This document shows, one piece after another, positions 1 to 64,000 of a stretch of DNA of 64,000 nt. Within the stretch, counting starts at the first letter, position 1. Every line of letters begins with the position of its first letter. The notes under the pieces were generated by a model. That model searched no databases and had not been told where the DNA came from. It worked only from the letters and a program-made list of their open reading frames with translations. A program made the translations under genes and the position numbers. The stretch covers positions 180,234,001 to 180,298,000 of the forward strand of contig CM075978.1 of NCBI GenBank assembly GCA_038087875.1. The letters are read 5' to 3'. The DNA is from Malacoraja senta (Eukaryota).

Positions 1-445
1 CCAGTCTAGAATAGCCTGCTCTCTCGTTGGTTCCTCTACATGTTGGTTTAGATAACTATCCCTCATACATTCCAAGAAATCCTCTTCCTCAGCACCCCTG
101 CCAATTTGATTCACCCAATCTATATGTAGATTGAAGTCACCCATTATAACTGTTTTGCCTTTGTTGCACGCATTTCTAATTTCCTGTTTGATGCCATCCC
201 CAACTTCACTACTACTGCTAGGTGGCCTGTACACAACACCCACCAGCGTTTTCTGCCCCTTAGTGTTTCGCAGCTCTACCCATACCGATTCCACATCCTC
301 CAAGCTAATGTCCTTCCTTTCCACTGCGTTAATCTCCTCTCTAACCAGCAACGCTACCCCACCTCCTTTTCTTTTCTCTCTATCCCTCCTGAATATTGAA
401 TATCCCTGGATGTTCAGCTCCCAGCCCTGGATGTTCAGCTCCCAG
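1..445 (-). mobile_element. CR1-type LINE ORF2 endonuclease fragment
   Basis: Minus strand reads GYSIFRRDREKRKGGGVALLV...VGVVYRPP...IMGDFNLHIDW (APE domain). Confidence 0.85.
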
Positions 446-795
446 CTAGATGCAGGAAGATTGCTCCCGATGTTGGGGAAGTCCAGGACAAGGGGTCACA
501 GCTTAAGGATAAGGGGGAAATCCTTTAAAACCGAGATGAGAAGAACTTTTTTCACACAGAGAGTGGTGAATCTCTGGAACTCTCTGCCACAGAGGGTAGT
601 CGAGGCCAGTTCATTGGCTATATTTAAGAGGGTTAGATGTGGCCCTTGTGGCTAAAGGGATCAGAGGGTATGGAGAGAAGGCAGGTACGGGATACTGAGT
701 TGGATGATCAGCCATGATCATATTGAATGGCGGTGCAGGCTCGAAGGGCTGAATGGCCTACTCCTGCACCTAATTTCTATGTTTCTATGTTTCTA
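446..795 (+). mobile_element. CR1-type LINE 3' end, nested in the opposite orientation
   Basis: KSRTRGHSLRI...FFTQRVVNLWNSLP and a (TTTCTATG)n tail. Confidence 0.88.
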
Positions 796-1900
796 TGTTT
801 CTATAACCACCCTGGAGGTCCTGCTTTTTAGCATTTTTCCGAGTTCTCTAAAGTCACGCTTCAGAATATCCATCCCCTTCTTTCCGACATCGTATGTGCC
901 AACATGCACTACCACTTCTGGCTGTTCACGTTCGCCCCTAAGGATTTTCTGCACTCTGTCCATGACATTCTGGATCCTGGCACCAGGGAGGCAGCACACC
1001 ATTCTCAAATCCCGTCTGTTGCCACAGAAACCCCTGTCTGTACTTCTCACAATGGAGTCTCAAACTACCATGGCGTTGCCTGACGTCGGCCTCTTTGGTT
1101 TTGGCTCAACAGCTCTTTTTGCTTCGGAAGCCAGTGCGCCGCTTAGTGCGTTAATGTCTTCTGTCTCGACAGCTTCTGAGTGGGTGAACCTGTTCACTAG
1201 AGGTACAACACCCGGGGACCTGTGCTCTCCATGTTTAATTCCCTTTCTCACCTTCACCCATCTTCTCTCTTCCAATAACTTAGGTGTAACAATCTTGCTG
1301 TAGGACTCGTCGAGGAACGACTCAGTTTCTCAGACGAACTTGAGGTCATCCACTTGCTTCTCCAGTTCCCCAACATGGTCCTTCAGGAGCTGTACTTGGA
1401 TGCACTTCTCACATTTGTAGCAGCCAGAGGCACCAGCGGTGTCCTTGACCTCCCACATACTGCAAGCATCACACTGAATCAGCTTGCTTGACATCTCCTT
1501 CTTTCATCTCACCCTCTCCAGCGTTTGGTGTGGCGTCCTCCCTCAGCCTCCTCGCCGAAGACTCTCGAGCAAAAGACTCACACCTCCCTCACAAGGCCGC
1601 TCCCTCAGAGCAGCCTTGCTTATATTGACTGATAAATTGCCTAATTCACCAATTAACAATCCAAATTCCTCAGTTTTAAACTGTACCCCCCCTGAGACTT
1701 ACTCGCCTTTCCCACGGGCTTCAGCCAATCAGCTCTTCTCCCTGCCTCTCTTTGTTGCTGCATGTCCAAGATCCACGTAAGCTCTGGGCTAACTCTGGCT
1801 GCTTTTTGGCACTCTTTTTAAATGGTTTCCCCCCTCTGACTCACCTCTGACTCACCTTTCCCACGGGCTTCAGCCAATCAGCTCTTCTCTCTGCCTTTGC
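796..1900 (-). mobile_element. CR1-type LINE ORF1 (Cys-rich region + esterase-like domain) and 5' region, disrupted
   Basis: From the ATG at 1494: MSSKLIQCDACSMWEV...CEKC...; further on VCCLPGARI...QPEVVVHVGTYD; internal stops. Confidence 0.75.
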
Positions 1901-2584
1901 TGCTTGTCCAAGATCCACGTAAGCTGTGTATCTCTGGCTTATTAAAAGTTGTCTGGCTTCTTAAAAGTGTCTCCACTCCTTCTGAACCTGAAATAACTAA
2001 AAGGAAACACATTTGCAAAGATGATGCTTGAACAATTATAACTTTTAAAAAGTTCCGTCGCACATTAGATTGACCGGGAACAAACTCCATGGACTATATA
2101 CCTTGCTCATGCTGGTCTTTTAAAATTTGGCATCACAAGTTGTCAAGTGGTCAAATCTCCAAGAATGCAACAATTTTAAGTTAGCAATCATACTGAAGTC
2201 TTTTGTTGTCTTGGACGTATTTCCGCTTTTTTTGATAATTGATTCTATTTCTAACAATCCAAGCTTTTACTTTAATAAACACGTATCGACTTTTGATTGT
2301 TGAATTTACTTTGTTCTCGTGCCGATGTGCTCCCCTTCTCTTCAGTAATCCACTGCGGGTTTTGTAATGCACATTTGGCCCTTGAATACCTTGGCGCGAA
2401 AGTTGCTGTTGCAAATATCTGCGAAGGTAACAGATTAAAACTTAGGAGCAAGGAGCTAGTTAATTCCTGAATGTTAACAATGGAAAGAGGTTATAACATT
2501 TTTGCTTATAGTCACTTATGGTACCACGGAGACAGGTAGCAGAGGAATGCACAATATATTGTAAGCGAAAAGAATGCAATCAAA

Positions 2585-2706
2585 GATTCTGAAGAAGGGT
2601 TTCGGCCCGAAACGTTGCCTATTTCCTTCGCCCCATAGATGCTGCCTCACCCGCTGAGTTTCTCCAGCACTTCGATTTTCCAGCATCTGCAGTTCCTTCT
2701 TGAACA
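2585..2706 (+). mobile_element. Penelope-like element terminal fragment
   Basis: CTGAAGAAGGGTTTCGGCCCGAAACG...GATGCTGCCTCACCCGCTGAGTT. The motif recurs about 15 times in the window and adjoins GIY-YIG-like fragments at 11640 and 30500. Confidence 0.65.
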
Positions 2707-3230
2707 ATCAAAGATTCAGCTGACTATGGGTTTCCCTTTCTAAATTCCTTGTGTGAGGAAATAGAAGATCCGAATCAATAGCGAAAAACTCTCAGTGGTA
2801 CGCCGTCCGATTGCCATCTAGTGGATGATCAGATCCTTATCAACGACATCACTTGGCTATAATGTATCTCATTTAAATGCTGCAATTGAGGCTTGGGGTT
2901 ATTGGCTGAAATGAAAGAAATTCGCAGCGTGACTAACTCAAAGATCATCACACCCTTCTGCATTCAAGGTGGGATAATCTGTGACAGTAAGCACGGAATA
3001 TACGAGGCTGAATATTTGTCTGCCCTGTCATCTTATGCTCCGGTAGGACAAAGTCTCAATTTGAGAATGAAGTAGAGGTAAATGGATTTCAATATGTGTT
3101 GTCCAAACGCGGTGCACCAACAATGGCTGGGAGAGAAATCATTTTGGCGTAGGAAATCAAAGAAAACATATTTCCTATATCGTATTCGCTGAAAATATAA
3201 ATATACTCAAAATGCATCACGATGCCTTAG

Positions 3231-3238
3231 TCATGTGA
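3231..3238 (+). promoter_or_regulatory. Conserved E-box TCATGTGA upstream of the leader exon
   Basis: Also at 19397-19404 and 62363-62370, and as the reverse complement TCACATGA at 41446-41453; 82-124 nt upstream of each ATG. Confidence 0.4.
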
Positions 3239-3314
3239 TTTACGGCGTCGGAATCACACGCTTCAGGCATTCTATGAAAACCTATTTCTTATGCAAACCC
3301 TTCTCTTTTGCAGT

Positions 3315-6300
3315 ATGCCGGTGAAAGCAATGGTTCGGTACATGGGTCTTCTTGCTTTGGTTTGTCAAGGTATGCTTAGTTTCTGTACCGATTTCGCTAA
3401 TCAAATCATATTTGTCAATATTTTACACTAGTATGCCACAGCAAATTAAATTTACAACGTTTCTGCAATTGCCTTACCACTATTTTCTAATTGTTTTGTA
3501 TTTGTGTATCCATTGGCTCTTTTTCTTGGTGCTGTATGTGCAACTGTTTTCGTCATATTTACTTATTTCTGCCACTGACAAAAGCAACTTCGAGCAAAGT
3601 GGAACAATTCCCCGCAATCCTGAAAGTCTCCAGAGGCAGAAATGAGTCCATGTTCTGCAAATTTCCAATATTAAAAGAAACCGCTGACGTTTCTTGGTGG
3701 AGAGGGGGCGAGAAGACATTTATGGAACCGGACAACAGAAAGCAATTCAAAGTAGACAAGGGAAGCAGTACGTTTACTTTGCTGAATGTGAGTGTCGCAG
3801 ACTTGGGGATGTATTACTGTCGAGTGAAAGATCAACTGCAACTTATCGGCAATGGAACTGGCTCCCAGCTAATTGTGTTAAGTAAGTTTCTTTGTTACGG
3901 GATATGTTCATCTGTTGCAATGTAACTAAAGCTTGCTTGTGGAGAAAATATTAATCTTATCTAGTTCTATAATTTGAATGGTTACTTCCGAGGTGAAAAT
4001 CTGAAATAAAGGGAACATACTGAAAAATATTCCATCCGTCGGTCAATATACGTGCAGCGAGAGTTCTGTTATAGTTTTGTTTTATTTACTCCGGGTTATC
4101 TTACAAAGTCATAGTGACGTTACCCTGGTTATTGCTCTTGTAAATTGGCAGGTCAATTTATATTTTGACCTCCAGCTTTTCAAATACCCAACCAAATTCA
4201 CGTTGCTCCGAATTTCCAGAAAGTTGCTAATTTCCCACCCGACAAACTTTCCCATCAACTAAAATCGGAGGAGAAATGGATCTCACAGTTTTGAGGTGGA
4301 TAATTTGGTTTACACTTTCACACTCTCCAGGAAAGTTCATGGAATGAAAAAAGAAAAAGAAGAACTACAACTGAAATTCTCCGATATTATTTCTTATTTA
4401 AAATAGATCCATGGTTATATCATCGTATAGAATAGAGCTTTGCTTGGTAATAATTTATATGGCACAAGGGAGTAAAAGGTGATATCGCTTTATTAATTAA
4501 TAATGATCGTACAATAAGATGTTATTACATCAATGAAAGAAAGTAAAAATGCTTAAAAACAAACGACATTAAGGAGATTACGCAATGAATTGACAAAAAA
4601 ATGTACAATTAACTCTCCCGCTCGCTAAATATTACTGACAGTGGCTCCAGCACAAATGGAACCATGTTCATTAATGTCTTGTTAATAAAATATATGAAAT
4701 GAGAAACAGAGTTTGCTCGGTTCATCCTTGCGTGTTTTTCGAGTAAATCGATTGTTGTCGCCGTTCTGCCATTCAGTGCAGTCCATTTTCTGTAACTACC
4801 ATATGCACATAAGAAAGAGCAAATGTTCAGAAGAAATGCGTGATTTTGAATTCAACATAAAGCACTGTCACGGAATCTTACCAAGCAATACATGTGTCAC
4901 ATTCCTTCATAATAATCGCGCGTACCCCGCGAGGCAGCAGTACTAAAGTTCACTCCATTCATGCTTTGTTTCAATTGCACTACTTATCTTGAATTCCTCC
5001 GTAAAATAATTTATAACAAAATTATAAACTCAACAAACAACCACACGAATAACAGGAGGCAACAGCAACTACTCAGCGACAATTATGTTAATTGAAATAA
5101 AATATATTTTATAGTTTCACGCTTTTTATATTGTTCCAGCTCCCCCAACTCCATTGAAAATTGTTGCTATTGAAGGAAGTGCACCGCATTTGCCGCAACT
5201 CGTGTGCAAAACGGCTGCGTTTTATCCAGAGAAATTAGAAGTTATCTGGCAAAGAAACAACGTGGAAATTTTGACCGGTATTGAAACCGTGAGAAACAGA
5301 ACAGCGGATGGATTTTATGAGGCTTCCAGTTTTTTGCACGATACGCAGCCTGCTCCAGGCAAAACTGTTTACACCTGCCTGGTATCACACATATCTCTTA
5401 CAGTCCCTGCCAGTTTCAGCTACATTGTCGAGCAAGGTAAGCCGGGAGGCATTTAACGCATACTCCAGCCGCCGAGAAATACAATCTGAACAAGGGTCTC
5501 GATCCGAAATGTCTCCCATTCCTCTCTCCAGAGATGTTGCCTGTCCCGCTGAGTTACTCCAGCTCTTTTGTGTCTATTTTCTAATACAATTAGATAGTTG
5601 TGCAAATACAAACATCCAGATCCTTTTCATATTTACTGGAACCTGCGGTGGCGGGTCCAGGGTGTCAGATCCAGAATATAGAATGCATTCTGACTTTTTA
5701 AACTGTTGTCAAACTACCGGGCGTAGTTTTGTAAAATGAAAATGAACAGTCATCTTAACTTAACCTCTGCAAAGAGCCACCGTATAATGTGATCTGTTCT
5801 ATAAATTCGTCATTACCGTACAGTGCGTGCCATGTGGCAGTCATAAAATCTTTGTGCAGAAAATATTGAACGATTGCTCTGCCTTCTTGTCTCCCGGTCC
5901 CTGTGTGTGTATTTATGTTTCACTGTTCTAATTTTTCGCCATATCCAGAAACCCCAGAAACCACGGACAAAACTCTAATTCTCGGATGTGTCGTGGGCGG
6001 ACTGTCATTTGTAGTTCTGCTTATAATTTTGACAAGATTCGCATTAAAGGCACAACGAGGTAAGAACCTTGTATAATTTTCCATTTCATACACCCGATAG
6101 AAAAGCGGTTGGTGCATTCTGAGAAGTATTGAAACAAGAATCTAGCTATTAGTTGTAAGTTAAACTACAATTATTTCCCCTGCCCTTTCGAATTATTCAA
6201 TCATCCATCGATTGTGTGTTTTTCAAACATCTATATTATTAGCGTGTTGATTTGCTTTAACGTCAAAATTTGAAGTATGAGTTATTTGGTGTAGACCTTC

Positions 6301-8583
6301 GCTTCCTCGGGTTGTGCAGATCTAACGCGGATTGTATATATGAAGGTAATGCACAACACATTACATTGTGGCGATGGTACTCCGATACGTATACGGGATT
6401 GTCGCTGCCTTCAAGGGTCCATAGGCAGTAGATGTGATTATAATCTAATACTGAACTTACATTTTCCTGACATTCAAATGTTATTCGAGATTTCTTTTTT
6501 TTCATGTAGGTATTAATGCAAACTCCGTGGAAGCAAGTCATAGCGTGGAACCGGTAGGTGAAGCTATTCTTCTTGTTTCCAAGAGGAATGGACGAGTACA
6601 GAAATTATACGATCAGCAGAGAATATATCAGTTTCATTCCATATAATTTTAGAACATTGCAGCGCAGAAGGAAACCATTTTGCTTGTCACCTCTAATATT
6701 GGAAGGGGCGCAGCGAGTAAACCTGCAGTCTCATAGTTCTGTCCTGATCAGGTTCAATCCTAATCTCCAACGGTACTGTGGGTGATTTGCATCTTATTCT
6801 TGTGTGGTTTTCGGCCGGATGCTCTACTCCCCTTATACCCCAAAGTAATGCGGATTGCTCGGTTACTTCGCTACTATAAATTGCGACCTAAGAATGAAAG
6901 TACATGAAAGTGCATAAGGGCAGACGATAAACTCGTCCCACTACCAGGTGCTCAAATAGGCCAGGTTGCCTGCGAGATACGGTGGGCACTGGGATCGCTG
7001 CATGAAATATATAGGGATGCCGGAAACGGCGACAACGGAGACTGAATAAGATGGCGGGAAGTGAGAAATTGATCGCATTTGGAGGAGATATTCTTCAAAT
7101 GAATCGCAAGCTACAATATTAATAAACAAGTTGAACACGGGCACTTTGAATCCTCTCGGGAAAGACATTCTGAGAAATATAATTGAATGCAGTTCAAATG
7201 GTATCGTGCCCTTTTTTGCAATTATTCTGTATGTTTATGTTTCAGACTCACTCTTTAAAACTACATCAGACACTCTGCTAACTGTGTTGAATATCACTTT
7301 CTAATAGGCTCGGCAAGCGTCAAGTGGAGATGCCTCTGCCTACGCAACACTAAACTTGAGTGAGGGCAAAAAAATTACCAAATATCGACGAAAGGAAGAG
7401 CATGTTGTCTATGCCGAGGTAAGGGCAAAGTATTTGCACGAAAATAATTCCAAGTAAATACCAGATGAAAGGAAATTATTTCCGTTGATTATGAAGTAAC
7501 CTTGTACGACTGTGGAAAAGCCGAAATGGCGAATTTCCAATTGTGACGTTGAAACCAAATAGAGCCGAACAACACATTCAGCTGCACGACGTCATCCCAA
7601 TGCAAAATTACCTTTATCTCTGTTCCCGGGTTTAATGTAGAATGCTGTCCAAAATTAATGGGAAATTAAGAAACAGACAAGGTAAGGAACAGCCAACCGG
7701 CTTTTCCACCCAACGGGCATATCCAGCGCCACGAAATATGAGAAATTCAGACAATGACAGGAGGAACAGATTGAAATTTGAATTCAGGAAATCCACCTTA
7801 ATAAGGGACAGGTGGCAGGAGGGCACTGGACCTCAGAGAGGTTTATTATATTATTTATAGAGTACTATGTTTACTTATTCTGTTGTGCTGCTGCAAGTAA
7901 GAATTTCAGAGTTCTATCTGGGACATATGACAAGCACTGTTGACAGTGTTTCCCTATTATCTAACAAAGATCACACAGTGAGAGAGATATTATGGCTTCT
8001 CCTCGTATATCCAGCCACAAGGTAAAACAAATTCTGGCCTTATGTGCTGTCATTTTGAACGTTATTTATTACATCCTCGCGGGTTTCCCGAGGTGCTCCG
8101 AATGTTTCGCACATCCCGAATCACGTGAGGGGTTGTAGACTAATTAGACATTTAAAATGTCCCGTGTTTAGGCAAGTGGTATAATCTAGGAGTGAGCGAA
8201 GTGTTGATGGCAATGTGGAGAGAATAAAATTGAATATTTTTCATGAATATTTGTGTTACACTGTTCGCTAGACCAAGAAAGGCTCCGCGGAAGACTGGAT
8301 AAATCATATGCACATAAACTCTTATACCTTATCTGCAATCTGGAAATGATAATTGTTGGTTATATTCCAATCGTATTGAAAAATCGATTGCTTTCCTAAG
8401 TCACTGTACAATGGGTTAACAGGCAATATTGAATATATTTCACAGACCAAACGAGGCGGAGATGACAAACTGACTTACGCCTCCCTGCAGCTTTCCAACT
8501 CCAAGGAAACATCGCTATCTAAGCACAATGACAAATACTCAGTGTACGCGGGTGTAAAGGTTTCAAGGAAAGCGAGAAGTTGA
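3315..8583 (+). CDS. Gene A: SIRP-like IgSF inhibitory receptor (leader-VJ-C1-TM-4 Tyr tail), ~371 aa, 8 predicted exons
   Basis: Exons 3315-3369 (MPVKAMVRYMGLLALVCQG), 3585-3881 (V), 5140-5436 (C1), 5949-6059 (TM), 6510-6553, 7308-7429, 7970-8021, 8446-8583. All introns are GT-AG, phases are compatible, and the 1116 nt total is open to TGA at 8581. Tail motifs: SAYATL, VVYAEV, LTYASL, SVYAGV. The donor at 7430 (AA|GTATTT) is weak, so the exon 6-7 join is the least certain part. Confidence 0.8.
3585..3881 (+). CDS. Gene A IgV exon with J-like end
   Basis: ATSSKVEQFPAILKVSRGRNESMFC...SWW...TLLNVSVADLGMYYCRVKDQLQLIGNGTGSQLIVL. B-strand Cys, C-strand Trp, DxGxYYC, GxGT/S motif; 297 nt, phase 1-1, AAG acceptor, A|GTAAGT donor. 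Confidence 0.93.
5140..5436 (+). CDS. Gene A Ig C1-set exon
   Basis: PPTPLKIV...LVCKTAAFYPEKLEVIWQRN...DGFYEASSFL...YTCLVSHISL. C1 hallmarks (CxxxxFYP, W, YxCxVxH); 297 nt, phase 1-1, TTCCAG acceptor, G|GTAAGC donor. Confidence 0.92.
5949..6059 (+). CDS. Gene A transmembrane exon (uncharged core)
   Basis: ETPETTDKTLILGCVVGGLSFVVLLIILTRFALKAQR; 111 nt, phase 1-1, G|GTAAGA donor. Confidence 0.85.
7308..7429 (+). CDS. Gene A cytoplasmic exon with two tyrosine motifs
   Basis: ARQASSGDASAYATLNLSEGKKITKYRRKEEHVVYAEVRAK after a CTAATAG acceptor. Phase 0 is supplied by the 44-nt exon 6510-6553 (GINANSVEASHSVEP). Alternative donor at 7419. Confidence 0.75.
8446..8583 (+). CDS. Gene A terminal cytoplasmic exon with two ITIM-like motifs
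   Basis: TTTCACAG acceptor, then TKRGGDDKLTYASLQLSNSKETSLSKHNDKYSVYAGVKVSRKARS*. AATAAA motifs near 8787 and 8832. Confidence 0.85.
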   Translation, partial: TKRGGDDKLTYASLQLSNSKETSLSKHNDKYSVYAGVKVSRKARS

Positions 8584-9532
8584 GAAGCGAAAGACGCTTC
8601 CGTGGATTAAGAATTTATTTTTTCCACGGTCTGCACATCAAGGAGCAATGATCACAATAAAATGCACGCGCAAAGACAGTCCTTACTTTCACTTTGCATA
8701 GTGATTGGTTGTCGGAAATTGTTGTTGACCCTCTAAATGATCCGTGTTTTGATGCGGAAAGCGGAGCTAGCGGCTTAAAACCGATTAAAATAAATAAACA
8801 TGTGCTCTTGCTTATATATGTCGTTTTATTCAATAAAAAAAACTGCACATGGCAAGATATCATCAAAGCATCGCAATGTCCTCTAGTGATAACTTTTTTT
8901 CACGAAGGATGTCTCAAAGTTAATACCACGTTATGCAATTGTTTAAATATATTGTTGTTTAATCAAAACGGTTGTCAATCAGTCCTTGGCTTCACGAATG
9001 ATTCAAACGGCGCATTGTAACGTTGGTATTTCAAATTCGAAGTTCTGTAAGTGAGATCTTACGGTGAAAAGCTTTATTTTGCATGTTATCCAATGAGATT
9101 AGCTTGGAGACAGGCCGAATTCCCTCAGGCTCCTAAAAAGGCATGAGATCGATTCATGGCCTGAATAAATGGCCTAAAACCCATTCATTCCTTCTCTCCA
9201 GAGATGCCATCTGACCCGCTGACTTACTCCAGCATTTTATGTCTCCCTCCTAAAAAGGCCTAGGTGTGTCATCTTGACTGTCGCGTCAACATGGTTGGTT
9301 CAACATAGTTGGTTCACCACAGATCGTTGGTAATATAAACGCCGAGGAACTTGAAGCACATTTCACTTTGCACAATTGACGCTGTTTGGGCCATGTACTC
9401 CACCAAACTTCCTAAAGTCCATAAGTAGTTTCTTCCTCTTACTGACATTAGCGCGATTGCTTATCTATACGCCATGTTACTAAGTTCTGTATCTCCTTCG
9501 TGTGCTCCATTTCGTCATTGTTTTTTATTCAG

Positions 9533-9799
9533 CCCAGCACAGTGGAGCTATCTGCAAATGTATTACAGTCGGATTTGACCACACCGTTGTGAGTGCATGG
9601 GGGGACATACTAGGGGACTGGGAACATAGATCATGGGTGTTGAGAAATATTGTGAAGGAGACGTTGTCACAAATCCTCACTGAATGTGGTCAGTGTGTCA
9701 GAACGTTCAGTGATAGTAAACAAGAAAACGTAGGGCTGTACAGCGGGACCAGAACGCATCCTGGCTTTGAAATTCACGATGAGACTGAAAGGAGAGAAG
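9533..9799 (+). pseudogene. Possible degenerate Ig C1-like pseudo-exon
   Basis: Polypyrimidine-AG acceptor and AAG|GTAGAA donor. Across frameshifts it reads PSTVELSANV..PL.CE..G.Y...RSWVLRN...SVSERSVIV..GLYS(G)TRTHPGF. Confidence 0.3.
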
Positions 9800-10027
9800 G
9801 TAGAAGAGCACGGAACAGAAACGATTCGTTAGGCCCACTGTGCGTGTGTGCCTTTGATGCCAATTTAAACTAAATCAACCAGTCTGCACATTATATATAT
9901 TTCCCCATTGCCTGTTGTTCATGTGCATGTCTAAATGCTCTTTAAATGTTGCCATCGTATCTGCGTTTGCCTTCTCTCCCTCCAGCAAGATCCAGGCACC
10001 TACCACCCGCTGTGTAAAAAAAATGTA

Positions 10028-11618
10028 TAAGGAGGTTGCACGGCAGTCGAGGTCACGACCCGTGACCCGTACTGTTGCCACGCAACGCATTCTGGAGTAC
10101 ACGCGGTGAACGTCAGGTAGGCACTTACTATGGCTGCCAATACAGCGGGCCCATATTCTGTTCCAGTATCCGGACTCCACGCTGACTGGTTTCACACTCG
10201 CGGACCCCCCGGGCCGTCCATCCCCGCGGCCGGGTGTGGGGGGAGGAGGTCGTGGTGCAGGTGCCGGTGCAGTGTGGTCAGTGACTCTGGGTGGGTGGAG
10301 GGACCAGACTGTCCCCAGCTCCGCTGCAGCTGACGGGGACGTTGCCGGGTGTTGGGGAGGGGGAGGTGGGGTGCGGGTAGTCGGGGTGGGGGTTGGGGTG
10401 TGGACGCGGGGGGCTGGGGATGGTCGGGGGCTTGGGGGGCGTGGGGGATGGTCGGGGCGGTCGGGGCGGTCGGTGGGGGGGGTCGGTGGGATGGGGGTCG
10501 GGGTGCCGGTGGGGGGGGGGTCGGGGTGCCGGTGCCGGTGCAGCGCGGTCAGTGATTCTGGGTGGGCGGAAGGACCAGACTGTCCCCAGCTCCGCTGCAG
10601 CTGACGGGGACGTTGCCGGGTGTTGGGGAGGGGGGGTGGGGTGCGGGTAGTCGGGTGGGGGTTGGGGTGTGGACGCGGGGGGCTGGGGATGGTCGGGGGC
10701 TTGGGGGGCGTGGGAGATGGTCGGGGCGGTCGGTGGGGGGGGGTCGGTGGGATGGGGGTCGGGGTGCCGGTGGGGGGGGGGGGTCGGGGTGCCGGTGCCG
10801 GTGCAGCGCGGTCAGTGATTCTGGGTGGGCGGAAGGACCAGACTGTCCCCAACTCTGTTGCAGCTGACGGGGCCGTTGCCGGGTGGTCGGGGGTGGGGTG
10901 TGGGGGGTGGTCGGGGGGAGGGGGTTGTTGGTCGGGGTGCCGGGGGGGGGGGGTCGGGGTGCCGGTGCCGGTGCATCTCGGTCAGTGTCTCCGGGTGGAC
11001 GGAAGCACTAGACTGTCCCCAACTCTGCTGCAGCTGACGGGGACGTTGCCGGGTGGGCGGGGGTGATCGGGGGTGGTCGGGGGGTGTGGGCGGTGGTCGG
11101 GGGGTCGGTGGGGGGTGGTGGTGGTGGTCGGGGGTGGGTGGTCGGGGGTGGACGGAAGCACCAGACTGTCCCCAACTCTGCTGCAGCTGACGGGGAAGTT
11201 GCCGGGTATTTGCCCCCATGTGTCCGTGCACGGAGCCCCGGTCACGCTCCACCGGGCCTCGTGTGTGGGCGTTGCCGACCCACAACCCGGGAGGGTGGGC
11301 GGAGGGCGGCCGTGGCCGGATAGCGCTCACCCCAGGCGGAGAGTAGGCGCTGTCCCGAGGGATGCGCTCCTTCGGCCACTTACATCTTGGTGCTCGGATT
11401 CAGAGCAAAGATACTAGAGCATTTGGATCAGAGTGCTCAGTCACCCTCCACGATTATTTACAGCGCAAAAATGGACCATTTCGGCGGTTTTTAACAGGTA
11501 AGAAAGTATTCGTTTCGTGTGTTAACAGTGTATGCAGGAGGCTGCCATGTCCTCCAGAAGGGTTGAGGTGCTACGCGCGTCACGCCCTTTGATCCGATGA
11601 TCTTATGCAACCCCCCTA
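10028..11618. mobile_element. Putative non-autonomous DNA transposon with an internal GC-rich minisatellite
   Basis: Imperfect 13-bp TIR (TAAGGAGGTTGCA / TGCAACCCCCCTA, 11/13 match). TSD not identified. Confidence 0.45.
10267..11205. repeat. GC-rich tandem array: ~83-bp core x4 plus a partial copy, with G-run spacers
   Basis: Core GTGCAGCGCGGTCAGTG...CCAGACTGTCCCCA.CTC.GCTGCAGCTGACGGGGACGTTGCCGGG at ~10267, 10538, 10801, 10971 and partially at 11149. Confidence 0.9.
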
Positions 11619-11639
11619 TTGGCTTATCTCATTCTTACC

Positions 11640-12440
11640 CAATATTGGTAGACACAAAATGCTGCAGTAATTCAGTTGGACAGGGAAAGTTTCGAGTCGA
11701 GACCCTTCTTCAGATTGAGAGGCGGGGAGAGGGAGACTAGAGATATGATAGGTAAGGTGTGAAAATGACAGACCCAACTTGAGTTGGGCCTCACGCTGAC
11801 AGTGGAGGAGGACCAGCAGATAAAGATCAGTATGGGAATGGGAGGGAGTCTTAAAGTGTTTGGCAATTGGGAGATCGCGTAGGCATAGGCGGATTAAGCG
11901 AAGGTGTTCAGCGAAACGATAGCCGAGCATGCGTTTAGTGTCGCCATTATATACTTATCCACATCTGGAGCAGCGGGTACAGTAGATGAGATTGGAGGAA
12001 ATGCACGTGAACCTGCACTGTGGAGGGAACGGTCTCGGTGGAAAGCGGAAAAGGGTGAAGATGAGAAGATGTGGTTAATGGTGGGATCCCGTTGAACGTG
12101 CCGAAAATGTCGGAGGATTATATGCTGCACCGACGGCTGGTGGGGTGAAAGGTGAGGACTAGGGGGACTCCGGCCCTGTTGCGACTAGGAGGAGGCGGAA
12201 CAAGGACGGAGCTGCGGGATACCGAGGAGACCCATGTGATGGCCTCATCTATGATGGAAGAGTGGAACCCCGGTTCCCTAAGGATGAGGGACTCCCACAG
12301 TGGTCTAGACTACTCTTCTCCCCACCCTGCCTCCTGCAAAGACTCTATCCCCTACTCCCAATTCCTCCATCTACACCGCATCTGTGCCCAAGATGAGGCG
12401 GTCCATACAAGGACATCTGAGATGTTCTCACCACTCCACC
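11640..12440 (-). mobile_element. Penelope-like retroelement fragment (GIY-YIG region), rearranged
   Basis: YRFAEHLRLI...DLPIAKHFKTPSHSHTDL...LLHCQ on the minus strand; the strand switches near 12290. Confidence 0.7.
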
Positions 12441-12699
12441 ATTAGAACTCCAATGAGCACAATTGATTGAAGATGGCACAATGATGCATGTACCAATTGG
12501 TCTCTATGAACCTAAATATAAATATATTAGTTTGAGGAAAGACTTGATAAATGTTAAGACTGCTGCGTGCTCCGATTGATAGAGACATGGCGAACCACCG
12601 CGTCAACATGAGGCTTTCTCTCCACACCAGATTTGCCTCAAGGTGCCATTGGGCAAGGCTAGAAGGGTGGGGGGGGGGGGGTATGTTTCCTAATTAGCA

Positions 12700-13215
12700 C
12701 AACTTCGTGCTTGGACTCAGGGGTCCTGTCAAGCTCCTGCTTCCCTGACTGGGATTATTTTACCGTGAACTTTCGGGGAAACTACCTGCCACCGGAAATC
12801 AGATTGACTATCCTGTTAGCTGACTGCATCCCACCACATGCTAATGCTAATCTTGCACTCCTGGAACTACACACATTCACCGATAGCCTTGAAGGGAAGT
12901 CCCCCAAGGCCTTGTTCTTAATGCCCAGGGACTTCAATCAGGGCAACCTTAAGAGCCTGCTACTAAAATGCTATCAGTGCATTTCCTGTCCAACGTGAGA
13001 TCCAATCGCCTTCGACCACTGGTATACAACTACCAAAGACAACCCGTGCTTCATTCTGCACTGAACCTTGGTAAATCCAACCAACTGGCTGTGGTTCTGC
13101 CCCCGACCTACAAACAGAAGTTGACACCAGGCGATCCAGAACAGATGTTCTGCAATGCTGGTCTGAAGAAGCAGATGAGATTCTTGACGACTATTTTGAG
13201 TCTGTGAACTGGTCC
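12700..13215 (+). mobile_element. Rex1/Babar-like LINE endonuclease fragment
   Basis: YLPPE...CIPPHANANLAL...DFNQGNLKSLL, degenerate. Confidence 0.55.
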
Positions 13216-15214
13216 ATATTTAAGGGGTCAAGGGAGTCATGGATCAATTGTCATAAGAATCAACAATGGAACGATTACATTATTACTTGCAGCTGTGTAA
13301 CAGACCTCAATGAAGACTTCAAGCACAATAAACATAGATAATATATAATTAGTAAAATCTCAATAAACGAATCACTCCAATGCCAGTACAAAAAGCCAGA
13401 AGTCCTTCGTGCAACCAAATATAGTCTGTAGTCCATAGCTGAGGTTAGTGTTGTGTAGTGTTCAAGAGCTTGATTGCAGTTGGGAAGGATCTATTCTTGA
13501 ACCAGGCAGTCACGGGTTACAGACTTCTATTCATTCCTCCTGATGGTCGGAATGAAATGAGAGCATGGCAGGGTACTATGGGTCTTTTGGAATGATGGTT
13601 ACCTCTTTGAGGCAATACCTCCTATAGATCCCTTTGAATTGAGCAGGCCAGTATCTATGATTCACCAGGCAATGTCCACCACTCTTTGTGATCTCCTTAC
13701 TTCCTGAGCATTAGAGTTGTCGAACCAGGCTATTATTCAACAAGTAATACTCTACGAGATACATGCGTAGACGTTCAGGAGAGTATTCATACACATATTG
13801 AATTTTCGCAATCTTCTGAGGACGTAGAGGTACCCAACCTTTTTCGTCCCGTTTACCACTGGCAACTTTAATAGCACATAACAATGTTATTTCACGGCAG
13901 CCACATTACCTCTTCTTAATATGCCAATTCAACTCTTCATTTTCATGTCGCATTAGGTCATCTGTCCTAATATAAAATTATGATTATGAATACTCCAGTA
14001 AAATGTATTGTGATGTCTTCATATGCTAAAAGTACTGTGAAAAAAACAAATTGTTCTTATTCGTCACCAAGATCTGTCAAGAAAGGCGTTGGCCGACACT
14101 CCAAAAATATAGAAGCCATATTGACATTTTGAAGCCCAAGCCAAACTCTTGTTCATTGAGCATTGATAAATATATTGTAATTTTATTTTCAAATTGGTTG
14201 TGTTGTGCAGTCACAAGATAATGTACTGATGGCCGTATTGAATTGCATTCAGGGAGTAAATGAAACTGACAAGACGACTCACGTCTTTCTTCAGCATCCC
14301 AACTCCAATAAAACAGCAGTATCCACGCATAAAGGCAAAAGCGCACTTTACGCGAGTACAAATCCTTAAAGGAAAGCGAGAATTAATATTTGAAATAAAG
14401 TTTTTTGGTGCGAACCATTAGTAAGTGTAAGTCCAAAGTATTGTTTCGTTTCATTTATTGCATCCAGAGAAAACGCAGAGCTGTTACATATCAGGCCAAA
14501 TAAGAAATGCATTTCTGATCCCATTACAAATGAAAACACATTTTCTGGCTCATTTCACCACACGATCAGAAAAGATGCAGGTTTCGAATATGCATTGAAA
14601 GGAAGATTCACATTCACATTCAGTTTTCCAATCAAATTGAGCAATGTAATTTTATTGCTGGATTATCAGATCGTAGAGTTCTCACTTACCCGGTAACCCA
14701 TAAAAGGAACGCAAGCATTAAAATGCCATTTCAGTTAACGCCAACTACATAACAAGAGACCCGTGAAGCAGACAATTGTGAAATTCAGGGAATATTTCAC
14801 ATGTTTTGCACGACGTGCATATCTCTACAAACAAAGAACGGCACAGCACAGAACATGACATCTGGCCCAGGACTGTGTAAAACGTGCTTGCATTCAGAGG
14901 CATGTTATTTAGTATAAGATTTAGGTCATTATGTTGCTTCACTACTAGCCATTGGCTATGACACTCTTGAAATATTATGTTTGGTTCTGCTCACAACACT
15001 ATTGAAAGGTTTTGGTCGCGCTAGAAGAGTACAGAAGAGATTTGTTCGCGGTTTAAGATTGATGCAAAAAGCTGGTGTAACTCAGCGGGACATGCAGCAT
15101 CTCTGGAGAGAAGGAATGGGTGACGTTTCGGGTCGAGACCCTTCTTCAGACTTGTTGTGTTTATCTTCAGTTTAAACCAGCATCTGCATTTCCTTCCTAC
15201 ACATTTGTTCACGT

Positions 15215-15650
15215 CTTGCCTGGAATGGGGGGCTATAGGCACAAGAAGAGGTTGGATGGGCTGGGGTTGTTCAAACTGAAACAAAGTCGGTTGCATGGTG
15301 ACCTTATCGAGGTTTATGAAATTATGACCCTCATAAACAGGGAAGATAGTCACAGTCTTTATTCAAAGGGGTGGAGGGGTCTAAAACTAGAAGAGATATG
15401 TATAAATGGAAGAGGGGAATATTTAACGGATGCCTTCGAGGGAGGTTTTCATACAGAGGGTGGTGCATATATGGAACAATCTGCCAGAGAAGGTGTCAAA
15501 GGTAGATATAATCACAGTTTTAAACGAATTTAGGAAGATACACGAATTGAAAACGAATAAAAGGATAAGGACAGGAAAATTGCATGAATGTAGATAGGTA
15601 TCTCGGTCTCCATGGGTTAGCGGCCCGAATGTGTTTGGTTTGATGCTGCA
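15215..15650 (+). mobile_element. CR1-type LINE 3' fragment
   Basis: RLDGLGLFKLKQSRLHGDLIEVYEIM... Confidence 0.75.
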
Positions 15651-15959
15651 CGTCTCCATTTTCCCTTCAGTGAGTGTGTTTGTCGCTCGAGCAAATGGAA
15701 AGTCTCAAACAGCAGAGAATAGAATTGCACTCGCGAGCCTGCTGATGATATCGTGGTAACAATCTGTGGTTAAAAGTTAAGTTGCGCTGCGCTCAGACAA
15801 TCTATTTGCAGAATGCTCGCCTTATCACGTTCGATGCTTAACTTGGCCATAAAAAATGTAATTTGAGCAATTTATTTGAAAGTCTGTTTCTTTGAGGCAA
15901 TTTTATGTCAAGTTGCTCTGCAAAGTCTGTGCTTCAATTTCACGACATGTCATAGAATC

Positions 15960-16810
15960 AGACAGCTTAGAAACAGGCCCATCTCAATGTCAGCAAGACA
16001 AAGGGGATACTGATCGACTTACGGAAGCGAAGCGGTACACATACCCCAGTTTGCATTGGCGGTGCCGAAGTAGAGATCATTAAAAACTTCAAATTCCTAG
16101 GAGTCAATATTACCAACGACTTCTCCTGGACCACGCATATTGAAGCAACGACCAAGAAAGCACACCCAACGACTCTAATTCCTTAGACGGCTAAGGAAGT
16201 TTGGCAGGTCCCCGACAACTCTCACCAACCTCTTCATATACACCGTAGAAGTATTTTATCAGGATGCATCACAGCTCGGTTTGGGAACAGCTCCATCCAA
16301 GACGTCAAGAAATTGCAGCGAATTGTGGACACAGCCCGGACCATAACACAAACAAGTCTCCCTTCTATAGACTCAATTTATAGCTCACGCTGCTTCGTCA
16401 AGGCCAGCAGCATAATCAAGGCCGAGTCGCACCCTGGCCACTCCCTCTTCTTCCCTCTCTCATCGGGCAAAATGTATAGAAGTGTGAAAAAGCACACCAC
16501 CAGATTCAGGACAGTTTCTTCCCAGCTGTTATCAGACAACGGAATCATCCTACCGCAACCTGAGAGCAGTGCTGAACTACTATCTACCTCTTTGATGACT
16601 ATCGGACTATCTTTGATCGGACTTTGCTGGCTAAAATTTACCTTGCACTAAACGCTATTCCCTTATCATGTATCGCTGTAAATGGATCGATTGTAATCAT
16701 GTATTGTCTTTCTGCTGACTGGTTATCGCGCACAAAAGCGTTTCACTGTACCTCGGTACACGTAAACATAAACTAAACTGGACTAAACTGAACTACACTG
16801 AACTGAACTT
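15960..16810 (+). mobile_element. Rex1/Babar-like LINE RT 3' end
   Basis: FKFLGVNIT...LRRLRKFG...LQRIVDTARTITQTSLPSIDSIY...HPGHSLFFPLSSGK; (TAAAC/TGAAC)n tail. Confidence 0.75.
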
Positions 16811-17009
16811 GCCAACACCGACCAACATTTCTCATCTACATTAATCCCACCAGCCTGCGTTTGGCCCATATCCCACTACACCTGTCCTATCAATGTACCT
16901 GTCTAAATGTTTCTTAAATGGTGCGATAGTAGCTGCATCGAATACCTCCTCCGGCAGCTCGATCCATGCACCCGCCACCCTTTGTGTGAAAAAATTACCA
17001 CGCGAGTTG

Positions 17010-17850
17010 TTCAGTTTAGTTTAGTGTATTATTGCCATTTGTACCGAGGTACAAAGAAACTATTTTATTTGTATGCGATCCAGTCAAGGAAAGGACGTTA
17101 CATGAATACAATCAAGCCATCCACAGAGCACAGATAAAGGATACGTACCTCATTTAGTACAAGATAAAGCTGATAAAGTCCGATTAAAAATAGTTCAAAG
17201 GTCTCCAATGAGGTAGACGAGAGGTTAGGACCAGGACCGTTCTCCAGCTGATGAGAGTACCGTTCAGTTGACCGATAACAGCTGGGAAGATTATCCCTGA
17301 ATCTGGGGATATGCCTTTTCAGGCATCTGTACCTCTTGCCTGGTGGAAGAGGGGAGAAGATGGAATGACGAGAGTGAGACTGCTCCTTGATTATGCTGGT
17401 GATCTTGCTAAGGTGATTTGAAGTGTGTGTGGAGTCAACGGGAGGGAGGTTGGTTTGCCTGATGGTTTGGTCTACATCCACAACTCTCTGCAATTCCTTG
17501 CGGCCATGGATGGAGCTGTTTTTAAAGCAGTAGGTGATGCATGCTAAAAAAATGCTTTCTAGAGCACATTTTTAGAGGTTGTTGAGGGTTGCTGGGGACC
17601 AACCGAACTTCATTGGCTTTCCAAGGAAGTAGAGGTATTGGTGCACTTTTTTCCCCATACCTTCCTTGTAGCTGGCCCGGGACAAATTGCATGTGATATT
17701 TATTCCTAGAAACTTGAAGCTTTCAACTTTCTCTACTTCGACGCCATCAACGTATAATGAGTGTGTGCACTGTTTTGCTTCCAGAAGTAAATCGCAATGC
17801 CCTTTGACTTGCTGACATTGGGGTGGAAGTTGTTGTCTTGGCATCAGGCG
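17010..17850 (-). mobile_element. Rex1/Babar-like LINE RT 3' end
   Basis: Minus-strand ORFs VEKVESFKFLGINIT and MQRVVDVDQTIRQTNLPPVDS. Confidence 0.72.
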
Positions 17851-18640
17851 ACAAGGTGCTTAGTCTTTTTTCTGTACTCCATAAAGTTTCACGAACTCCT
17901 TTCTGTACTCTGGAAAGAAAAAATAAGGGAAGCAATTTTCGCAATATCAAATAATATTCGTTTTTTAAATGTGTTAATCTGTCTCTGACAGTGTCGACTA
18001 TTGGACCATTTATACTTTCACTGACTAGTTGTTATAAAATCGATGTCAGGAAAACATTTTTGTTCAAACTGACCTTCCAATCGGATACATCATGGGGCCA
18101 CTGGGGGAAAAAGTCGACTATTTTCATCTGAAAGAGATTATGTTATGACCTTTGGCACTTCTCTGCAATATGTCAGGTAATACACTGAAACTGATACATC
18201 ATCTTCACATGCAAGAGAGCAAAACTTATAAAACACACGAAGAGCTGTCAGTTACTTGTCTACTTAATTTCATGTTCGTATTTGAATACGTTTGATAATA
18301 CGCTAAAGTCATTCAGATGATAAGGCAGTTCAAACTAAAAATACATCTGTAATTTGTTTCACTCTTGCTTGTGGCTTTCAAAGTTCGGACAGATTTAAAG
18401 GAATTGAGACTAGATATAGAGGAATAAATGAAAAGAGGTTACAACTGTAGTTAAAGACGAATCTCCAGGAATTTACAGATTTTTTTAATCTCAAGTCTCT
18501 CTCGGTCATTGACATGTTTCCGTTTTTTCATAATTGATTCCCTTTCTAACACTCCCAGCTTTTACTTTTTATCAATTCGTATCACCTTTTGTTTGTTCAA
18601 TTAATCATTGGTCTCGTGCCGATTCGTCCTTCTTTATAGT

Positions 18641-18906
18641 TTAGTTTAGAGATACATCGCCCACCGAGTCCGCACCGAACAACGATCCCCGCACATTCGC
18701 ATGTCCTACACACACTAGGGTCAATTTACATTCATACCAAGCCAATTCGCGTACAAACCTGTAGGTCTTTGGTGTGTGTGGGAGGAAACCGAAGATCTCG
18801 GAGAAAACCCACGCGGTCACGGAGAAAACAGACAGACAGCACCCATAGTCGGAATCGAGCCCGCGTCTCTGGCAGCAAGGAAGCAACTCTACCGCTGCGC
18901 CACCGT
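18641..18906 (-). mobile_element. tRNA-derived SINE (HE1-like)
   Basis: Minus strand has A box TGGCGCAGCGG, B box-like GGCTCGATTCC and a (CTAAA)n tail. Absent from the homologous upstream region of gene A (~2330). Confidence 0.7.
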
Positions 18907-19009
18907 ACTTCAGTAATTCACTGCAGGTTTTTAATGCATAATTGGCCCTTTACAACGCAATGCAGTGAGATAGAACATTTTGCCGTCAGAAATCTAAGGG
19001 AACATCGAA

Positions 19010-19315
19010 GGTACACAAAAATGCTGGCGAAACTTAGCGGGTGCAGCAGCATCTATGGAGCGAAGGAAATAGGCAACGTTTCGGGCCGAAACCCTTCTTC
19101 AGACTGATGGGGGGTGGGGAGAAGAAAGGAAAAAGGCGGAGGAGGAGCCCGAGGCCTGAGGGATGGGAGGAGACAGCAAGGGCTAACAGAATAGGGAGAA
19201 TTCAATGTTCATGCCCCCAGGATGCAGACTCCCCAAGCGGAATATGAGGTGCTGTTCCCCCAATTTCCGGTGTTGCTCGCTCTGGCCATGGAGGAGACGC
19301 AGGACAGAGAGACCC
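19010..19315 (-). mobile_element. Penelope-like fragment
   Basis: Terminal motif plus ...EQQHRKLGEQHLIFRLGSLHPGGMNIEF on the minus strand. Confidence 0.65.
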
Positions 19316-19478
19316 GCATCTAAGGGAACATATCTCCTCCAGCGTACTCACGGAAGCATAAATACTGTGTACTCGAAATGCATCATGCTCCCCTAGTCAT
19401 GTGATACACCGTGTCGGATACACATACTTCAGGCATCCTATAATATCCTATTTCTTACGCAAAGCACTCATTTGCAGT

Positions 19479-22400
19479 ATGTCGGTGCAAGCAATCGTTC
19501 GGTACATAGGTCTTCTTGCTTTGCTTTGTCAAGGTATGCTTAGTTTATGTCCGATTTTGCAGAGCAAATCTTATTTTATAATATTTTACACTAGTTTGCC
19601 ACAGCAAATTAAATTTACAACGTTTCTCCAATTCCTTTACCATTGTTTCCTAATTGTTTCGTATTTTTGTATCTGTTGGCTCTTTATCTTGATGCTGTAT
19701 GTGCAACTGCTTTCATCGTATTTACTTGTTTTCTGCCACCCGCAAAAGCAACTTCGAGCAAAGTGGAACAATTCCCCGCAATCTTGAAAGTCTCCAGAGG
19801 CAGAAATGAGTCCATGTTCTGCAAATTTCCAATATTAAAAGAAACCGCTGACGTTTCTTGGTGGAGAGGGGGCGAGAAGACATTTATGGAACCGGACAAC
19901 AGAAAGCAATTCAAAGTAGACAAGGGAAGCAGTACGTTTACTTTGCTGAATGTGAGTGTCGCAGACTTGGGGATGTATTACTGTCGAGTGAAAGATCAAC
20001 TGCAACTTATCGGCAATGGAACTGGATCCCAGCTAATTGTGTTAAGTAAGTTTATTTGTTACGGGATATGTTCATCTGTTGCAGTGTCTTTGTTCCGGGA
20101 GGCGGGATATTTTTTATCTGTTGCAGTGTAACTAAAGATTGCTGGTGGGGAAAATATAAATCTTAGATCACTAGATTATGAACTGCATTAACTAGTTCCT
20201 TCCATAATTTTAATAGTTACTTGCGAGGTGGGATTTCGAAAGTAAGGGAACATGCTGAAAATATTCCACCCGTCGGTCGATATCCGCGAATGATTCTGTT
20301 ATTGTTTCGTTTTACTACGAATTTTCTTACCAATTCACATTGACATGGCCCCGGAGATTGCTCCTGTAAATTTGCAGGTCAAATTATAAACCCAACGAAA
20401 TATATGTTACTCCGAATTTCCAGAAATCTCCGTAACTACCACATGCATCTAAGAAAGAGCAAACGCTCAGAGAAATGTCTGGTTTTGAATTTTTTTTTTA
20501 AAGCTCTACTACAGGACCTTACCACGCAGTGAACCTGTCGCATCCCTTCAGAATAGTCTCGCGATTCCCACGTGGTAACAGCACGAAAGTTTCACTTTTG
20601 TGATTTGCCTCAATTATATTTGTCATCTTTATATCCACCGTAAAATAATTTATAACAAAATTATACAGTAAACAAACGACCACGCGGATAACAAGAGGTA
20701 GTGGCAACTATTCAGCGACAAATGTTCATTGTAATTAAATAAATCTTGCAATTTCACACTCATGTTTATTGTTGCAGCTCCCCCAACTCCACTGAAAATT
20801 GTTCTTTTTGAAGGAAGTGCGCCGCATTTCCCGAAACTCGTGTGTAAAACGGCGGCGTTTTATCCGGAGAAATTAGAAGTCACCTGGCAAAGAAATAACA
20901 TTGAAATTTTGACTGGTATAGAAACCGTGAGAAACAGGACTGCGGAGGGATTTTATGAGGCTTCGAGTTTTTTGCAAGATGCGCTGTCTGCTCCAGGCAA
21001 AACTATTTACACCTGCCTGGTATCACACGAATCCCTTACAGTCCCTGCAGGTTTCAGCTACGTTGTCGAGCAAGGTAAGACAGGAGGCATTTAACACACA
21101 CTGCACGGGGAATACGGTTAGATAATTGTTGAAACACTAAGGGGGGAAATCTGAATTGTATTTATACGCAGTGAAAGATTGAGTTGCTAGCTACCTATAG
21201 TTATGTAAATATCGTTTGCTCTCTCACCACTGCAAAGATAATCTTTGGAAATATATACTGACTGTCATAACTAAAGCAGTCACAAAACATTTCACAAGAA
21301 TTAAGATGTAAGATAAATCGCTAAGCTGCTCAGGGAGATGTCAGGTCAGATCACCAGTTGTGAAAAAAAGAAGCAGCGGTGAATTTCGTGGGCGAAGCTT
21401 GGCGCATCATCGTGGTAGAACAGGGAAATTCAGCCGGAGAGTGTATGAAATAAATGAACTTTTACGTACATTTTGAACTTTGGGCTAAAGTACCGGGCGC
21501 TGTGTTGTAAAAATAAATAAAATCCTTTTATCTTAATAAGCAAACCTCTTCACAATCTGCCACCGTGTGTGTGATTTGTTCCTTCAATAAATTCCAATAT
21601 TACCTTACAATTCATGGACAATGGAGGACCAGGCGTGGGGAGACCGCCGTGGAGAGGGGGAAGGGAGGAGGACAAATGGGGACCTGGCGCGGGGGTAACT
21701 TTGTAACTTTGTAAGCGCCCTTGGGTATGCAAGCAAATAATTTCACTGTGACGTGTCACATGTGACGACGAAGTATTGAATCTGTATTGAATATTTTATG
21801 CAGGGAGGGTGGATAGATACCTTAAAATGCTCTGCTTTCTTGTCTCCCTATTCCTGAATATGTGTTCCTATGGTTCACAGTATCTTATGTTTCGCCAGAT
21901 CCAGAAACCACGAACAAAACACAAATTCTTGGATGTGTAGTGGGCGGACTGTTAATTGTGATTCTGATTATATTTTTCACAAGATTCGGATTAAAGACGC
22001 AACAGGGTAAGAACGTTGCATATTTTTACCAAGTACTGCAATTTATCAGTTCTGTTCATTGATCAGAGACAGGGTACATTCTATTGCAGCGCGAAACACG
22101 ATTTCAAAGTCATTTACTGCTTGAAAATTGATAATAGCGGTCTTTCTTTCAAGAGAGAGCTAGATAGGGCTCTTCAAGAGAGAGCTAGATAGGGCTCTTA
22201 AAGATAGCGGAGTTGGGGGATATGGGGAGAAGGCAGGAACGGGGTACTGATTGTGGATGATCAGCCGTGGTCACATTGAATGGCGGTGCTGGCTCGAAGG
22301 GCCGAATGGCCTACTCCTGCACCTATTGTCTATTGTCAGTCAAACACGGAATCTGAACAGAAAATTATTTCATCTGCCCCACACCACCCTGACATCACAT

Positions 22401-24257
22401 ATAACCCTTAAAGGTTCCTTCCAGTTTCAACTATTTGGTCAAACAAGGACATGCAGGAAGCATTTTAAACGAGTTCTACATCAGATTAGAAATACAGCTG
22501 TGTAGTTGTTCAAACACGAGAGAGAGAAGTATGAATTGTATTATTTGTAGTGAAAGGCCAACGTGCAAGCTACTCAAAAACTAATACCTCATTCAATGCA
22601 TCCCGACTGAGATGAATTAACAACTTGAATTTATGTGCGGCTTATTTCATTGTAAACAATCGTGAGTATATGGGACTACGCGGCCAGATTCAGCTCAATT
22701 TCCATCTACAAATTTGCAGATGACACCACGGGTGTGGGCCGGATCGCAAACAATGGCATGTGCGTGTGTCCTTAGTTCTCGAATTCACTCTTAACCCCCT
22801 CTTTGACATTACCCATTGCTAAAATACTTCCTTGCATCTTCACCGTATCTGCACGCACGTCCTATTATGTGGATCGATGACAAATTATACTGTGTATAAT
22901 GCTTCTGCTTTTTTTTAAACTGATGTCTATTGCCTAGTGTAACAATATGAAATAAATAAATCTCTTCTTAACCTAAATCAATTATCCCCTATAGAAAGAG
23001 CTACTCTGTAACGTGACGCGTTTGCTTGATATTTAAAATTTCTATGTTTCTATGTTTCTAACCCATAATTGTTGCAATATGTATTTCCTACAATATTTTT
23101 TGGTAGGTTGGAGCGTCACTTTTCAATGCTCTGCCATTAGCTTCTACTCCCTGTATAATTAATGTCTCACGGTTTCTTATTTTTCACCTAATCCAGAAAG
23201 TACTTATAAAAGACTGATTCTCACACGTGCAGTGGGTGGATTGGTAATTTTGCTTTCGATTATAATTTTGACCAGATTAGCATGGACGGCACAACATGGT
23301 AAGCACCTTGGATTGTTCCGTTATTTCAATCCTATTTCTAGAAAAGAGAAAATATGCGTTTTTATTCGGAATTAAACAGAACGTCCATAGCATTTATCTA
23401 TTTGACAGTTGGCTATACCAGTGTAAATTGCGCCTTAAAATGCAATGATTTCACCATTCCATTCGAAGTATTCACTCCTGTCCTGAACCAATCCTTTGTG
23501 AACACCTGAGTTTATTCACCGAAATGTGTCCCTCGTGACAAAACGAGAGGAAACTGAGCGTCCGAGAGCAAAGTAACCAATTTCAATCTGTCCAAAAGGC
23601 CATGCCGGCTAATTGCAACAATCTGTGATCCGACTGACAAATGGAGGTGTATCAGTAAATTCAGAATGGGAATTTACACCGTGGGCTTGACAGATGAAAC
23701 TGGTTGCCAGCGATCAAACACAAATACATCAAAACGGCTCTGTGCAATATTAATACCACACATGGATAGTATCGTATGTGTTTAAGAATTTAACTAATCT
23801 CTCAATCTGGCCTTCAATGTCGCCTGTTTGACGTTTGTTCCTTCTCCTTATGACCCCGTGGATTTATTCCGGGTGTTCCTGTTTTCTAGCACATCCCAAA
23901 GATATGTGGAATGGTGGGTTAATTATCCCCTGTAAAATGCTCATCTGTTAGAGGACTTCTAAAATTTGGGGGCGGGGGAGAGGTTAATGACAATATGAAG
24001 CGAATAAAGTAGAATTTGGGTTAATGGGAGTTTGACGGTCGGCGCAGACTTGGATCCGCGTAATTACGACATAGTTCTGTGGACCATGATCGGCTCATGT
24101 GAAAATCGAGAAAAATATTGATATAAAATCCATATAACCTTTCTGCAAACTAAAATTGTTGAGTACCTTAGAATGTTATTGGAAAGAAAAACTATTGCTT
24201 TCCCGAGTCACTGAACGATGGACTAATGGCCGATATGAAATTACTTTCACAGACTAA
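19479..24257 (+). CDS. Gene B: paralogous leader-VJ-C1-TM receptor, predicted short-tailed activating type (~251 aa with TM2)
   Basis: Exons 19479-19533 (MSVQAIVRYIGLLALLCQG), 19749-20045 (V), 20778-21074 (C1), TM1 21899-22006 and/or TM2 23197-23298, terminal exon from 24253 (G+AC TAA). All open and GT-AG. The terminal exon choice is inferred. Confidence 0.72.
19749..20045 (+). CDS. Gene B IgV exon (protein-identical to gene A)
   Basis: Same translation as 3585-3881; only CTG>TTG and GGC>GGA differ. Confidence 0.93.
20778..21074 (+). CDS. Gene B Ig C1-set exon
   Basis: PPTPLKIVLFEGSAPHFPKLVCKTAAFYPEKLEVTWQRN...YTCLVSHESL; 297 nt, phase 1-1. Confidence 0.92.
21899..22006 (+). CDS. Gene B TM exon 1 (neutral, gene A-like)
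   Basis: DPETTNKTQILGCVVGGLLIVILIIFFTRFGLKTQQ; CGCCAG acceptor, G|GTAAGA donor, 108 nt. Confidence 0.78.
22140..22338 (+). mobile_element. CR1-type LINE 3' end between the two TM exons
   Basis: GAAGGGCCGAATGGCCTACTCCTGCACCTATTGTCTATTGTC tail; internal duplication of TCTTCAAGAGAGAGCTAGATAGGGC. Confidence 0.8.
23197..23298 (+). CDS. Gene B TM exon 2 (Arg-containing)
   Basis: ESTYKRLILTRAVGGLVILLSIIILTRLAWTAQH; ATCCAG acceptor, G|GTAAGC donor, 102 nt, phase 1-1. Not in the supplied ORF track. Confidence 0.75.
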
Positions 24258-24365
24258 AGGAGGGGGAGCCAACAAGCTGCTCCGCAGCTTCCCAACTACA
24301 ATAAAAAATCAGCAACTAAGCAAAACGGCAAACACGCAAAGGTTTCAAAGAAAGCGAGAAGTTGA
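24253..24365 (+). pseudogene. Decayed homologue of the gene A terminal ITIM exon
   Basis: Same TTTCACAG|AC(C/T)AAA start and AAAGGTTTCAA..AAAGCGAGAAGTTGA end as 8446-8583, but 25 nt shorter with both ITIM Tyr codons lost. Confidence 0.8.
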
Positions 24366-24869
24366 GAACCAACACACACTTCGTTTTTTGTGGACTATAA
24401 GGAATTACAGGTTCGAAGTATTGTTCCTTTGTATCCACTGCGTGCAGTCAAAACAACGATCGAGATCACAGGCATTATGATAAACTGCAGAAATTGTCGC
24501 TGAACATGTCAATTTACGGAGTGTTCAATGTTGAAAGCGATTGCAGTTTAAAGCGGATAGCAAAACTAAACACCTGCGCTCGTTTATTTAGGATGCTTTC
24601 AAACAACATTACAGATGGCGAGACTTCATGAACATTTCGCAACTCATTTCAAACCAAATGCCAATTAATTACATTTTAAAACGAAATAACTTTCCTTTCA
24701 TTAAATCACTTGCTTTTCCAAATCAAGCCATGGTTTATAGTTTATCAGCTGTTATGAAATGCGACTGCGTGGAGACAATCTACAGAAGGAACATTATCGC
24801 TGAACCGACAGAAGGCACATTGGAAGTCAGAGCATTTAATACAGACGTTGGGAGGCCATGTTGCAGTAG

Positions 24870-26772
24870 CATAAGAAACATAGAAACATAGAAAATAGGT
24901 ACAGGAGGAGGCCATTCGGCCCTTCGAGCCAGCACCGCCATTCATTGCGATCATGGCTGATCGTCCCCAATCAATAACCCGTGCCTGTCTTCTCCCCATA
25001 TCCCTTGATTCCACTAGCCACTAGAGGTCTATCTATCCAGCGATTTGGCCTCCACTGCCCTCTGTGGTAGGGAATTCCACAAATTCACAACTCTCTGGGT
25101 GAAAACGTTTTTTTCTCACCTCAGTCTTAAATGGCCTCCCCTTTATTCTAAGACTGTGGCCCCTGGTTCTGGACTCGCCCAACATTGGGAACATGTTTCC
25201 TGCATCTAGCTTGTCCAGTCCTTTTATAATTTTATATGTTTCTATAAGAATCCCCCCCCCCCTCATCCTTCCAAACTCAAGTGAATACCTCTTTTCAATC
25301 TTTCCTCATATGACGGGTTCGAAGTATTGTTCCTTTGTATCCATTTGATACTGTCGACCACACCATCCTAATTGACCGTCTCCGGTATGGGGTTGGTATT
25401 GATGGCACTGCCCTGAGCTGGTTCATCTCCTACCTCAAAGGTAGGAGTTTCTCGACTAACATAGGCAACTCTTTCTCCTCCCCAGCTAATCTCTGCTGTG
25501 GGGTTCCACAACGTTCCATCCATGGCCCCATTCTCTTCTCCCTGTATATGCTCCCCTTAGGCCAAGTCATTGAAAGGCACGGCATTTCCTTCCATTGCTA
25601 TGCAGACGATACACAACTCTATCTCCCCCTGAAGCCCAACAACCAATCAAATCTGTTTAACCTTACCCACTGTCTCGAGGATATAAAGTGTTGGATGGCC
25701 CAGAACTTCCTCCAACTAAACGAGAGTAAGTCTGAGGTCATCCTTCTCGGCCCCTCGGACTCAATCAAAATGATAGCAGGCAGCCTTGGAAGCCTTACCC
25801 CACTACTCAAACCTCACGTCAAAAACCTTGGTGTGATATTTGACTCAGCACTGAAATTTGACAAACAAGTCAATGCCGTGGTAAAAGCTAGCTTCTTTCA
25901 GCTTCGGACGATAGCTAAAATAAAACAATTCCTCCAGTTTGATGACCTCGAAAAGATCATCCACACATTCATCTCCTCCCGCCTAGATTACTGCAACTCC
26001 CTTTACACTGGCATCAGCCAATCTTCCCTGTCCCGCCTGCAACTGGTCCAAAACGCCGCAGCGAGACTCCTGACGGGCACCCGAAAAAGGGACCACATCA
26101 CCCCGATCCTGGCCTCTCTCCACTGTCTCCCTGTGCGGTTCCGTATAAACTTCAAGATCCTCCTCCATGTCTACAAAGCCCTCAATGGGCTTGCCCCCAT
26201 CTACATAAAAAGTCTTCTCACCCACCACTCCACCTCCAGGCCCCTCAGATCGGCCGACTTGGGGTTGCTGAAAATCCCACGGTCTAGGCATAAGCTCAGG
26301 GGCGACCGCGCCTTTGCGGTTGCAGCCCCTAGACTGTGGAACAGCATCCCCTTTCCCTTCAGAACTGCCCCCTCCATCGACTCTTTTAAGTCAAAACTAA
26401 AGACTTACCTATACTCCCAATCCTTTCCTGACGTCCTCTGAGTGAGGGCTACATGTATATATGTATGTAGTTTGTTTTGTTTGTGCTATTCTTATAACAA
26501 ATGTAAAGCACTTTGGCCAACGAGAGTTGTTTTTTAAATGTGCTATATAAATAAATGTGACTTGACCTGACTTGACTTGACTTGACAGTCCCGCCATCTC
26601 AGGGATCAATCTCCCTACGCTGCGCAGCCTCACTCACAAGGATGTCCTTCCTCAAATTAGGAGACCAAAACTGTACGCAATACTCCAGATGTGGTCTTAC
26701 CAGAGCCCTATACAACTGCAGAAGAACCTCTCTACTCCTATACTGAAATCCTCTTGTTATGAAGGCCAACAT
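24870..26772 (-). mobile_element. CR1-type LINE 3' fragment split by an L2 insertion
   Basis: CR1 text ...TCCTCATATGAC (25314) resumes as AGTCCCGCCATC (26587). Confidence 0.8.
25344..26586 (+). mobile_element. L2-clade LINE, 5'-truncated, open RT/C-terminal ORF
   Basis: FDTVDHTILIDRL...GVPQ...YADDTQLY...ISSRLDYCNSL...APRLWNSIP*, stop at 26441; (GACTT)n tail. Confidence 0.9.
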
Positions 26773-28379
26773 AAGACGTTGGTGAAGACGCATTTTAATG
26801 TATTGTGTTCAGTGTTGGGCATCGTGTTATAGGAAATATGTTGTCAAGCTGGAAAGAGTGCAGAGAAGATATACGAAGATATGCTGGGACTCGAGGGCCT
26901 GAGCGAAATGGGGAGGTTGAGCAAGCTTGGACTCTATTCCTTGGAGAGAAGGAGGATGAATACTGAGGTAAATACAATCATGAGAGGAATAGATCTACGT
27001 TTTCTTAATAATTGCCATAGGTTTCACTGAACCTACTCCCCCGGTATATCGGCGCTGATTTGTTTTTAGGCGACTTTAACCACGTTTTATTTTAATAAAA
27101 CTGCAGCTATTTACATGGACTAAAATATAGCTCCCAACTGGAGCCGCCACGCTGAGAGGATTGGCTCGATCTTCGGAGCCTATTGATCAATAGAACAAAG
27201 ACAGGAGGGGGGGGGGGTATCCAAGGCTATTCCACTGTTCGAGTTGATCATGGCTGATCTGGTTGTAACCTCAACTTCGTATCTCTGTCGAACGCTGATA
27301 TCCTTTCACTCACCATTCCTCCCCTCCAAACACACGCGCACAATCACACACACAGTCTTGCTAATCAAGGATCTGCTCACCAGGTTTCATAGATTAGTAA
27401 TGTTTTGCAAATTATCTACAAGGTCTAGAATTTTTGGACCTCAGAGCTCTGCGATTTCACAAATTTTAGATTCTGTTTCTTCATCCAATTTCCCGTCAAC
27501 GCAGAAACATTCGACCCTTATTATCTATTTGCTATATGTTTATCACTCAGATTAGATTATCTTGGTGTATTATCACATGCAGCAGCATGCTATGAAATTC
27601 CTTGTTTGCATGAAACTCATACAGTAAACAATACGTATAACGTGAACGCTCAGTCATTTTCCCAAGGTAGGGAATTCTAAAACTGAAGGGCATGAGCTGA
27701 AAGCTGAGAGGTAAGAGACTTAGTGTGGATCTCGGGGGCTAGAATATTCAGCAAAACACAAAGTTCTAGTGGAACTCGAAGGGTCAAAGGGTCAGACAGC
27801 ATCTGCAGAAGGAAATAAACAGACGATGTTTCGGGTCGCGACCTTTCCTCAGTCTGCAGAAGAAATACTCATTGCGGACCTTGCACATCTCCTTCAATTC
27901 CACACAGAGATGGCCGATTTGGTTTGAAAGGGGCGCTGTTCTTTCTCTATTCACCCGCTTTCTTTTAATGTATTTATAAAATATCTTTGGATTTCCCATA
28001 ATATTATTTACCAGAGCTATTTCCCACCCCCTTTTTTGTCCTTCTGATTTCCTTCTTAAGCATGCTCCGCAATTCCCTAAACTGTTCCAGAGATACACTT
28101 CGCCCCAGCTTCTTATACTTGTCCCATGGCTCCTTCTTTTTATTTTTTGAACAGCGCCTCAATTTCTCCTGTCATCCAAGCTTCCTGCTCCCACCTGCTT
28201 TGCCCTTCACTCGAACAGAAACACGTATGCCCTGAACTCCGGTCACCACACTTGGAAAAAACCCACCGCAATTACCATACGTTTCTTTGCCCGAAAACAA
28301 CCTACTCCGATAAACTTGAGCAAGTTCCTGTCTACTACCATCACCATAGATGGCTTTGTATAACATTTTCTGCAGCTTC

Positions 28380-28890
28380 CTATCATAGAGTCATACACCT
28401 CAGAAACAGGGCCTTCGGCCAAACTTGGCCATGATGACCAAGTTGTCCCTTCTACACTACATGTTTGGCCCATATCCTTCTACACTTTCTCTATCCATGT
28501 ACCTGGCTAAATGCCTTTTAACTCTTGTTATAGCACCTTCCTCAACTACCGCTTCTGGCAGCTCGTTCCATTTACCCACCATGCTCTGTATGAAAACATG
28601 CACTTCGGTTCCTATTAAAACTTTCCTCTCTCACCTTGAATCCATGAACCCTGGTTCTTGATTACTATGGGTAGAAGACTCTTTGTTTTTGCCCTATCTC
28701 TGCTCCTCATGATATCATACACTTCCCCAAGATCACCCCTCACCCTCCTGCGCTCCAAAGGATAAAGTCCTAATCTGTCTAACATCTTCCTGCAGCACCA
28801 GCCCTCAAGTCCTGGCAACATCCTCGTAAAGTTATCTGCGCTCCTGCCAGCATAAAAACATTCTCCTATAACAGGGTGACCAAAACTTCC
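28380..28890 (-). mobile_element. CR1-type LINE 3' fragment
   Basis: MLDRLGLYPLERRRVRGDLGEVYDIMRS on the minus strand. Confidence 0.7.
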
Positions 28891-28989
28891 TATCGTTCTG
28901 CATCATTTTAATAAGCGAGTTCGGTATTACAACTGCGCATGCCTAGGTCCTGGGTCATTCGGGATAAACATTCTCGCCAGCTGAGCTAC

Positions 28990-30194
28990 TGTGTGTGTAT
29001 GGACTCGTTGGGTCCCTGTCACACAGGAGGCTTGGTCCCCCAATGCAATATTGCATCACTCACCCATAGCCCCCAACTGCACAGGCGCAGCTCATTTTCC
29101 CTCATCCCTAGCACTCTCCCCCCTCCTCTTCACCCTCCCTCTTCACTCCCCTCTCCTCCCCCCTCCCCCAATCCCCCCCTTAACCTCTCTCTCCCTCTCC
29201 TTTCTCTTACCCTCAGTCACTTCCTCCCTCACTCCATAACTCCTCTCCCCTCCCTAACCCCCATCCTCTCCCTCTACCCCCCCTCCCCCCCCACTCTTCC
29301 TCCTCACCTCTTCCCTTTCCTCCTATACGTCCCCCAAATCTTCCCTCGCCTCTCCTTTGCCCCCCTCAGTCACTCTCTCCCTCCCTCCATAACTCCTCTC
29401 CCCCCCAATCCCCTTCTCTCCCACTATCCCCCCTCTTCCCCCACTCTCCCCTCTCCTCCCTCACTCTCCCTCCTCAGGGTCTCGAGGTTGCCGCTCCTCT
29501 CCCTTCTTGCGTTCCCCGGAGGAGCATCAGCAGTCAGCGCCCTCAGAGCCAGGCCTCGGTTCGGCCCGGAAGTACCAACAGCCACGGCTGCGCCGGCGCG
29601 TAGGCAGGGGGAGGGGGAAGGGGGGGTGGGAGAGCTCAGAGAAAAGAAGGGGGAAGAGTCATGTGGGGTGTCACGTGGGAGGGGGCAGGAGCCAGTGAGG
29701 GGCACGAGAGGGGTAGGGGCTGGAGTTGCGATGGTGGTGCGTTTGGGACTCACAGCGGGCGCTGGACGCTCTCCTCTGCCTGGATCAGATTCACCGCTTT
29801 CTGTTTGGCGACATCTGCCATGCCACGCCGCTTCCGGTCCCTCCGAATATTAGGTCCGTTTGGAGACCTCCGCCGGCCACCCACAGCGTCCCTCGGCGCC
29901 AGTAAAAACGCGATGGCGCAGGAAGGGACGGACCGACCTGCGGAGTGACAGGAAACGAGACAAATCCGCGCGGCGCTGACTGGCAGGAGAGGAGATCGAT
30001 CTGCGCCTGCGCGGCTACACAAATTTTTAAACCTCGCTAACGTTTGCAATATACCACCGATCGGAACGAAACTTGTTGCATTGGCGGCACAGGACAACGG
30101 TGAGTGAGAAAAATCGAAGCACTGTCACGTACCACTTTTGCGCAAATAGAAAGATTATGCACCCGAAGAGTACAAGTTCAGAGCTTTAGTTATG
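28990..30194. mobile_element. Unclassified dispersed repeat with a C-rich tract and CpG-rich segment (runs into the gap)
   Basis: The first ~150 bp (CCCCCAA.GCAATATTGCA.CACTCAC.CATAG.CCCCAACTGC.CAGGCGC.GCTCATTT) recurs at 58500-58650. Confidence 0.55.
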
Positions 30195-30499
30195 NNNNNN
30201 NNNNNNNNNNNNNNNNNNNNNNNNNNNNNNNNNNNNNNNNNNNNNNNNNNNNNNNNNNNNNNNNNNNNNNNNNNNNNNNNNNNNNNNNNNNNNNNNNNNN
30301 NNNNNNNNNNNNNNNNNNNNNNNNNNNNNNNNNNNNNNNNNNNNNNNNNNNNNNNNNNNNNNNNNNNNNNNNNNNNNNNNNNNNNNNNNNNNNNNNNNNN
30401 NNNNNNNNNNNNNNNNNNNNNNNNNNNNNNNNNNNNNNNNNNNNNNNNNNNNNNNNNNNNNNNNNNNNNNNNNNNNNNNNNNNNNNNNNNNNNNNNNNN
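30195..30499. other. Assembly gap (305 N)
   Basis: Run of N. Confidence 1.
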
Positions 30500-30853
30500 T
30501 AACCAACCTGATCTCCTGGTGGCTCAGCACTTCACCTCCTCCTCCCATTGCAAATCTGACTTTTCTGGCCTGGGCCTCCTCCATGGCCAGAGTGAGTCCC
30601 ACTGCAAATTGGAGGAGCAGCACCTCATATTTCGCTTGGGTAGTTTACACCCCGGCGGTATGAACATTGACCTCCAATTTCAGGTAGTCTTTGCTTTCGC
30701 CCTCCTTACCCTCCTCTTCCCAGCTCTCCTAGAACCTCTGTCTCTGCCTCTTCCTTTCTTCCCCCCCCCCCCACATTAGTCTGAAGAAGGGTCTCGACCC
30801 AAAACGTTGCTTATTCCTTTGCTCCATAGATGCTGCCTCACCCGCTGAGTTTC
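30500..30853 (+). mobile_element. Penelope-like element 3' end (GIY-YIG C-terminus)
   Basis: QPDLLVAQHFTSSSHCKSDFSGLGLLHGQSESHCKLEEQHLIFRLGSLHPGGMNI. Confidence 0.75.
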
Positions 30854-30988
30854 NNNNNNNNNNNNNNNNNNNNNNNNNNNNNNNNNNNNNNNNNNNNNNN
30901 NNNNNNNNNNNNNNNNNNNNNNNNNNNNNNNNNNNNNNNNNNNNNNNNNNNNNNNNNNNNNNNNNNNNNNNNNNNNNNNNNNNNNNNN
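30854..30988. other. Assembly gap (135 N)
   Basis: Run of N. Confidence 1.
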
Positions 30989-33106
30989 AGCAGTAGGCCA
31001 CAGCTTACTGCAGGCTGCACAAATCCACAATTGTATCTATTTAAATTATTGACTCAATACAGCACCAGTCTTCAATACGCAAGAATGCCTGGAATGAACC
31101 TGTCAATTATCAAATCCCTGGCATTAACCTGTGTCACAGCCATTCAAATTCGATATTGATTTACACGAATTACAAGCTGTGTGGTCAACCAATTTGAGAC
31201 AGTCCTTACATTCCTATCTAAACAACCTTCCTGGATTGAAGGAAACAAGGAGAATCTGCTGTGTTGGGGATAGGTTGGAAAGTTCAGATTGGATTCCAAC
31301 AGGCTGGTTAAACTTTCGAGGTGCCTTGGCTTAAATAAAGATGCTATCACTTTAACCTCTGGGGCTGGTTCCAGTCTGTCAGGGCACATAGTTGGGAGCC
31401 GGGTGGTGATAATTATGAGAATCTGCAGCCATTTGAACTGCAGCCAAACTAGAGGCTTCACTAGGGAGTGGGTCACACCTCCCCAGCTGATGGGCCCTTT
31501 CTCGCTCTCTTTGAAGGAGGCGCCGCCCACCCCATCAAGTAAGCAGAGCCAACCCGTAATACGAGTGGGAGCATTTTCTCAGTCAGACTTCGGCGGAAGT
31601 TAGGGTGGGGGATCTGGGAGAGAGAGAGCTGGTGATGCTGCACAGATGGAACAGTTTAATAATGACCCATTAAAATCCACCCTTCAGCCACTCGGCAACC
31701 TGGGCTGAACGGATCTGACCTCCACCAAACCTTTGGGCTTTGGGTAACACCTGCAGAAAGAGCCTCTGCTAACAAGGGCTGGTGAACTGTGCTGGTGAAT
31801 GTGCACTGGGCGAGATGGCTGGGGGAAACGCACCGGAACCACCGCAGACTTGGAACACTCCACTCAATCTATTCAATACTAAAGGGCGGGCATTTCGCAG
31901 TTAAATGTCTTATATCGGATTGGCGGCTCCTTCAGTGGGCCAGCACTTTACTCAGTTTTCCTCGGAGATTAATCTTTGCCTGAATGGTACATTCACACCG
32001 CCTGTAGGTAAAGCATCAGCCGACATCACACCGATACAGTCGCTGCCTGCCTCAGATTAAATATATTAGTACACATAAATTATGAATAAGACAATGTTTC
32101 AAACATGTAATATTTTCTTATTTCAGTAGCAAATTGTATGACTGACCTGGCCAGTGAAATTTCACTACACCAATTGGTGTATGTGACAATAAAAGAACCT
32201 TATGAACCTTATGAACCTTATGAACCCTTATGAAACACATTAAAGATTCAATGAAAATAATAAATTCTTTAACTTTTTGAATATCTCATAATTGCAGATT
32301 AATGAATTGAACTAGAACTGGGACGGTGTAAGTAGTGTGTGAACAGCAGAACAAGAAAGGAAGAAATCGAGTTGACAGAATTCTAGATTAATTCCTTGGT
32401 AGAATAGTAAACAATTTATACACAGTTTATACAGCGCTGCGTTCACTTTTATTATCTCGAATGACCTTTGACAAATCCCATAATTCCTTACGTTTATCGA
32501 GATACCAAACTCGCTTATTCTACGAGGGATGCACAACCGAAACATAAGAATAACCTTTCAGGCAATCACAGTGCAATTGGGGAGATAGTTATACACATGG
32601 GAACCTCGTTCTCGAGTTCCTATCATGAAGAGTTATCCTGGATTTTCTCGATTTATCTGCGCAAACGATTGCTTTTCAATTTTAGACCGCAGTGTATCTC
32701 AGGTCAAAAGTTTTCATCTGGCGAAAGGGAGGAGACCAAACTCGATTTCTCACCCTTCCATGTAAAATTGAATCAAATCCATTATAAAAGGAGAATACTG
32801 GAAGTACTGAGTAAACCCACAACATCCGTGATAACAGAGCATTCTATGTATTTATAACGGATTTCATGTATATGTATTTTTAATTGAATCACATTATCAG
32901 TCTCTGTCATATGATGGATCTTTACTTTTGTTGTCTGGTGTGGTATAAAGACCTCATAATATTAACCAGAAAATGCACATTGTGGTGTTAGAAATTTGAC
33001 AATAAGGCTGTTAAAGTTGTCTTCTGTGTCCTGGTTCTGTGGACCAGAAATAACAAGCAGAATTTTCAGTCCACTCAGTCTAGTTACAGAGTGCATGCAT
33101 GTAAAT

Positions 33107-33189
33107 TTCAGTTAAAGTCGAATCACGGTTCAGTTAAAGTCGAATCACGGTTCAGTTAAAGTCGAATCACGGTTCAGTTAAAGTCGAAT
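33107..33189. repeat. Perfect 22-bp tandem repeat x3.8
   Basis: TTCAGTTAAAGTCGAATCACGG. Confidence 0.95.
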
Positions 33190-35306
33190 ACGAAAGGGTT
33201 AATAGAGCAATGAATGACCAAGCTGCCAAAAAAAACAACCCGAGGTCCTGCAGTCAAAAATACAATCTCAGCAAGGGATTGGAATGAAACACTGATTACA
33301 ATTAAAAAAATAGATTTGTATTGTTGGAAAGATCCCTGTAAGAATGCATGAAACAGATTGATAAGCAGGAAAGTGTTTATCACTTAAACTACATTATTTT
33401 ATTGTAATGGAAACATACTGGCTCTGAGTGCCAAGGCACATCCTAATATGCAGTTCCAAAGGGCCGAATGCCTACTCCTGCACCTATTGTCTATTGTCAA
33501 TAAAGGTCAGAACACCTCAAAATCAGGATTTGTAGATTCAAATTATAAAACTGGCAAATATATTGTGCACGTGGTTCCAGGCTGATACAATTTGATTGGT
33601 GTTTGGTCTTTGTAAAATGACCTGCAATAATGATAAGAAAAAGCTTTTGTGGGGGGGGGGTGTGATTTAATCTCTCTTAACCTGTGTATACAGACTGGCA
33701 TTATATGCAAGATTCTGCTCTCTAAAAATTAAAATAAACCAGAAGTGACTTACAACTGACAAAGTAATTGATTGAAGCTGGAACTCTGACAAAAGTGTAA
33801 GAATCAAAATAATCAAAACAAACTGCAAATGATTAAAAAAAATTAACAAAAGGAGAAAGTGTTGGAAACATTCAAGGGATCAAGCATCATCTCCAGAAAG
33901 AGAAAATGAGTAAAGTTTCAGCTCAAAGACCCAAAGATCATTTGTCACAAGTGGGAAAGAGTGGATGAAAGGTTTGTTACAAGTTGCAGAGTAGATGGCA
34001 GGGATGATGGACAAGACAAATGGTATTTCTATCATGGCATGAGGCCGAGTTACGCGGTGATGAATCATCCAGTCAAATTGCTTAATTAAGGTATTTGGAT
34101 ACTTCTCTGCATGTTGCTAACCACGCAGTTGTGAGGCATGCCCAGCAGGTAAGGCAGCAGTTATGATGAGGGAGAATCTAAGCCACAATCACAGGTGGAT
34201 GATTTACAGAAGAAATTGCTACCTCTGACACAAACAAAGAAAGTGACTTGTGGAATTCATTACAGACACTGGAAGGTTAAAATGGGCCCTTTAGTTTAGT
34301 TTAGTTTATTGGCACGTGTACCGAGGTACAATTAAAGCATTTGTTGCGTGCTAACCAGTCAGTGGAAATGCAATACTTTATTACAATCAAGCCATCCACA
34401 GTTTACTGACGTATGATAAAGGGAATAACGTAAATAATGATTAGTGCAAGATGAAGTCCATAAAGGCCTTTCAAAAATAGTCAGAGAGTCTCTCTAATGA
34501 GGTAGAGAGTAGATCAGGACTGCTCTCCAGTTGTTGGTAGAATGGTTCAGTTGTCCACTAATGGTGGGAAGCAACTGTTTATCAGAACAGTCACGTTCAC
34601 AAAACTCACAGCCCCACAACGTTGACTGTTTTTCTTTCCACGAATGCTGCCTGAACTATTGAGTTTTCTGGTTTTGTTCCAGTGTGAAAGTTTAAGTATA
34701 TCATTAAATTAGATGTCACATAACTTGAATGAAGAGAAATGGCGCAGCTTATTATGACCACCTGTTTTGGGAGAGGCTGTATGTTGAGGTGAACTATTGT
34801 GTTGGAGGTTAACTTTTGAGACTTTGGTTTGCGAACTTAAGTGCTATGTTTGAGGGCAAGACGGAAAGCCACAAACAGTATAGCACGAAATAAGGCCCTT
34901 CAACTCAACACGTCCAGCACCTTTATAACGGTTCCTATTCATGTATTTTCCCCTCTCGCATACAGACTGGAACCAACCCAAGCTAAATTTCCGCATGCAA
35001 TGAACATGGCCAAGTGATATGCGAATGGCACTAGATAAATATTGAGCAGGGCACTTGGGTAACTCTGTTGCTCTTACTGGAAGTAATACAGTACTAACCT
35101 TTTGAAATCAATGCAAGGATACAATGGACCATCGTGTAACATATTACTCAAAACGTGACAGCTCAGGAAAGCACTGAGGTATCTGCCATGTATGAGTTCA
35201 GTTCTCTCGAGTGGGACTTAAGCCAACAACGCATTGCTTCATGGAGAAAAACACGCTTCGTTAGAATGGGCGGTGAGCAGCTCCTGCTCATCGGTTCAAA
35301 AGATAC

Positions 35307-35540
35307 GGGCGGATCAGCGGCACAGCGGCAGAGCTGCTGTTTACAGCGCCAAAGACCCGGGCTCAATTCTGACTACGTGTACTGTCTGTACGGAGTTTGT
35401 ACGTTCTCTGTGTGCCCGCGTGTGTTTCTTCGCATGATTGGGTTTCCTTCCACACTCCAAAGAGTACCTGGTGATCGCTGGTCTGCGCGGATTCAGTGCG
35501 CCGAAGTGGCTGTTTCCGCGCTGTGTATCTAAATTCTAAA
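35307..35540 (+). mobile_element. tRNA-derived SINE (HE1-like), degenerate
   Basis: Similar to 18641-18906; a further copy lies at ~44310-44620. Confidence 0.6.
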
Positions 35541-36299
35541 AGTCGAAAGTTGCTGATTCAGTAAACCGATCAGTGTGCCGAACTTTCGTGGGATCAACAA
35601 CAGAAGAGTTTTGATTTGAAAACATGTGTTAGTATTGTACATTAAGATATATCTGAAATTGGTTTCTCTCAAAATGTACAGAAATAAATCATTTAGCGCT
35701 GAGCGAACTAGATTCTCTGTGGTTCAGCTCCATTTGCTTAATGTCCCCTGAGATTCTGAACTAAAAACCGACCAACATCTCAGTCTTCCTAATTCCATTT
35801 GTTTGAGTATTCGCGGATTGCTTCGGTGTGAGAGATTTATATTCTCCAACCTTCTGGATGAAAAATTGCTTCCAGAATTTTATGTTGAATGGCCCGATCT
35901 TAATTCCGAAATGACGTCTCGCTCTGTGGATCCGTCATCGGAAAAATAATTGCGATTTCATAACCTCCTACCTCTGCTGGAGGAGTGGGCTCCTCCTGGT
36001 GGCTTCACAGAATATTGCAGACGTTTTTCATCTATCCCCAACATCATGAGTAAATTTCGCCAGCGACAGAGGATGTTGCAGAACTCTCGTCGGCGTTTCT
36101 TCCACCAAGGCCGCAAATCCAATATCCATATGTTAGAGGGGGCGTCCAGTTGGGTATGGCTGTCCAGCCTGCAGCTGTCTCTCTTTTCACTTCTTTCTTT
36201 TATTTTTAGTGTGTTAAAAAGTGTTTTGTTTGGCGGTCTATTCTTTTTTATGTGTGAGGGGGAGGGGGGTGGAGGGGGAAACTGCTCTTCCTGGTCCCT

Positions 36300-36980
36300 A
36301 CCTGGGTGGAGAGGCGGCTTTTCTCCGGGAAGCATCTTCGACCCGTCCTCGAGGCCTACCAACGGGTCTGGGGCGGCGTTTCCTGAGCGGACCGGCCTGA
36401 ACCTCGGCTTCGGCGGCGGCACAGCGCTGGAGCGCTATCGCGGATTGGAGCGGGCGATACCTTGCCGGGTCGCCGCGCTGGAGCGCCGGAATGCTGAGAC
36501 CGCAGGTGAACATCGCGGAGCTGCGGGTCTGTGGAGCGGCCAGCCGCGGGCGGCGGCGCTGAACTTTAACATCGGGAGCCTGGGATCTCTCGGCGAGATC
36601 ACCAGTGTTGGAGCTCCGTCCAGCGCGGCCTGTTGGCTTCGGAAGCCGCGGTCTCCAGTAAGGAAGCGGCCGTTCCAGGTGTCCCAAGCCGCTGAAAGGA
36701 TTCTCCCAACGCCGGAGCACCATCACCCGGCGAGAGGGCCTGAAACATCGGGCCACCGTAGCGCCGACTGCAGAGTCCTCAATAGGCCCGACTATGGGTG
36801 GACAAGGGGATGGGGACTGGACTTTGTGCCTTCCCTCACAGTGGAAACCATTGTGGGGGGATGTTTTTATGTTTATTGTTAAATTCTTTAATGTTGAGTC
36901 TTATCTTTATTTGTGTGCTGCATGGCAAGTCAAATTGGTGTATGTGATAATAAATGTCCTTTGTCCCTTGTCCTTTGTCC
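36300..36980 (+). mobile_element. GC-rich 3' end of an unclassified non-LTR retroelement
   Basis: CpG-rich block ending in GTGTATGTGATAATAAATG followed by a (TCCTTTG)n tail. Confidence 0.45.
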
Positions 36981-37699
36981 TAGTTGCTACCAACATTTCA
37001 GCACTTCCACATTCCTGAGGCGGATGATTGCATAGTTAACTCATCGTACTGCCCCTATCTGTATGTCATCTGCCAGGCTCAATTTGAACCCTTAGTATTG
37101 AATTCAAATAAATTGTTGGAGAATATTTAACAAAGTAGGCAAATGCTAGAAAAATGATATATCGCCCAAAATGTATTAGCCAGGTTATTTTCTTGCAGAT
37201 ATCACGTTTGAATGCAATTATGGTCAATATGTTAGATCGGATCTATTCTAAATATGCTGGGAAATAATAGATTGCATCCATTTGCATGTGTTCAATTGCC
37301 ACACTGTTTCTTCTCAAAATATATATAAATATAGGTGTGACATAAACTGGCATGGAATAAATAAGAATGCAGAAAAATAATTATGTATGGACTTGCGAAG
37401 AAAGGACAGTGCCTTGCAAATGAAGCAAATTCAATAGATGTAAACATTCATTTGATCTAATTTCATTCTATACTATAATTTATTATACTTTTTTCCTTCA
37501 CAATGACAATAGTTGAGCAAAACCACTTGACCTTCTTCTTCTTCTTGCGTATGGCGTGCACAGCCTAAAGTTGCAGGGCAACTTGGTCTATTTGATCTTA
37601 TTTGATTGTGCATGCCAGATTGATTGCATTCGTTGAAACAGGACGGACCACGTGAAGGTTGCAATCTCCCACCCCTACCACTTGACCAATTCATTAGGT

Positions 37700-38280
37700 T
37701 TATAAGAATATAAGAAAGGTGAACTAATAGAGAAGAAGCACATACATTGGGTAGTGGACATGGAACGGTGAAGCGGGGTGATGAGTCAAGTAACACGAGG
37801 GGGGGATAGAAAAGGTGAAAATGGGAGAGATATGCTGGGGGGACTCGTGCGAATGAGAAAGACACACAGGGCCAGTGGGTTGCATCAAAGTGGAAAGATC
37901 AGTGTTCACGCCACTGAGTTGCATGTTCTGTCTAAGCGATATGAACATTGACTTCTGTAACTTCAAGTAACCATTGCTTTCCCTCTCTCTCCATCCCTAC
38001 CCCTTCCCAGTTCTCCAACCAGTCTTATTGTCTCCGACTACATTTTATCTTTGTGTGCTTTGTTGTTACCTCATCTCAGCTAACAATGATCTATTCTACA
38101 TTGCCCTTGATCTCGGTTCCCTTTGCCCTGTTTTCACAACTTCACACTTCCTAATCTATCTATATCCCTCCCCCTGACGTCAGTCTGAAGAAGGGTCTCG
38201 ACCCAAAACGTCACCCATTCCTTCTCACCAGAGATGCTACCTGTCCCGCTGAGTTACTCCAGGATTCTGTGTCTATCTCT
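37700..38280 (+). mobile_element. Penelope-like fragment
   Basis: Inverted terminal arrangement and the CTGAAGAAGGGTCTCGACCC motif at ~38176. Confidence 0.6.
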
Positions 38281-38286
38281 GGTTTA

Positions 38287-40715
38287 TAGACAATAGGTGC
38301 AGGAGTAGGCCATTCGGCCTTTCGAGTCTGCACCGCCATTCAATGTGATCATGGCTGATCATCCACAATCAGTACCCCGTTCCTGCTTTCTCCCCATACC
38401 AATCACTCCGCTGTCTTTAAGAGCTCTATGTTGAAAGCATCCAGAGAACCGGCCTCCACCACCTTCTGAGGCAGCGAATTCCACAGACCCACAACTCTCT
38501 GTGTGAAAAAGTTTTTCTTCATCTCCGTTCTAAATGGCTTAACCCTTATTCTTGAACTGTGACCCCTGGTTCTGGACTCCCCCAACAGCGGGAACATGTT
38601 TCCTGCTTCTAGCGTGTCCAAATGCTGAATAATCATATATGTGTCAATAAGACCCACTCTCATCCTTTTAAATTCCAGAGTATACAAGCTCAGACGCTCC
38701 ATTCTATCAACATATGATAATCCCGCCATCCCGGGAGTTAACCTGGTGAACCTACGCTGCACTCCCTCAACAGCAAGAATGTCCTTCTTCAAATTTGGAG
38801 ACCAAAACTGCAATCAATACTCCAGGTGTGGTCTCACTAGGGCCCTGTACAACTGCAGAAGGACCTCTTTGTTCCTATACACTCCTCTTGTTATGAAGGC
38901 CATTCGCTTTCTTCACTGCCTGCTGTACCTGCATGCTTACTTTCAGTGAATGATGTACAAGGACCCCCAGATCCCATTGTACTTCCCCTTTTCCCAACTT
39001 GACACCATTGAGATAATAATCTGCCTTCCTGTTTTTGCCACCAAAGTGGATAACCTCACATTTATCCACATTAAACTGCATCTACCATGCATCTGCCCAC
39101 TCACCCAACCTGTCCAAGTCACCTTGCATCCTCATAGCATCCTCTTCATAGTTCACACTGCCACCCAGCTTTGTGTCATCTGCAAATTTGCTAATGTTAA
39201 TTTTAATCCCATCATCAAAATCATTAATGTATATTGTAAATAGCTGCGGTCCCAGCACCGAGCCTTGCAGTACCCCTACCAGTAGTCACTGCCTACCATT
39301 CTGTAATGGACCCGTTAATCCCTACTCTTTGTTTCCTGTCTGCCAACCAATTTTCTATCCATGTCAGCACTCTACCCCCAATACCATGTGCCCTAATTTT
39401 CCCCACTAATCTCCTATGTGGGACCTTATCAAATGCTTTCTGAAAGTCCAGGTACACTATATCCACTGGCTCTCCCTTGTCCATTTTCCCAGTTACATCC
39501 CCAAAACATTCCAGAAGATTAGTCTAGCATGATTTCCCCGTCATAAATCCATGGCCAAAGTTGACTGGAAATCTACTGTTAACCAAATGTGGTGCTATTT
39601 CATCTTTTATAATTGACTCCAGCATCTTCCCCACCACCGATGTCAGGCTAACTGGTCTATAATTCCATGTTTTCTCTCTCCCGCCTTTCTTAAAAAGTGG
39701 GATAACATTAGCTACCCTCCAATCCACAGGAACTGATCCTGAATCCCTAGAACATTGGAAAATAATCACCAATGTGTCCTTGATTTCCAGAGCCACCTCC
39801 TTAAGTACCCTGGGATGCAAACCATCAGGCCCTGGGGATTTATCTGTCTTCAGTCTACCCAACACCATTTCCTGCCTAATGTGCATTTCCTTCAGTTCCT
39901 CTGCCACCCTAGATCCTCTGGCCACTGGTACATCAGGGAGATTGTTTGTGTCCTCCTTAGTGAGGAAGGGTCCAAAGTACCTGTTCAAGTCCTCTGCAAT
40001 TTCCTTGTTCCCCATAATAAATTCACCTTTCTCAGTCTTCAATGGTCCAACTTTGGTCTTAACTTTTTTTTCCTCTTCACATACCTAAATAAGCTTTTAC
40101 TATCCTCCTTTATATTCTTGGCCAGCTTACCTACGTACCTCATCTTTTCTCCCCGTATTGCCTTTTTAGTTAACTTTTGTTGCTCTTTAAACGTTTCCCA
40201 ATCCTCTGTTTCCTGCTCATCTTTGCTATGTTATATTTATTCTCTTTTATTTTTATACTGTCCCTGACTTCCATTGTCAGCCACGGTCGCCCCTTACTCC
40301 CCTTGGAATCTTTCTTCCTCTTTGGAATGAACTGATCCTGCACCTTCTGTATTATTCCCAGAAATACCTGCCATTGTTGTTCCACTGCCATCCCTGCTAG
40401 GGTATCTTTCCAGTCAACTTTGGCCAGCTCCTCCCTCATGGCTTCATAGTCCCCTTTGTTCAACTGTAATACTGACATCTCCGATTTATCCTTCTCCCTC
40501 TCAAATTGTAGATTAAAACTTATCATATTATGGTCACTACCTCCTAATGGCTCCTTTACCTCGAGTTCCCTTATCAAATACGGTTCATTACACAACACTA
40601 AATCCAGAATTGCCTTCTCCATGGTAGGCTCCAGTACAAGCTGCTCTAAGAATCCATCTCGGAGGCACTCCACAAACTCCCTTTCTTGGGGTCCAGTACC
40701 AGCAGCTGCAGCTCC
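38287..40715 (-). mobile_element. CR1-type LINE, ~2.4 kb ORF2 fragment (EN-RT-3' end), disrupted
   Basis: AILDLVLCNEP...NYRPVSLTSVVGKMLESII...VYLDFQKAFDKVPH...QFWSPNLKKDI. Confidence 0.9.
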
Positions 40716-40759
40716 TTCAAACACATTGTATCGTATCGTATTACCTGAAATTTGAAAAT

Positions 40760-41040
40760 ATAATGTTCATACCATTAGTTTGTAAGCTACTCAAGCGGAA
40801 TGTAAAGTGCTGTTCTTCCAGTTTGTGTGTTGGTCTCACTCTGGCAGTGGAGGAGGCCATGTACGGAAAGGTCGGTATGGGAATGAAAAGGTAAGTCAAA
40901 TCGGTTAGCTACCCAGAGCTCCAGCTGGCCTTCGCGAACAGGACAAGGTTCATGATCTAATACATCGTCTGTCCATTCCTTCCACAGATGCTGCCTGACC
41001 CGCTGAGTTCCTCCAGCATTCTGTTCTTTGCTGAAGGAAC
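40760..41040 (-). mobile_element. Penelope-like fragment
   Basis: VANRFDLPFHSHTDLSVHGLLHCQSET on the minus strand. Confidence 0.65.
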
Positions 41041-41527
41041 ACAGCAGATCAGAGGTATCCATTTGCTCTATAGGTGCTGGATAGCTTGCTGGGTCCGTCG
41101 AGCAGCTTGCATTTTGTACAAAAATAATTTACGCGGAAAGAGAAAACTAGTAAAATACACGGAAGAACGGAATTTTGTTTGTGTAAAAAAAAGTACTGGA
41201 GTAATACAACGGTAATATGGACCTTTCGGTCCCTTCATTCAGTCGCAACACCTGCAGTTCCTCGTGTCTCCATTTTGTTTGTGTAATTCAATTAGTGACA
41301 GTGTCTGCTTTCGGGACTCTTTATTGCGTTGCTAAAGTGCTCCCGGGAAGTCAAGGAGAAAATTCTACATCAAGCATAAATGTTTCACCTGGGGGATGAG
41401 ATGGGATGCCTTAAAATAAAACTAAATATGAAACCCACTGCACTGTCACATGATATCCGGCGTCATGAAATCAGAATCTTTGAAGAGACTTCCTCATTTG
41501 CAGCAAGCGACCACCTCATTTTGCAAA

Positions 41528-44500
41528 ATGTCGTTTGGAGCATCAGTTCGATACATGATTCTTCTGGCTACAGTTTGGCATGGTACTTTTAGATACATGT
41601 GGGGTTTCCGAATCTCATGTCATGTTTTATAATATTCTATTTTTAAAAAGACACAAAGTTCTGGAGTTACTCCGTGGGTCAGGCAGCATCTAAGGAGAAC
41701 GTGGATAGGTGACGTTTCGGGTCGAAACTACTTCAGAATCTAAAGAAGACTCTTGGCCGCTGAGTTACTCCAGCACTCTGTGTCTTTTTTTGTAAACCAG
41801 TCGGTGCAGTTCCTTGTATCTCCTTAGAATATTCTATGTTGGTTACCAAGCACGAAGTTAGTTACAGTGCTTCTTAATACGTTTATGGCCGATTCTAGTT
41901 TATTTTGAATTTTTCAACTCTTTGTTCATTTTGCTTGTCCGGATGGTCAACTGTTTTCCGTATTCTTGCTTAATTTCTGGCAGCCTTCGAAGTAACTTCA
42001 ACCAAAGTGGACCAATTCCCGAAAGACCTGACCGTCCACAGAGGAGACAATGTTTCCATGTTCTGCACATTCTCAATACAACAAGTTACTCCTGATGTTT
42101 ACTGGTGGAGATGGGGCGAGAAGACATTTATAGAACCAGACAGCAGAAAACAAATTTCTACCAAAAAGGGCAGTGCGGATTTCGTTCTCCTGAATGCGAA
42201 TGTCGCGGACTCCGGGGTTTATTATTGTAAAGTGAAACATCAGCAGCAATCTATCGGAGATGGACCTGGCTCAAGGCTCACTGTGTTCGGTAAGTGCCCT
42301 GTAAGGGAGAACTTTTAATCTTCCCGGGGAACAAGTAAAGCTCGCTGATATTAATAACATGACATTTTATAACTCGGCAAAAACTCGATAAGATTTATAT
42401 TATAAAAGCAAACCGTTCCAAATCTGATATATTTAAATAATCCGTAAGTGGGTCAGCATCTGTGTAGAGACAAAATGTCATTTTCCTCATTTCGTACTTC
42501 TCCAGAGAATTTCCCATTGTTCTCCTGTAGATTCGCGCTGTCCACTTTCGCGTTATTGCCCACGATCCAGATTCACCCTTTATTACCCCCCATGGTGTGC
42601 TTGAATGTATTAAATCAAATGACTTAGATTAAACTTTTTTTCGAATTGTTTTTCATGCAAAATTGAAAATGTTGAAGCCACGTGGATGTTTTAATCTTAA
42701 TTGTGATAGGAATGTCCCATTTCTGCTCCCGAAGACAACGGAATAACACCTCCATCCTGGATAGGTTGTTTAAAACAATATTCAAACGCCACCACTCTAC
42801 GCCAATAGTGGGTACAATCTCACAAGAATAGTGTTTACAGTCCATATTGATTCACACATAATTTTCGCTTTTTACGCGCCACCTTACAAATTATCTCCGA
42901 AATCTGTAACTTTATTCACTTAAAGTCTGGAAACAAGAAAATAAATTGATCTCTCGAAATTGGGATGTTAGAATATTCATTTGGGTTAGGTATCGTGGGG
43001 TATGTGACAACAGGGTTTGTGACACAGAGACCTGACGCACAAACCACCCACGATTGAATTGAACAACGGAGCGGCCTCGGCCTTAAATATTCTACTCTTT
43101 TATTCGTCTGCTGTAAACGAAGCTGAACCCCGTATCAAACCACCATGGTTATTATACAGATGAATCCTATAAACCGTTGAGAGGTTTGATTTGCTGGATT
43201 CTTACTCCAGGGACAGAATATCACCGTCTCACTCCGAGGATTCTCATTTAAACACTTAACCTTTGTAAAATACGTGTAAGATTTAACGGCATTTGGGGCA
43301 AACGCCAGGGCACCTGTCCTTACAATTATATTTAATACATGACTCAACCCTCAATCTCTCCACGTTTCCTCCCAATTATTCATTCTACCTAAATAGATCT
43401 GTGTTCGTGCCACAGATTAATTCTACGGGCCCTTTTTTACTCGTGGACATTTTTCATCATGCTAGAAAAACGCCCCGACCTACTTGATGGCACGACCTTC
43501 TATGGCCTCCATACGACCTCCTACGACATGTCTACGACTTACCTACGACCTCGTGCCGGCCATGCTGCGAGTATGAGTCAAGGGCAAACTCGGCAGAGGT
43601 CGTGAATTAGGTCGTGAAAGTGGGACAGGGGCACTCGCCGAGGCTGAGAATAAGCATGGAGGTCTCCTCCGAGTTCAATAAAGAAACTGATTCAACAACC
43701 TGTTACTAAAGAAACGGAATGTAAAAAGATTTAAAACTAAGATGATAAACTCGTAAAGTTGTCATCAACTCGCAGAGAGATTTAACAATAGGCCTCCTAC
43801 TAGCTAGATTGTAGATCCGATTGTAGATTGCGTTCGCAATTGACCCACTCTGAGCTGATATAAGTGAAATCTTATTCAGACCAAACGTCTTCAGCAAACC
43901 GAGTACATTTGGAAAATGGCAAAATTGTAGAAGAGACGTAGTCTAAGTTTGGATTTCCCATTCGCGTATTGTACTTATTGAAGAAGCGTCTAATATTTGC
44001 ACGGCGATACTAATTATCAGTAGATAGACACAAAAAGCTGGAGTAACTCAGTGGGACAGGCAGCATCTCTGGAGAATGAATGGGTGACGTTTCGGGTCGA
44101 GACCCTTCTTCAGACATCTGCAGTTCCTTCTTAATAATTATTAGTGTAACTATCATGCCTTCAAATTGCGCAGTTAGCGTTGTGGAGAAACGTCCCGGGC
44201 CAAAAGCTGTATCACTTGAGCCCTCCATCCCAGGTACTAAACAATTGTGTGGACCAAGCTCTCTTCTATGCAACTACGGCCTGCCTCGTGATAATTGATA
44301 TTGGTGATATCTGGATATATACCGCGCTACATTGGTTAGCGCTGCCCACAACTTCAGCGACCCAAGTTCGACCCAGATCATGCGTGCGTCCATATAATAG
44401 TTCTCCCCTTCAACGCGTAGACGTTCCTCCGGTGCTCCGGTTTATTCCGCGTGCCACTGATCTGCAGGTTGGTAGGAAAACTAGCCTCTGTAAATTGTCC

Positions 44501-47500
44501 CGGTTGATTGATCGTGGTGAGGAGTGAAGAGGAAAGTTGACAGGAGACGAAAATGGAATAAGTGGAGATGTAGGTTTAATGACGCAGTGGGTCATTTCGA
44601 CTGCTCTGTGCTGTGCTGTGTGTCTCTGTGATATTCCACTCTTCACGTATGCACCAAAATCTCGTAAAAACAGTCATTTTTGATCTGAACAGAAAAAGCT
44701 GTTACCAGCGATGATACACCCCCCCCCCCCCCCCCCCCCCCACCACGCTACTCATTTGGCACTTCAGAACATTGGAGATTATTCAGAACCCTGCATAGTA
44801 CCTACATCCAAATCTCGGATTCCTTATGTATTGCTTGGATATATTTCACTGTCCACAATAAGGTGAAATCTAAAACAATAACAAATCAGTGAATGTAAAA
44901 GCGATTGTACCGATAACCGATCTGATGGTGGGAGTGCAAGGTCGCGGTGTGACGAGGCAAACCAGAATGTTATCGTTGACATGGAAAGAAAATATTCAAC
45001 ATATTTTTTCTTCTGTTACAGCTCCGCCCACTCCCCTGAGCATTAGCCAAGTTAATGGCAGTTCGCCGCCAAAACTTGTGTGTCAAACGGCTGCCTTTTT
45101 TCCGAAGGAAGTCAAAATATCCTGGCAAAGAAATGGTGTAACAATTTTCACCGGGGAAAAACCTGTGAATACCAGTAGCGTGGAGGGGTTGTATGTGGCT
45201 TCCAGTTTTCTCGAAGTAACGAAGCCTACCTGGCGCGTTGATATTTACACATGCCTAGTGTCACATGTCTCCCTTGCGGTCCCGGCCAGAGTCGACTATA
45301 TCGTCAAGCCAGGTAAGACTGGCAAACAGAGCTGGGAACAGAGGGAGACCTCCGATCCGATTTAGAAATATTGTTGGATACAGCTCAAACTCGACGAGAA
45401 GGGCTGAATGTGAACCGTGTTTATTCACCGCGGGAGTTCGGGCAAACTGACGCATCTTATGCTATAATCTGTTTTCTAAATTATATCTGCATCTTCAATA
45501 TTTATAGTGTCTGTGACGTGGCTAAACCTTCAAGGCATTTGACAGAGGTGTTAGCAACCAAAAAATCATCATAAGGACACAATCAGTGAGATGGGGATAG
45601 AGGTACACGTTCTTTATAAATAGTCGGGAATTTACGTTGTAGTGTTGAGATATTTCACTATTTTGAGGGTATGAGAGAAGGTCTAGCTCAACTTGACTGG
45701 AGCAGGTTATTTGAGGGGAAAGAAACATCGGCCGTGGGATGTTTTTAAAAATGTACTGAAGAGAGCTCAGGATGTGTGCGTCCCCGTTAGAGTGAAAGGC
45801 AAAGCAGGCAAACGTAAGGAAGCTTGGCTGACGAGGGAAATTGTGACGTTAGTCAAAAACAAGAAGGATGCGTGGGACAGGTATCGGCAGTTGGGACAAG
45901 TGCATCCCTGGAGGAGTTTCGGGAACTAAGGAGCAAACTAAAAAAGGAGATCAGACGGGCAAAAATGGGCGAGGAGATAGCTCTGGCGAGTACCATAAAA
46001 GGCAATCCGAAAAGATTTTATAAATACATAAGCGGGGAAAGGATAATTAGAGAGAGAGTGGGACCTCTCAGGAATAAAAGCGGTCACCTCTGTGTGGAGC
46101 CACAGGAGATGGGTAAGGTTCTCAAAGAGTATTTCTCCTCTGGATTTACCAATGAGAAAACAGTAGGATGGAGGAAATTGGAGAAGTTACTGGAAGTGTC
46201 ATGAGAGCATCGAGGAAGTACTGTCGATGAAGTACTGAAGGTACTGTCGTGTTTGAAGATAGACAAATCTCTGGGGCCTAATCAGACATATCAGAGGACA
46301 TTGCGGTAAACAAAAGAGGAAATTGCGGAGGCCCTGGATGAAATGTATAAGTCGTCCTTAAATACAAGAGAGGTGCCAGAGGATTGGTGGGTGGCAAATG
46401 TTGTGCCTCTTTTCAAGAAGGACTGCAGGGAAAATGCTGGGAACTATAGGCTGGTGAGCTTAATATTTGTAGTTGGTAAGTTACTGGAGAGTATTCTGAG
46501 GGATAGGTCATACAGGCATTTGGATGGGCATGGGCTGATTAGGGACAGTCAGCATGGTTTTGTACGTGGAACGTCGTGTCTCACAAATTGGATTGATTTT
46601 TTTGAAGACGTGAGCAAAAAGGTTGATGAGGGCAGAGCTGTAGATGTTGTGTACATGGATTTTAATAAGGCGTTCGACAAGATGCTGCATGGTTGGCTGT
46701 TTTGGAAGGTTAGATCTCATAGGATCCAAGGAGAGATAGCTGAATGGGTAGCAAATTAGCTCCATGGAAGGAAACAGAGGGTGATAGTGGAAGATTGCTT
46801 CTCAGAATGGAGGCCTGCGACTGGTGGTGTGCCCCAGGGTTCGGTGCTGGGCCCGTTACTGTTTGTTATCTACATCAATGATTTGGATGAGAATATACAG
46901 GGCAAGATTAGCAAGTTTGCTGATGCTACAAAAATTAGTGGTTTTGCAGATAGTGAAGAAGGTTGTGAATGATTGCAGCAGGATCTGGATTGCTTGGCCA
47001 GGTGGGCAGAGGAATGGTTGATGGAATTTAATACAAAGTGTGAGGTGTTGCAATTTGGGAAGTCGAACAAGGGCAGGACCTAAGCAGTAAATGGTAGGCC
47101 TCTGAGTAGTTTTGTAAAGCAAAGATATCTAGGAGTACAAGTGCATGGTTCCTTGAAGTTCAAATCGCAGGTAGATAAGGTGGTCAAAAAGGCTTTTGGC
47201 ACTTTGGCCATCAGTCAGAGTATTGAGTATAGAAGTTGAGAGGTCATGTTGCAGTTGTATAAGACGTTGGTGAGACCACATTTAGAATATTGTGTTCAAT
47301 TCTGGGCACCATGTTATAGGAAAGATATTGTCAAACTTGAAATGGTTCAGAAAAGATTTACAAGGATGTTGCCAGGTCTAGAGGGTGCGAGCTATGGGGA
47401 GACGTTAAGTAGGCTGGGTCTCTATTCCATGGAGCGTAGGAGGATGAGGGGAGATCTTATAGAGGTAGACAAAATTATGAGAGGAATAGATCGGGTAGAT

Positions 47501-49482
47501 GCACAGATTGTACCCAGAGTAGGGGAATCGAGGACCAGAGGACATAGGTTCAAGGTGAAGTGGAAAAGATGTAATAGGAATCCGAGGGGTAAGATTTTCA
47601 CACAGAGGGTGGAGGGTGTATGGAACAAGCTGCCAGAGGAGGTAGTTGAGGCCTTGACTAACCCATCGTTTAAGAATCAGTTGGACAGGTACATGGATAG
47701 GAAAGGTTTGGAGGGTTTTGGACCAAGCGCAGGCAAGTGGGACTAGGGTAGCTGGGACATTGTTGGCCGGTGTAGGCAAGTTGGACCGAAGGGCCTGTTT
47801 CCACACTGTATCATTCTGTGACTCTATGACTCTACTCAGAGATGTGTGAATCTTGGTAATTCCCTACCTCGAAGCATTGAGGATGTTTGAACAGTGAGGA
47901 TTGACATTGATAGATTTCTGGACAGCTTGGATCACCATCAAGGACAAGGGCAGCAGGTGCATGTGAACACCACGGCCTGCAGGCTGCCTTCCAAATCGCA
48001 AACTAGCTTGACTTGGAAATGTATCACTCGTTGACATTTAATGCAATAACAATATTGTTCGTATTGGAAGCAAGATCTCGCGTTTATTTTGTACAGTGGC
48101 CATTTGCATAATATTATTATTTTATTGGGATATTTTTGTACTATAGTGACACTTGATAAAGCTCTTTACACAAATATAATTCTATAGTTTGTCCATTCAC
48201 TTGAGATAATTGTCTTATCGCTCAATTAATTTTTACGTCTGCAGGTTCGGCCCGCGTTGTCCATGTCCTTCGCAATGTAGGTGGTACATTGATCATTCTA
48301 CTGGTGTTGGCTACCTTGCGAATTGTTTTTGGATCAAGCTCTGCCAAAGGTGAATCAAGCTTCATTCTAGAGTTCATCTTCAAATTTCCTGTAAAATGGT
48401 GCTGCGGAGAATCAAATGACGCTACGTGAATTGATGCTATTTGGCCACAATTTACACATTGTTATTAACAAGGTTTCTATCGTGATCCCCAAATGGTACA
48501 GAATTATATCAGTTCTCCATCCCCAGACTCACAGAGGACAACAATTCCGTCAAGTCTCCGCTATCACCAGTGTTCCAAATTCACTTGTAAAAATCCAAAA
48601 TCAAAAGAGGGCATTGAAAGAGCTTAGAAAAATAAATTGTTAATGATCGTTAATATCAAGGAATACAATACTGTCTTCTAGTCGAACTGTTATAAAACGA
48701 TTATATTAATGGGAAAATAAATGTTCCAATAATGAAACGTCATGCAGAATTGAAAGATGAGAGTGGTTGTAATTTAGATGTCGCCACTTGGAGCGGTTTC
48801 CTTCCTCAAGTTACAGCTTTGTGCAACTGCTTATCTTGGGCCAATGCATATTGGATAAATTGGTTATTTCCCAATCGTTTGATTTAAAAGTTGTCGGCAC
48901 TATTGCCGTTCCTTCTTTCATGTTTGTGGTCAGTCGGGACTCCGCTGAATGTTATGATATCTGCATCTGCCCGAAGGATGGAGCCCAGCCGCGGCTGATC
49001 CCTGACCGATGAAGCGTTGGGAATGTCTTCAAAACTGACGTTCAGATAATTATTCAGAGTATCATTTAGTAGTGACTCTCTCGCCTTGACTACGAACCCA
49101 TCTGGAGACAAAGGCTACAAATCGATTTTAGTCGGGAGCACAAAATGGGTAATTGGGAATCGGCGCCAGTTGGATATCTTGTCGGCTCATAATAATAAGA
49201 GTTGTGCAAGAAAATATGTCAACATTCAAAATAACTCACGATCACCAAATCTGCACTATAGTACCCAATTAATTTGTCCATGTCTAGGCTCCGTGGTAAA
49301 GGTTGACCGATTGGTCGAGACATCAGAGCAAACAATGAACAGAGAGGAACATGGAAAGACCTCCGAGCATGTGATAGAAAACGGGTAAGAACGCTAGGGG
49401 ACGAGAAACTTATCACAATAATTCAGTTGATATAAACTTTAAATGTTTTGTTTCTTTAACAGATCGTGCTAGAAACAACTGA
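41528..49482 (+). CDS. Gene C: leader-VJ-C1-TM(Arg) receptor, predicted activating type
   Basis: Exons 41528-41582 (MSFGASVRYMILLATVWHG), 41984-42289 (V), 45022-45312 (C1), 48245-48349 (TM). A tentative tail exon at 49463-49482 (DRARNN*) is low confidence; another candidate acceptor lies near 48932. Confidence 0.7.
41984..42289 (+). CDS. Gene C IgV exon
   Basis: FEVTSTKVDQFPKDLTVHRGDNVSMFC...YWWRW...DSGVYYCKVKHQQQSIGDGPGSRLTVF; 306 nt, phase 1-1. Confidence 0.92.
45022..45312 (+). CDS. Gene C Ig C1-set exon
   Basis: PPTPLSISQVNGSSPPKLVCQTAAFFPKEVKISWQRNG...YTCLVSHVSL; 291 nt, TTACAG acceptor, G|GTAAGA donor. Confidence 0.9.
45580..47832 (+). mobile_element. CR1-type LINE ORF2 fragment in the gene C C1-TM intron
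   Basis: NYRLVSLIFVVGKLLESIL...GVPQGSVLGPLLFVIYINDLD...[14 protein letters not shown]; (TGACTCTA)n tail. Confidence 0.9.
48245..48349 (+). CDS. Gene C TM exon (Arg-containing)
   Basis: GSARVVHVLRNVGGTLIILLVLATLRIVFGSSSAK; TCTGCAG acceptor, G|GTGAAT donor, 105 nt. The RxVGG motif aligns with the other TM exons. Confidence 0.75.
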
Positions 49483-50789
49483 CTGAATCTAAGCGTATTA
49501 TACTGAAAATTGCACTGTTTACTCAAAACCAGTCCACCGTCTGTCTTAAAAGCTGCATTTGGCCGAGTAATTCCAGCCTTGCTCAGGGAGACGAGTCCAG
49601 ATTTTACAAAGACCTAAATAAAAATATACTTCCTGATGTTGTTGTTGAAAGGCCAGATCCCAATTCCGAACTGATGTCTAGCTCTTCTGCATCCTTCATC
49701 AGACAGAAAATCGCTTCTATCTGCCAGAGAGAGCCTCTTTTCACTGCGCGAGAGGCGGGCTCCACCCTGTGGCTTCGGTGAAGTACTACAGACATTGTCA
49801 ATCTGTTCTGCAATTTAGCATCGTGGCCTTCTTCCATCTGGGCGGTGCCTCCAGCCCCTGAATGTTGCGCTCTCCCATCATTCCATCACCTCAGCATGCC
49901 TGAGGCTGGTGATTAAAGAGTCACCATGACTCCGATGTCTGCAACCCGCCTGCCTGATTCAAATTATACCGCAAATGTTGAATCCAAATTAATTAGTGCA
50001 GAATATTTCATAAAGGAGGCAAAGGTTATAAACTTAATCCACTGCTCAAAACATATATTGGACAAGTTACTTCCTGACAAATGGTTTTCAATTAAATTAT
50101 AATGGATATGCGAAATTAGATCTGACATAAAGATACTGATAACTATTAGTTTGCATCCATTTGAATTTGTATATTTTTTCAGTCCCTTTCTTCCAGAAAG
50201 ATATATAAATGCAAAACTGACAAAAACTTCAAATGTGGCATGAAATAAACTACGAGAGTAGAAAAAGAAACTGTCTATGATCTTGAGGGGAAAGAGTTAT
50301 GCCTTTGAAATTTATAAAAGTTCAAAAGGTGTAATCTATTATTTACCTGTGTTTATTAGATCAAATTTTATGCCAGATGGTGTCATTTTAAAACTCATTA
50401 AAAAATTTTAATTTCTTCCACAAAATGATACCGGTAAGAAATTAATTCTTAGAATATATTTTTGTGCAATGAATCAATTTTATAGATATCGAGTCTTTAT
50501 TAAATATGCTCTATCAGTTTGTCTGAATTTACAGATAAGTTGTAACTTAACCATTTTACGCATTGACATCACTTTTGTAATATAATCCCTTGATGTAGAC
50601 CTTTTCAACTGTAAATTAAATGAAATTGGATGAAATTGAAAGCATAAACGAGCCATAATCAAATGCAACAAAATGTTTGTAGTTCTCAATGTCAGATTTG
50701 TTTAAATCTAGAGGTAAATGAAGTAAAATTCAGGAATACACTTACAAGAATGGCTATTTAATAGCTAATTAGCTTTTGATTTAGATAGG

Positions 50790-51605
50790 TAGATACATAG
50801 ATACATAGAAAATAGGTGCAGGAGTAGGCCATTCGGCCCTTCCAGCCTGCACCGCCATTCAATATGATCATGGCTGATCATCCAACTCAGTATCCCGTAC
50901 CTGCCTTCTCTCCATACCCCCTGATCCCTTTAGCCACAAGGGCCACATCTAACTCCCTCTTAAATATAGCCAATGAACTGGCCTCAATTACCCTCTGTGG
51001 CAGAGAGTTCCAGAGATTCACCACTCTCTGTGTGAAAAAGTTTTTTCTCATCTCGGTCTTAAAGGATTTCCCCCTTATCCTTAAGCTGTGACCCCTTGTC
51101 CTGGACTTCCCCAACATCGGGAACAATCTTCCTGCATCTAGCCTGTCCAACCCCATAAGAATTTTGTACGTTTCTATAAGATCCCCTCTCAATCTCCTAA
51201 ATTCTAGCGAGTATAAGCCAAGTCTATCCAGTCTTTCTTCATATGAAAGTCCTGACATCCCAGGAATCAGTCTGGTGAACCTTCTCTGCACTCCCTCTAT
51301 GGCTATAATGTCCTTCCTCAGATTTGGAGACCAAAACTGTACGCAATACTCCAGGTGTGGTCTCACCAAGACCCTGTACAACTGCAGTAGAACCTCCCTG
51401 CTCCTATACTCAAATCCTTTTGCTATGAAAGCTAACATACCATTCGCTTTCTTCACTGCCTGCTGCACCTGCATGCCTACTTTCAATGACTGGTGTACCA
51501 TGACACCCAGGTCTCGCTGCATCTCCCCTTTTCCTAATCGGCCACCATTTAGATAATAGTCTGCTTTCCTGTTTTTGCCACCAAAGTGGATAACCTCACA
51601 TTTAT
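50790..51605 (-). mobile_element. Young CR1-type LINE 3' fragment (open reading frame)
   Basis: KCEVIHFGGKNRK...[14 protein letters not shown]...FFTQRVVNLWNSLP with no internal stops. Confidence 0.9.
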
Positions 51606-52289
51606 AAGGTATGAGGCGGTACTTCTTTAAAGAATACTTAAATTGCTCAGATAATTTGAAATGACTCTGCTCCTGACAGCCCATTCACAATATAAGAGCA
51701 TGCCGAAGCTTAACCTACTTGCCTGGATAAATCCAACTCCAAAAACATTGAAGAAGTGCAACACCATCTTTGATCAGCTTCCCATCAACCAAGCTAAACT
51801 GCACCATCCTAACTTTAAAATATGCTGTTTTTTCATCATCAGGTTAAATCTGAATGCTTCCTTCCCAATTGCATTGGGGGAGTTCATTCACATGAAGGAA
51901 TGCAGTAATTCAAGCCTGTGGATAATGTCCATCTTCTCAGGGCAACGGGGAACGGACAATAAATGCTGGATTTGTTGATGATGCCCACATTCCTGGAAAG
52001 ATAAACACCAAATAATACCCAGTTATTGGATGAGCTAAGGTGTTTGGGAGCATTAATACACAAATCTATGAATAGAGATTAAGGGGCCATATAAAAAGAA
52101 CATGGCACCGTTCATTTTTACTCGGACAGAATTGAAAAGCAGAAAAGGATAAGGTAAGTGGATTGAACTGGAGTACAGTGTACAAAATAAGGCAATACTT
52201 ATCCAGAAATAAAACATTGATTTGGGATTTTCTGCATGGATAAACAATATAATTAGGTGGCCTAATAGAAGTTTTAAGGTTTGACAGAG

Positions 52290-54030
52290 TAGTCGTTTAC
52301 CCTATCTATTCCCCTCATTATCATATATCTGTATAAGATCATTCCTCATTCTCCTGCGCTCTAAGGAATAAGGTCCTAGCCTACTCAACCTCCCCCGTCT
52401 ACTCTTGGCAACATCCTCGTAAATCATCTCTGCACCAATAACATTCCCTACAATAGGATGACGAAAACTGAAGACAATACTCCAAATGTGGCCTCACTAA
52501 TGTCTTGAGCAACTGCAACATAACTAAGCAACTGTAACTGAGGAATTCTTTAAATACCATGTAAAATTGGTAGGTCATCTTCCATGATTGCCCCTTCAAA
52601 TGAAAGATCACCTGACAATACTCCTTGATAGGAAGTAGCTGAAGGAATTGCAATATATTTCCATGCCTACAATCCCGCCTTGATGAATCTGCTTAGTTCT
52701 CACCTCATAAAGCTCAATCAAATTAGTGAGGCAGGATTTACCCCCGCACAAAGATCTACTGACTATCCCTAATAAATACCTGAATTACCAAATGTACATA
52801 AATCATATCTCTTGAGACCTTCCTCATTAATTTCCCTCATTAATGAAGTAAAGCACAACAGTTGTAATTACCTGGCATATATTTGGTGCTCTTCTTAAGT
52901 GAAAGAATAGTAGTTATCCTTCCATGTTTTGGCATGTCACCTTTGAAGAATGAAGGTACTGAAACCTCTGCCTGGGCCACAGGTATCTCCTGCCTTGCCA
53001 TCTTTCCTTTCACCCTAATTAGAACTTGCTGGAGCTGAAGTCTGGTTAATTGTCCCTTAAAAGACTTCCACTTGTCAGTTGTTGTTTTACCTCAAGCATC
53101 TGTGCGCAGTCTACATTCGTCAAGTTCTAGTTATGCTATAGAAACAAGCCTTTCTCGAATTTAAGGAACAACCTGATCCCTTTGCATAAATAACTTGAAC
53201 ATTTCTGAATTTTCACTGTTCAAAAAGTCTCGCTCCACCAACATTTCCGCCACCTACCCAGTTTGCTTTCCTGAGATAATGTCGAGCATCGTACTGACTC
53301 ATCTCTGACAAGACCAATAATATATTGGCTCACAAAATGTAGGGTACACACTGAACAAATCTCTCCCCAGCTAAATCCGTGACAATCAGGACATTCCAGT
53401 TAAGATTGAGCATATAAAAATGCCCACTATAACAAACTTTGGCGGCTTGCTTACATACCTTCCACTCATTTTTCCTGACTACTGGGAAGCCTATCATATA
53501 ACTCTGGCAAAGTGATCGCTCCTCTCATATTCCCAAATTCTATCCATATGGCCTCATTGGATGAACCCTCCAGGATATCCTCCCAATGGGCTAGTTATTT
53601 TCTGCCTAACAGGCAGTGCAAACGTACCCCCCTGCTCTTCTGCACTACCCTTTCTCACACCTGAACGTTGTATAACTTGGAACATTAAGTTGCCAGTCTT
53701 GTCCTTCCCTCATCCCTCAACTACAGTTATGTGATTGCAGTAAAGTCATCATTCCAAGTTCTGACCCATGTTCTAATGTCAACTGACTTGCCAGTGAGAC
53801 ACCCTGCATTAAAGTAAATGCTGCCTCCTCGGCTTGCGAACCTGCCACCCTCTACTCTGCCCTTGGGACTTGCTTGATTTGTCCTGCACAAATTTCACCC
53901 CAGTTGTTGCACTGGTTCTATGCTTCGACCGACCTTCTCCCTTCCCAAGTTCGTTTAAACACTTCTTAGCTTGAGTAATCCTCTCTTCTCTGATCTTTGT
54001 TCCCTTCCAGTTTAGATCAATCAACGTTTC
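52290..54030 (-). mobile_element. Old degenerate CR1-type LINE
   Basis: [14 protein letters not shown] and other heavily decayed ORF2 motifs. Confidence 0.55.
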
Positions 54031-55339
54031 CTATACAGATCCCACGCATGAATCCAGAGATAGGACTCATGAAGTAATTTTTAAAAAACATTTGTGGAAC
54101 TCCCTAAACTCACTTTGCAAGACCTTTATCTTCCCGTAAGCACGTTCTGCGTATTTTCTTTAAACGGTTTGAAGATGTTGTGTCAATGAAAGTTGGTGTT
54201 TTGCGTGTTTCTGAGAAAACATCGCAGTAAAACGTATGCATTTAAATACATGTGTGTATGTGTGTATCTAAATCTGTGCGTGCGTGCTTGTCAGCCTTCT
54301 TTTTAATTTATTCTGGTCCTTTGCAAGTGTCTTTTTTTGTTTCTTGTTCCATTGCGATTGGGAAGGGTACGTCCTCTGGAAGGAAATTTTTAAAAAGACA
54401 CATGGTGCTGGAGTAACTCCGCGGATCAGGCAGCATTGCAGATGCGTAGGTGACGTTTCCAGTCGAGACCTTTCTTCAGGCTTCAGCTTTCTGTCTGTAA
54501 TTCGCTGTAGCCAGAGTACGCACATTTGCAACTTCTCTATAAAAAGATGATATAGCCAATGAACCACCATAAATACATTCATAGCTCGAACTAAAAGTAA
54601 GTAACCTATAAGAGTAATGCACCTTGAATCTGCTGGTGTCATGATGGAAACTCGCTGTGGTCAAAGAGTACGATGATCTGAAGTTGCAAACTGCTCGCGG
54701 TATCCAATTTGACGCTGAAGTGGAAGAAGTCTAATTTAAGTAATTTATTTGAGACCCTGTTTCTGATACCTAAATATTTGCTCTGCGAGTTTTATGTTTG
54801 GTAATTGCGCGCCGTGTACATTCTGGAAAAAAGAAATACGAAACAATTATCTTGATATCAATTTAAAACAAGTTTTAAATGTGCCAAACCTAGAAGAACA
54901 AACCACTTAAATTGTTACATTGTCAATCATTATAAAATTGATAATTGGATAAATATCCTGACATTCCCCTGTGTTATCGGTTACGACAAGAGAGGGGCAT
55001 TTCGAAACACTGAAGTAATTTCAGCTGAAAAACAATCAGAAATAATTTGTTGGTTAATGTGCTTGCAAGAAGAGATGAGCTGCTTAACAAAGAATACAAC
55101 TAGTGAAACACGAGGGAACACGTGTTTTAAATCTGCTTTTGGTCCCAGAGCGCTTTATTGTCATCAAACATGTTGTCATTACTGTAAACAGTAGAGGGTT
55201 GAATTAACAAGTTTACAAAGCTTCGCATCCAGATAGGGTAATGAAACGAAATGGGAGAAAAAGTCAAATCTACATCTTCCCCTAGATAAGACAAGATGAT
55301 AATATTTTTGACAGAATCAAGTGTCAGGTTTGACGTGAT

Positions 55340-57285
55340 CAAGTGTATCCCTGGAAGAGTTTCGGGAACTAAGGAGTAAGCTAAAAAAGGAAATCAGAAT
55401 TGCAAAAAGGGGACAGGAAATATCCCTGGCAGATAGCATTAAGGATAGTCCCAATAGATTTTAGAAGTACATCAAGGGACAAAAGGGGAACCAGAGAGTG
55501 TGGGATCCATAAGGAATCAAAGGGTCAACTCTGGTAGAGCCACATGAGATGGGCAAGGTCCTCAATGAGTACTTCTCCTATTTTTTTTAGCCATGGAGAA
55601 AGACAGGAGAACTGAGGAACTTGGGACAGTCACTGGAAGTATCTTGAGAGCAGTCAGTATTACGGTGGAAGACGTGCTGGATATCGTGAAGTGTATGAAG
55701 GTAGACAAATCTCCCAGGCCTGATCAGATATATCCGAGTACTCTGGGAAGCTAGAGAGGAAATTGCAGGATCCTGGCAGAGATTTACGAGTCATTAAATA
55801 CAAGCGAGGTGTCCAAAGACTGGAGGGTGGCAAATGTTGTGCTTTATTCAAGAAGGATGGCAGGGAAAAGGCTGTGAACTACAGGCCAGTGAGCTTATCA
55901 TCCGTGGTTGGTAAATTGCTGGAGATGATTCTGAGGGATAGGATAGCAATACATCTAGATGGACGTGGGATGATTAGCGATAGTCAACATGGATTTGTAT
56001 GTGGGAGGTCGTGTCTCGTCAACGTGACTGAGTTTTTTGATGATGTGACCAAAAGGATTGATGAAGGCAGAGCTGTAGACTTTGTATATATGGATTTCAT
56101 CAAGGCATTCGACAATGTTCTGCATGGTAGGCTGCTCTGGAAAGTTAGATCACATGGAATCCGAGGAGAGATTGTTGAATGGATTGAAGATTGCCCTACA
56201 GTAGGAAGCAGATGGTGATGGTGGAAGGTTGCTTTTCTGACTGGAAGCTTGTGACTAGTGGTGTGCCTCACGGTTCTGTGCTGGGCCCATTGCTATTTGT
56301 CATCTATATCAATGATTTGGTTGAGAACGTACTTGGCATGTGTAGCAAATTTGCTAATTATACAAAAATGAGTGGCATTACAGGTAGAGCAGATGGTTAT
56401 CAAAATATTACAGCAGGATCTTGATCAGTTCGGCAAGTGCGATGAGGAATGGTTGATGGAATTTAATAGAAATGCGGGGTGGTACATGTTGGGAAGATTA
56501 ACATGGGCAAGACCTACATAGTGCAGGATAGTGCTCTGGGGAGTGCAGGTACATAGTTCTTTGAAAGTGGCACCACATGTAGGTAGAGTGGTCAAAAAGG
56601 CTTTTGGCGCATATGCCTTAATCAGGCAGAGTATTGAGTATAGACGTTGTTAGGTCATGTTGCAGTGATATAAGACATTGGTAAGGCCGCATTTAGAGTA
56701 TTGTGTTCAGTTCTGGGCACTGTGTTATAGGAAAGATGTTGTCAAGCTGGAAAGGGTGCAGAGAAGATTTATGAGGATGTTGACTGGACAAGAGTGCCTG
56801 GGCTATAGGAAGAGGTTGAGTAGCCTTGGACTCTATTCGTTGTTGAGCAATAGGATGAAAGGTGATCATATAGAGGTGTACAAAATCACGAGAGGAATAG
56901 ATTGGATAGACGAACAGAGCCTGTTGCCCAGAGTAGGGGAATCAAGAACTAAATGACATAGGTTTAAGGTGAGGGGGGAAAGATTTAATAGAAACCCGAG
57001 CGGTAACTTTTTCACACCGAGGGGGGTGCATGCATGGAACGAGCTGCTGGAGGAAGTAGTTGAGGTAGGAACTATCCCAATAGCTGACAGATCTTCCCGA
57101 GAACTGCATATTCGTTGATGCAGTGAGATCCCAACGTCGGAAATAAGAGACATTTAGGTACATGGATAGGGCAGAGATATGGGCCAAATGCAGGCAGGAG
57201 GGAGAAGTGTATTTGGGACATGTTGGTCGGTGTGGGCAAGTTGGGCTGAAAGGCCTGTTTCCACGCTGTATGACTCTATACGACT
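55340..57285 (+). mobile_element. CR1-type LINE ORF2 fragment
   Basis: NYRPVSLSSVVGKLLEMIL...GVPHGSVLGPLLFVIYINDL...[13 protein letters not shown]. Confidence 0.88.
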
Positions 57286-58494
57286 GAAAATTCTGGACCT
57301 GTGAATGTTGCTGTTGTGACTTCCGGAAAACACTTGGCAAGGGTGTACTGCAGAGTCTCTCAACAAGAGTAAGGTCGTTAGGCTTCAGGGGTGAAAATAG
57401 GAACAAAGAACATTTATTGAAAGGTGAAATCCTTTTCGCTGTGATTTAAAGTGATTTAGATGAATGGACAGAGGAAGTGTTCAGTTGACATCAGTTAAGA
57501 TTGCATCTTCAACAAAGGTTTTTTGGTCACTTCCGTAACTTCCATATCCCTACGTATGGGAGTGTCATTAGTTCGGAAACCAGAAATGAATCCTCAGCTT
57601 TTGTATTTGTTTTCAAGTGGGGAACAAGCATTGAAATGGTTGCTCCGCGCTGCCTTTCTTTATTTATTTTCGGCTTTCCGATTGACTCTTTTTTGGTGAA
57701 TCTCACTTTTTTGGGTGAATCTCAACACAATAGCTGACAGATCTTCCCGAGAACCCGTTGATGCAGTGAGATCCCAACGTCGGAAATAGTTAATTATATA
57801 CGGATGCTGATCTGCATTGGTGAGTGAGACGATAGTAGGAATAGGGACCACAAGCGTCTTTTGGCACTCGCCCATTTTTCTTGAGAGAACCGCTGGAGAT
57901 CGAGAGAGAAAAGCTAACAGGGAAGAGAGGGAGGAGAAGAAGCACGTATGGGTGAAGGAGGCAGGAAGAACTTGTTCGGCGGTGCTGAAATCTGAAGCAA
58001 ATATCTGCTGGAGGAGCTCAGCGGGTCGAGCAGGATCTGTGGGTGTAACCAGATGGTCGACGTTTCTGCCAGAAACTCTGCATCAGGAAGGGATTGTTGT
58101 TCTTGAGAAGGATATACTTAATTGGGATTTATAGCGATTAATGATGACGGCCGCGACAGTGTGGGGCTACGTTTTGAGAAATCAGCCTGATTTCCCCTTA
58201 AGAATGATATGTATGAATCTGATATTACTTTTCTAAATTGGCACAACTCATTAATGTGCAAATCTCTATAAGTTTCAATATTAGGTTAGTTAGAGCTATA
58301 ATGTATTTATTGAATCTGGAGGCTTTGAGCAATGAGGATTGGCTTGATCATTTTCCCGAGAGCGTCAGAGACCCATCTGGCCTTTTAGAGGTTCTATATA
58401 TGAAATCACAATGAGCATAGATAAGGTGAACAGCACAGACTTTTCATCAGGGTAGGGGATTCAGAAAAACTAGGGGGCAGCATTTTAATGTAAG

Positions 58495-59090
58495 ACCAGA
58501 CCAAGTGCAGACCCATTGGGTCTACTCCCCCAACGTAAGATTCCACCACTCACCCGTTCCCCCAACGCAATATTGCACCACTCACGCATAGTCCCCAACT
58601 GCGCAGGCGCGGCTCATTTCTCCTCATCCCCCAGCACTCCCTCCTACTCTTCTTCACCCTCCCTCTTCAATCTCTAGAGAGGGAGGGGGTAGAGAGGGAG
58701 GGGTGGTAGAGAGGGAGGGGGTAGAGAGGGTGGGGGGGGGTAGAGAGGGAGGAGGTGGGGGGGAAAAGAAGGACAGGGTAGAGAGGGAGGAGGTGGGGGG
58801 GCAAAGAAAGACGGGGTAGAGAGGGAGGGGGTGGGGAGGGAAAGAGGGACGGACAGAGAGGGAGGGGGAGGAGGCTAGAGAGGGAAAGGGGTAGAGAGGG
58901 AGGGGAGGGGGTGGCGAGGGAAACGGAGAGGGAGTAGAGAGGGAGGGTAGTGGAGGGGGGTTGGGGGGAGGGGGCTGGAGAGGGAGAGGGGCAGAGAGGG
59001 AGGGGGTAGAGGGAGAGAGAGAGGGGGATAGAGGAAGAGAGAGGGGGTAGAGTGGGGGGGAGGGATGAGTCTGGGACTAGAGGTCGCAGA
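58495..59090. repeat. Partial copy of the 28990 repeat family followed by a G/A-rich low-complexity tract
   Basis: Shared head sequence; the pyrimidine tract flips to a purine tract at TCTCTAGAGA (~58651-58660). Confidence 0.6.
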
Positions 59091-59659
59091 CACAGAATTA
59101 AAGGACATTCTTTTAGGAAGGAGATGATGATATTTTTTTAGTCAGAGGCTGGTGAATCTGTGGATTTCTTTGCCACAAAAGCTTGTAGAGGCCAAGCCAG
59201 TGGATATTTTTAAGGCCGAGGTAGATAGATTTTTGATTAGTAAAGGTGACAGTTATGGAGAGAACGCAGGAGAATGGGGATTGGAGGGAGAGATAGATCA
59301 GCCAAGATTGAGTGGCCTAATTCTACTCCCATCACTTATAACCTTATGAACTGTCCGGGTTTTATTTAATTGTTATAATGATACCCGTTTCTGCCAATTC
59401 CCTTGGCAGCTCGTTATATTCATTGATTTGCAAAGCAACCAGAGGTACCTGAAATCCGGAAGTGACTATTAATCTATCCCCGTCCAGCAGTTACCAAATC
59501 ATTGAGCAGGCCATGTTGGGTGGCAGTGTGAGTGGCACCATTGAAGGATTATTTCTTCCTAATTTGGGTCAACTAATCTGGTAGAGAAGACTTTTCGGCA
59601 AATCTTGATTTTGCAAATTTATTGCAAACGGAATACATTTAAATTAATAGCAACACATT

Positions 59660-61560
59660 AGAACATAGAAAAGTACAGCACAGGAACAGGCCCTGATCCC
59701 CTAATGTCCATGCCGAACATGATGCCAAGTTGAATTAAACGCGTTTTCCTGACTTTTCTATTCAATGCTCTGATTGATGCATGCAATCATATCAGATGCT
59801 TTCTTTATTACTTTATCTACTTGTATTACCTTTATCAGGGAGCTATGGACTAGGAACCCGAGAGCCCTCTGTATATCGATGCTGCTGAGGCACTTTCCAT
59901 TGAGTGTATACTTTCCCCTTACATTTGACCTCCCAAAGTGCACCACACTTGCACACTCATTCTGCCATTTCTCCGTCCATTTCAGCAACTGATTATAATC
60001 CCTCTTATATAATTTGACTGCCAACATCTTTTCCACAAGTTTCCCAATGTTGGTATTATTTGAAAACTACTAACCAACGCATTTATTTGCAAATATTTTT
60101 TATGTATTGCAGATGACAGAGGTCCCAGTGCAGATCCCTGAGAAACTTTATTGGTCACAGACATCCAGCCAAAATAACTCACTTCCATCACAGCACTCAG
60201 TCTTCTCTGAGTAAGTCAGTTCTGAAATCAAACAACCACATCACCTTGGATTCCAAACACTTTCATCTTCTGGATTACCTACCATGAGGGATTTTATCAA
60301 ATGTCTAGCTAAAAATAAATGTAGACAGCATTCACTGCCCCACCCAGATCAATCACCTTCATCTCCTGCTCAAAAACACCAATCAGGGTCATAATACGTG
60401 GCCTTCCATGTACAAAACCACGCTGACTGTCTTTAATTAGCCCATTTTCTTCCAAATACAAATAAAGCCTCTCCCGAATAATCCACTCCAATAGTTGTTC
60501 TATCACTGATGTGAGGCTCAGTCCTATAATTTCCTTGATCATCTCTAGTTTCCTTCTTAAACAAAGGAACAATATTGGCTGTTCTCCAGTCCTCTGGCGT
60601 GTTGCCCTTCAGCTAAAGAAAATATTAAGTGTAGGAAGGAACTGCAGATGCTGATTTACACTGAAGAAAAACACAAAATGTTGGAGTAACTCAGCAGGAC
60701 AGGCAGCAACTCTAGATAGAAGGAATGGGTGACATTTCAGATTGAGACCCTTCTTCAGACTGAGAGTCAGTGGAGAGGGAGACACAAAGATATGGAAGGG
60801 TAAGGTGTGAAAACAAGATATCAAAGGGGATGGAGTACAACAAAAATGTAGCATAGATCATCCAGACCTCCAGCCTGAATATCGTTCTTCCACCACTACC
60901 CACTGCCTTCTATTAGTAAGCCATTTATGAATCCATACAATCAAATCACTGTTAATCCTCTGTTAATACACAAGATCCTGATCTTTTGGATCAGCCTACA
61001 TCAAATGCATCCCTAAAATCTATGTAGATGCCATCCACTATCCTACTGTCATGTATCACCTTTGCTCCCTCTTCAAAAAATCTGGATCATTAGTAAAAGA
61101 TGACCTGTCACGTACAAAGCCATGCTGACTGGTCTAAATGAAACCATTCTCTTCCAATTGGGAGTAAATCCTATCCAAATGAATCCTATCCAATAGCCCC
61201 CCCCCCCCTACTATTGACGTGTGGTGCACCAGGCCTATATTAGTTAGATTCCCTCTATTTCCCTTTTAAAACAATGGAACAACATTAGCTACTCTGCAGT
61301 CCTCCAGAACATTGTATGTAGCTAGAAAAAAAGCTAAAATCCTTGTCACGGCTCTTGCAATTTCCGCTCTTGCCTCTCTAAATCACTTGGAATTTATCGC
61401 ATTAGGCCCTGTGGATTTATCCACGTTAATGTTTTTTAAAACCCCCAGTACCTTAATCCAAAATATGTCCTTGAATATTAATATTCTCAACACTGAACTC
61501 ACCGTCTTCCATGCCCTTCTCCTCGGCCAATACAAATGCAATGTACTTGTTTAGTACCTT
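59660..61560 (-). mobile_element. Old CR1-type LINE interrupted by a Penelope-like fragment (~60630-60890)
   Basis: VSQGSALGPL, LIKDSQRGFVHGR and VVHFGRSN motifs on the minus strand. Confidence 0.65.
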
Positions 61561-62486
61561 GCCTCAACCCGACTCCAAGCACAAATGTGCTCTTTTATAT
61601 TGAGTGAGCCCCCCCCCCCTCCCTCTCTCTTCGTTACCCTCTAGTTTTAATGTGGGTATTTTAAAAAAGGGATTGTATGTAATCCGACTCGCCAAAACCA
61701 TTTTGTGGCACCTTTTATACTGGAGTCACTCAGCGGGACAGGCAGCATCTCTGGAGAGAAGGAATGGGTGACGTTTCGGGACCCTTCTTCAAGCGCCTCG
61801 TGGCACCTTTTGGTCCTTCTAATCGTCCATTTGAGTTAATCCTTCCTTGCTTTATATTCCAATTAAAATCAGGTGCGACGCCAGTGTTGAAGCGAAAGAA
61901 ATAAAGAAAGAAATATCTGGGTTAGTTACTCCTCTTTGTTTTTCCAGTCGGCTTCAAGCCCTGGGACATGGAACATAAGAGAGATTAGAAAGACATCAAA
62001 CCCCAAGTGCGGTGACGAAATAAATTAATAAGCTCATAAATCAAAGAAGCAGAATTAGACCATTCAGCCCATCGAGTCTTCACCGCCATTCTATCATGAC
62101 TGATTAACCTTTCGCTCTCAACCGCATTCTCCTTCCTTCCCCCGGTAACTTTTTTAAAAGGTTCATGTTAGGTTGTAAGTCCCTTGCGTCGAATGAGGAA
62201 GATCTGCGATTCTCTTCTGAATGGTCAGTCAATCATTGGACCCAGGGAAGTCTGAGAGAGAATTGTACCCCGATAGAAACTGTTCACTTGGCAGTGGGGG
62301 CGGACCCTCGCTCATACTAGCACTCCACCAACACTGAACCAAATTTGAAACCCACTTCACCGTCATGTGACATCCTATGTCATGGTCACAAGCGGAATAT
62401 ATTTATTCACCAACAACTCTTTCTTGCAAGAATCTTTTAGGAAACTTCTCTCATTTGCAACAAGCGGCCAACAACTTTCTTGTAAT

Positions 62487-63053
62487 ATGACAGTGAAAGC
62501 ATCATTTCGGTACATGACCCTTCTGGTGACAGTTTGGCAAGGTACTTTAAGATATATGTGCCGGTCCATCGTATGTAATTCTGTTTTAGAATACTCCATT
62601 TAGTTACCCACTGCGAATTTAGTTACAGTGCTTCTCCAGCTCGCTTGTCGCTAATTCTAATTAACTTTTGTAATTTTCAACTCTTGATTCATTTTCCTTG
62701 CCCAGTTTGTGCAATTGTTTTCAGTATTTTTCCTTAATTTCTGGCAGCCAACGAGGTAACTTCGACCAAAGTGGACCAATTCCCGAAAGACCTGACAGTC
62801 CACAGAGGAGACAATGCGTCCATGTTCTGCACATTCTCAATACAACAAGTTACTCCTGATGTTTATTGGTGGAGATGGGGAGAGAAGACATTTATAGAAC
62901 CAGAGAGCAGAAAAATAATTTCTACCAAAAAGGGCAGTGCGGATTTTGTTCTCCTGAATGCAAATGTAGCGGACTCCGGAGTTTATTATTGTAAAGTGAA
63001 ACATCAGCAGCAATCTATCGGAGATGGACCTGGCTCCAGGCTCACTGTAATTG
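62487..63053 (+). CDS. Gene D (5' part only): leader + IgV exon, paralogue of gene C
   Basis: Leader 62487-62541 (MTVKASFRYMTLLVTVWQG); V 62748-63053 (NEVTSTKVDQFPKDL...GDGPGSRLTVI). The remaining exons presumably lie beyond the window. Confidence 0.85.
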
Positions 63054-64000
63054 GTAAGTGTCCCATGACGGAGAGAACTTAAGCTCTCTATAGTATAAAT
63101 TATGCTCTCTAATGTGAATAACATAACATTTTATCACTGGGTTAAAACTGGATGATTATTAATAACTATTTTTTGTTATGAAACCAAACCACTCCGCCGA
63201 CTAGAAATCTGAATTGTCTGGAAATAATTAGCTGATCGGGCAGCATGTGTGTGGCGAGGGAGGGTTGTTCTCGTTTCATGTTTCCAGAGGGCCTTTTCCT
63301 TTGTCCTTCTGAAGAGTCGCGCTGCTATCGCCCACGATTCAGTTTCACTCTTCGTCATTCCCATGGTGTTCAGTGACTACATTGTTTTTCAGGGAAGATG
63401 TTCAAGCCACTTGGATATTTAATCTGGACTGTAGGAAGAATGGCGGCTTTTTCCTCACGGGAGTAATTTTAACACATTGAGACTGGGTCGGCTCTTTTAA
63501 GTATAATGAAAAGTCACCATTCCAGGCCAACTGTGGCTACAACCTCACCAGAACAGTGTCCACCCACAGTCCACACACAATCTTATCCTTTTTGACGCCA
63601 CCGCTACAAATTGTCTACCCAGTATTTGTTATAACGAATTTTCCGAAATCTATTAGTTTTATCCAAGAAACAGGTGAATAGAGGGAGCTCTCATGATTTG
63701 GATATAATAAAGATAGACAAAAAATGCTGGAGTTACTCGGCGGGACAGGCAGCATCTCTGGAGAGAAGGAAAGAGTGACGATTCAGACTGAAGAAGGGTC
63801 TCGATCCAATTCTTCTTTCTAGAGATGCTGCCTGTCCCGCTGAGTTACATGTTTGTGTATTCGAGCATTTTTATTTAACCGTCAAATATCTGTAAAGCAC
63901 GAACAGAATGTAGAGGTCTTTTGAGGAAACACCCGTGCGCCTGTCCTTGCAAATCGTGGTTTCCATTTACACGACCCTCGGTTGAAATGCCTACAAGTAA

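What the first reader, a model, noticed from the sequence alone, without database searches (positions are those of the whole stretch)
3315..24365. Inhibitory/activating paired Ig receptors with an identical ligand-binding domain
Seen in sequence: genes A and B are a tandem duplicate encoding the same V domain. A has an uncharged TM and four cytoplasmic Tyr motifs. B has an Arg-bearing TM exon, and its ITIM exon is destroyed. Established: this is the paired-receptor logic of SIRPalpha/SIRPbeta1, Siglec-5/14 and Siglec-11/16, where a charged TM residue recruits an ITAM adaptor; TM Arg is used by NKp30 and NKp46 with FcRgamma/CD3zeta. Inference: this is a cartilaginous-fish paired-receptor system, possibly a decoy countering pathogens that exploit receptor A. 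I cannot tell whether it has been described.
Basis: partly seen in the sequence, partly recalled or inferred. Interest (0 to 1): 0.9.

Follow-up and report, generated by a model that had tools for sequence, protein, structure and literature searches.

The report
Skate SIRP-like paired receptor genes
A skate genome carries a tandem pair of immune-receptor genes with the same outer binding domain: one has an inhibitory tail, the other has lost it and carries a spare membrane exon with an arginine, much like mammalian paired receptors, but whether the second gene really activates cells cannot be told from DNA.

Summary

- **Gene A** (3315-8583) is an intact 7-exon, 350-aa gene: leader, V, C1, uncharged TM, tail. 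The tail has SAYATL, VVYAET, LTYASL and SVYAGV.
- **Gene B** (19479-24365) has a V exon identical in protein and 295/297 in DNA. Flanks are about 84% identical and the C1 exon 89%. Synonymous divergence is 0.03 in V against 0.25 in C1 and TM1, so gene conversion is confined to the V exon.
- **B's tail is gone.** It has no copy of A's first two tail exons. Two deletions (10 and 15 nt) remove both Tyr codons of the last one. Spliced from either TM exon, that exon reads Asp-stop.
- **The reading needs qualifying.** B has two intact, equal-sized TM exons: TM1, uncharged, directly after C1, and TM2 (LILTRAVGG). TM2 lies behind a relic of a C1 exon end and is much older (dS 0.65). B is therefore a chimera, and which TM it uses is unknown.
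- **The closest relatives do not use Arg.** In manta rays and sawfish the short forms have uncharged TMs.
- **Family context.** Gene C in the same window has an Arg-containing TM and no ITIM exon. Arg-TM short forms occur across this unpublished, SIRP-like chondrichthyan family.
- **Prior finding.** The scan already reported a similar pair 190 kb upstream in this genome.

The parts
3315..3369 (+). Gene A exon 1: leader (MPVKAMVRYMGLLALVCQ), donor gtatgc, phase 1
3585..3881 (+). Gene A exon 2: short V/I-type Ig domain with J-like GNGTGSQLIVL; conversion tract about 3579-3889
5140..5436 (+). Gene A exon 3: C1-set Ig domain
   Evidence: Pfam PF07654 E=1.5e-9
5949..6059 (+). Gene A exon 4: connecting peptide plus uncharged TM (LILGCVVGGLSFVVLLIILT)
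6510..6553 (+). Gene A exon 5: small cytoplasmic exon (GINANSVEASHSVEP), phase 1 to 0
   Evidence: tblastn with Mobula tails
7308..7418 (+). Gene A exon 6: cytoplasmic, SAYATL (ITIM) and VVYAE|T
8446..8583 (+). Gene A exon 7: cytoplasmic, LTYASL and SVYAGV (ITIMs), ...KARS stop
14157..14382 (+). Orphan relic of a last-tail exon between A and B (first Tyr changed to His, in-frame stop)
19479..19533 (+). Gene B exon 1: leader (MSVQAIVRYIGLLALLCQ)
19749..20045 (+). Gene B exon 2: V domain, 98/98 aa and 295/297 nt identical to A
20778..21074 (+). Gene B exon 3: C1-set domain, 89% nt identity to A, dN/dS 0.33
21905..22006 (+). Gene B TM1 exon: uncharged TM (ILGCVVGGLLIVILIIFFT), 102 nt, phase 1-1, donor gtaaga
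22408..22496 (+). Relic of the 3' end of a C1 exon plus intron start (70% to A 5403-5483); marks the junction with an older gene fragment
23197..23298 (+). Gene B TM2 exon: Arg-bearing TM (LILTRAVGGLVILLSIIILT), 102 nt, phase 1-1, donor gtaagc; Cys (TGT) in A and TM1 is Arg (CGT) here
24253..24365 (+). Gene B relic of the last tail exon: acceptor kept, 10-nt and 15-nt deletions remove both Tyr codons; read from a phase-1 TM donor it gives Asp-stop
41528..41582 (+). Gene C leader exon (MSFGASVRYMILLATVWH)
41984..42289 (+). Gene C V exon (51% aa identity to A by tblastn; 94% nt over the shared 297 bp to D)
45022..45312 (+). Gene C C1-set exon
   Evidence: Pfam E=3e-13
48245..48349 (+). Gene C TM exon with Arg and Asn (VVHVLRNVGGTLIILLVLATL); no ITIM exon found downstream
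62487..62541 (+). Gene D leader exon (MTVKASFRYMTLLVTVWQ)
62748..63053 (+). Gene D V exon; the rest of the gene lies beyond the window

Best explanation
A and B are a paired-receptor locus inside a tandem cluster (A, B, C, D, all on the + strand) of V-C1 immune receptors. Automatic annotation calls this family SIRPalpha-like.

Gene A. It is the inhibitory member. On ligand binding, its ITIM tyrosines would be phosphorylated and recruit SHP-type phosphatases. This is inferred from the motifs.

Gene B. It presents exactly the same V domain, because the V exon was recently overwritten by gene conversion (shown). It cannot signal through ITIMs, because its tail exons are lost or destroyed (shown).

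How B is built. B is a chimera. A younger A-like block (leader, V, C1, TM1) is joined to the 3' remains of an older family gene (C1-end relic, TM2 with Arg, broken last exon that now supplies Asp-stop and a poly(A) site).

Most likely way of working (inferred). B is expressed with a single TM exon and a roughly 10-residue tail. When TM2 is chosen, its Arg in the outer third of the membrane pairs with the Asp of an ITAM adaptor of the FcRgamma/CD3zeta type and gives an activating signal. When TM1 is chosen, the product is a non-signalling partner.

My split: about 0.4 that a TM2 activating form exists and matters. Confidence that the locus is a functional inhibitory/non-inhibitory pair at all is higher, about 0.75.
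For: Pair and conversion:
- Identical V exon with sharp tract edges.
- dS is 0.033 in V against 0.249 in C1 and 0.276 in TM1. P = 2e-4.

Intactness of the genes:
- A is a complete 350-aa ORF with canonical splice sites.
- B's leader, V, C1, TM1 and TM2 are all open with ag/gt sites. The C1 exon has dN/dS 0.33.
- Both TM exons are 102 nt and phase 1-1, so either can be skipped in frame. Either one spliced to the relic acceptor gives ...QQD-stop or ...QHD-stop, 251 aa.
- A Narcine isoform that skips the TM exon shows such skipping occurs in the family.

Loss of the tail:
- Both ITIM Tyr codons are deleted.
- No other tail exon lies between B and C.

Family context:
- ITIM-tailed, Arg-TM short-tailed and neutral short-tailed members are interleaved across the ectodomain tree, in sharks, rays and a chimaera.
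- A Leucoraja Arg-TM protein and an Amblyraja ITIM protein share a 95% identical ectodomain.
- Gene C in this window is intact through an Arg-containing TM exon and has no ITIM exon.
- C and D have V exons under purifying selection (dN/dS 0.10).
Against: - No transcript evidence is available. Two protein-database searches found no product of this genome.
- TM1, not TM2, is the first TM exon after C1.
- TM2 is as diverged from A's TM as gene C's V is from A's V (dS 0.65). It is about as diverged as its short aligned flanks, and its dN/dS is 0.5, so selection on it is not demonstrated.
- Its Arg is one transition away from the Cys of A and TM1, and could be a neutral change in a dead exon.
- The closest short forms (Mobula 68-70% in V, Pristis) have uncharged TMs. 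The Mobula locus shows one TM exon only.
- If both TM exons are included, a 285-aa two-pass product results.
- A 2014 survey placed the first FcRgamma chain in bony fish (PMC4016189), so the adaptor in a skate is unidentified.
- TM2 and gene C's TM share no DNA similarity (36%). The shared Arg position is therefore not shared ancestry.
Confidence: 0.45

Rival explanations
1. B is a tail-less, non-signalling partner (SIRPgamma-like or decoy). It uses only the uncharged TM1 and ends after about 10 cytoplasmic residues, or reads through the TM1 donor. TM2 is an unused relic of a dead neighbour gene. B would then compete with A for the common ligand, or act in adhesion, without an ITAM adaptor.
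For: - TM1 is the first TM exon after C1. It is intact and lies in the younger A-like block.
- The closest relatives' short forms have uncharged TMs and tails of 3-15 residues: Mobula P0161 and P0162, Pristis P0163.
- The Mobula hypostoma short-form gene has a single neutral TM exon.
- TM2 shows no conservation above its flanks.
- A poly(A)-like hexamer lies at 22951, between TM1 and TM2.
Against: - TM2 keeps an open frame, a hydrophobic core, a good polypyrimidine tract and a gtaagc donor at 30% divergence.
- An exon with such sites 1.2 kb downstream would normally be spliced in.
- Its only charged substitution within the predicted 20-residue membrane span is an Arg in the outer third, where Arg sits in the family's short-tailed members and, from my own knowledge, in FcRgamma-coupled mammalian receptors.
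Confidence: 0.3
2. B is a chimeric pseudogene. It is a fusion of a partial A duplicate with a decayed neighbour, and is either not productively expressed or gives a useless two-TM product. The identical V exon is only a by-product of a recent conversion between neighbouring repeats.
For: - Chimeric structure with a C1-end relic inside the gene.
- Loss of two tail exons and a broken last exon.
- Another orphan tail-exon relic at 14157-14382 shows that gene decay is common here.
- Default inclusion of both TM exons gives a two-pass protein.
- Only about 110 bp of shared upstream sequence.
Against: - Five consecutive exons are open with canonical splice sites at 11-30% divergence.
- C1 dN/dS is 0.33. 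About 0.6 or more would be expected if one copy had drifted since the split.
- The conversion tract matches the V exon almost exactly (3579-3889 against 3585-3881). That fits selection keeping a converted binding domain.
- Truncated tails are how activating and decoy partners normally arise.
Confidence: 0.2
3. The identical V domains reflect extreme purifying selection since the duplication, not gene conversion.
For: The region of identity coincides with the exon. C and D show strong purifying selection in V (dN/dS 0.10).
Against: - Synonymous sites are also nearly identical: 2 differences where about 13 are expected.
- C and D have dS 0.22 in V despite strong constraint.
- About 8 bp of intron on either side of the exon are also identical.
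Confidence: 0.03

Closest known systems
SIRPalpha / SIRPbeta1 / SIRPgamma (mammalian signal-regulatory proteins)
   Same: - N-terminal V-type domain with a J-like GxGT motif, followed by a C1-set domain.
- The inhibitory member has four spaced tail tyrosines (...YATLNL... YAET... TYASLQL... VYAGV...) in the same order and kind as SIRPalpha's (my own knowledge of SIRPalpha).
- Linked partners have a charged TM and short tail (beta-like) or a neutral TM and short tail (gamma-like).
- A family profile hits the SIRPalpha ectodomain 2wng across V plus C1 (E = 2e-31) and SIRPgamma 4i2x.
- NCBI and UniProt name the family SIRPalpha-like or SIRPbeta1-like.
   Different: - One C1 domain, not two.
- The V domain is short (98 aa, I-set/V-set borderline).
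- The charged residue is Arg in the outer third of the TM. In SIRPbeta1 it is a central Lys that binds DAP12.
- Orthology, synteny and CD47 binding are untested.
- UrIg2 and Ig chains score as well or better in the same search.
Siglec-5/Siglec-14 and Siglec-11/Siglec-16 paired receptors
   Same: Neighbouring inhibitory and activating genes whose ligand-binding exon is homogenised by gene conversion while the TM and tail stay different. Here the tract is 3579-3889 with dS 0.03 against 0.25 outside it.
   Different: - Unrelated ectodomain (sialic-acid-binding V-set plus C2-set).
- The activating Siglec partners have a single charged TM and a proven DAP12 link.
- Here the partner has two alternative TM exons and no expression data.
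UrIg / UrIg2 (non-rearranging VJ-C1 genes of elasmobranchs; PMC12227049, PDB 9dmx)
   Same: Germline-joined VJ exon with split leader, followed by C1-set domains. UrIg2 is the second-ranked PDB hit of the family profile and the best one that spans V plus C1 (E = 3.8e-38). Gene conversion is reported within UrIg2.
   Different: UrIg and UrIg2 have several to eleven C domains, no ITIM tail and no paired activating form. They are expressed in liver and gill, and UrIg protein is found in extracellular matrix. The genes here are V-C1-TM-ITIM receptors.
Other lower-vertebrate paired Ig receptors (skate MDIR, teleost NITR/LITR/DICP, Xenopus CEACAM)
   Same: Multigene clusters mixing ITIM-tailed and charged-TM short-tailed members with similar ectodomains. 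PMC5112662 covers Xenopus CEACAM. The others are from my own knowledge.
   Different: Different domain types (no C1-set domain next to the V) and no sequence relationship shown here.

Membership tests
Paired activating/inhibitory receptor system (functional class) | Closely linked genes with near-identical ligand-binding domains | tested here: met
   A and B are 16 kb apart on the same strand. V is 98/98 aa and 295/297 nt identical.
Paired activating/inhibitory receptor system (functional class) | Inhibitory member with cytoplasmic ITIMs | tested here: met
   A has SAYATL, LTYASL and SVYAGV plus VVYAET, in an intact 350-aa ORF. Phosphatase binding was not tested.
Paired activating/inhibitory receptor system (functional class) | Partner lacks ITIMs and has a short tail | tested here: met
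   Two tail exons are absent. The last exon has lost both Tyr codons and reads Asp-stop from either TM donor.
Paired activating/inhibitory receptor system (functional class) | Partner's mature protein carries a basic residue in its TM | tested here: inconclusive
   An intact Arg TM exon (TM2) exists, but so does an intact neutral TM1 in front of it. Exon usage is unknown.
Paired activating/inhibitory receptor system (functional class) | Association with an ITAM adaptor through an Asp-Arg/Lys TM pair | not testable with these tools
   No adaptor gene lies in the window. The scan's notes hold none. PMC4016189 places FcRgamma's origin in bony fish.
SIRP family | N-terminal V-type Ig domain with J-like motif | tested here: met
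   I-set/V-set Pfam hits. GNGTGSQLIVL lies at the exon end.
SIRP family | Three-domain ectodomain, V-C1-C1 | tested here: not met
   There is one C1 exon between V and TM in A, B and C. A few relatives have two (P0065).
SIRP family | Tail with four tyrosines forming two ITIM pairs | tested here: met
   Four YA-type tyrosine motifs (SAYATL, VVYAET, LTYASL, SVYAGV) at tail positions 34, 57, 70 and 93; two other Tyr (TKYRRK, DKYSVY) also occur. Comparison with SIRPalpha rests on my own knowledge, not on an alignment run here.
SIRP family | Orthology (synteny, phylogeny with tetrapod SIRPs) and CD47 binding | not tested
   Only a PDB profile hit to 2wng and 4i2x and automatic names.
UrIg/UrIg2 | VJ exon followed by several C1-type domains; no ITIM tail | tested here: not met
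   A single C1 and an ITIM tail. UrIg description from PMC12227049.
Siglec-5/14-type homogenisation | Conversion tract limited to the ligand-binding exon, with older divergence outside | tested here: met
   dS is 0.033 in V against 0.25-0.28 in C1 and TM1. The tract spans 3579-3889.

The most novel reading that the evidence does not exclude
Gene B is a single gene that switches its signalling mode by mutually exclusive use of two tandem TM exons of equal size and phase. One is neutral and couples to no adaptor. The other carries Arg and couples to an ITAM adaptor. Both sit behind a binding domain that gene conversion keeps identical to that of the inhibitory neighbour. That would put a three-state system (inhibit, ignore, activate) on one ligand in a cartilaginous fish.
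Probability: 0.15. Interest if true: 0.75.

Novelty: new member of a known kind. Interest (0 to 1): 0.55.

Why it matters
Paired receptors with conversion-homogenised binding domains are best known from mammals (SIRP, Siglec, KIR, LILR). There they are read as the trace of an arms race with pathogens that exploit inhibitory receptors.

This locus shows the same genetic logic in a skate, in a V-C1 family that exists only as automatic annotation. The logic includes an ITIM-rich member, a tail-less partner, V-exon-only conversion and charged-TM relatives.

That places the mechanism in a cartilaginous fish as well. It also offers a concrete, small locus for asking how activating partners are made from inhibitory ones. 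Here the route was fusion with an older gene fragment and loss of tail exons.

The family's antigen-receptor-like V(J)-C1 build also bears on the discussion of non-rearranging relatives of Ig and TCR. The claim that B activates is not yet earned.

Tried and rejected
- **Expression evidence.** Two searches of the 5.8-billion-protein collection (Narcine homologue; B's own V-containing ORF) found no product of this genome. Splice usage could not be read from gene models.
- **Cross-species test of the dual TM exons.** The Mobula hypostoma short-form locus (L001) has one neutral TM exon, a small-exon remnant and an inhibitory neighbour tail-to-tail. It gives no support for TM2.
- **Shared ancestry of the Arg in TM2 and in gene C's TM.** Rejected. 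The two exons are 36% identical in DNA, which is no better than chance. TM2 derives from the neutral type (70% identity to A's TM).
- **Gene C's 3' end.** A weak protein match at 48512-48589 has no DNA similarity to any tail exon, so it is left undetermined.
- **An apparent broken leader for C and D at 41810-41930 and 62572-62692.** Rejected. The real leaders lie further upstream, at 41528-41582 and 62487-62541.
- **Fold search.** A predicted Narcine homologue ectodomain (pLDDT above 90 over V and C1) returns only antibody light chains. This confirms V-C1 but does not separate SIRP from Ig.
- **Literature.** Six full-text searches and checks of four papers found no description of this family. 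Subscription journals are not covered.
- **ITAM adaptors in this genome.** A words search of the scan's notes returned nothing.
Full report
**What is in the window**

The window is vertebrate DNA rich in LINE and SINE fragments.

A self-comparison shows four copies of one V exon on the + strand, at about 3.6, 19.8, 42.0 and 62.8 kb. The finding therefore concerns two genes (A and B) of a tandem cluster of at least four (A, B, C, D).

**Gene A**

I rebuilt A exon by exon:
- leader 3315-3369
- V 3585-3881
- C1 5140-5436
- TM 5949-6059
- a 44-nt cytoplasmic exon 6510-6553, found only through Mobula homologues
- 7308-7418
- 8446-8583

All junctions are AG/GT and the phases fit. The product is 350 aa.

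Pfam sees an I-set/V-set domain and a C1-set domain. The V exon ends in a J-like GNGTGSQLIVL. The TM is uncharged.

The tail has SAYATL, VVYAET, LTYASL and SVYAGV. Three are canonical ITIMs. The fourth (YAET, YAQT in relatives) is a conserved family motif, but not an ITIM by the usual consensus.

**Gene B and the V exon**

B has intact leader (19479-19533), V (19749-20045) and C1 (20778-21074) exons. The V exons differ at 2 of 297 bases, both synonymous.

Identity elsewhere is lower:
- intron 1: 86%
- start of intron 2: 82%
- C1 exon: 89%
- TM exon: 84%

There are 17 differences in the 100 bp before the exon and 2 between 3579 and 3889.

By Nei-Gojobori, dS is 0.033 in V, 0.249 in C1 and 0.276 in TM1. 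At the C1 rate, 13 synonymous differences are expected and 2 are seen (P = 2e-4). This is gene conversion limited to the ligand-binding exon, not constraint alone.

C and D show what constraint alone looks like: dS 0.217 and dN/dS 0.10.

**B's membrane and tail exons**

After C1, B has two TM exons. Both are 102 nt and phase 1-1, with good acceptors and gtaag donors.
- TM1 (21905-22006) is uncharged and A-like (83% identity in the core).
- TM2 (23197-23298) reads LILTRAVGGLVILLSIIILT. Its Arg codon CGT stands where A and TM1 have Cys TGT.

Between the two TM exons lies a relic of the last 55 bp of a C1 exon plus intron start (22408-22496, 70% identity to A).

TM2 is much older than TM1: dS is 0.65 to A's TM, the same as between the V exons of A and C. 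The following 900 bp align to A's last-exon region at only 60%.

B is thus a chimera. A younger A-like block is joined to the 3' remains of an older family gene.

That older part has no copy of A's exons 5 and 6. Its last exon keeps the acceptor, but a 10-nt and a 15-nt deletion remove exactly the two Tyr codons.

Because the TM donors are phase 1 and this acceptor was phase 0, splicing either TM to it gives Asp then TAA. The result is 251 aa with tails TRFGLKTQQD or TRLAWTAQHD. Inclusion of both TM exons gives a 285-aa two-pass product. No ITIM exon lies anywhere between B and C.

So B has certainly lost inhibitory signalling. Whether it has gained activating signalling depends on TM2 being used.

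**Is TM2 used?**

For:
- TM2 is open and hydrophobic, with the better polypyrimidine tract of the two.
- It sits in its original position before the exon that supplies the stop and a poly(A) signal (24300).
- Its only charged substitution within the predicted 20-residue membrane span is an Arg five residues into the helix.
- That is where Arg sits in the family's short-tailed members. From my own knowledge, it is also where Arg sits in FcRgamma/CD3zeta-coupled receptors such as NKp46, FcalphaRI, GPVI and LILRA2.
- TM-exon skipping occurs in the family: Narcine isoform X4.

Against:
- TM1 comes first.
- TM2 is no better conserved than its flanks and has dN/dS 0.5.
- One transition explains the Arg.
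- The nearest V domains in the protein collection (68-70%, Mobula short forms) and the Pristis short form have neutral TMs and tails of 3-15 residues.
- The Mobula hypostoma locus has a single neutral TM exon.
- No transcript or gene model of this genome could be found.

I put about 0.4 on a functional TM2 form, 0.3 on TM1 only and 0.2 on a dead chimera.

**The family**

A phmmer scan of 1.8 billion representatives with A's V exon found dozens of V-C1-TM proteins of 240-500 aa. Apart from giant multi-Ig proteins that match through many domains, these are the closest relatives.

All of the family members whose names I looked up (30 of them) come from cartilaginous fishes: Narcine, Mobula, Hypanus, Hemitrygon, Pristis, Leucoraja, Amblyraja, Heterodontus, Scyliorhinus, Chiloscyllium, Hemiscyllium, Carcharodon, Mustelus, Heptranchias and Callorhinchus.

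They carry only automatic names:
- SIRPalpha-like
- SIRPbeta1-like
- NCR3LG1-like
- tapasin-related-like
- lambda light-chain-like

They fall into three classes:
- ITIM-rich tails with a neutral TM
- short tails with an Arg early in the TM, often with Asp/Glu-His at its end
- short tails with a neutral TM

These classes are interleaved on an ectodomain tree. A Leucoraja Arg-TM protein and an Amblyraja ITIM protein share a 95% identical ectodomain. They come from different species, so this is not itself a within-genome pair.

In this window, gene C is intact from leader to a TM exon reading VVHVLRNVGGTLIILLVLATL, and no ITIM exon follows it. Gene D shares 94% of C's V exon. According to an untested note on the next window, D has an inhibitory tail.

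The cluster order is therefore: inhibitory A, ITIM-less B, Arg-TM C, then D.

**Relation to known families**

A profile of 28 family members hits, across V plus C1, UrIg2 (9dmx, 3.8e-38), SIRPalpha (2wng, 2e-31) and SIRPgamma (4i2x). Ig heavy chains also score, inflated by their several C domains.

A predicted structure of the Narcine homologue is confident over both Ig domains and matches antibody light chains.

The family works like SIRPs and has a SIRPalpha-like tail. However, it has one C1 domain instead of two, and its orthology to SIRPs is untested. It is not UrIg, which has many C domains and no ITIM tail.

The conversion pattern is that of Siglec-5/14 and Siglec-11/16.

**Novelty**

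I found no paper on this family. The library lacks most subscription journals.

The scan itself already reported a head-to-head activating/inhibitory V(J)-C1 pair 190 kb upstream in this genome and reached the same view of the literature.

The kind of system is well known. This is a new, undescribed member, with two features of its own: conversion confined to the V exon, and a chimeric partner carrying neutral and Arg TM exons in tandem.

Noticed in passing
window 10236-11207: GC-rich (64%) minisatellite between A and B. Units of about 263-271 bp and 170 bp, 2.6-2.8 copies, 82-91% matches. Long Pro/Gly-rich ORFs on both strands look like by-products of the repeat.
   Followed up: partly
window 14157-14382: Orphan relic of a last-tail exon, 5.6 kb after A's stop. 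The first ITIM Tyr is changed to His, the second is kept (SALYAS), and there is an in-frame stop. No other family exon lies nearby, so it is the trace of a further lost gene copy.
   Followed up: partly
window 24283-24350 (B relic): The two deletions in B's last exon (10 and 15 nt) each remove exactly one ITIM Tyr core. By a rough estimate this has about a 2% chance for random deletions. The last 37 nt around the stop codon are 89% identical to A, against about 60% for the 900-bp region around the exon.
   Followed up: partly
window 41528-48349: Gene C has intact leader, V, C1 and a TM exon with Arg and Asn in the helix. A LINE fragment (46343-47746) sits in the C1-TM intron. The 3' end was not identified. 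It is a cleaner candidate for an activating member than B.
   Followed up: partly
window 62487-63053: Gene D has an intact leader and V exon. Its V is 94% identical in DNA to C's (dS 0.22, dN/dS 0.10). The rest lies outside the window.
   Followed up: partly
window 5481-5580, 15055-15155, 38181-38276, 44014-44114, 60663-60762 and others: A roughly 100-bp SINE-like element is present in at least a dozen copies on both strands (73-86% identity), including in A's C1-TM intron and between C's leader and V exons.
   Followed up: no
window 25335-26441, 39524-40724 (-), 46343-47746, 50887-51684 (-), 55763-56218: Reverse-transcriptase-like ORFs of LINE fragments fill much of the space between the receptor genes. 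45897-47651 and 55340-57065 are 77% identical copies.
   Followed up: no
L001 (Mobula hypostoma OY992605.1:13240632-13277000): The short-form gene P0161 spans 16 kb. Its model leaves the TM exon at an internal site and joins a distant 15-residue exon. An inhibitory-type gene lies tail-to-tail 5-8 kb downstream, with ITIM exons on the minus strand at 33986-34982.
   Followed up: partly
Narcine bancroftii proteins P0005, P0159, P0166-P0168: Five predicted isoforms of the closest homologue. X4 skips the TM exon entirely, which predicts a secreted form that still carries the tail. X3 uses an internal acceptor in the TM exon.
   Followed up: no
   Followed up: no

What the first reader, a model, noticed from the sequence alone, without database searches (positions are those of the whole stretch)
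19749..20045. Gene conversion confined to the V exon between genes A and B
Hand counts: V exons differ at 2/297 nt (both synonymous), leader exons at 5/55, and C1 exons at 32/297 (15 amino acid changes, 14 synonymous codon changes). The intron just upstream of V is visibly more diverged. A 7-fold drop in synonymous differences is not explained by protein-level purifying selection alone. The near-identical tract starts at about the splice acceptor and ends about 45 nt into the next intron, the pattern known for paired Siglecs.
Basis: partly seen in the sequence, partly recalled or inferred. Interest (0 to 1): 0.8.

Follow-up and report, generated by a model that had tools for sequence, protein, structure and literature searches.

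The report
Skate receptor twins share copied tip
Two neighbouring immune-receptor genes of a skate have drifted apart everywhere except in the piece coding the outer, binding tip, which was recently copied from one gene to the other; this is known from mammal and frog receptor pairs, and I found no report of it in sharks or rays.

Summary

Gene A lies at 3.3-8.6 kb and has an ITIM (inhibitory tyrosine motif) tail. Gene B lies at 19.5-24.4 kb.

- **Counts:** the V exons differ at 2/297 nt, both synonymous. The leader differs at 5/55, the C1 exon at 32/297, intron 1 by 13.6% and intron 2 by 19-25%.
- **Synonymous divergence (dS):** 0.03 in V against 0.25 in C1 and 0.26 in TM (Fisher p=0.002). 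The 241-nt identical run exceeds all 20,000 permutations.
- **Not slow evolution:** every other paralogue pair has V no more similar than C1. A control pair under purifying selection keeps V dS at 0.22. Contigs from three other species, presumably skates, differ from this V by about 4-9%, at least as much as the flanking introns do.
- **Not an assembly artefact:** independent short-read contigs of the same species join both intron-1 types to one V sequence exactly at 19743.
- **History:** a pseudogene copy of A and the different shared-tract limits in the other species point to repeated conversions.
- **Function:** A carries four tail tyrosine motifs. B has lost them and has a spare Arg-containing transmembrane exon, so the pair looks like an inhibitory/activating pair. 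No RNA data were available to test this.

This is a new member of a known kind.

The parts
19743..20073 (+). Near-identical (conversion) tract in gene B. It covers the V exon, 6 nt of intron 1 and 28 nt of intron 2. The perfect core is 19785-20025.
   Evidence: 3 differences in 331 nt against the gene A copy, background 18%. In own-species contigs both intron-1 types merge here.
3579..3909 (+). The matching tract in gene A (V exon 3585-3881 plus flanks).
   Evidence: Alignment A1 and the three-way alignment.
19749..20045 (+). Gene B V exon (297 nt, phase 1-1). It has a germline-joined J-like end, IGNGTGSQLIVL.
   Evidence: Read from the sequence. Pfam I-set/V-set. AG/GT splice sites.
19479..19533 (+). 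Gene B leader exon.
   Evidence: ATG, hydrophobic leader and GT donor. 5/55 differences from gene A.
20778..21074 (+). Gene B C1 exon, not converted.
   Evidence: Pfam C1-set, E=3e-9. 32/297 differences, dS 0.249.
21899..22006 (+). Gene B transmembrane exon 1, uncharged (LGCVVGG...).
23197..23298 (+). Gene B second transmembrane-type exon, with Arg in the helix (LILTRAVGG...). It is in frame, phase 1-1, with AG and GT present.
   Evidence: The Arg sits at the same position as in gene C's transmembrane exon. Whether this exon is used is not shown.
24253..24365 (+). Gene B counterpart of the last (ITIM) exon. Both tyrosine motifs are lost by deletions. Joined to a phase-1 transmembrane exon it reads Asp-stop.
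   Evidence: and my reading of those sequences.
3315..3369 (+). Gene A leader exon.
5140..5436 (+). Gene A C1 exon.
5949..6059 (+). Gene A transmembrane exon, uncharged. The acceptor is at 5947/5948 or 5956/5957.
7308..7418 (+). Gene A cytoplasmic exon with SAYATL and VVYAE(T). It has no counterpart in gene B.
8446..8583 (+). Gene A last exon with LTYASL and SVYAGV, then the stop codon.
   Evidence: The same tail occurs in Narcine, Mobula and Heterodontus proteins.

Best explanation
Genes A (3.3-8.6 kb) and B (19.5-24.4 kb) are old tandem duplicates, with dS about 0.25. They lie on the same strand, 16 kb apart, in an eight-member cluster of leader-V(J)-C1-TM receptor genes that I found only in cartilaginous fish.

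**Main claim.** Their V exon was made the same by non-reciprocal copying between the two loci (interlocus gene conversion during recombinational repair). This happened recently: after the split from three other species (presumably related skates), and probably after A itself was duplicated to give the pseudogene psiA. The tract is about 280-330 bp and in this genome fits the V exon almost exactly.

**More than one event (inferred).** The 3' two thirds of the exon are identical in A, B and psiA. In the first 68 nt, A matches B and psiA stands apart. In three other species the stretch shared by the two gene types has different limits.

**Likely reason the conversions are kept (inferred from motifs only).**
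- A is an inhibitory receptor with four tail tyrosine motifs.
- B has lost those motifs and carries an Arg-containing transmembrane exon, like activating or decoy partners.
- Selection would then favour keeping the same binding tip on both.
For: - **Counts and tests:**
- **V against C1 identity:** 99.3% against 89.1% for A-B, while every unconverted pair has V no more similar than C1.
- **Trees:** the A-B path length is 0.007 in V against 0.124 in C1.
- **Control pair C/D:** introns 20-31% diverged, V dS 0.217, dN 0.022.
- **Site patterns with psiA:** Fisher p=7e-8. Six sites with A=B and psiA different fall in 19743-19810 (P=2.5e-4 against the psiA background rate; clustering p=0.003).
- **Own-species contigs (X1):** both intron-1 types end at 19772, which is 19742 plus k-1, and a contig runs from 19743 through V into B's own intron 2 and C1.
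- **Other species, divergence:** V differs by about 4-9% from the reference. States shared by A and B here (19899, 19969, 19994) differ from every contig laid at those sites in X2 and X5; 19969 and 19994 also differ in X6.
- **Other species, tract limits:** the shared stretch runs from about 19497 to 19869 at double depth in X5. In X6 it runs from between 19634 and 19662 to about 19961. In X2 the two intron-1 types merge at about 19749 and then split into two versions between 19781 and 19848.
- **Motifs:**
Against: - No long read links each V exon to its own flanks. The short-read contigs collapse the shared part, and the own-species contig shows gene A's letters at 19784 and 20026.
- The cross-species evidence comes from tables of de Bruijn contigs, of which only 40 of 339 variant rows were shown. 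It cannot separate alleles from paralogues, and the species are coded.
- The direction and number of events rest on few sites. Polarising them with the other paralogues failed because these are about 30% diverged.
- No RNA run was found, so neither the use of the Arg exon nor the short tail of B is shown.
- The exon joining A's transmembrane exon (which ends in phase 1) to the phase-0 exon at 7308 was not found.
Confidence: 0.88

Rival explanations
1. No conversion occurred. The V exon simply evolves very slowly, under constraint on the protein plus constraint on synonymous sites such as splicing signals.
For: Both differences in V are synonymous and dN is 0, so purifying selection does act on V. 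The tract limits lie close to the splice sites.
Against: - C/D keeps V dS at 0.217 despite a dN of 0.022.
- V is as diverged as C1 or more so in all other pairs.
- V differs by about 4-9% between species, at least as much as the introns do.
- 28 intron bases are also near-identical.
- Site patterns with psiA are incongruent between the tract and its flanks.
Confidence: 0.03
2. Assembly or polishing artefact: reads of one copy overwrote the other copy's V exon.
For: Three near-identical V exons lie within 45 kb, which is a classic place for collapse. The own-species contig carries A's letters at the two sites that distinguish B.
Against: - Contigs built straight from short reads show both intron-1 types joining the same V sequence exactly where the assembly says (19743). 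No extra full-depth V variant appears.
- Reads about 10% diverged would not mis-map systematically.
- Other species show shared tracts at the same exon.
- X1 may come from the same individual, so this check is not fully independent.
Confidence: 0.03
3. The conversion is real but neutral: a chance repair event between similar tandem exons. B would be a decaying gene rather than a partner receptor.
For: B's ITIM exons are lost or decayed and no expression data exist. psiA shows that copies in this cluster do die. Tract limits differ among species.
Against: - B's leader, V, C1 and transmembrane exons are open, with consensus splice sites.
- C1 dN/dS is 0.33.
- The Arg in the second transmembrane exon sits at the same position as in gene C, and a catshark family member has an Arg-bearing helix and a short tail.
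- Shared tracts in three further species all overlap the V exon.
Confidence: 0.2

Closest known systems
Xenopus CEACAM paired receptors (ceacam301/303 and 350/351), PMC5112662
   Same: The conversion is limited to the exon of the ligand-binding Ig domain, just including the splice signals. Synonymous changes are nearly absent and the flanking introns are diverged. One partner carries ITIM motifs.
   Different: It is a different Ig family: an N domain followed by C2-type domains, with ITAM-like partners. That paper argues the genes must face opposite ways. Here both genes lie on the same strand, 16 kb apart.
Primate Siglec-11/16 and Siglec-5/14, PMC5701461 and PMC4042635
   Same: An inhibitory and an activating partner whose extracellular coding part is kept alike by repeated gene conversion. 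A pseudogene copy takes part in the history.
   Different: In Siglecs the tract covers the 5' region and several exons. The domains are V-set plus C2-set sialic-acid binders. Here one V exon is involved, followed by a C1-set domain, and the ligand is unknown.
SIRP alpha/beta family
   Same: V domain with a J-like end, C1-set domain, four-tyrosine inhibitory tail, and partners with a basic residue in the membrane helix. NCBI's automatic names for the shark and ray relatives are mostly 'SIRP alpha-like'.
   Different: There is one C1 domain instead of two. No SIRP chain is among the best 60 solved-structure sequence matches of either domain; the C1 matches are Ig heavy chains, UrIg2, IgNAR and MHC class II beta. 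Orthology is not shown.
UrIg2 C-domain homogenisation in sharks, PMC12227049
   Same: Gene conversion among Ig-domain exons in cartilaginous fish, seen as clustering within species.
   Different: That case concerns repeated C-domain exons within one gene. It does not involve a binding-domain exon shared between an inhibitory gene and its partner.

Membership tests
Paired receptors with a conversion-homogenised ligand-binding exon (Siglec-5/14, Siglec-11/16, CEACAM type) | The binding-domain exon is near-identical while flanking introns and other exons are diverged. | tested here: met
   V 0.7% against introns 13.6-25% and C1 10.8%.
Paired receptors with a conversion-homogenised ligand-binding exon (Siglec-5/14, Siglec-11/16, CEACAM type) | Synonymous differences are lacking relative to other exons and to control pairs. 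| tested here: met
   dS 0.033 against 0.25. Control pair C/D has V dS 0.217.
Paired receptors with a conversion-homogenised ligand-binding exon (Siglec-5/14, Siglec-11/16, CEACAM type) | The converted exon groups by species while other exons group by paralogue. | tested here: inconclusive
   Within the genome the V and C1 trees and site patterns conflict. Across species only contig tables were available: three A/B-shared states differ from every contig laid at those sites in X2 and X5, and two of them also in X6. No orthologue sequences could be fetched.
Paired receptors with a conversion-homogenised ligand-binding exon (Siglec-5/14, Siglec-11/16, CEACAM type) | One partner has a cytoplasmic ITIM tail. 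| tested here: met
   Gene A has SAYATL, LTYASL and SVYAGV, plus VVYAET. This is motif evidence only.
Paired receptors with a conversion-homogenised ligand-binding exon (Siglec-5/14, Siglec-11/16, CEACAM type) | The other partner has a short tail and a charged transmembrane residue that recruits an ITAM adaptor. | tested here: inconclusive
   Gene B has an in-frame Arg-containing transmembrane exon and a decayed ITIM exon. It also keeps an uncharged transmembrane exon. No transcripts were available.
Paired receptors with a conversion-homogenised ligand-binding exon (Siglec-5/14, Siglec-11/16, CEACAM type) | Both partners are expressed in the same cells and bind the same ligand. | not testable with these tools
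   No RNA run was found. The ligand is unknown.
SIRP family | N-terminal V domain with a J-like G-x-G motif. | tested here: met
   IGNGTGSQLIVL lies at the exon end. Pfam I-set/V-set.
SIRP family | Two membrane-proximal C1-set domains. | tested here: not met
   A single C1 exon lies between V and TM in A, B, C and D and in the shark and ray proteins.
SIRP family | Specific sequence relatedness to SIRP proteins. | tested here: not met
   No SIRP chain is among the best 60 solved-structure sequence matches of V or C1. The 'SIRP alpha-like' names are automatic.
Siglec family | V-set domain followed by C2-set domains. | tested here: not met
   The second domain is C1-set (E=3e-9). C2-set models score only E=0.006-0.03.

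The most novel reading that the evidence does not exclude
Skates carry a true inhibitory/activating receptor pair whose binding exon has been re-matched by independent gene conversions in several species. That would make this the evolutionarily oldest known case of paired-receptor co-evolution. It would sit in a non-rearranging V(J)-C1 family built like an antigen-receptor chain, and would place the decoy-type arms race at the base of jawed vertebrates.
Probability: 0.4. Interest if true: 0.65.

Novelty: new member of a known kind. Interest (0 to 1): 0.5.

Why it matters
Exon-limited conversion that keeps the binding domain of an inhibitory receptor and its partner alike is taken as a footprint of pathogen-driven or ligand-driven arms races. 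It is documented in primates and in frogs.

Finding the same footprint in a skate has three consequences:
- It involves a receptor family that I found only in cartilaginous fish.
- It suggests that this way of evolving is as old as jawed vertebrates.
- It points to a concrete gene pair whose ligand and signalling can be tested.

It also shows that such conversion works between genes on the same strand. This goes against a requirement for opposite orientation stated in the frog CEACAM paper (PMC5112662).

Tried and rejected
- **Skate orthologues through protein searches.** The representative search and the word-index searches returned rays, sharks and a chimaera but no skate protein. The V exon alone as a query found nothing. 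A proper per-exon tree with orthologues could therefore not be built.
- **DNA of a possible second case.** Hypanus sabinus P0169/P0175 have V 86% against C1 69% identity. No DNA was served for them.
- **RNA evidence.** No RNA run was found. Exon use in gene B and the missing linker exon in gene A remain open.
- **Polarising the A=B, psiA-different sites with the other paralogues.** These are about 30% diverged and gave ambiguous states.
- **C/D as a second V-limited conversion.** Rejected: its V dS of 0.217 matches its introns.
- **Literature.** No paper on this family or on paired-receptor conversion in cartilaginous fish turned up. UrIg is a different gene family.
- **Own-species contig at 19784 and 20026.** The contig carries A's letters there. 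I read this as the majority path of a collapsed three-copy repeat, not as evidence about gene B.

Full report
**Naming.** Gene A is the gene at about 3.3-8.6 kb. Gene B is the gene at about 19.5-24.4 kb, and its V exon is the stretch named in the finding.

**What is in the window.**
- A self-comparison and a search of the whole genome show eight paralogous genes on the + strand of one chromosome, within about 160 kb.
- Each has a leader exon, a 297-306-nt V exon ending in a J-like motif, a C1-set exon (Pfam C1-set E=3e-9) and a transmembrane exon.
- Four of them lie in the window: A, B, C (V at 41984-42289) and D (V near 62750-63053).
- About 24 kb before the window lies psiA. It is 95% identical to gene A over 4.4 kb. 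It has a 1-nt deletion in V, a frameshift in C1 and stops in the tail exons.
- Relatives occur in rays, sharks and a chimaera under inconsistent automatic names: 'SIRP alpha-like', 'NCR3LG1-like', 'TCR beta-like'.

| Region (A against B) | Differences | Note |
|---|---|---|
| V exon | 2/297 | at 19784 and 20026, both synonymous |
| Leader exon | 5/55 | all non-synonymous |
| C1 exon | 32/297 | 15 amino-acid changes, 14.5 synonymous differences |
| Intron 1 | 13.6% | |
| Intron 2 | 19-25% | plus indels |

- Synonymous divergence (dS) is 0.033 in V, 0.249 in C1 and 0.26 in TM. Fisher's test on synonymous differences gives p=0.0017.
- Near-identity starts at 19743, 6 nt before the acceptor. It runs to 20073, 28 nt into intron 2, where a 42-nt indel begins. 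That is 3 differences in 331 nt against an 18% background (P=2e-24).
- The perfect core of 241 nt was never approached in 20,000 shuffles, where the maximum was 104.

**Is it just constraint?** No, for four reasons.
1. Among the eight paralogues every unconverted pair has V no more similar than C1: 63-73% against 64-75% nt identity. Even the recent duplicates A/psiA (97.6 against 99.3) and C/D (94.2 against 96.5) follow this. Only A-B (99.3 against 89.1) and B-psiA (96.9 against 88.3) reverse it.
2. The C/D pair is a natural control. Its introns are 20-31% diverged and its V exon is under strong purifying selection (dN 0.022), yet V dS is 0.217. Protein-level selection therefore does not erase synonymous differences in this family.
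3. In six other chondrichthyan species paralogues mostly have V less similar than C1.
4. Contigs from three other species were laid on 19318-21110. I take them to be related skates, because they hold about a fifth of the stretch's 31-mers. They differ from the reference V by about 4-9%: for example 9-10 differences in 128 nt and 12 in 157 nt in X2. Gene-B-type intron and C1 sequence differs by 4-6%. V is therefore fast-evolving between species and almost identical between A and B within this one.
   - At 19899 and 19969, A, B and psiA share a state here. At 19994, A and B do.
   - No contig laid at these three sites in X2 or X5 carries that state.
   - In X6 the same holds for 19969 and 19994.

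**Is it an assembly artefact?** This is unlikely.
- In the run that holds 96% of the stretch's words (X1, the same species), a gene-B-type and a gene-A-type intron-1 contig both stop at 19772. That is 30 nt past the last A/B difference, as expected for k=31 when two paths merge.
- A 1794-nt contig then runs from 19743 through V into B's own intron 2 and C1, with only two differences.
- Those two differences are A's letters at 19784 and 20026. I read this as the majority path of a repeat present three times.
- No further full-depth V variant of the A/B type appears.
- The run may come from the sequenced individual, so long reads remain the clean test.

**History.**
- With psiA as a third sequence, the sites outside the tract show 285 with A=psiA and B different, against 18 with A=B and psiA different. 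Inside 19743-20025 the counts are 1 against 7 (Fisher p=7e-8).
- The trees agree. In C1, A and psiA pair with 97/95 support and B sits 0.12 away. In V the three are unresolved, within 0.02.
- The 3' 214 nt of the tract are identical in all three copies, apart from a 1-nt deletion and a substitution three bases on, both in psiA. This part was probably homogenised before A was duplicated.
- Six sites with A=B and psiA different crowd into the first 68 nt. This gives P=2.5e-4 against psiA's own rate of 1.25%, and clustering p=0.003. It suggests a later event in which A took B's sequence there while psiA kept the old one. This direction is tentative.
- At 19784 the T is peculiar to B here; every contig laid there in all four runs has C.
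- At 20026 one other species (X2) has A on its gene-B-type contig and C on another contig. The newest tract may therefore end before 20026.

The stretch shared by the two gene types has other limits in the other species:

| Run | Shared stretch | Note |
|---|---|---|
| X5 | about 19497 to 19869 | double-depth contig of gene-A type |
| X6 | from between 19634 and 19662 to about 19961 | |
| X2 | merges at about 19749 | two versions again between 19781 and 19848 |

In X5 and X6 the shared intron-1 part carries gene-A-type letters. This points to independent, repeated conversions that always include part of V. The neat fit to the exon in this genome would then not be a mechanical rule. These readings rest on contig tables and depths and are inferences.

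**Functional context (sequence motifs only).**
- Gene A has an uncharged membrane helix and two tail exons carrying SAYATL, VVYAE(T), LTYASL and SVYAGV. The same tail occurs in Narcine, Mobula and Heterodontus proteins.
- Gene B lacks the first tail exon. Its last-exon counterpart has lost both motifs through deletions. Joined to a phase-1 transmembrane exon at the CACAG acceptor (24253), it reads Asp-stop.
- B also has a second, in-frame transmembrane-type exon (23197-23298) with Arg in the helix (LILTRAVGG).
- Gene C has Arg at the same place (LRNVGG) while its near twin D does not. A catshark member has an Arg-bearing helix and a short tail.
- B's C1 has dN/dS of 0.33, so its outer part is under selection.
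- This is the layout of inhibitory/activating pairs. Expression, exon choice, adaptor and ligand are all untested, because no RNA run was found.

**Comparison with what is known.**
- The closest precedent is in Xenopus CEACAM pairs. [quoted passage not shown]
They work the same way over longer tracts.
- The proteins here are not Siglecs, because the second domain is C1-set.
- They fail two SIRP criteria: there is one C1 domain rather than two, and no SIRP chain is among the best solved-structure matches.
- I found no paper on this family or on such pairs in cartilaginous fish.

I therefore class this as a new member of a known kind: a solid, well-supported conversion tract in a new lineage and family.

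Noticed in passing
L001:4356-10000 and L002:1-452 (G000:C2:180209356-180215452, about 24 kb before the window): psiA is a recent copy of gene A, 95% identical over 4.4 kb. It has a 1-nt deletion in V, a frameshift in C1 and stops in both tail exons. It served here as the third sequence for the incongruence test.
   Followed up: yes
window 45022-45369 against L011:1276-1623 (gene D, beyond the window end): In the C/D pair the C1 exon has dS 0.09 and the first 57 nt of the following intron differ by 1.8%. The intron before C1 differs by 28%. This may be a second conversion tract, this time at C1.
   Followed up: partly
window about 48250-48330 (gene C) against L011 about 5775-5880 (gene D): Gene C's transmembrane exon has Arg in the helix (VVHVLRNVGGTLIILL). 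Its close twin D has an uncharged helix (LILGCVVGALAILI). This may be a second inhibitory/activating pair in the cluster.
   Followed up: partly
window 20074-20115: A 42-nt insertion in gene B's intron 2 sits right at the 3' end of the tract. It repeats the following ATCTGTTGCAGTGT. Contigs of the other species skip 34-44 nt here, so the spot varies between species.
   Followed up: partly
window 10236-11210: A G+C-rich block (64% G+C, strong G skew) of internally repeated units of about 170-270 bp lies between genes A and B.
   Followed up: no
window 6060-7307: Gene A's transmembrane exon ends in phase 1, but the ITIM exon at 7308 starts in phase 0. Relatives have a linker of about 17 residues here. 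The small exon was not found; an alternative acceptor at 7316/7317 would also keep the frame.
   Followed up: partly
window 444-803, 24874-25313, 38286-39065, 50782-51605: Copies of one interspersed repeat, 75-95% alike and on both strands, are scattered through the cluster.
   Followed up: no

Follow-up and report, generated by a model that had tools for sequence, protein, structure and literature searches.

A putative mosaic paired-receptor gene with two membrane-anchor exons in the cartilaginous fish Malacoraja senta

The receptor family and the layout of gene B

The window analysed here, 64,000 nt of Malacoraja senta contig CM075978.1 (assembly GCA_038087875.1, positions 180,234,001 to 180,298,000 of the forward strand; positions below are counted from its first letter), holds gene B, one of eight clustered genes for SIRPalpha-like paired receptors of the VJ-C1 type. 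Genes A, B, C and D, like the annotated relatives, have a single C1 exon between the V and transmembrane (TM) exons. The automatic name of the family at NCBI is 'tyrosine-protein phosphatase non-receptor type substrate 1-like'; no paper was found describing a cartilaginous-fish family with a germline VJ, one C1 domain and an ITIM tail, and the names in use are automatic only. An identity with UrIg/UrIg2 was set aside, as those genes are differently built, with several C domains (PMC12227049). Gene A encodes four ITIM-type tyrosines (SAYATL, VVYAEV, LTYASL and SVYAGV, with the acceptor of the first tail exon provisional) and is the ITIM-bearing partner of gene B, which is laid out as follows.

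19479..19533, + strand: leader exon, MSVQAIVRYIGLLALLCQ, donor GTATGC; intact; its homologue is the gene A leader at ~3315
19749..20045, + strand: V exon, phase 1-1, with the germline J-like motif ..GNGTGSQLIVL
20778..21074, + strand: C1-set exon, phase 1-1; Pfam C1-set 37.3 bits (cut-off 21)
21899..22006, + strand: TM1 exon, 108 nt, phase 1-1, neutral, Cys TGT; alternative in-frame acceptor at 21904/21905
22148..22337, + strand: very high-copy repeat at the junction of the two duplicated blocks; derived from the 3' part of an interspersed element and containing an internal tandem copy of 25 nt
22363..22447, + strand: C1 3' end, a dead relic; followed to ~22573 by sequence homologous to the start of the C1-TM intron
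23197..23298, + strand: TM2 exon, 102 nt, phase 1-1, Arg CGT where TM1 has Cys
24253..24320, + strand: last exon, homologous to the gene A ITIM exon; AATAAA at 24300, probable 3' end at ~24320

The V exon ends in ..IGNGTGSQLIVL, which fits a germline-joined J-like motif of the form G-x-G-T/S-x-L-x-V. It scores 31.6 bits against the Pfam Ig/I-set model, above the cut-off, and 22.8 bits against V-set, slightly under the cut-off of 26. Between genes A and B the V exons are 96-99% identical in amino acids, against 81% identity in the surrounding DNA. The C1-set domain, which starts ..PPTPL.., is 85% identical in amino acids to that of gene A, with a dN/dS of 0.35, and 63-64% identical to proteins of Narcine and Mobula (E 1e-29 to 1e-34). 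This dN/dS indicates that V and C1 of gene B are under constraint.

The first-pass annotation had described two intact TM exons in this gene, with a Cys and an Arg codon at the same aligned position, good splice sites, shared phase and lengths divisible by three, and we recovered all of these features. Both exons are stop-free and bounded by AG and GTAAG. TM1 encodes ..ILGCVVGGLLIVILIIFF.. and has the donor AGG/GTAAGA (the slash marks the exon end); a second in-frame AG, 6 nt downstream of its acceptor, corresponds to the usual position in the family and would give an exon of 102 nt (21905-22006). TM2 encodes ..ILTRAVGGLVILLSIIIL.., has the donor ATG/GTAAGC, and follows a pyrimidine-rich acceptor (..tttcttatttttcacctaatccag) with a longer polypyrimidine tract than that of TM1. 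TM1 shares 83-84% nucleotide identity with the gene A TM exon; TM2 is 69.6% identical to each of these two, without indels.

The last exon of gene B has lost both ITIM tyrosines through deletions of 10 and 15 nt. Entered in phase 1, it reads G/AC TAA, that is, Asp followed by a stop, and the stop falls there in every TM combination. Because all exon junctions of gene B are in phase 1 and the last exon supplies only Asp-stop, any combination of TM exons stays in frame and lacks ITIMs, and TM1 and TM2 behave as cassette exons. The label 'signalling-null', which had been given to the TM1 form, thus fits any isoform; the predicted C-terminus of the TM2 product is ..TRLAWTAQH-D-stop.

Duplicated blocks and the origin of the mosaic

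The resemblance previously noted between the intron sequences that precede TM1 and TM2 is real, and resolves into two collinear duplicated blocks. In the first, 21009-21194 matches 22381-22573 (66.5% identity with gaps, E 1e-18), and in the second, 21771-22021 matches 23067-23313 (67% with gaps, E 1e-28; 72% ungapped over 152 nt), while the middle parts of the two introns no longer align. The first block starts within the C1 exon, a feature that had been overlooked, and the sequence upstream of TM2 is therefore recognizable as a decayed C1 3' end. This relic is detected by tblastn (E 0.002) and by blastn (E 5e-8 against gene A and 1e-18 against gene B), and in the family alignment it carries frameshifting insertions of 7 nt and 1 nt, a stop, and a donor changed from GT to GA. 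In every sequencing run the repeat at the junction of the blocks, of family D4, has a depth of 1e5-1e7, with loose ends at 22173 and 22337. What may be a trace of the C1 acceptor region right after TM1 (22037-22066 against 20747-20777) is marginal, its score being reached by 18 of 500 shuffles, and no C1 coding similarity was found downstream of it.

Comparison with gene A divides gene B in two. In 1083 aligned non-coding nt the two genes are 81.4% identical, and around TM1 84%, but the C1 relic reaches only 70.7% identity to gene A and the last exon, compared over 256 nt, 71.9%, the latter some 3.9 SE below 81.4%; identity thus falls from ~81% in the 5' block through TM1 to ~70-72% in the relic, TM2 and the last exon. 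Synonymous divergence follows the same pattern, with a dS of 0.28 between TM1 and the gene A exon and of 0.62-0.65 between TM2 and either of them. In the tree of TM exons, those of genes A and Z group with a support of 100, TM1 of gene B joins them at 82, and TM2 is the next sister. As judged from these comparisons, gene B combines two sister paralogue lineages in a mosaic, which would explain why it contains two intact membrane-anchor exons.

The suggestion of a chimeric gene B, inhibitory-type in its 5' half and activating-type in its 3' half, therefore holds in substance, given the step in identity to gene A and the position of TM2 outside the clade of A, Z and TM1. Its proposed origin by unequal crossover does not, since a homologous event would leave neither a duplicated C1 end nor a second TM exon. 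In humans, unequal crossover generated FCGR2C from FCGR2B (5') and FCGR2A (3'), and this chimera resembles gene B in being a mosaic receptor with the ectodomain half of an inhibitory-type gene and the membrane and tail half of an activating-type neighbour. However, a homologous crossover leaves each exon once, whereas gene B retains the C1 relic and a second TM exon, so that its join would have been non-homologous or a duplication followed by conversion. A grouping of TM2 with the TM exon of gene C, which had been expected under the chimera model, was not obtained: the two are 38% identical and their flanks share no DNA homology, which rules out a gene C-type TM2. The Arg-bearing TM exon of gene C is unique in the genome at the DNA level. 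A plain internal tandem duplication within gene B, under which its last exon would be orthologous to that of gene A, is also disfavoured, because the last exon is 71.9% and not 81% identical to gene A.

We propose that the 5' block (leader, V, C1 and the neutral TM1) derived from, or was overwritten by, the lineage of gene A. The 3' block consists of what is left of the C1 end (truncated and dead), TM2 with its Arg, and an ITIM exon so decayed that it gives only Asp-stop; this block would come from an older sister lineage in which the activating design, a basic membrane residue with a tail of ~10 residues, was already present. A non-homologous event between neighbouring genes, either a fusion or a deletion, could have brought the two together; alternatively, the mosaic could stem from an old tandem duplication after which the upstream copy was converted from gene A.

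Use of the two membrane-anchor exons

The reading that we favour, with a confidence that falls a little short of even, is that of a mosaic gene B in which TM2 is a live exon and gives rise to an activating-type receptor. Splicing of C1 to TM2 would produce this receptor, TM2 presumably being included in the mRNA, and its Arg would presumably couple to an Asp-bearing ITAM adaptor. The TM2 form would be the counterpart of the inhibitory gene A, with an almost identical V domain, and splicing of C1 to TM1 would give an anchor without signalling motif. Provided that TM2 is used, its product has the membrane Arg and the short ITIM-less tail of an activating partner. The genome encodes a TM exon of the CD3zeta/FcRgamma type with an Asp (58 bits, ..CYVLDAILFIYG..), which speaks for the feasibility alone of such coupling. 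Within the same VJ-C1-TM family, Arg recurs at the exact helix position of TM2, two residues ahead of the GG motif, in Mobula (..LILERAAGG.., in the short-tail form P0153 of 252 aa and the long-tail form P0154 of 346 aa) and in Scyliorhinus P0176 (..IIGRVGG..). Unlike gene B, each of these models has a single TM segment, and one of them combines the Arg with a full ITIM tail.

The condition of TM2 is central to this reading and to its main competitor, that TM2 is an unused relic, either skipped or intronic debris, and that V-C1-TM1 is expressed with the old last exon supplying the stop and the poly(A) site, which we regard as rather unlikely. The C1 relic immediately upstream is clearly dead, and there is other debris in the cluster, such as an orphan decayed tail exon at ~14250-14385 and gene Z, whose C1 has a frameshift and whose TM exon contains a stop. 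An open frame of 102 nt is not rare (the chance that it stays open is about 20%), and the dN/dS of the TM exons (0.5-0.6 on ~100 nt) has low power and is indistinguishable from 1. Yet disabling lesions in the ~85-nt relic number at least three (its two insertions shift the frame, a stop is present and the donor is lost), whereas the adjacent 102 nt of TM2 show none, with no indel or stop, AG and GTAAG intact, and the hydrophobic core and GG motif preserved. When an A-type exon was randomly mutated by the 31 changes observed, one or no polar or charged core residue was left in only 4.8% of the trials, and a hydrophobicity equal to or above that of TM2 in only 1.9%. Between the copies, the 35 nt before TM2 and the 15 nt after it share 77-80% identity, as compared with 69.6% for the exon itself. 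With the splice sites that TM2 has, inclusion, rather than skipping, is the default expectation. On the other hand, the good condition of TM2 could largely predate the rearrangement, when the exon was still in an intact gene.

Because TM1 likewise has strong sites and has retained its hydrophobic character (P 0.004-0.07), products with TM1 only or with TM1 and TM2 are just as possible. It had been proposed that regulated mutually exclusive splicing places one TM in each transcript and so makes the receptor either a neutral decoy without a tail or an activator coupled to an adaptor. We consider this unlikely, although the exons are tandem and homologous, share phase, measure 102 and 108 nt, have good splice sites, and both retain transmembrane character beyond random expectation. 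Skipping of a TM exon is also annotated in a ray relative, where Narcine isoform X4 is without the TM segment of X2. TM1 and TM2 resemble mutually exclusive pairs in general in being adjacent, homologous, in the same phase and nearly equal in length, but differ from them in that nothing in gene B enforces exclusivity. A device against double inclusion was looked for in the gene (frameshift or NMD, a short intron, competing RNA pairing) and none was found: double inclusion is in frame, the intervening intron is 1190 nt long, and only two weak AT-rich inverted repeats (18-19 nt) are present, with no convincing competing pairing. Moreover, the two TM exon lineages split before genes A and B, which is not the recent in-gene duplication typical of such pairs.

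Constitutive inclusion of both exons would be compatible with their strong sites and lengths in multiples of three. The product would be either a two-pass hairpin, with the ectodomain outside, a basic loop inside and a 10-residue C-terminus outside, or a misfolded protein from a gene in the course of pseudogenization. The loop at the junction (..TRFGLKTQQ-E-STYKR..) has a net positive charge, as would befit a cytoplasmic position. We hold this outcome to be very improbable: no family member in the protein databases has two hydrophobic segments, an unpartnered Arg in the second helix would be unfavourable, and the constraint on V-C1 (dN/dS 0.35) and the near-identity of V to gene A argue for a working receptor. 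A broader version of the cassette model is that one gene amounts to a whole paired-receptor system, with four in-frame V-C1 products (secreted, neutral anchor, adaptor-coupled Arg anchor and double-pass). To us this seems distinctly unlikely; if it held, the sign of signalling would depend on splicing and not on which gene is chosen, with a neighbour that shares the V and bears ITIMs on the opposite side.

Searches of sequencing runs with the whole of gene B and with the C1 exon alone returned no RNA run that contains the locus. The matching runs X9, X11 and X14 are DNA of relatives diverged by ~5%, and X8 is a single low-depth genomic piece; the joints listed for them are repeat artefacts, and no splice joints were obtained. 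In the DNA of three related organisms the C1 relic, TM2 and the last exon lie together on single contigs at ~94-95% identity; as these contigs break at the repeats, the adjacency of TM1 and TM2 in those species is putative. A protein search with the TM2 open frame against the ORFs of the relatives' contigs gave no match. The annotated relatives searched were other rays and sharks at no more than 66% identity, among which there was no RNA-supported model of a gene B orthologue.

Known receptor systems and the origin of activating receptors

The arrangement of genes A and B is reminiscent of mammalian SIRPalpha and SIRPbeta, with an N-terminal V domain that bears a germline J-like motif and is followed by a C1-set domain, an inhibitory member with four cytoplasmic ITIM-type tyrosines (here gene A), and a partner with a near-identical V, a basic membrane residue and a very short tail. 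Unlike the SIRP family proper, whose ectodomain is V-C1-C1 (three Ig domains), there is one C1 here; the basic residue is Lys there and Arg here; and the activating helix, which in the SIRPs resides in a separate gene, shares gene B with a neutral helix. Inhibitory-type receptors have also been made non-inhibitory by changes in TM and tail exons among equine CEACAM1 paralogues, through stops in or after the TM exon, omission of ITIM exons, and TM exon skipping that yields secreted forms (PMC5856374). These belong to a different gene family, and that study reports no tandem pair of TM exons.

In gene B, a block with an A-type ectodomain and its own neutral anchor has been joined to parts of an older sister gene, namely the Arg anchor and an ITIM exon that is dead, and the C1 relic is the still visible scar of that join. 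Activating immune receptors are thought to arise repeatedly from inhibitory ones through swaps of membrane and tail exons. To our knowledge, intermediates of this conversion are rarely seen. Cartilaginous fish are among the oldest lineages of jawed vertebrates, and gene B looks, from its exon structure, like such an intermediate kept in one of them. If both anchors are used, the gene would be a simple and testable case of receptor polarity set by splicing; if only one is used, it would still date and document how a paired receptor was built.

The receptor family and its cluster

A whole-genome search with the C1 exon of gene B as query found eight close family members, all of them + strand genes within 180.14-180.30 Mb of contig C2, which holds the window (180.234-180.298 Mb) in this vertebrate genome of 1.94 Gb. 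The family genes share a plan of leader, V exon that carries a germline J-like motif, single C1-set exon, TM exon and tail exons; by Pfam score the first exon is an Ig domain and the second is C1-set (37.3 bits against a cut-off of 21). Members in the window were located by tblastn with the exons of gene A as queries.

Family genes in the window (+ strand)
Gene A: V about 3578-3900, C1 about 5130-5440, TM 5954-6061
Gene A, ITIM tail exon: near 7308-7418 (SAYATL, VVYAEV)
Gene A, last exon: from 8447 (LTYASL, SVYAGV)
Gene B: V 19749-20045, C1 20778-21074
Gene C: V about 41926-42294, C1 about 45000-45323
Gene D, start only: V about 62699-63058

The closest annotated proteins come from rays and sharks (Narcine 64%, Mobula 63%, then Pristis, Hypanus, Hemitrygon, Heterodontus, Scyliorhinus and Callorhinchus), under the automatic names 'tyrosine-protein phosphatase non-receptor type substrate 1-like' (SIRPalpha-like) or 'NCR3LG1-like'. 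We found no paper on this VJ-C1-TM receptor family in the literature, and UrIg/UrIg2 were set apart as different genes with multiple C domains. The tail of gene A carries four ITIM-type tyrosines, in a model that is provisional because the first AG ahead of the SAYATL exon (window 7300-7320), entered in phase 1, leads to a stop, and the ITIM frame needs either an AG 10 nt further on (..ggcaag/CG) or a further small exon, for which 6511-6558 is one option. At about 9880-11400 the window is GC-rich (0.64), with long overlapping open frames on both strands rich in Pro, Gly and Thr, and looks like a low-complexity tandem array.

Gene B as a mosaic

The first-pass annotation had described two tandem TM exons in gene B, with duplicated intron flanks, and had proposed either mutually exclusive splicing or a chimera made by unequal crossover. 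The description holds: both exons are open, phase 1-1 and bounded by AG and GTAAG, the Cys codon of TM1 (TGT) aligns with the Arg codon of TM2 (CGT) two residues ahead of the conserved V-G-G, and the flank homology forms two collinear blocks.

Features around TM1 and TM2 (+ strand)
TM1 exon: 21899-22006, 108 nt
TM2 exon: 23197-23298, 102 nt
Duplicated block 1: 21009-21194 against 22381-22573, E 1e-18
Duplicated block 2: 21771-22021 against 23067-23313, E 1e-28
C1 relic: 22363-22447, about 85 nt of a C1 3' end
Intronic motifs: about 60-110 nt past each C1 donor, e.g. 21111-21195, 22491-22575
Intronic motifs: about 70 nt ahead of each TM acceptor, e.g. 21820-21840, 23124-23134

A second in-frame AG sits where every other family member splices and would shorten TM1 to 102 nt. 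Block 1 begins inside the C1 exon, a point missed earlier, so that some 85 nt of a C1 3' end lie upstream of TM2. Aligned with all eight C1 ends, this relic shows 7-nt and 1-nt insertions, an in-frame stop and a donor changed from GT to GA, and its 5' side is cut off beside a very high-copy repeat fragment (about 22148-22337); as an exon it is dead. Just past TM1, 22037-22066 matches the 3' end of the V-C1 intron together with its AG (20747-20777, 30 nt) at a spacing of 1290 nt, equal to that of the TM exons; the match is marginal (its score was reached by 18 of 500 shuffles), and no C1 coding similarity follows downstream of it. Short intronic motifs (..TTAGAAATA..TCAAACACG.. and ..ATGCTCTGC..) are common to most of the eight paralogues while the remaining intron has turned over, and may be splicing control elements for TM exon inclusion.

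The distances of gene B to gene A show it to be a mosaic. From ahead of the leader as far as TM1, an alignment of 1083 nt of non-coding DNA gives 81.4% identity between A and B (84% around TM1), and the V exons, at 96-99%, look like the product of recent conversion. This high-level homology ends about 20-40 nt past the TM1 donor; beyond it, identity to gene A is 70.7% for the C1 relic, 70.5% for the upstream flank of TM2, 69.6% for TM2 and 71.9% over 256 nt for the last exon, about 3.9 standard errors under 81.4%; the last exon behaves like TM2 and unlike the 5' block. Synonymous distance is 0.28 between A and TM1 and 0.62-0.65 between TM2 and either of them. In a likelihood tree of nine TM exons plus flanks, A pairs with gene Z, an A-like member upstream of the window (support 100), B-TM1 joins them (82), TM2 branches next, and D and three more distant members fall outside TM2. 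On this tree TM2 is the older sister of the entire A/Z/B-TM1 group, neither the twin of TM1 nor a relative of gene C, the choice the first reading had left to phylogeny.

A homologous unequal crossover would have left neither a C1 relic nor a second TM exon; both are present, and this origin is excluded. How the mosaic arose is a matter of inference, and two routes would give the same present-day structure. A non-homologous join could have placed an A-type block, from promoter to just past TM1, ahead of an older neighbour that lost its V and most of its C1; or an old tandem duplication of C1-intron-TM could have been followed by overwriting of the upstream copy from the A lineage.

The cluster holds further rearrangement debris, an orphan decayed tail exon (about 14250-14385) and the damaged gene Z. 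The orphan, a homologue of the last (ITIM) exon at 14191-14385 between genes A and B, has no V, C1 or TM exon close by; its first tyrosine is gone (..TTHVFL..), its second sits in a non-consensus context (..SALYAST..), and the exon is probably what remains of a family member lost by deletion.

Neighbouring anchor exons
Gene Z (positions within C2:180209000-180218999): C1 2578-2861, TM exon 3386-3490
Gene C, candidate TM exon: 48245-48349, phase 1-1, ..VLRNVGG..
Gene D, TM exon: L009 (a further genome stretch) 5781-5879, neutral, family-type

Gene Z is 94% identical to A across the aligned 102-nt TM exon columns, and its helix (..LILRCVVGG..) has Arg one residue ahead of the Cys; a TAA stop follows directly and a frameshift breaks the C1 exon; the gene reads either as a second, independent path to an activating-type form or as a pseudogene. 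The candidate TM exon of gene C, foreign to the TM exons of the family and unique in the genome, has Arg two residues ahead of V-G-G, like TM2, and was rejected as its kin (38% identity, flanks without homology). Genes C and D have V and C1 in common (44763-45490 against L009, about 73-80% DNA identity), with similarity reaching about 170 nt beyond C1 before it is lost, and may be a second inhibitory/activating pair using a foreign anchor exon.

Is TM2 in use?

Indirect evidence favours TM2 as a live exon. The 85-nt relic has at least three disabling lesions, against none in the adjacent 102-nt TM2, which keeps both splice sites and a pyrimidine tract longer than that of TM1. Simulated random mutation, matched to the observed number of changes, left one or fewer polar or charged core residues in only 4.8% of trials and attained the hydrophobicity of TM2 in only 1.9%; TM1 gave 0.4-6.9% in the same test and thus also looks functional. 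Splice-site flanks of TM1 and TM2 are 77-80% alike, against 69.6% for the exons, and annotated relatives from Mobula and Scyliorhinus have Arg at exactly the helix position of TM2. Searches of sequencing runs turned up no RNA run containing the locus. DNA from three related organisms, about 5% diverged, contains the TM1 block and, on single contigs of about 2.1 kb, the relic-TM2-last exon block, so the truncated C1 beside the repeat predates those species splits; these contigs break at repeats, and TM1-TM2 adjacency is not directly seen in them. However, dN/dS is 0.5-0.6 over about 100 nt, a length without power, a 102-nt open frame is not rare, and some of the good condition of TM2 is possibly older than the rearrangement. 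Taken together, that gene B is a mosaic with TM2 as part of a functional product of the activating type is quite plausible, if short of probable; that TM2 is an unused relic seems unlikely.

Only one tail exon of gene A, the last, has a homologue in gene B (24142-24382); none was found there for the others. Deletions of 10 nt and 15 nt have removed both of its tyrosines. With phase 1 at the end of both TM exons and AC TAA at the start of the last exon, the junction reads Asp-stop (24253-24257), followed by AATAAA at 24300, and products with no TM exon, TM1, TM2 or both would therefore all be in frame, with an identical end and no ITIM. We found no sequence feature of gene B that forbids double inclusion, which counts against strict mutually exclusive switching, a distinctly unlikely arrangement. 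Constitutive inclusion of both exons, or decay of the gene, is harder still to credit.

Proposed receptor forms and parallels

A and B have a common V domain, A with ITIMs and B without. With TM2, B would have the classic activating design, in which a basic helix residue goes with a short tail, here about 10 residues long; with TM1 it would have a neutral anchor, and with neither it would be secreted, a form paralleled by an annotated Narcine isoform that lacks a TM segment.

Candidate adaptor exon
CD3zeta/FcRgamma-type TM dimer segment: L010 (a further genome stretch) 1501-1587 (C5:19864556-19864642), ..CYVLDAILFIYG.., PF11628 58 bits

The helix encoded here bears Asp, which makes adaptor coupling of the TM2 form feasible, and its product is a candidate adaptor for the Arg-bearing receptors of this genome.

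The evolutionary logic of gene B is that of the SIRPalpha/SIRPbeta pairs and of FCGR2C, reportedly a chimeric gene. The same logic applies to the CEACAM1 paralogues, which are remodelled at TM and tail exons (PMC5856374). Unlike these cases, gene B has kept both anchor types together, the scar left by the join can still be seen, and the host is a cartilaginous fish.

Follow-up and report, generated by a model that had tools for sequence, protein, structure and literature searches.

We found that nucleotides 24253–24365 (+ strand) of a 64,000-nt stretch of the Malacoraja senta genome (GCA_038087875.1, contig CM075978.1, 180,234,001–180,298,000, forward strand; hereafter the window) hold a terminal cytoplasmic exon that has lost both tyrosines of its ITIM-type motifs. 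The exon lies in a 3′ module behind gene B, one of two tandem receptor genes, the other of which, gene A, carries an intact version of it. This exon is a decayed remnant of an ITIM exon, and we consider it probable that gene B encodes a tail-less receptor by exon loss and a mismatch of splice phase, with the decay of the exon following later.

Genes A and B and the ITIM tail of intact relatives

Genes A and B share a duplicated unit (3204–6083 and 19370–22031), and the upstream part of each consists of four exons for a leader, a V-type Ig domain with a germline J-like segment (GNGTGSQLIVL), a single C1-set domain (Pfam PF07654, E about 1e-9) and a transmembrane (TM) segment, all with canonical phase-1 splice sites. 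In gene B these four exons are intact: the leader, V and C1 exons (19479–19533, 19749–20045 and 20778–21074, + strand) are open throughout, and the TM1 exon (21899–22006, + strand), bounded by AG and GT with a phase-1 donor, encodes a neutral segment (LGCVVGG). The TM exon of gene A ends at 6059. The V exons of the two genes are identical at 301 of 303 nt (99.3%) and at 103 of 104 amino acids, the C1 exons at 88.9% of nucleotides, and the V exon was homogenised recently between the two genes. The exon structure marks the window as vertebrate DNA, and relatives in the searched collections come from sharks and rays only; the family, as we read it, is one of elasmobranch V(J)-C1-TM receptors with an ITIM tail in its intact members. 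A literature search found no paper on this family or on paired receptors within it.

The terminal exon of gene A (8446–8583, + strand, 138 nt) is intact and in phase 0 reads TKRGGDDKLTYASLQL...KYSVYAGVKVSRKARS-stop. It is preceded by exon 7 (7308–7418, + strand; ARQASSGDASAYATLNL...VVYAE, that is ...SAYATL...VVYAE), which ends in phase 0. Upstream cytoplasmic exons of the exon-7 type end in ..VYA[EKQ] and provide a phase-0 entry into the terminal exon, which in intact members carries two ITIM-type tyrosines, one in ..KLTYAxLQ.. and one in ..xVYAxV... The proximal motif, ..KLTYA[AS]LQ.., is present in gene A and in the relatives P0151, P0007, P0159, P0161 and P0152. Long-tailed relatives in Mobula, Narcine and Heterodontus without exception keep both tyrosines in their terminal exon, for which an ITIM tail is therefore ancestral.

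As outgroup we used a third copy of the tail exon, an orphan (14253–14369, + strand) that retains the bases at both sites at which the gene B copy carries deletions. This relic has a preserved acceptor, His in place of the first tyrosine (TTHVFL), a disrupted distal motif (ALYAST) and an early TAA; its neighbourhood yielded no V, C1 or TM exon. A clade uniting the relic with the tail exon of gene B was rejected, as A and B agree at 38 sites across the exon and its upstream intron, against 18 and 20 sites for the alternative pairings; downstream of the tail exon, B is nearer the relic than A (60.6% versus 50% identity). Between gene A and the relic lies a GC-rich tandem-repeat array (10232–11207, GC 0.64) with units of about 270 bp. 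Further along the window are the V and C1 exons of a gene C and the V exon of a gene D that runs off the window (41989–42294, 45036–45323 and 62753–63058). For gene C, no homologue of the tail exon was found within the window, the only candidate for a downstream exon being a weak TM-like match at 48277–48360.

The 3′ module behind gene B and its tail exon

Homology between genes A and B in the duplicated unit ends near 22031. In the zone where gene B proper meets the 3′ module, a 145-bp fragment of a dispersed repeat (22189–22333, + strand) abuts a dead 3′ stump of a C1 exon (22340–22464, + strand), which is truncated, carries an internal frameshift, has lost the conserved Cys (HTTLTSH versus YTCLVSH) and shows GA in place of its donor GT. 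Other copies of the same repeat occur at 444–797, 24870–25255, 38286–38613 and 50790–51142, and copies flank the module in opposite orientation. The stump is followed by a second TM exon, TM2 (23197–23298, + strand; ESTYKRLILTRAVGGLVILLSIIILTRLAWTAQH), with AG and GT sites, a phase-1 donor and an Arg at the position where other TM exons have Cys (LTRAVGG). At the DNA level TM2 is 70% identical to the TM exon of gene A, TM1 84%, and the best protein matches of TM2 fall into a Mobula lineage (RLILERAAGG, P0160/P0161) other than that of TM1 and the TM exon of gene A. The dead stump, the end of homology, the divergence of TM2 and its different Mobula lineage together show, by sequence comparison, that the C1 stump, TM2 and the tail exon are the remains of a more divergent paralogue, a module of roughly 2 kb fused behind gene B. 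We therefore rejected the view that the tail exon is gene B's own decayed tail, since it travels with a dead C1 stump and a TM exon of another lineage. Both the stump and the tail exon carry disabling lesions in once-coding sequence, as unprocessed pseudogenes do. An earlier note, made from the same DNA, had read the locus as a step-by-step conversion of an inhibitory into an activating receptor; what we find instead is the fusion or recombination of a module, accompanied by a deletion of roughly 1.5 kb.

The homology between 24253–24365 and 8446–8583 that the earlier note had proposed was borne out by MAFFT and blastn, with the AG acceptor (24251–24252), the intron flank and the ancestral TGA stop (24363–24365) all kept. 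Alignment of 8380–8620 with 24185–24400, as well as a three-way alignment, recovered a conserved intron flank and an identical tttcacag/AC acceptor, and sensitive blastn aligned 8033–8600 with 23806–24382 (E 3e-37). Identity between A and B is 78% over the tail exon and about 63% over the upstream intron, which can be traced back to 8033/23806. Identity rises to 97% (E 2.5e-9) in a 31-bp block (8556–8586/24338–24368) that lies at the exon end and includes the old stop; outside this block the tail exons are about 75% and the introns about 63% identical. The core of the block, GGAAAGCGAGAA, also survives in the relic at 14.3 kb, and the block could be either a conserved 3′-end element or a product of local gene conversion.

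The exon of gene B is 113 nt long, compared with 138 nt in gene A, and two lesions distinguish them. The first, between 24279 and 24280, amounts to 10 bp net; it corresponds to gene A bases at about 8473–8482 and includes the Tyr codon of LTYASL (8476–8478), so that the proximal ITIM-type motif is absent from B. A deletion that removes the LTYA tyrosine had been claimed before and does exist, but its size had been given as 8 bp, whereas the exon lengths and a 10-column gap in both alignments set it at a net 10 bp. The second lesion, also anticipated in outline as the loss of the YSVYAGV tyrosine, is a 15-bp loss between 24335 and 24336 that corresponds to gene A 8539–8553 (SVYAG); the Tyr codon TAC directly before it (gene A 8536–8538) reads CAC (His) in B. 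The 15-bp loss and the preceding change from Tyr to His leave B without the distal motif, ..[AST][VLF]YA[EDG]V.., and the alignments thus confirm that both ITIM tyrosines are gone. No ITIM-type motif precedes the stop in any reading frame of the B exon. Since the relic and the long-tailed relatives keep both sites, the losses are derived and specific to the B copy. In a relative-rate test with the relic as outgroup, the B exon shows 9 point changes and the A exon 10, that is, no excess of decay in B, and a long period of neutral decay is therefore not evident.

The middle cytoplasmic exons are missing from the module. A search of 22010–24252 by blastn, tblastx and tblastn, the last with peptides of gene A and of five full-length relatives as queries, found no homologue of gene A exon 7 in gene B, as had been stated before. 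For exons 5–6, which in gene A are not definable by homology, the absence from B is indicated by the shortened intron together with negative tblastx. Intron homology is kept for about 150–190 bp after the TM exon and for about 400 bp before the tail exon; between these ends, roughly 1.8 kb of gene A correspond to about 0.3 kb in B, so that the intron is about 1.5 kb shorter. Homology at both ends only points to an internal loss that removed the middle cytoplasmic exon or exons. Upstream of the B tail exon only phase-1 donors occur, and the phase-0 entry that an exon of the exon-7 type would offer is lacking. Because even the intact terminal exon of gene A reads DQTRRR-stop in phase 1, loss of exons 5–7 would by itself put the ITIM frame out of reach, without any need for the small deletions as steps of a conversion. 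Most simply, the 10-bp and 15-bp losses arose later, by neutral decay of sequence that by then served as 3′ UTR or was dead. The step-by-step conversion proposed earlier is not supported, on two counts: (i) an order is unreadable from one sequence and (ii) the loss of exons 5–7 alone makes the ITIM frame unreachable.

Predicted products of gene B and competing readings

Entered in phase 1, the tail exon meets a TAA as its second codon (G/AC TAA, 24255–24257, + strand), at a place where gene A has CAA. Since both TM exons end in phase 1, either of them leaves the tail exon to contribute only Asp and TAA. The earlier conceptual reading, in which a phase-1 TM exon spliced at 24253 gives GAC TAA and a tail ending in ...AWTAQHD-stop, is correct provided that this splice is used. 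The conceptual products are 253 amino acids long with TM1 (…FTRFGLKTQQD) and 251 with TM2 (…LTRLAWTAQHD), and inclusion of both TM exons still keeps the frame (287 amino acids). Annotated short forms in Mobula have 253 and 258 amino acids and a neutral TM segment. The TAA at 24255–24257 is the sole stop in the phase-1 frame, which after the 10-bp loss coincides with the ancestral frame as far as the old TGA; as this frame relation has a one-in-three chance of arising, we give it no weight. A search with P0004, the V-exon ORF and the 84-amino-acid ORF of the decayed exon as queries found no predicted protein or transcript from the window or from any skate; a search of representatives gave one short-read contig fragment, P0001, resembling the C1 exon of gene A.

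Reading through the TM2 donor (23299–23390, + strand) adds 31 residues, GKHLGLFRYFNPISRKEKICVFIRN-stop, and the stop lies inside an ATTAAA (23371), a possible alternative end, by intronic polyadenylation, of a TM2 transcript. Some 1 kb beyond the decayed exon, a 368-amino-acid ORF (25335–26441, + strand) contains a reverse-transcriptase domain (PF00078, E 1.7e-12) and is probably a LINE-type retroelement.

In the mechanism that we propose, a module from a paralogue, made up of a dead C1 stump, TM2 and a tail exon, lies directly behind the leader, V, C1 and TM1 exons of gene B. About 1.5 kb is missing inside the module, where the middle cytoplasmic exons are expected; this loss would have been enough to abolish the ITIM frame. 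The tail exon has lost 10 bp and 15 bp, and with them both tyrosines, which would be later and neutral decay. Read from a phase-1 donor, it would supply Asp and TAA and then serve as 3′ UTR, and gene B would encode a receptor of about 251–253 amino acids whose cytoplasmic part is a stub of about 10 residues. Several observations count against this explanation: the searches found no transcript or predicted protein of this species, the C1 stump marks the parent gene of the module as dead, the AATAAA that follows the exon in gene A is missing in B (AATAAA occurs internally at 24300 and ATTAAA at 24700), the polypyrimidine tract of the tail-exon acceptor is weak, in A and B alike, and the counts of point changes are close to each other (9 versus 10).

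A competing reading, which we regard as somewhat unlikely, holds that birth-and-death turnover left the stump, TM2 and tail exon behind as a pseudogene fragment without expression, that the decayed exon is never read, and that gene B either terminates where TM1 is read through (…GLKTQQGKNVAYFYQVLQFISSVH-stop) or lacks function as well. The C1 stump is clearly dead, and with it the parent gene of the module, so that TM2 and the tail exon may be no more than debris; the orphan relic at 14253–14369 is a second piece of tail-exon debris in the cluster, B lacks a counterpart of the poly(A) signal of gene A, and a 34-codon TM2 exon would be open by chance with an estimated probability of about 0.2. 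Against this stand the state of TM2, with its good acceptor, open frame and consensus G/GTAAG donor, and the preserved acceptor of the tail exon. A transcript reading through from TM1 would, moreover, find neither AATAAA nor ATTAAA to end it in 22006–22700. The leader, V, C1 and TM1 exons of gene B are intact, and its V exon was recently homogenised with that of gene A, which also argues against this reading.

A further reading, which we consider unlikely, is the full model of the earlier note, in which gene B is a functional activating receptor that uses the Arg of TM2 to recruit an ITAM adaptor (e.g. FcR-gamma), ends in ...AWTAQHD and is paired with gene A. Several features fit this model. 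If the predicted splices are used, the conceptual products (...KTQQD or ...TAQHD) have a short tail without ITIM, and the ectodomain is near-identical to that of the inhibitory partner, the V domain being 99% identical to that of the neighbour. In TM2 the Arg is embedded about 5 residues deep in a hydrophobic span of 20 residues, TM1 being devoid of basic residues, and a similarly embedded Arg occurs in the short-tailed members P0014, P0053, P0068, P0100 and P0113. KIR and Ly49 provide a precedent, having gained a charged TM residue and exchanged the signalling domain by recombination (PMC2213150). The model is weakened by the neutral TM1, which comes first and is equally spliceable, and by the in-frame joining of TM1 and TM2 in a product of 287 amino acids. 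In Mobula P0161, an Arg at the same TM position coexists with a four-tyrosine tail in which three tyrosines match the ITIM consensus, and among family representatives the association between an embedded basic TM residue and loss of the ITIM is a weak trend (Fisher p = 0.067). Since P0161 combines the Arg with an ITIM tail, the Arg of TM2 is probably an old trait of its lineage and not a switch; if the P0161 lineage is the true counterpart of the module, the Arg preceded the loss of the tail.

Of the claimed conversion from inhibitory to activating receptor, the decay of the ITIM exon and the tail-less conceptual products stand, while an activating function stays putative, the neutral TM1 and the coexistence of Arg and ITIM in P0161 speaking against it. 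The gene B product may either signal through an adaptor by way of the TM2 Arg or be an inert or decoy form that uses TM1. We regard it as rather improbable that gene B is expressed and serves inhibitory gene A as an activating partner, formed by fusion with a module of TM(Arg) and tail from another family lineage and kept identical in its V exon by gene conversion. An assembly artefact or rare haplotype, with mis-joined paralogues or sequencing error behind the junction and the deletions, is very improbable: the cluster is repeat-rich and paralogous and contains N gaps (30195–30499 and 30854–30988), but no gap lies within 5 kb of the decayed exon, the lesions sit in sequence only 63–78% identical to gene A, which excludes a chimera of A, and several independent lesions (the stump, the missing exon and two deletions) agree.

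Relation to known paired receptors

Pairs of inhibitory and activating receptors are a recurring result of host–pathogen arms races, and most work on how they originated concerns mammals. Our preferred reading, a tail-less gene B produced by exon loss and phase mismatch, can be compared with several of these systems. The short-tailed KIR and Ly49 receptors derive from inhibitory homologues, with the signalling domain swapped by recombination (Abi-Rached & Parham 2005, PMC2213150), and in rat Ly49 a charged TM residue is inferred to have preceded the loss of the ITIM (PMC2213150). The skate locus resembles them in that tail-less partners would have arisen from an ITIM lineage, with a module of TM and tail exchanged and the binding domain kept, and the comparison with Mobula suggests the same Arg-first order as in rat Ly49. 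It differs in three respects. First, the skate family is an unrelated V-C1 family in a cartilaginous fish, whereas KIR and Ly49 have C2-type Ig or lectin domains. Second, the ITIM was lost here through loss of whole exons and a phase mismatch, and in KIR and Ly49 through a few point changes. Third, the activating role of gene B is putative.

Gene conversion homogenises paired receptors in Siglec-11/16 (PMC5701461) and in the CEACAM families of mammals and Xenopus (PMC2832619, PMC5112662). As in those pairs, the N-terminal Ig domains of A and B are near-identical (99.3% in the V exon) and the TM and cytoplasmic parts are divergent; opposite signalling is documented there, whereas gene B is a putative signalling partner with two candidate TM exons.

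NCBI automatic annotation names relatives of these genes 'tyrosine-protein phosphatase non-receptor type substrate 1-like'. SIRP-alpha likewise starts with a V and then a C1 domain and has a four-tyrosine tail spread over the last exons, and SIRP-beta is its short-tailed partner. The likeness to genes A and B (V-then-C1 order, four-tyrosine tail, short-tailed partner) is one of layout only, and the skate genes have one C1 domain where SIRP has two. Among solved structures, the V domain comes closest to generic I-set or short V domains, SIRP being absent from the best 60 matches, and membership in the SIRP family was rejected on the grounds of the single C1 domain and a V domain without SIRP similarity. 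The C1 domain, for its part, best matches solved constant domains of Ig heavy chain, UrIg2 (second-best) and NAR. UrIg and UrIg2 of elasmobranchs also have a germline-joined VJ followed by C1-set domains, nine C1-type domains in the case of UrIg2 (PMC12227049). The germline-joined VJ with C1-set sequence and the second-best structural match of the skate C1 domain are points of likeness; the skate genes differ in having one C1 domain and an ITIM tail, compared with nine C1-type domains and no mention of an ITIM for UrIg2 (PMC12227049). Membership in UrIg, a different multi-C1 family, was rejected as well.

Gene A, which represents the inhibitory parental form, stands here next to a tail-less gene that shares its binding domain, and the traces of the transition (the stump, the missing exons and the decayed ITIM exon) are preserved as well. 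The locus shows how simply an ITIM tail can be removed, by the loss of exons combined with a mismatch of splice phase. Were gene B indeed the expressed activating partner of gene A, the locus would represent a paired inhibitory and activating system with its molecular fossil record in a cartilaginous fish, and would place this mechanism as far back as the base of the jawed vertebrates. The receptor family itself is one for which we found no published description. If expression and adaptor pairing held, the principle of paired receptors and of module swapping would extend to cartilaginous fish; otherwise, the module would be ordinary debris of birth-and-death turnover.
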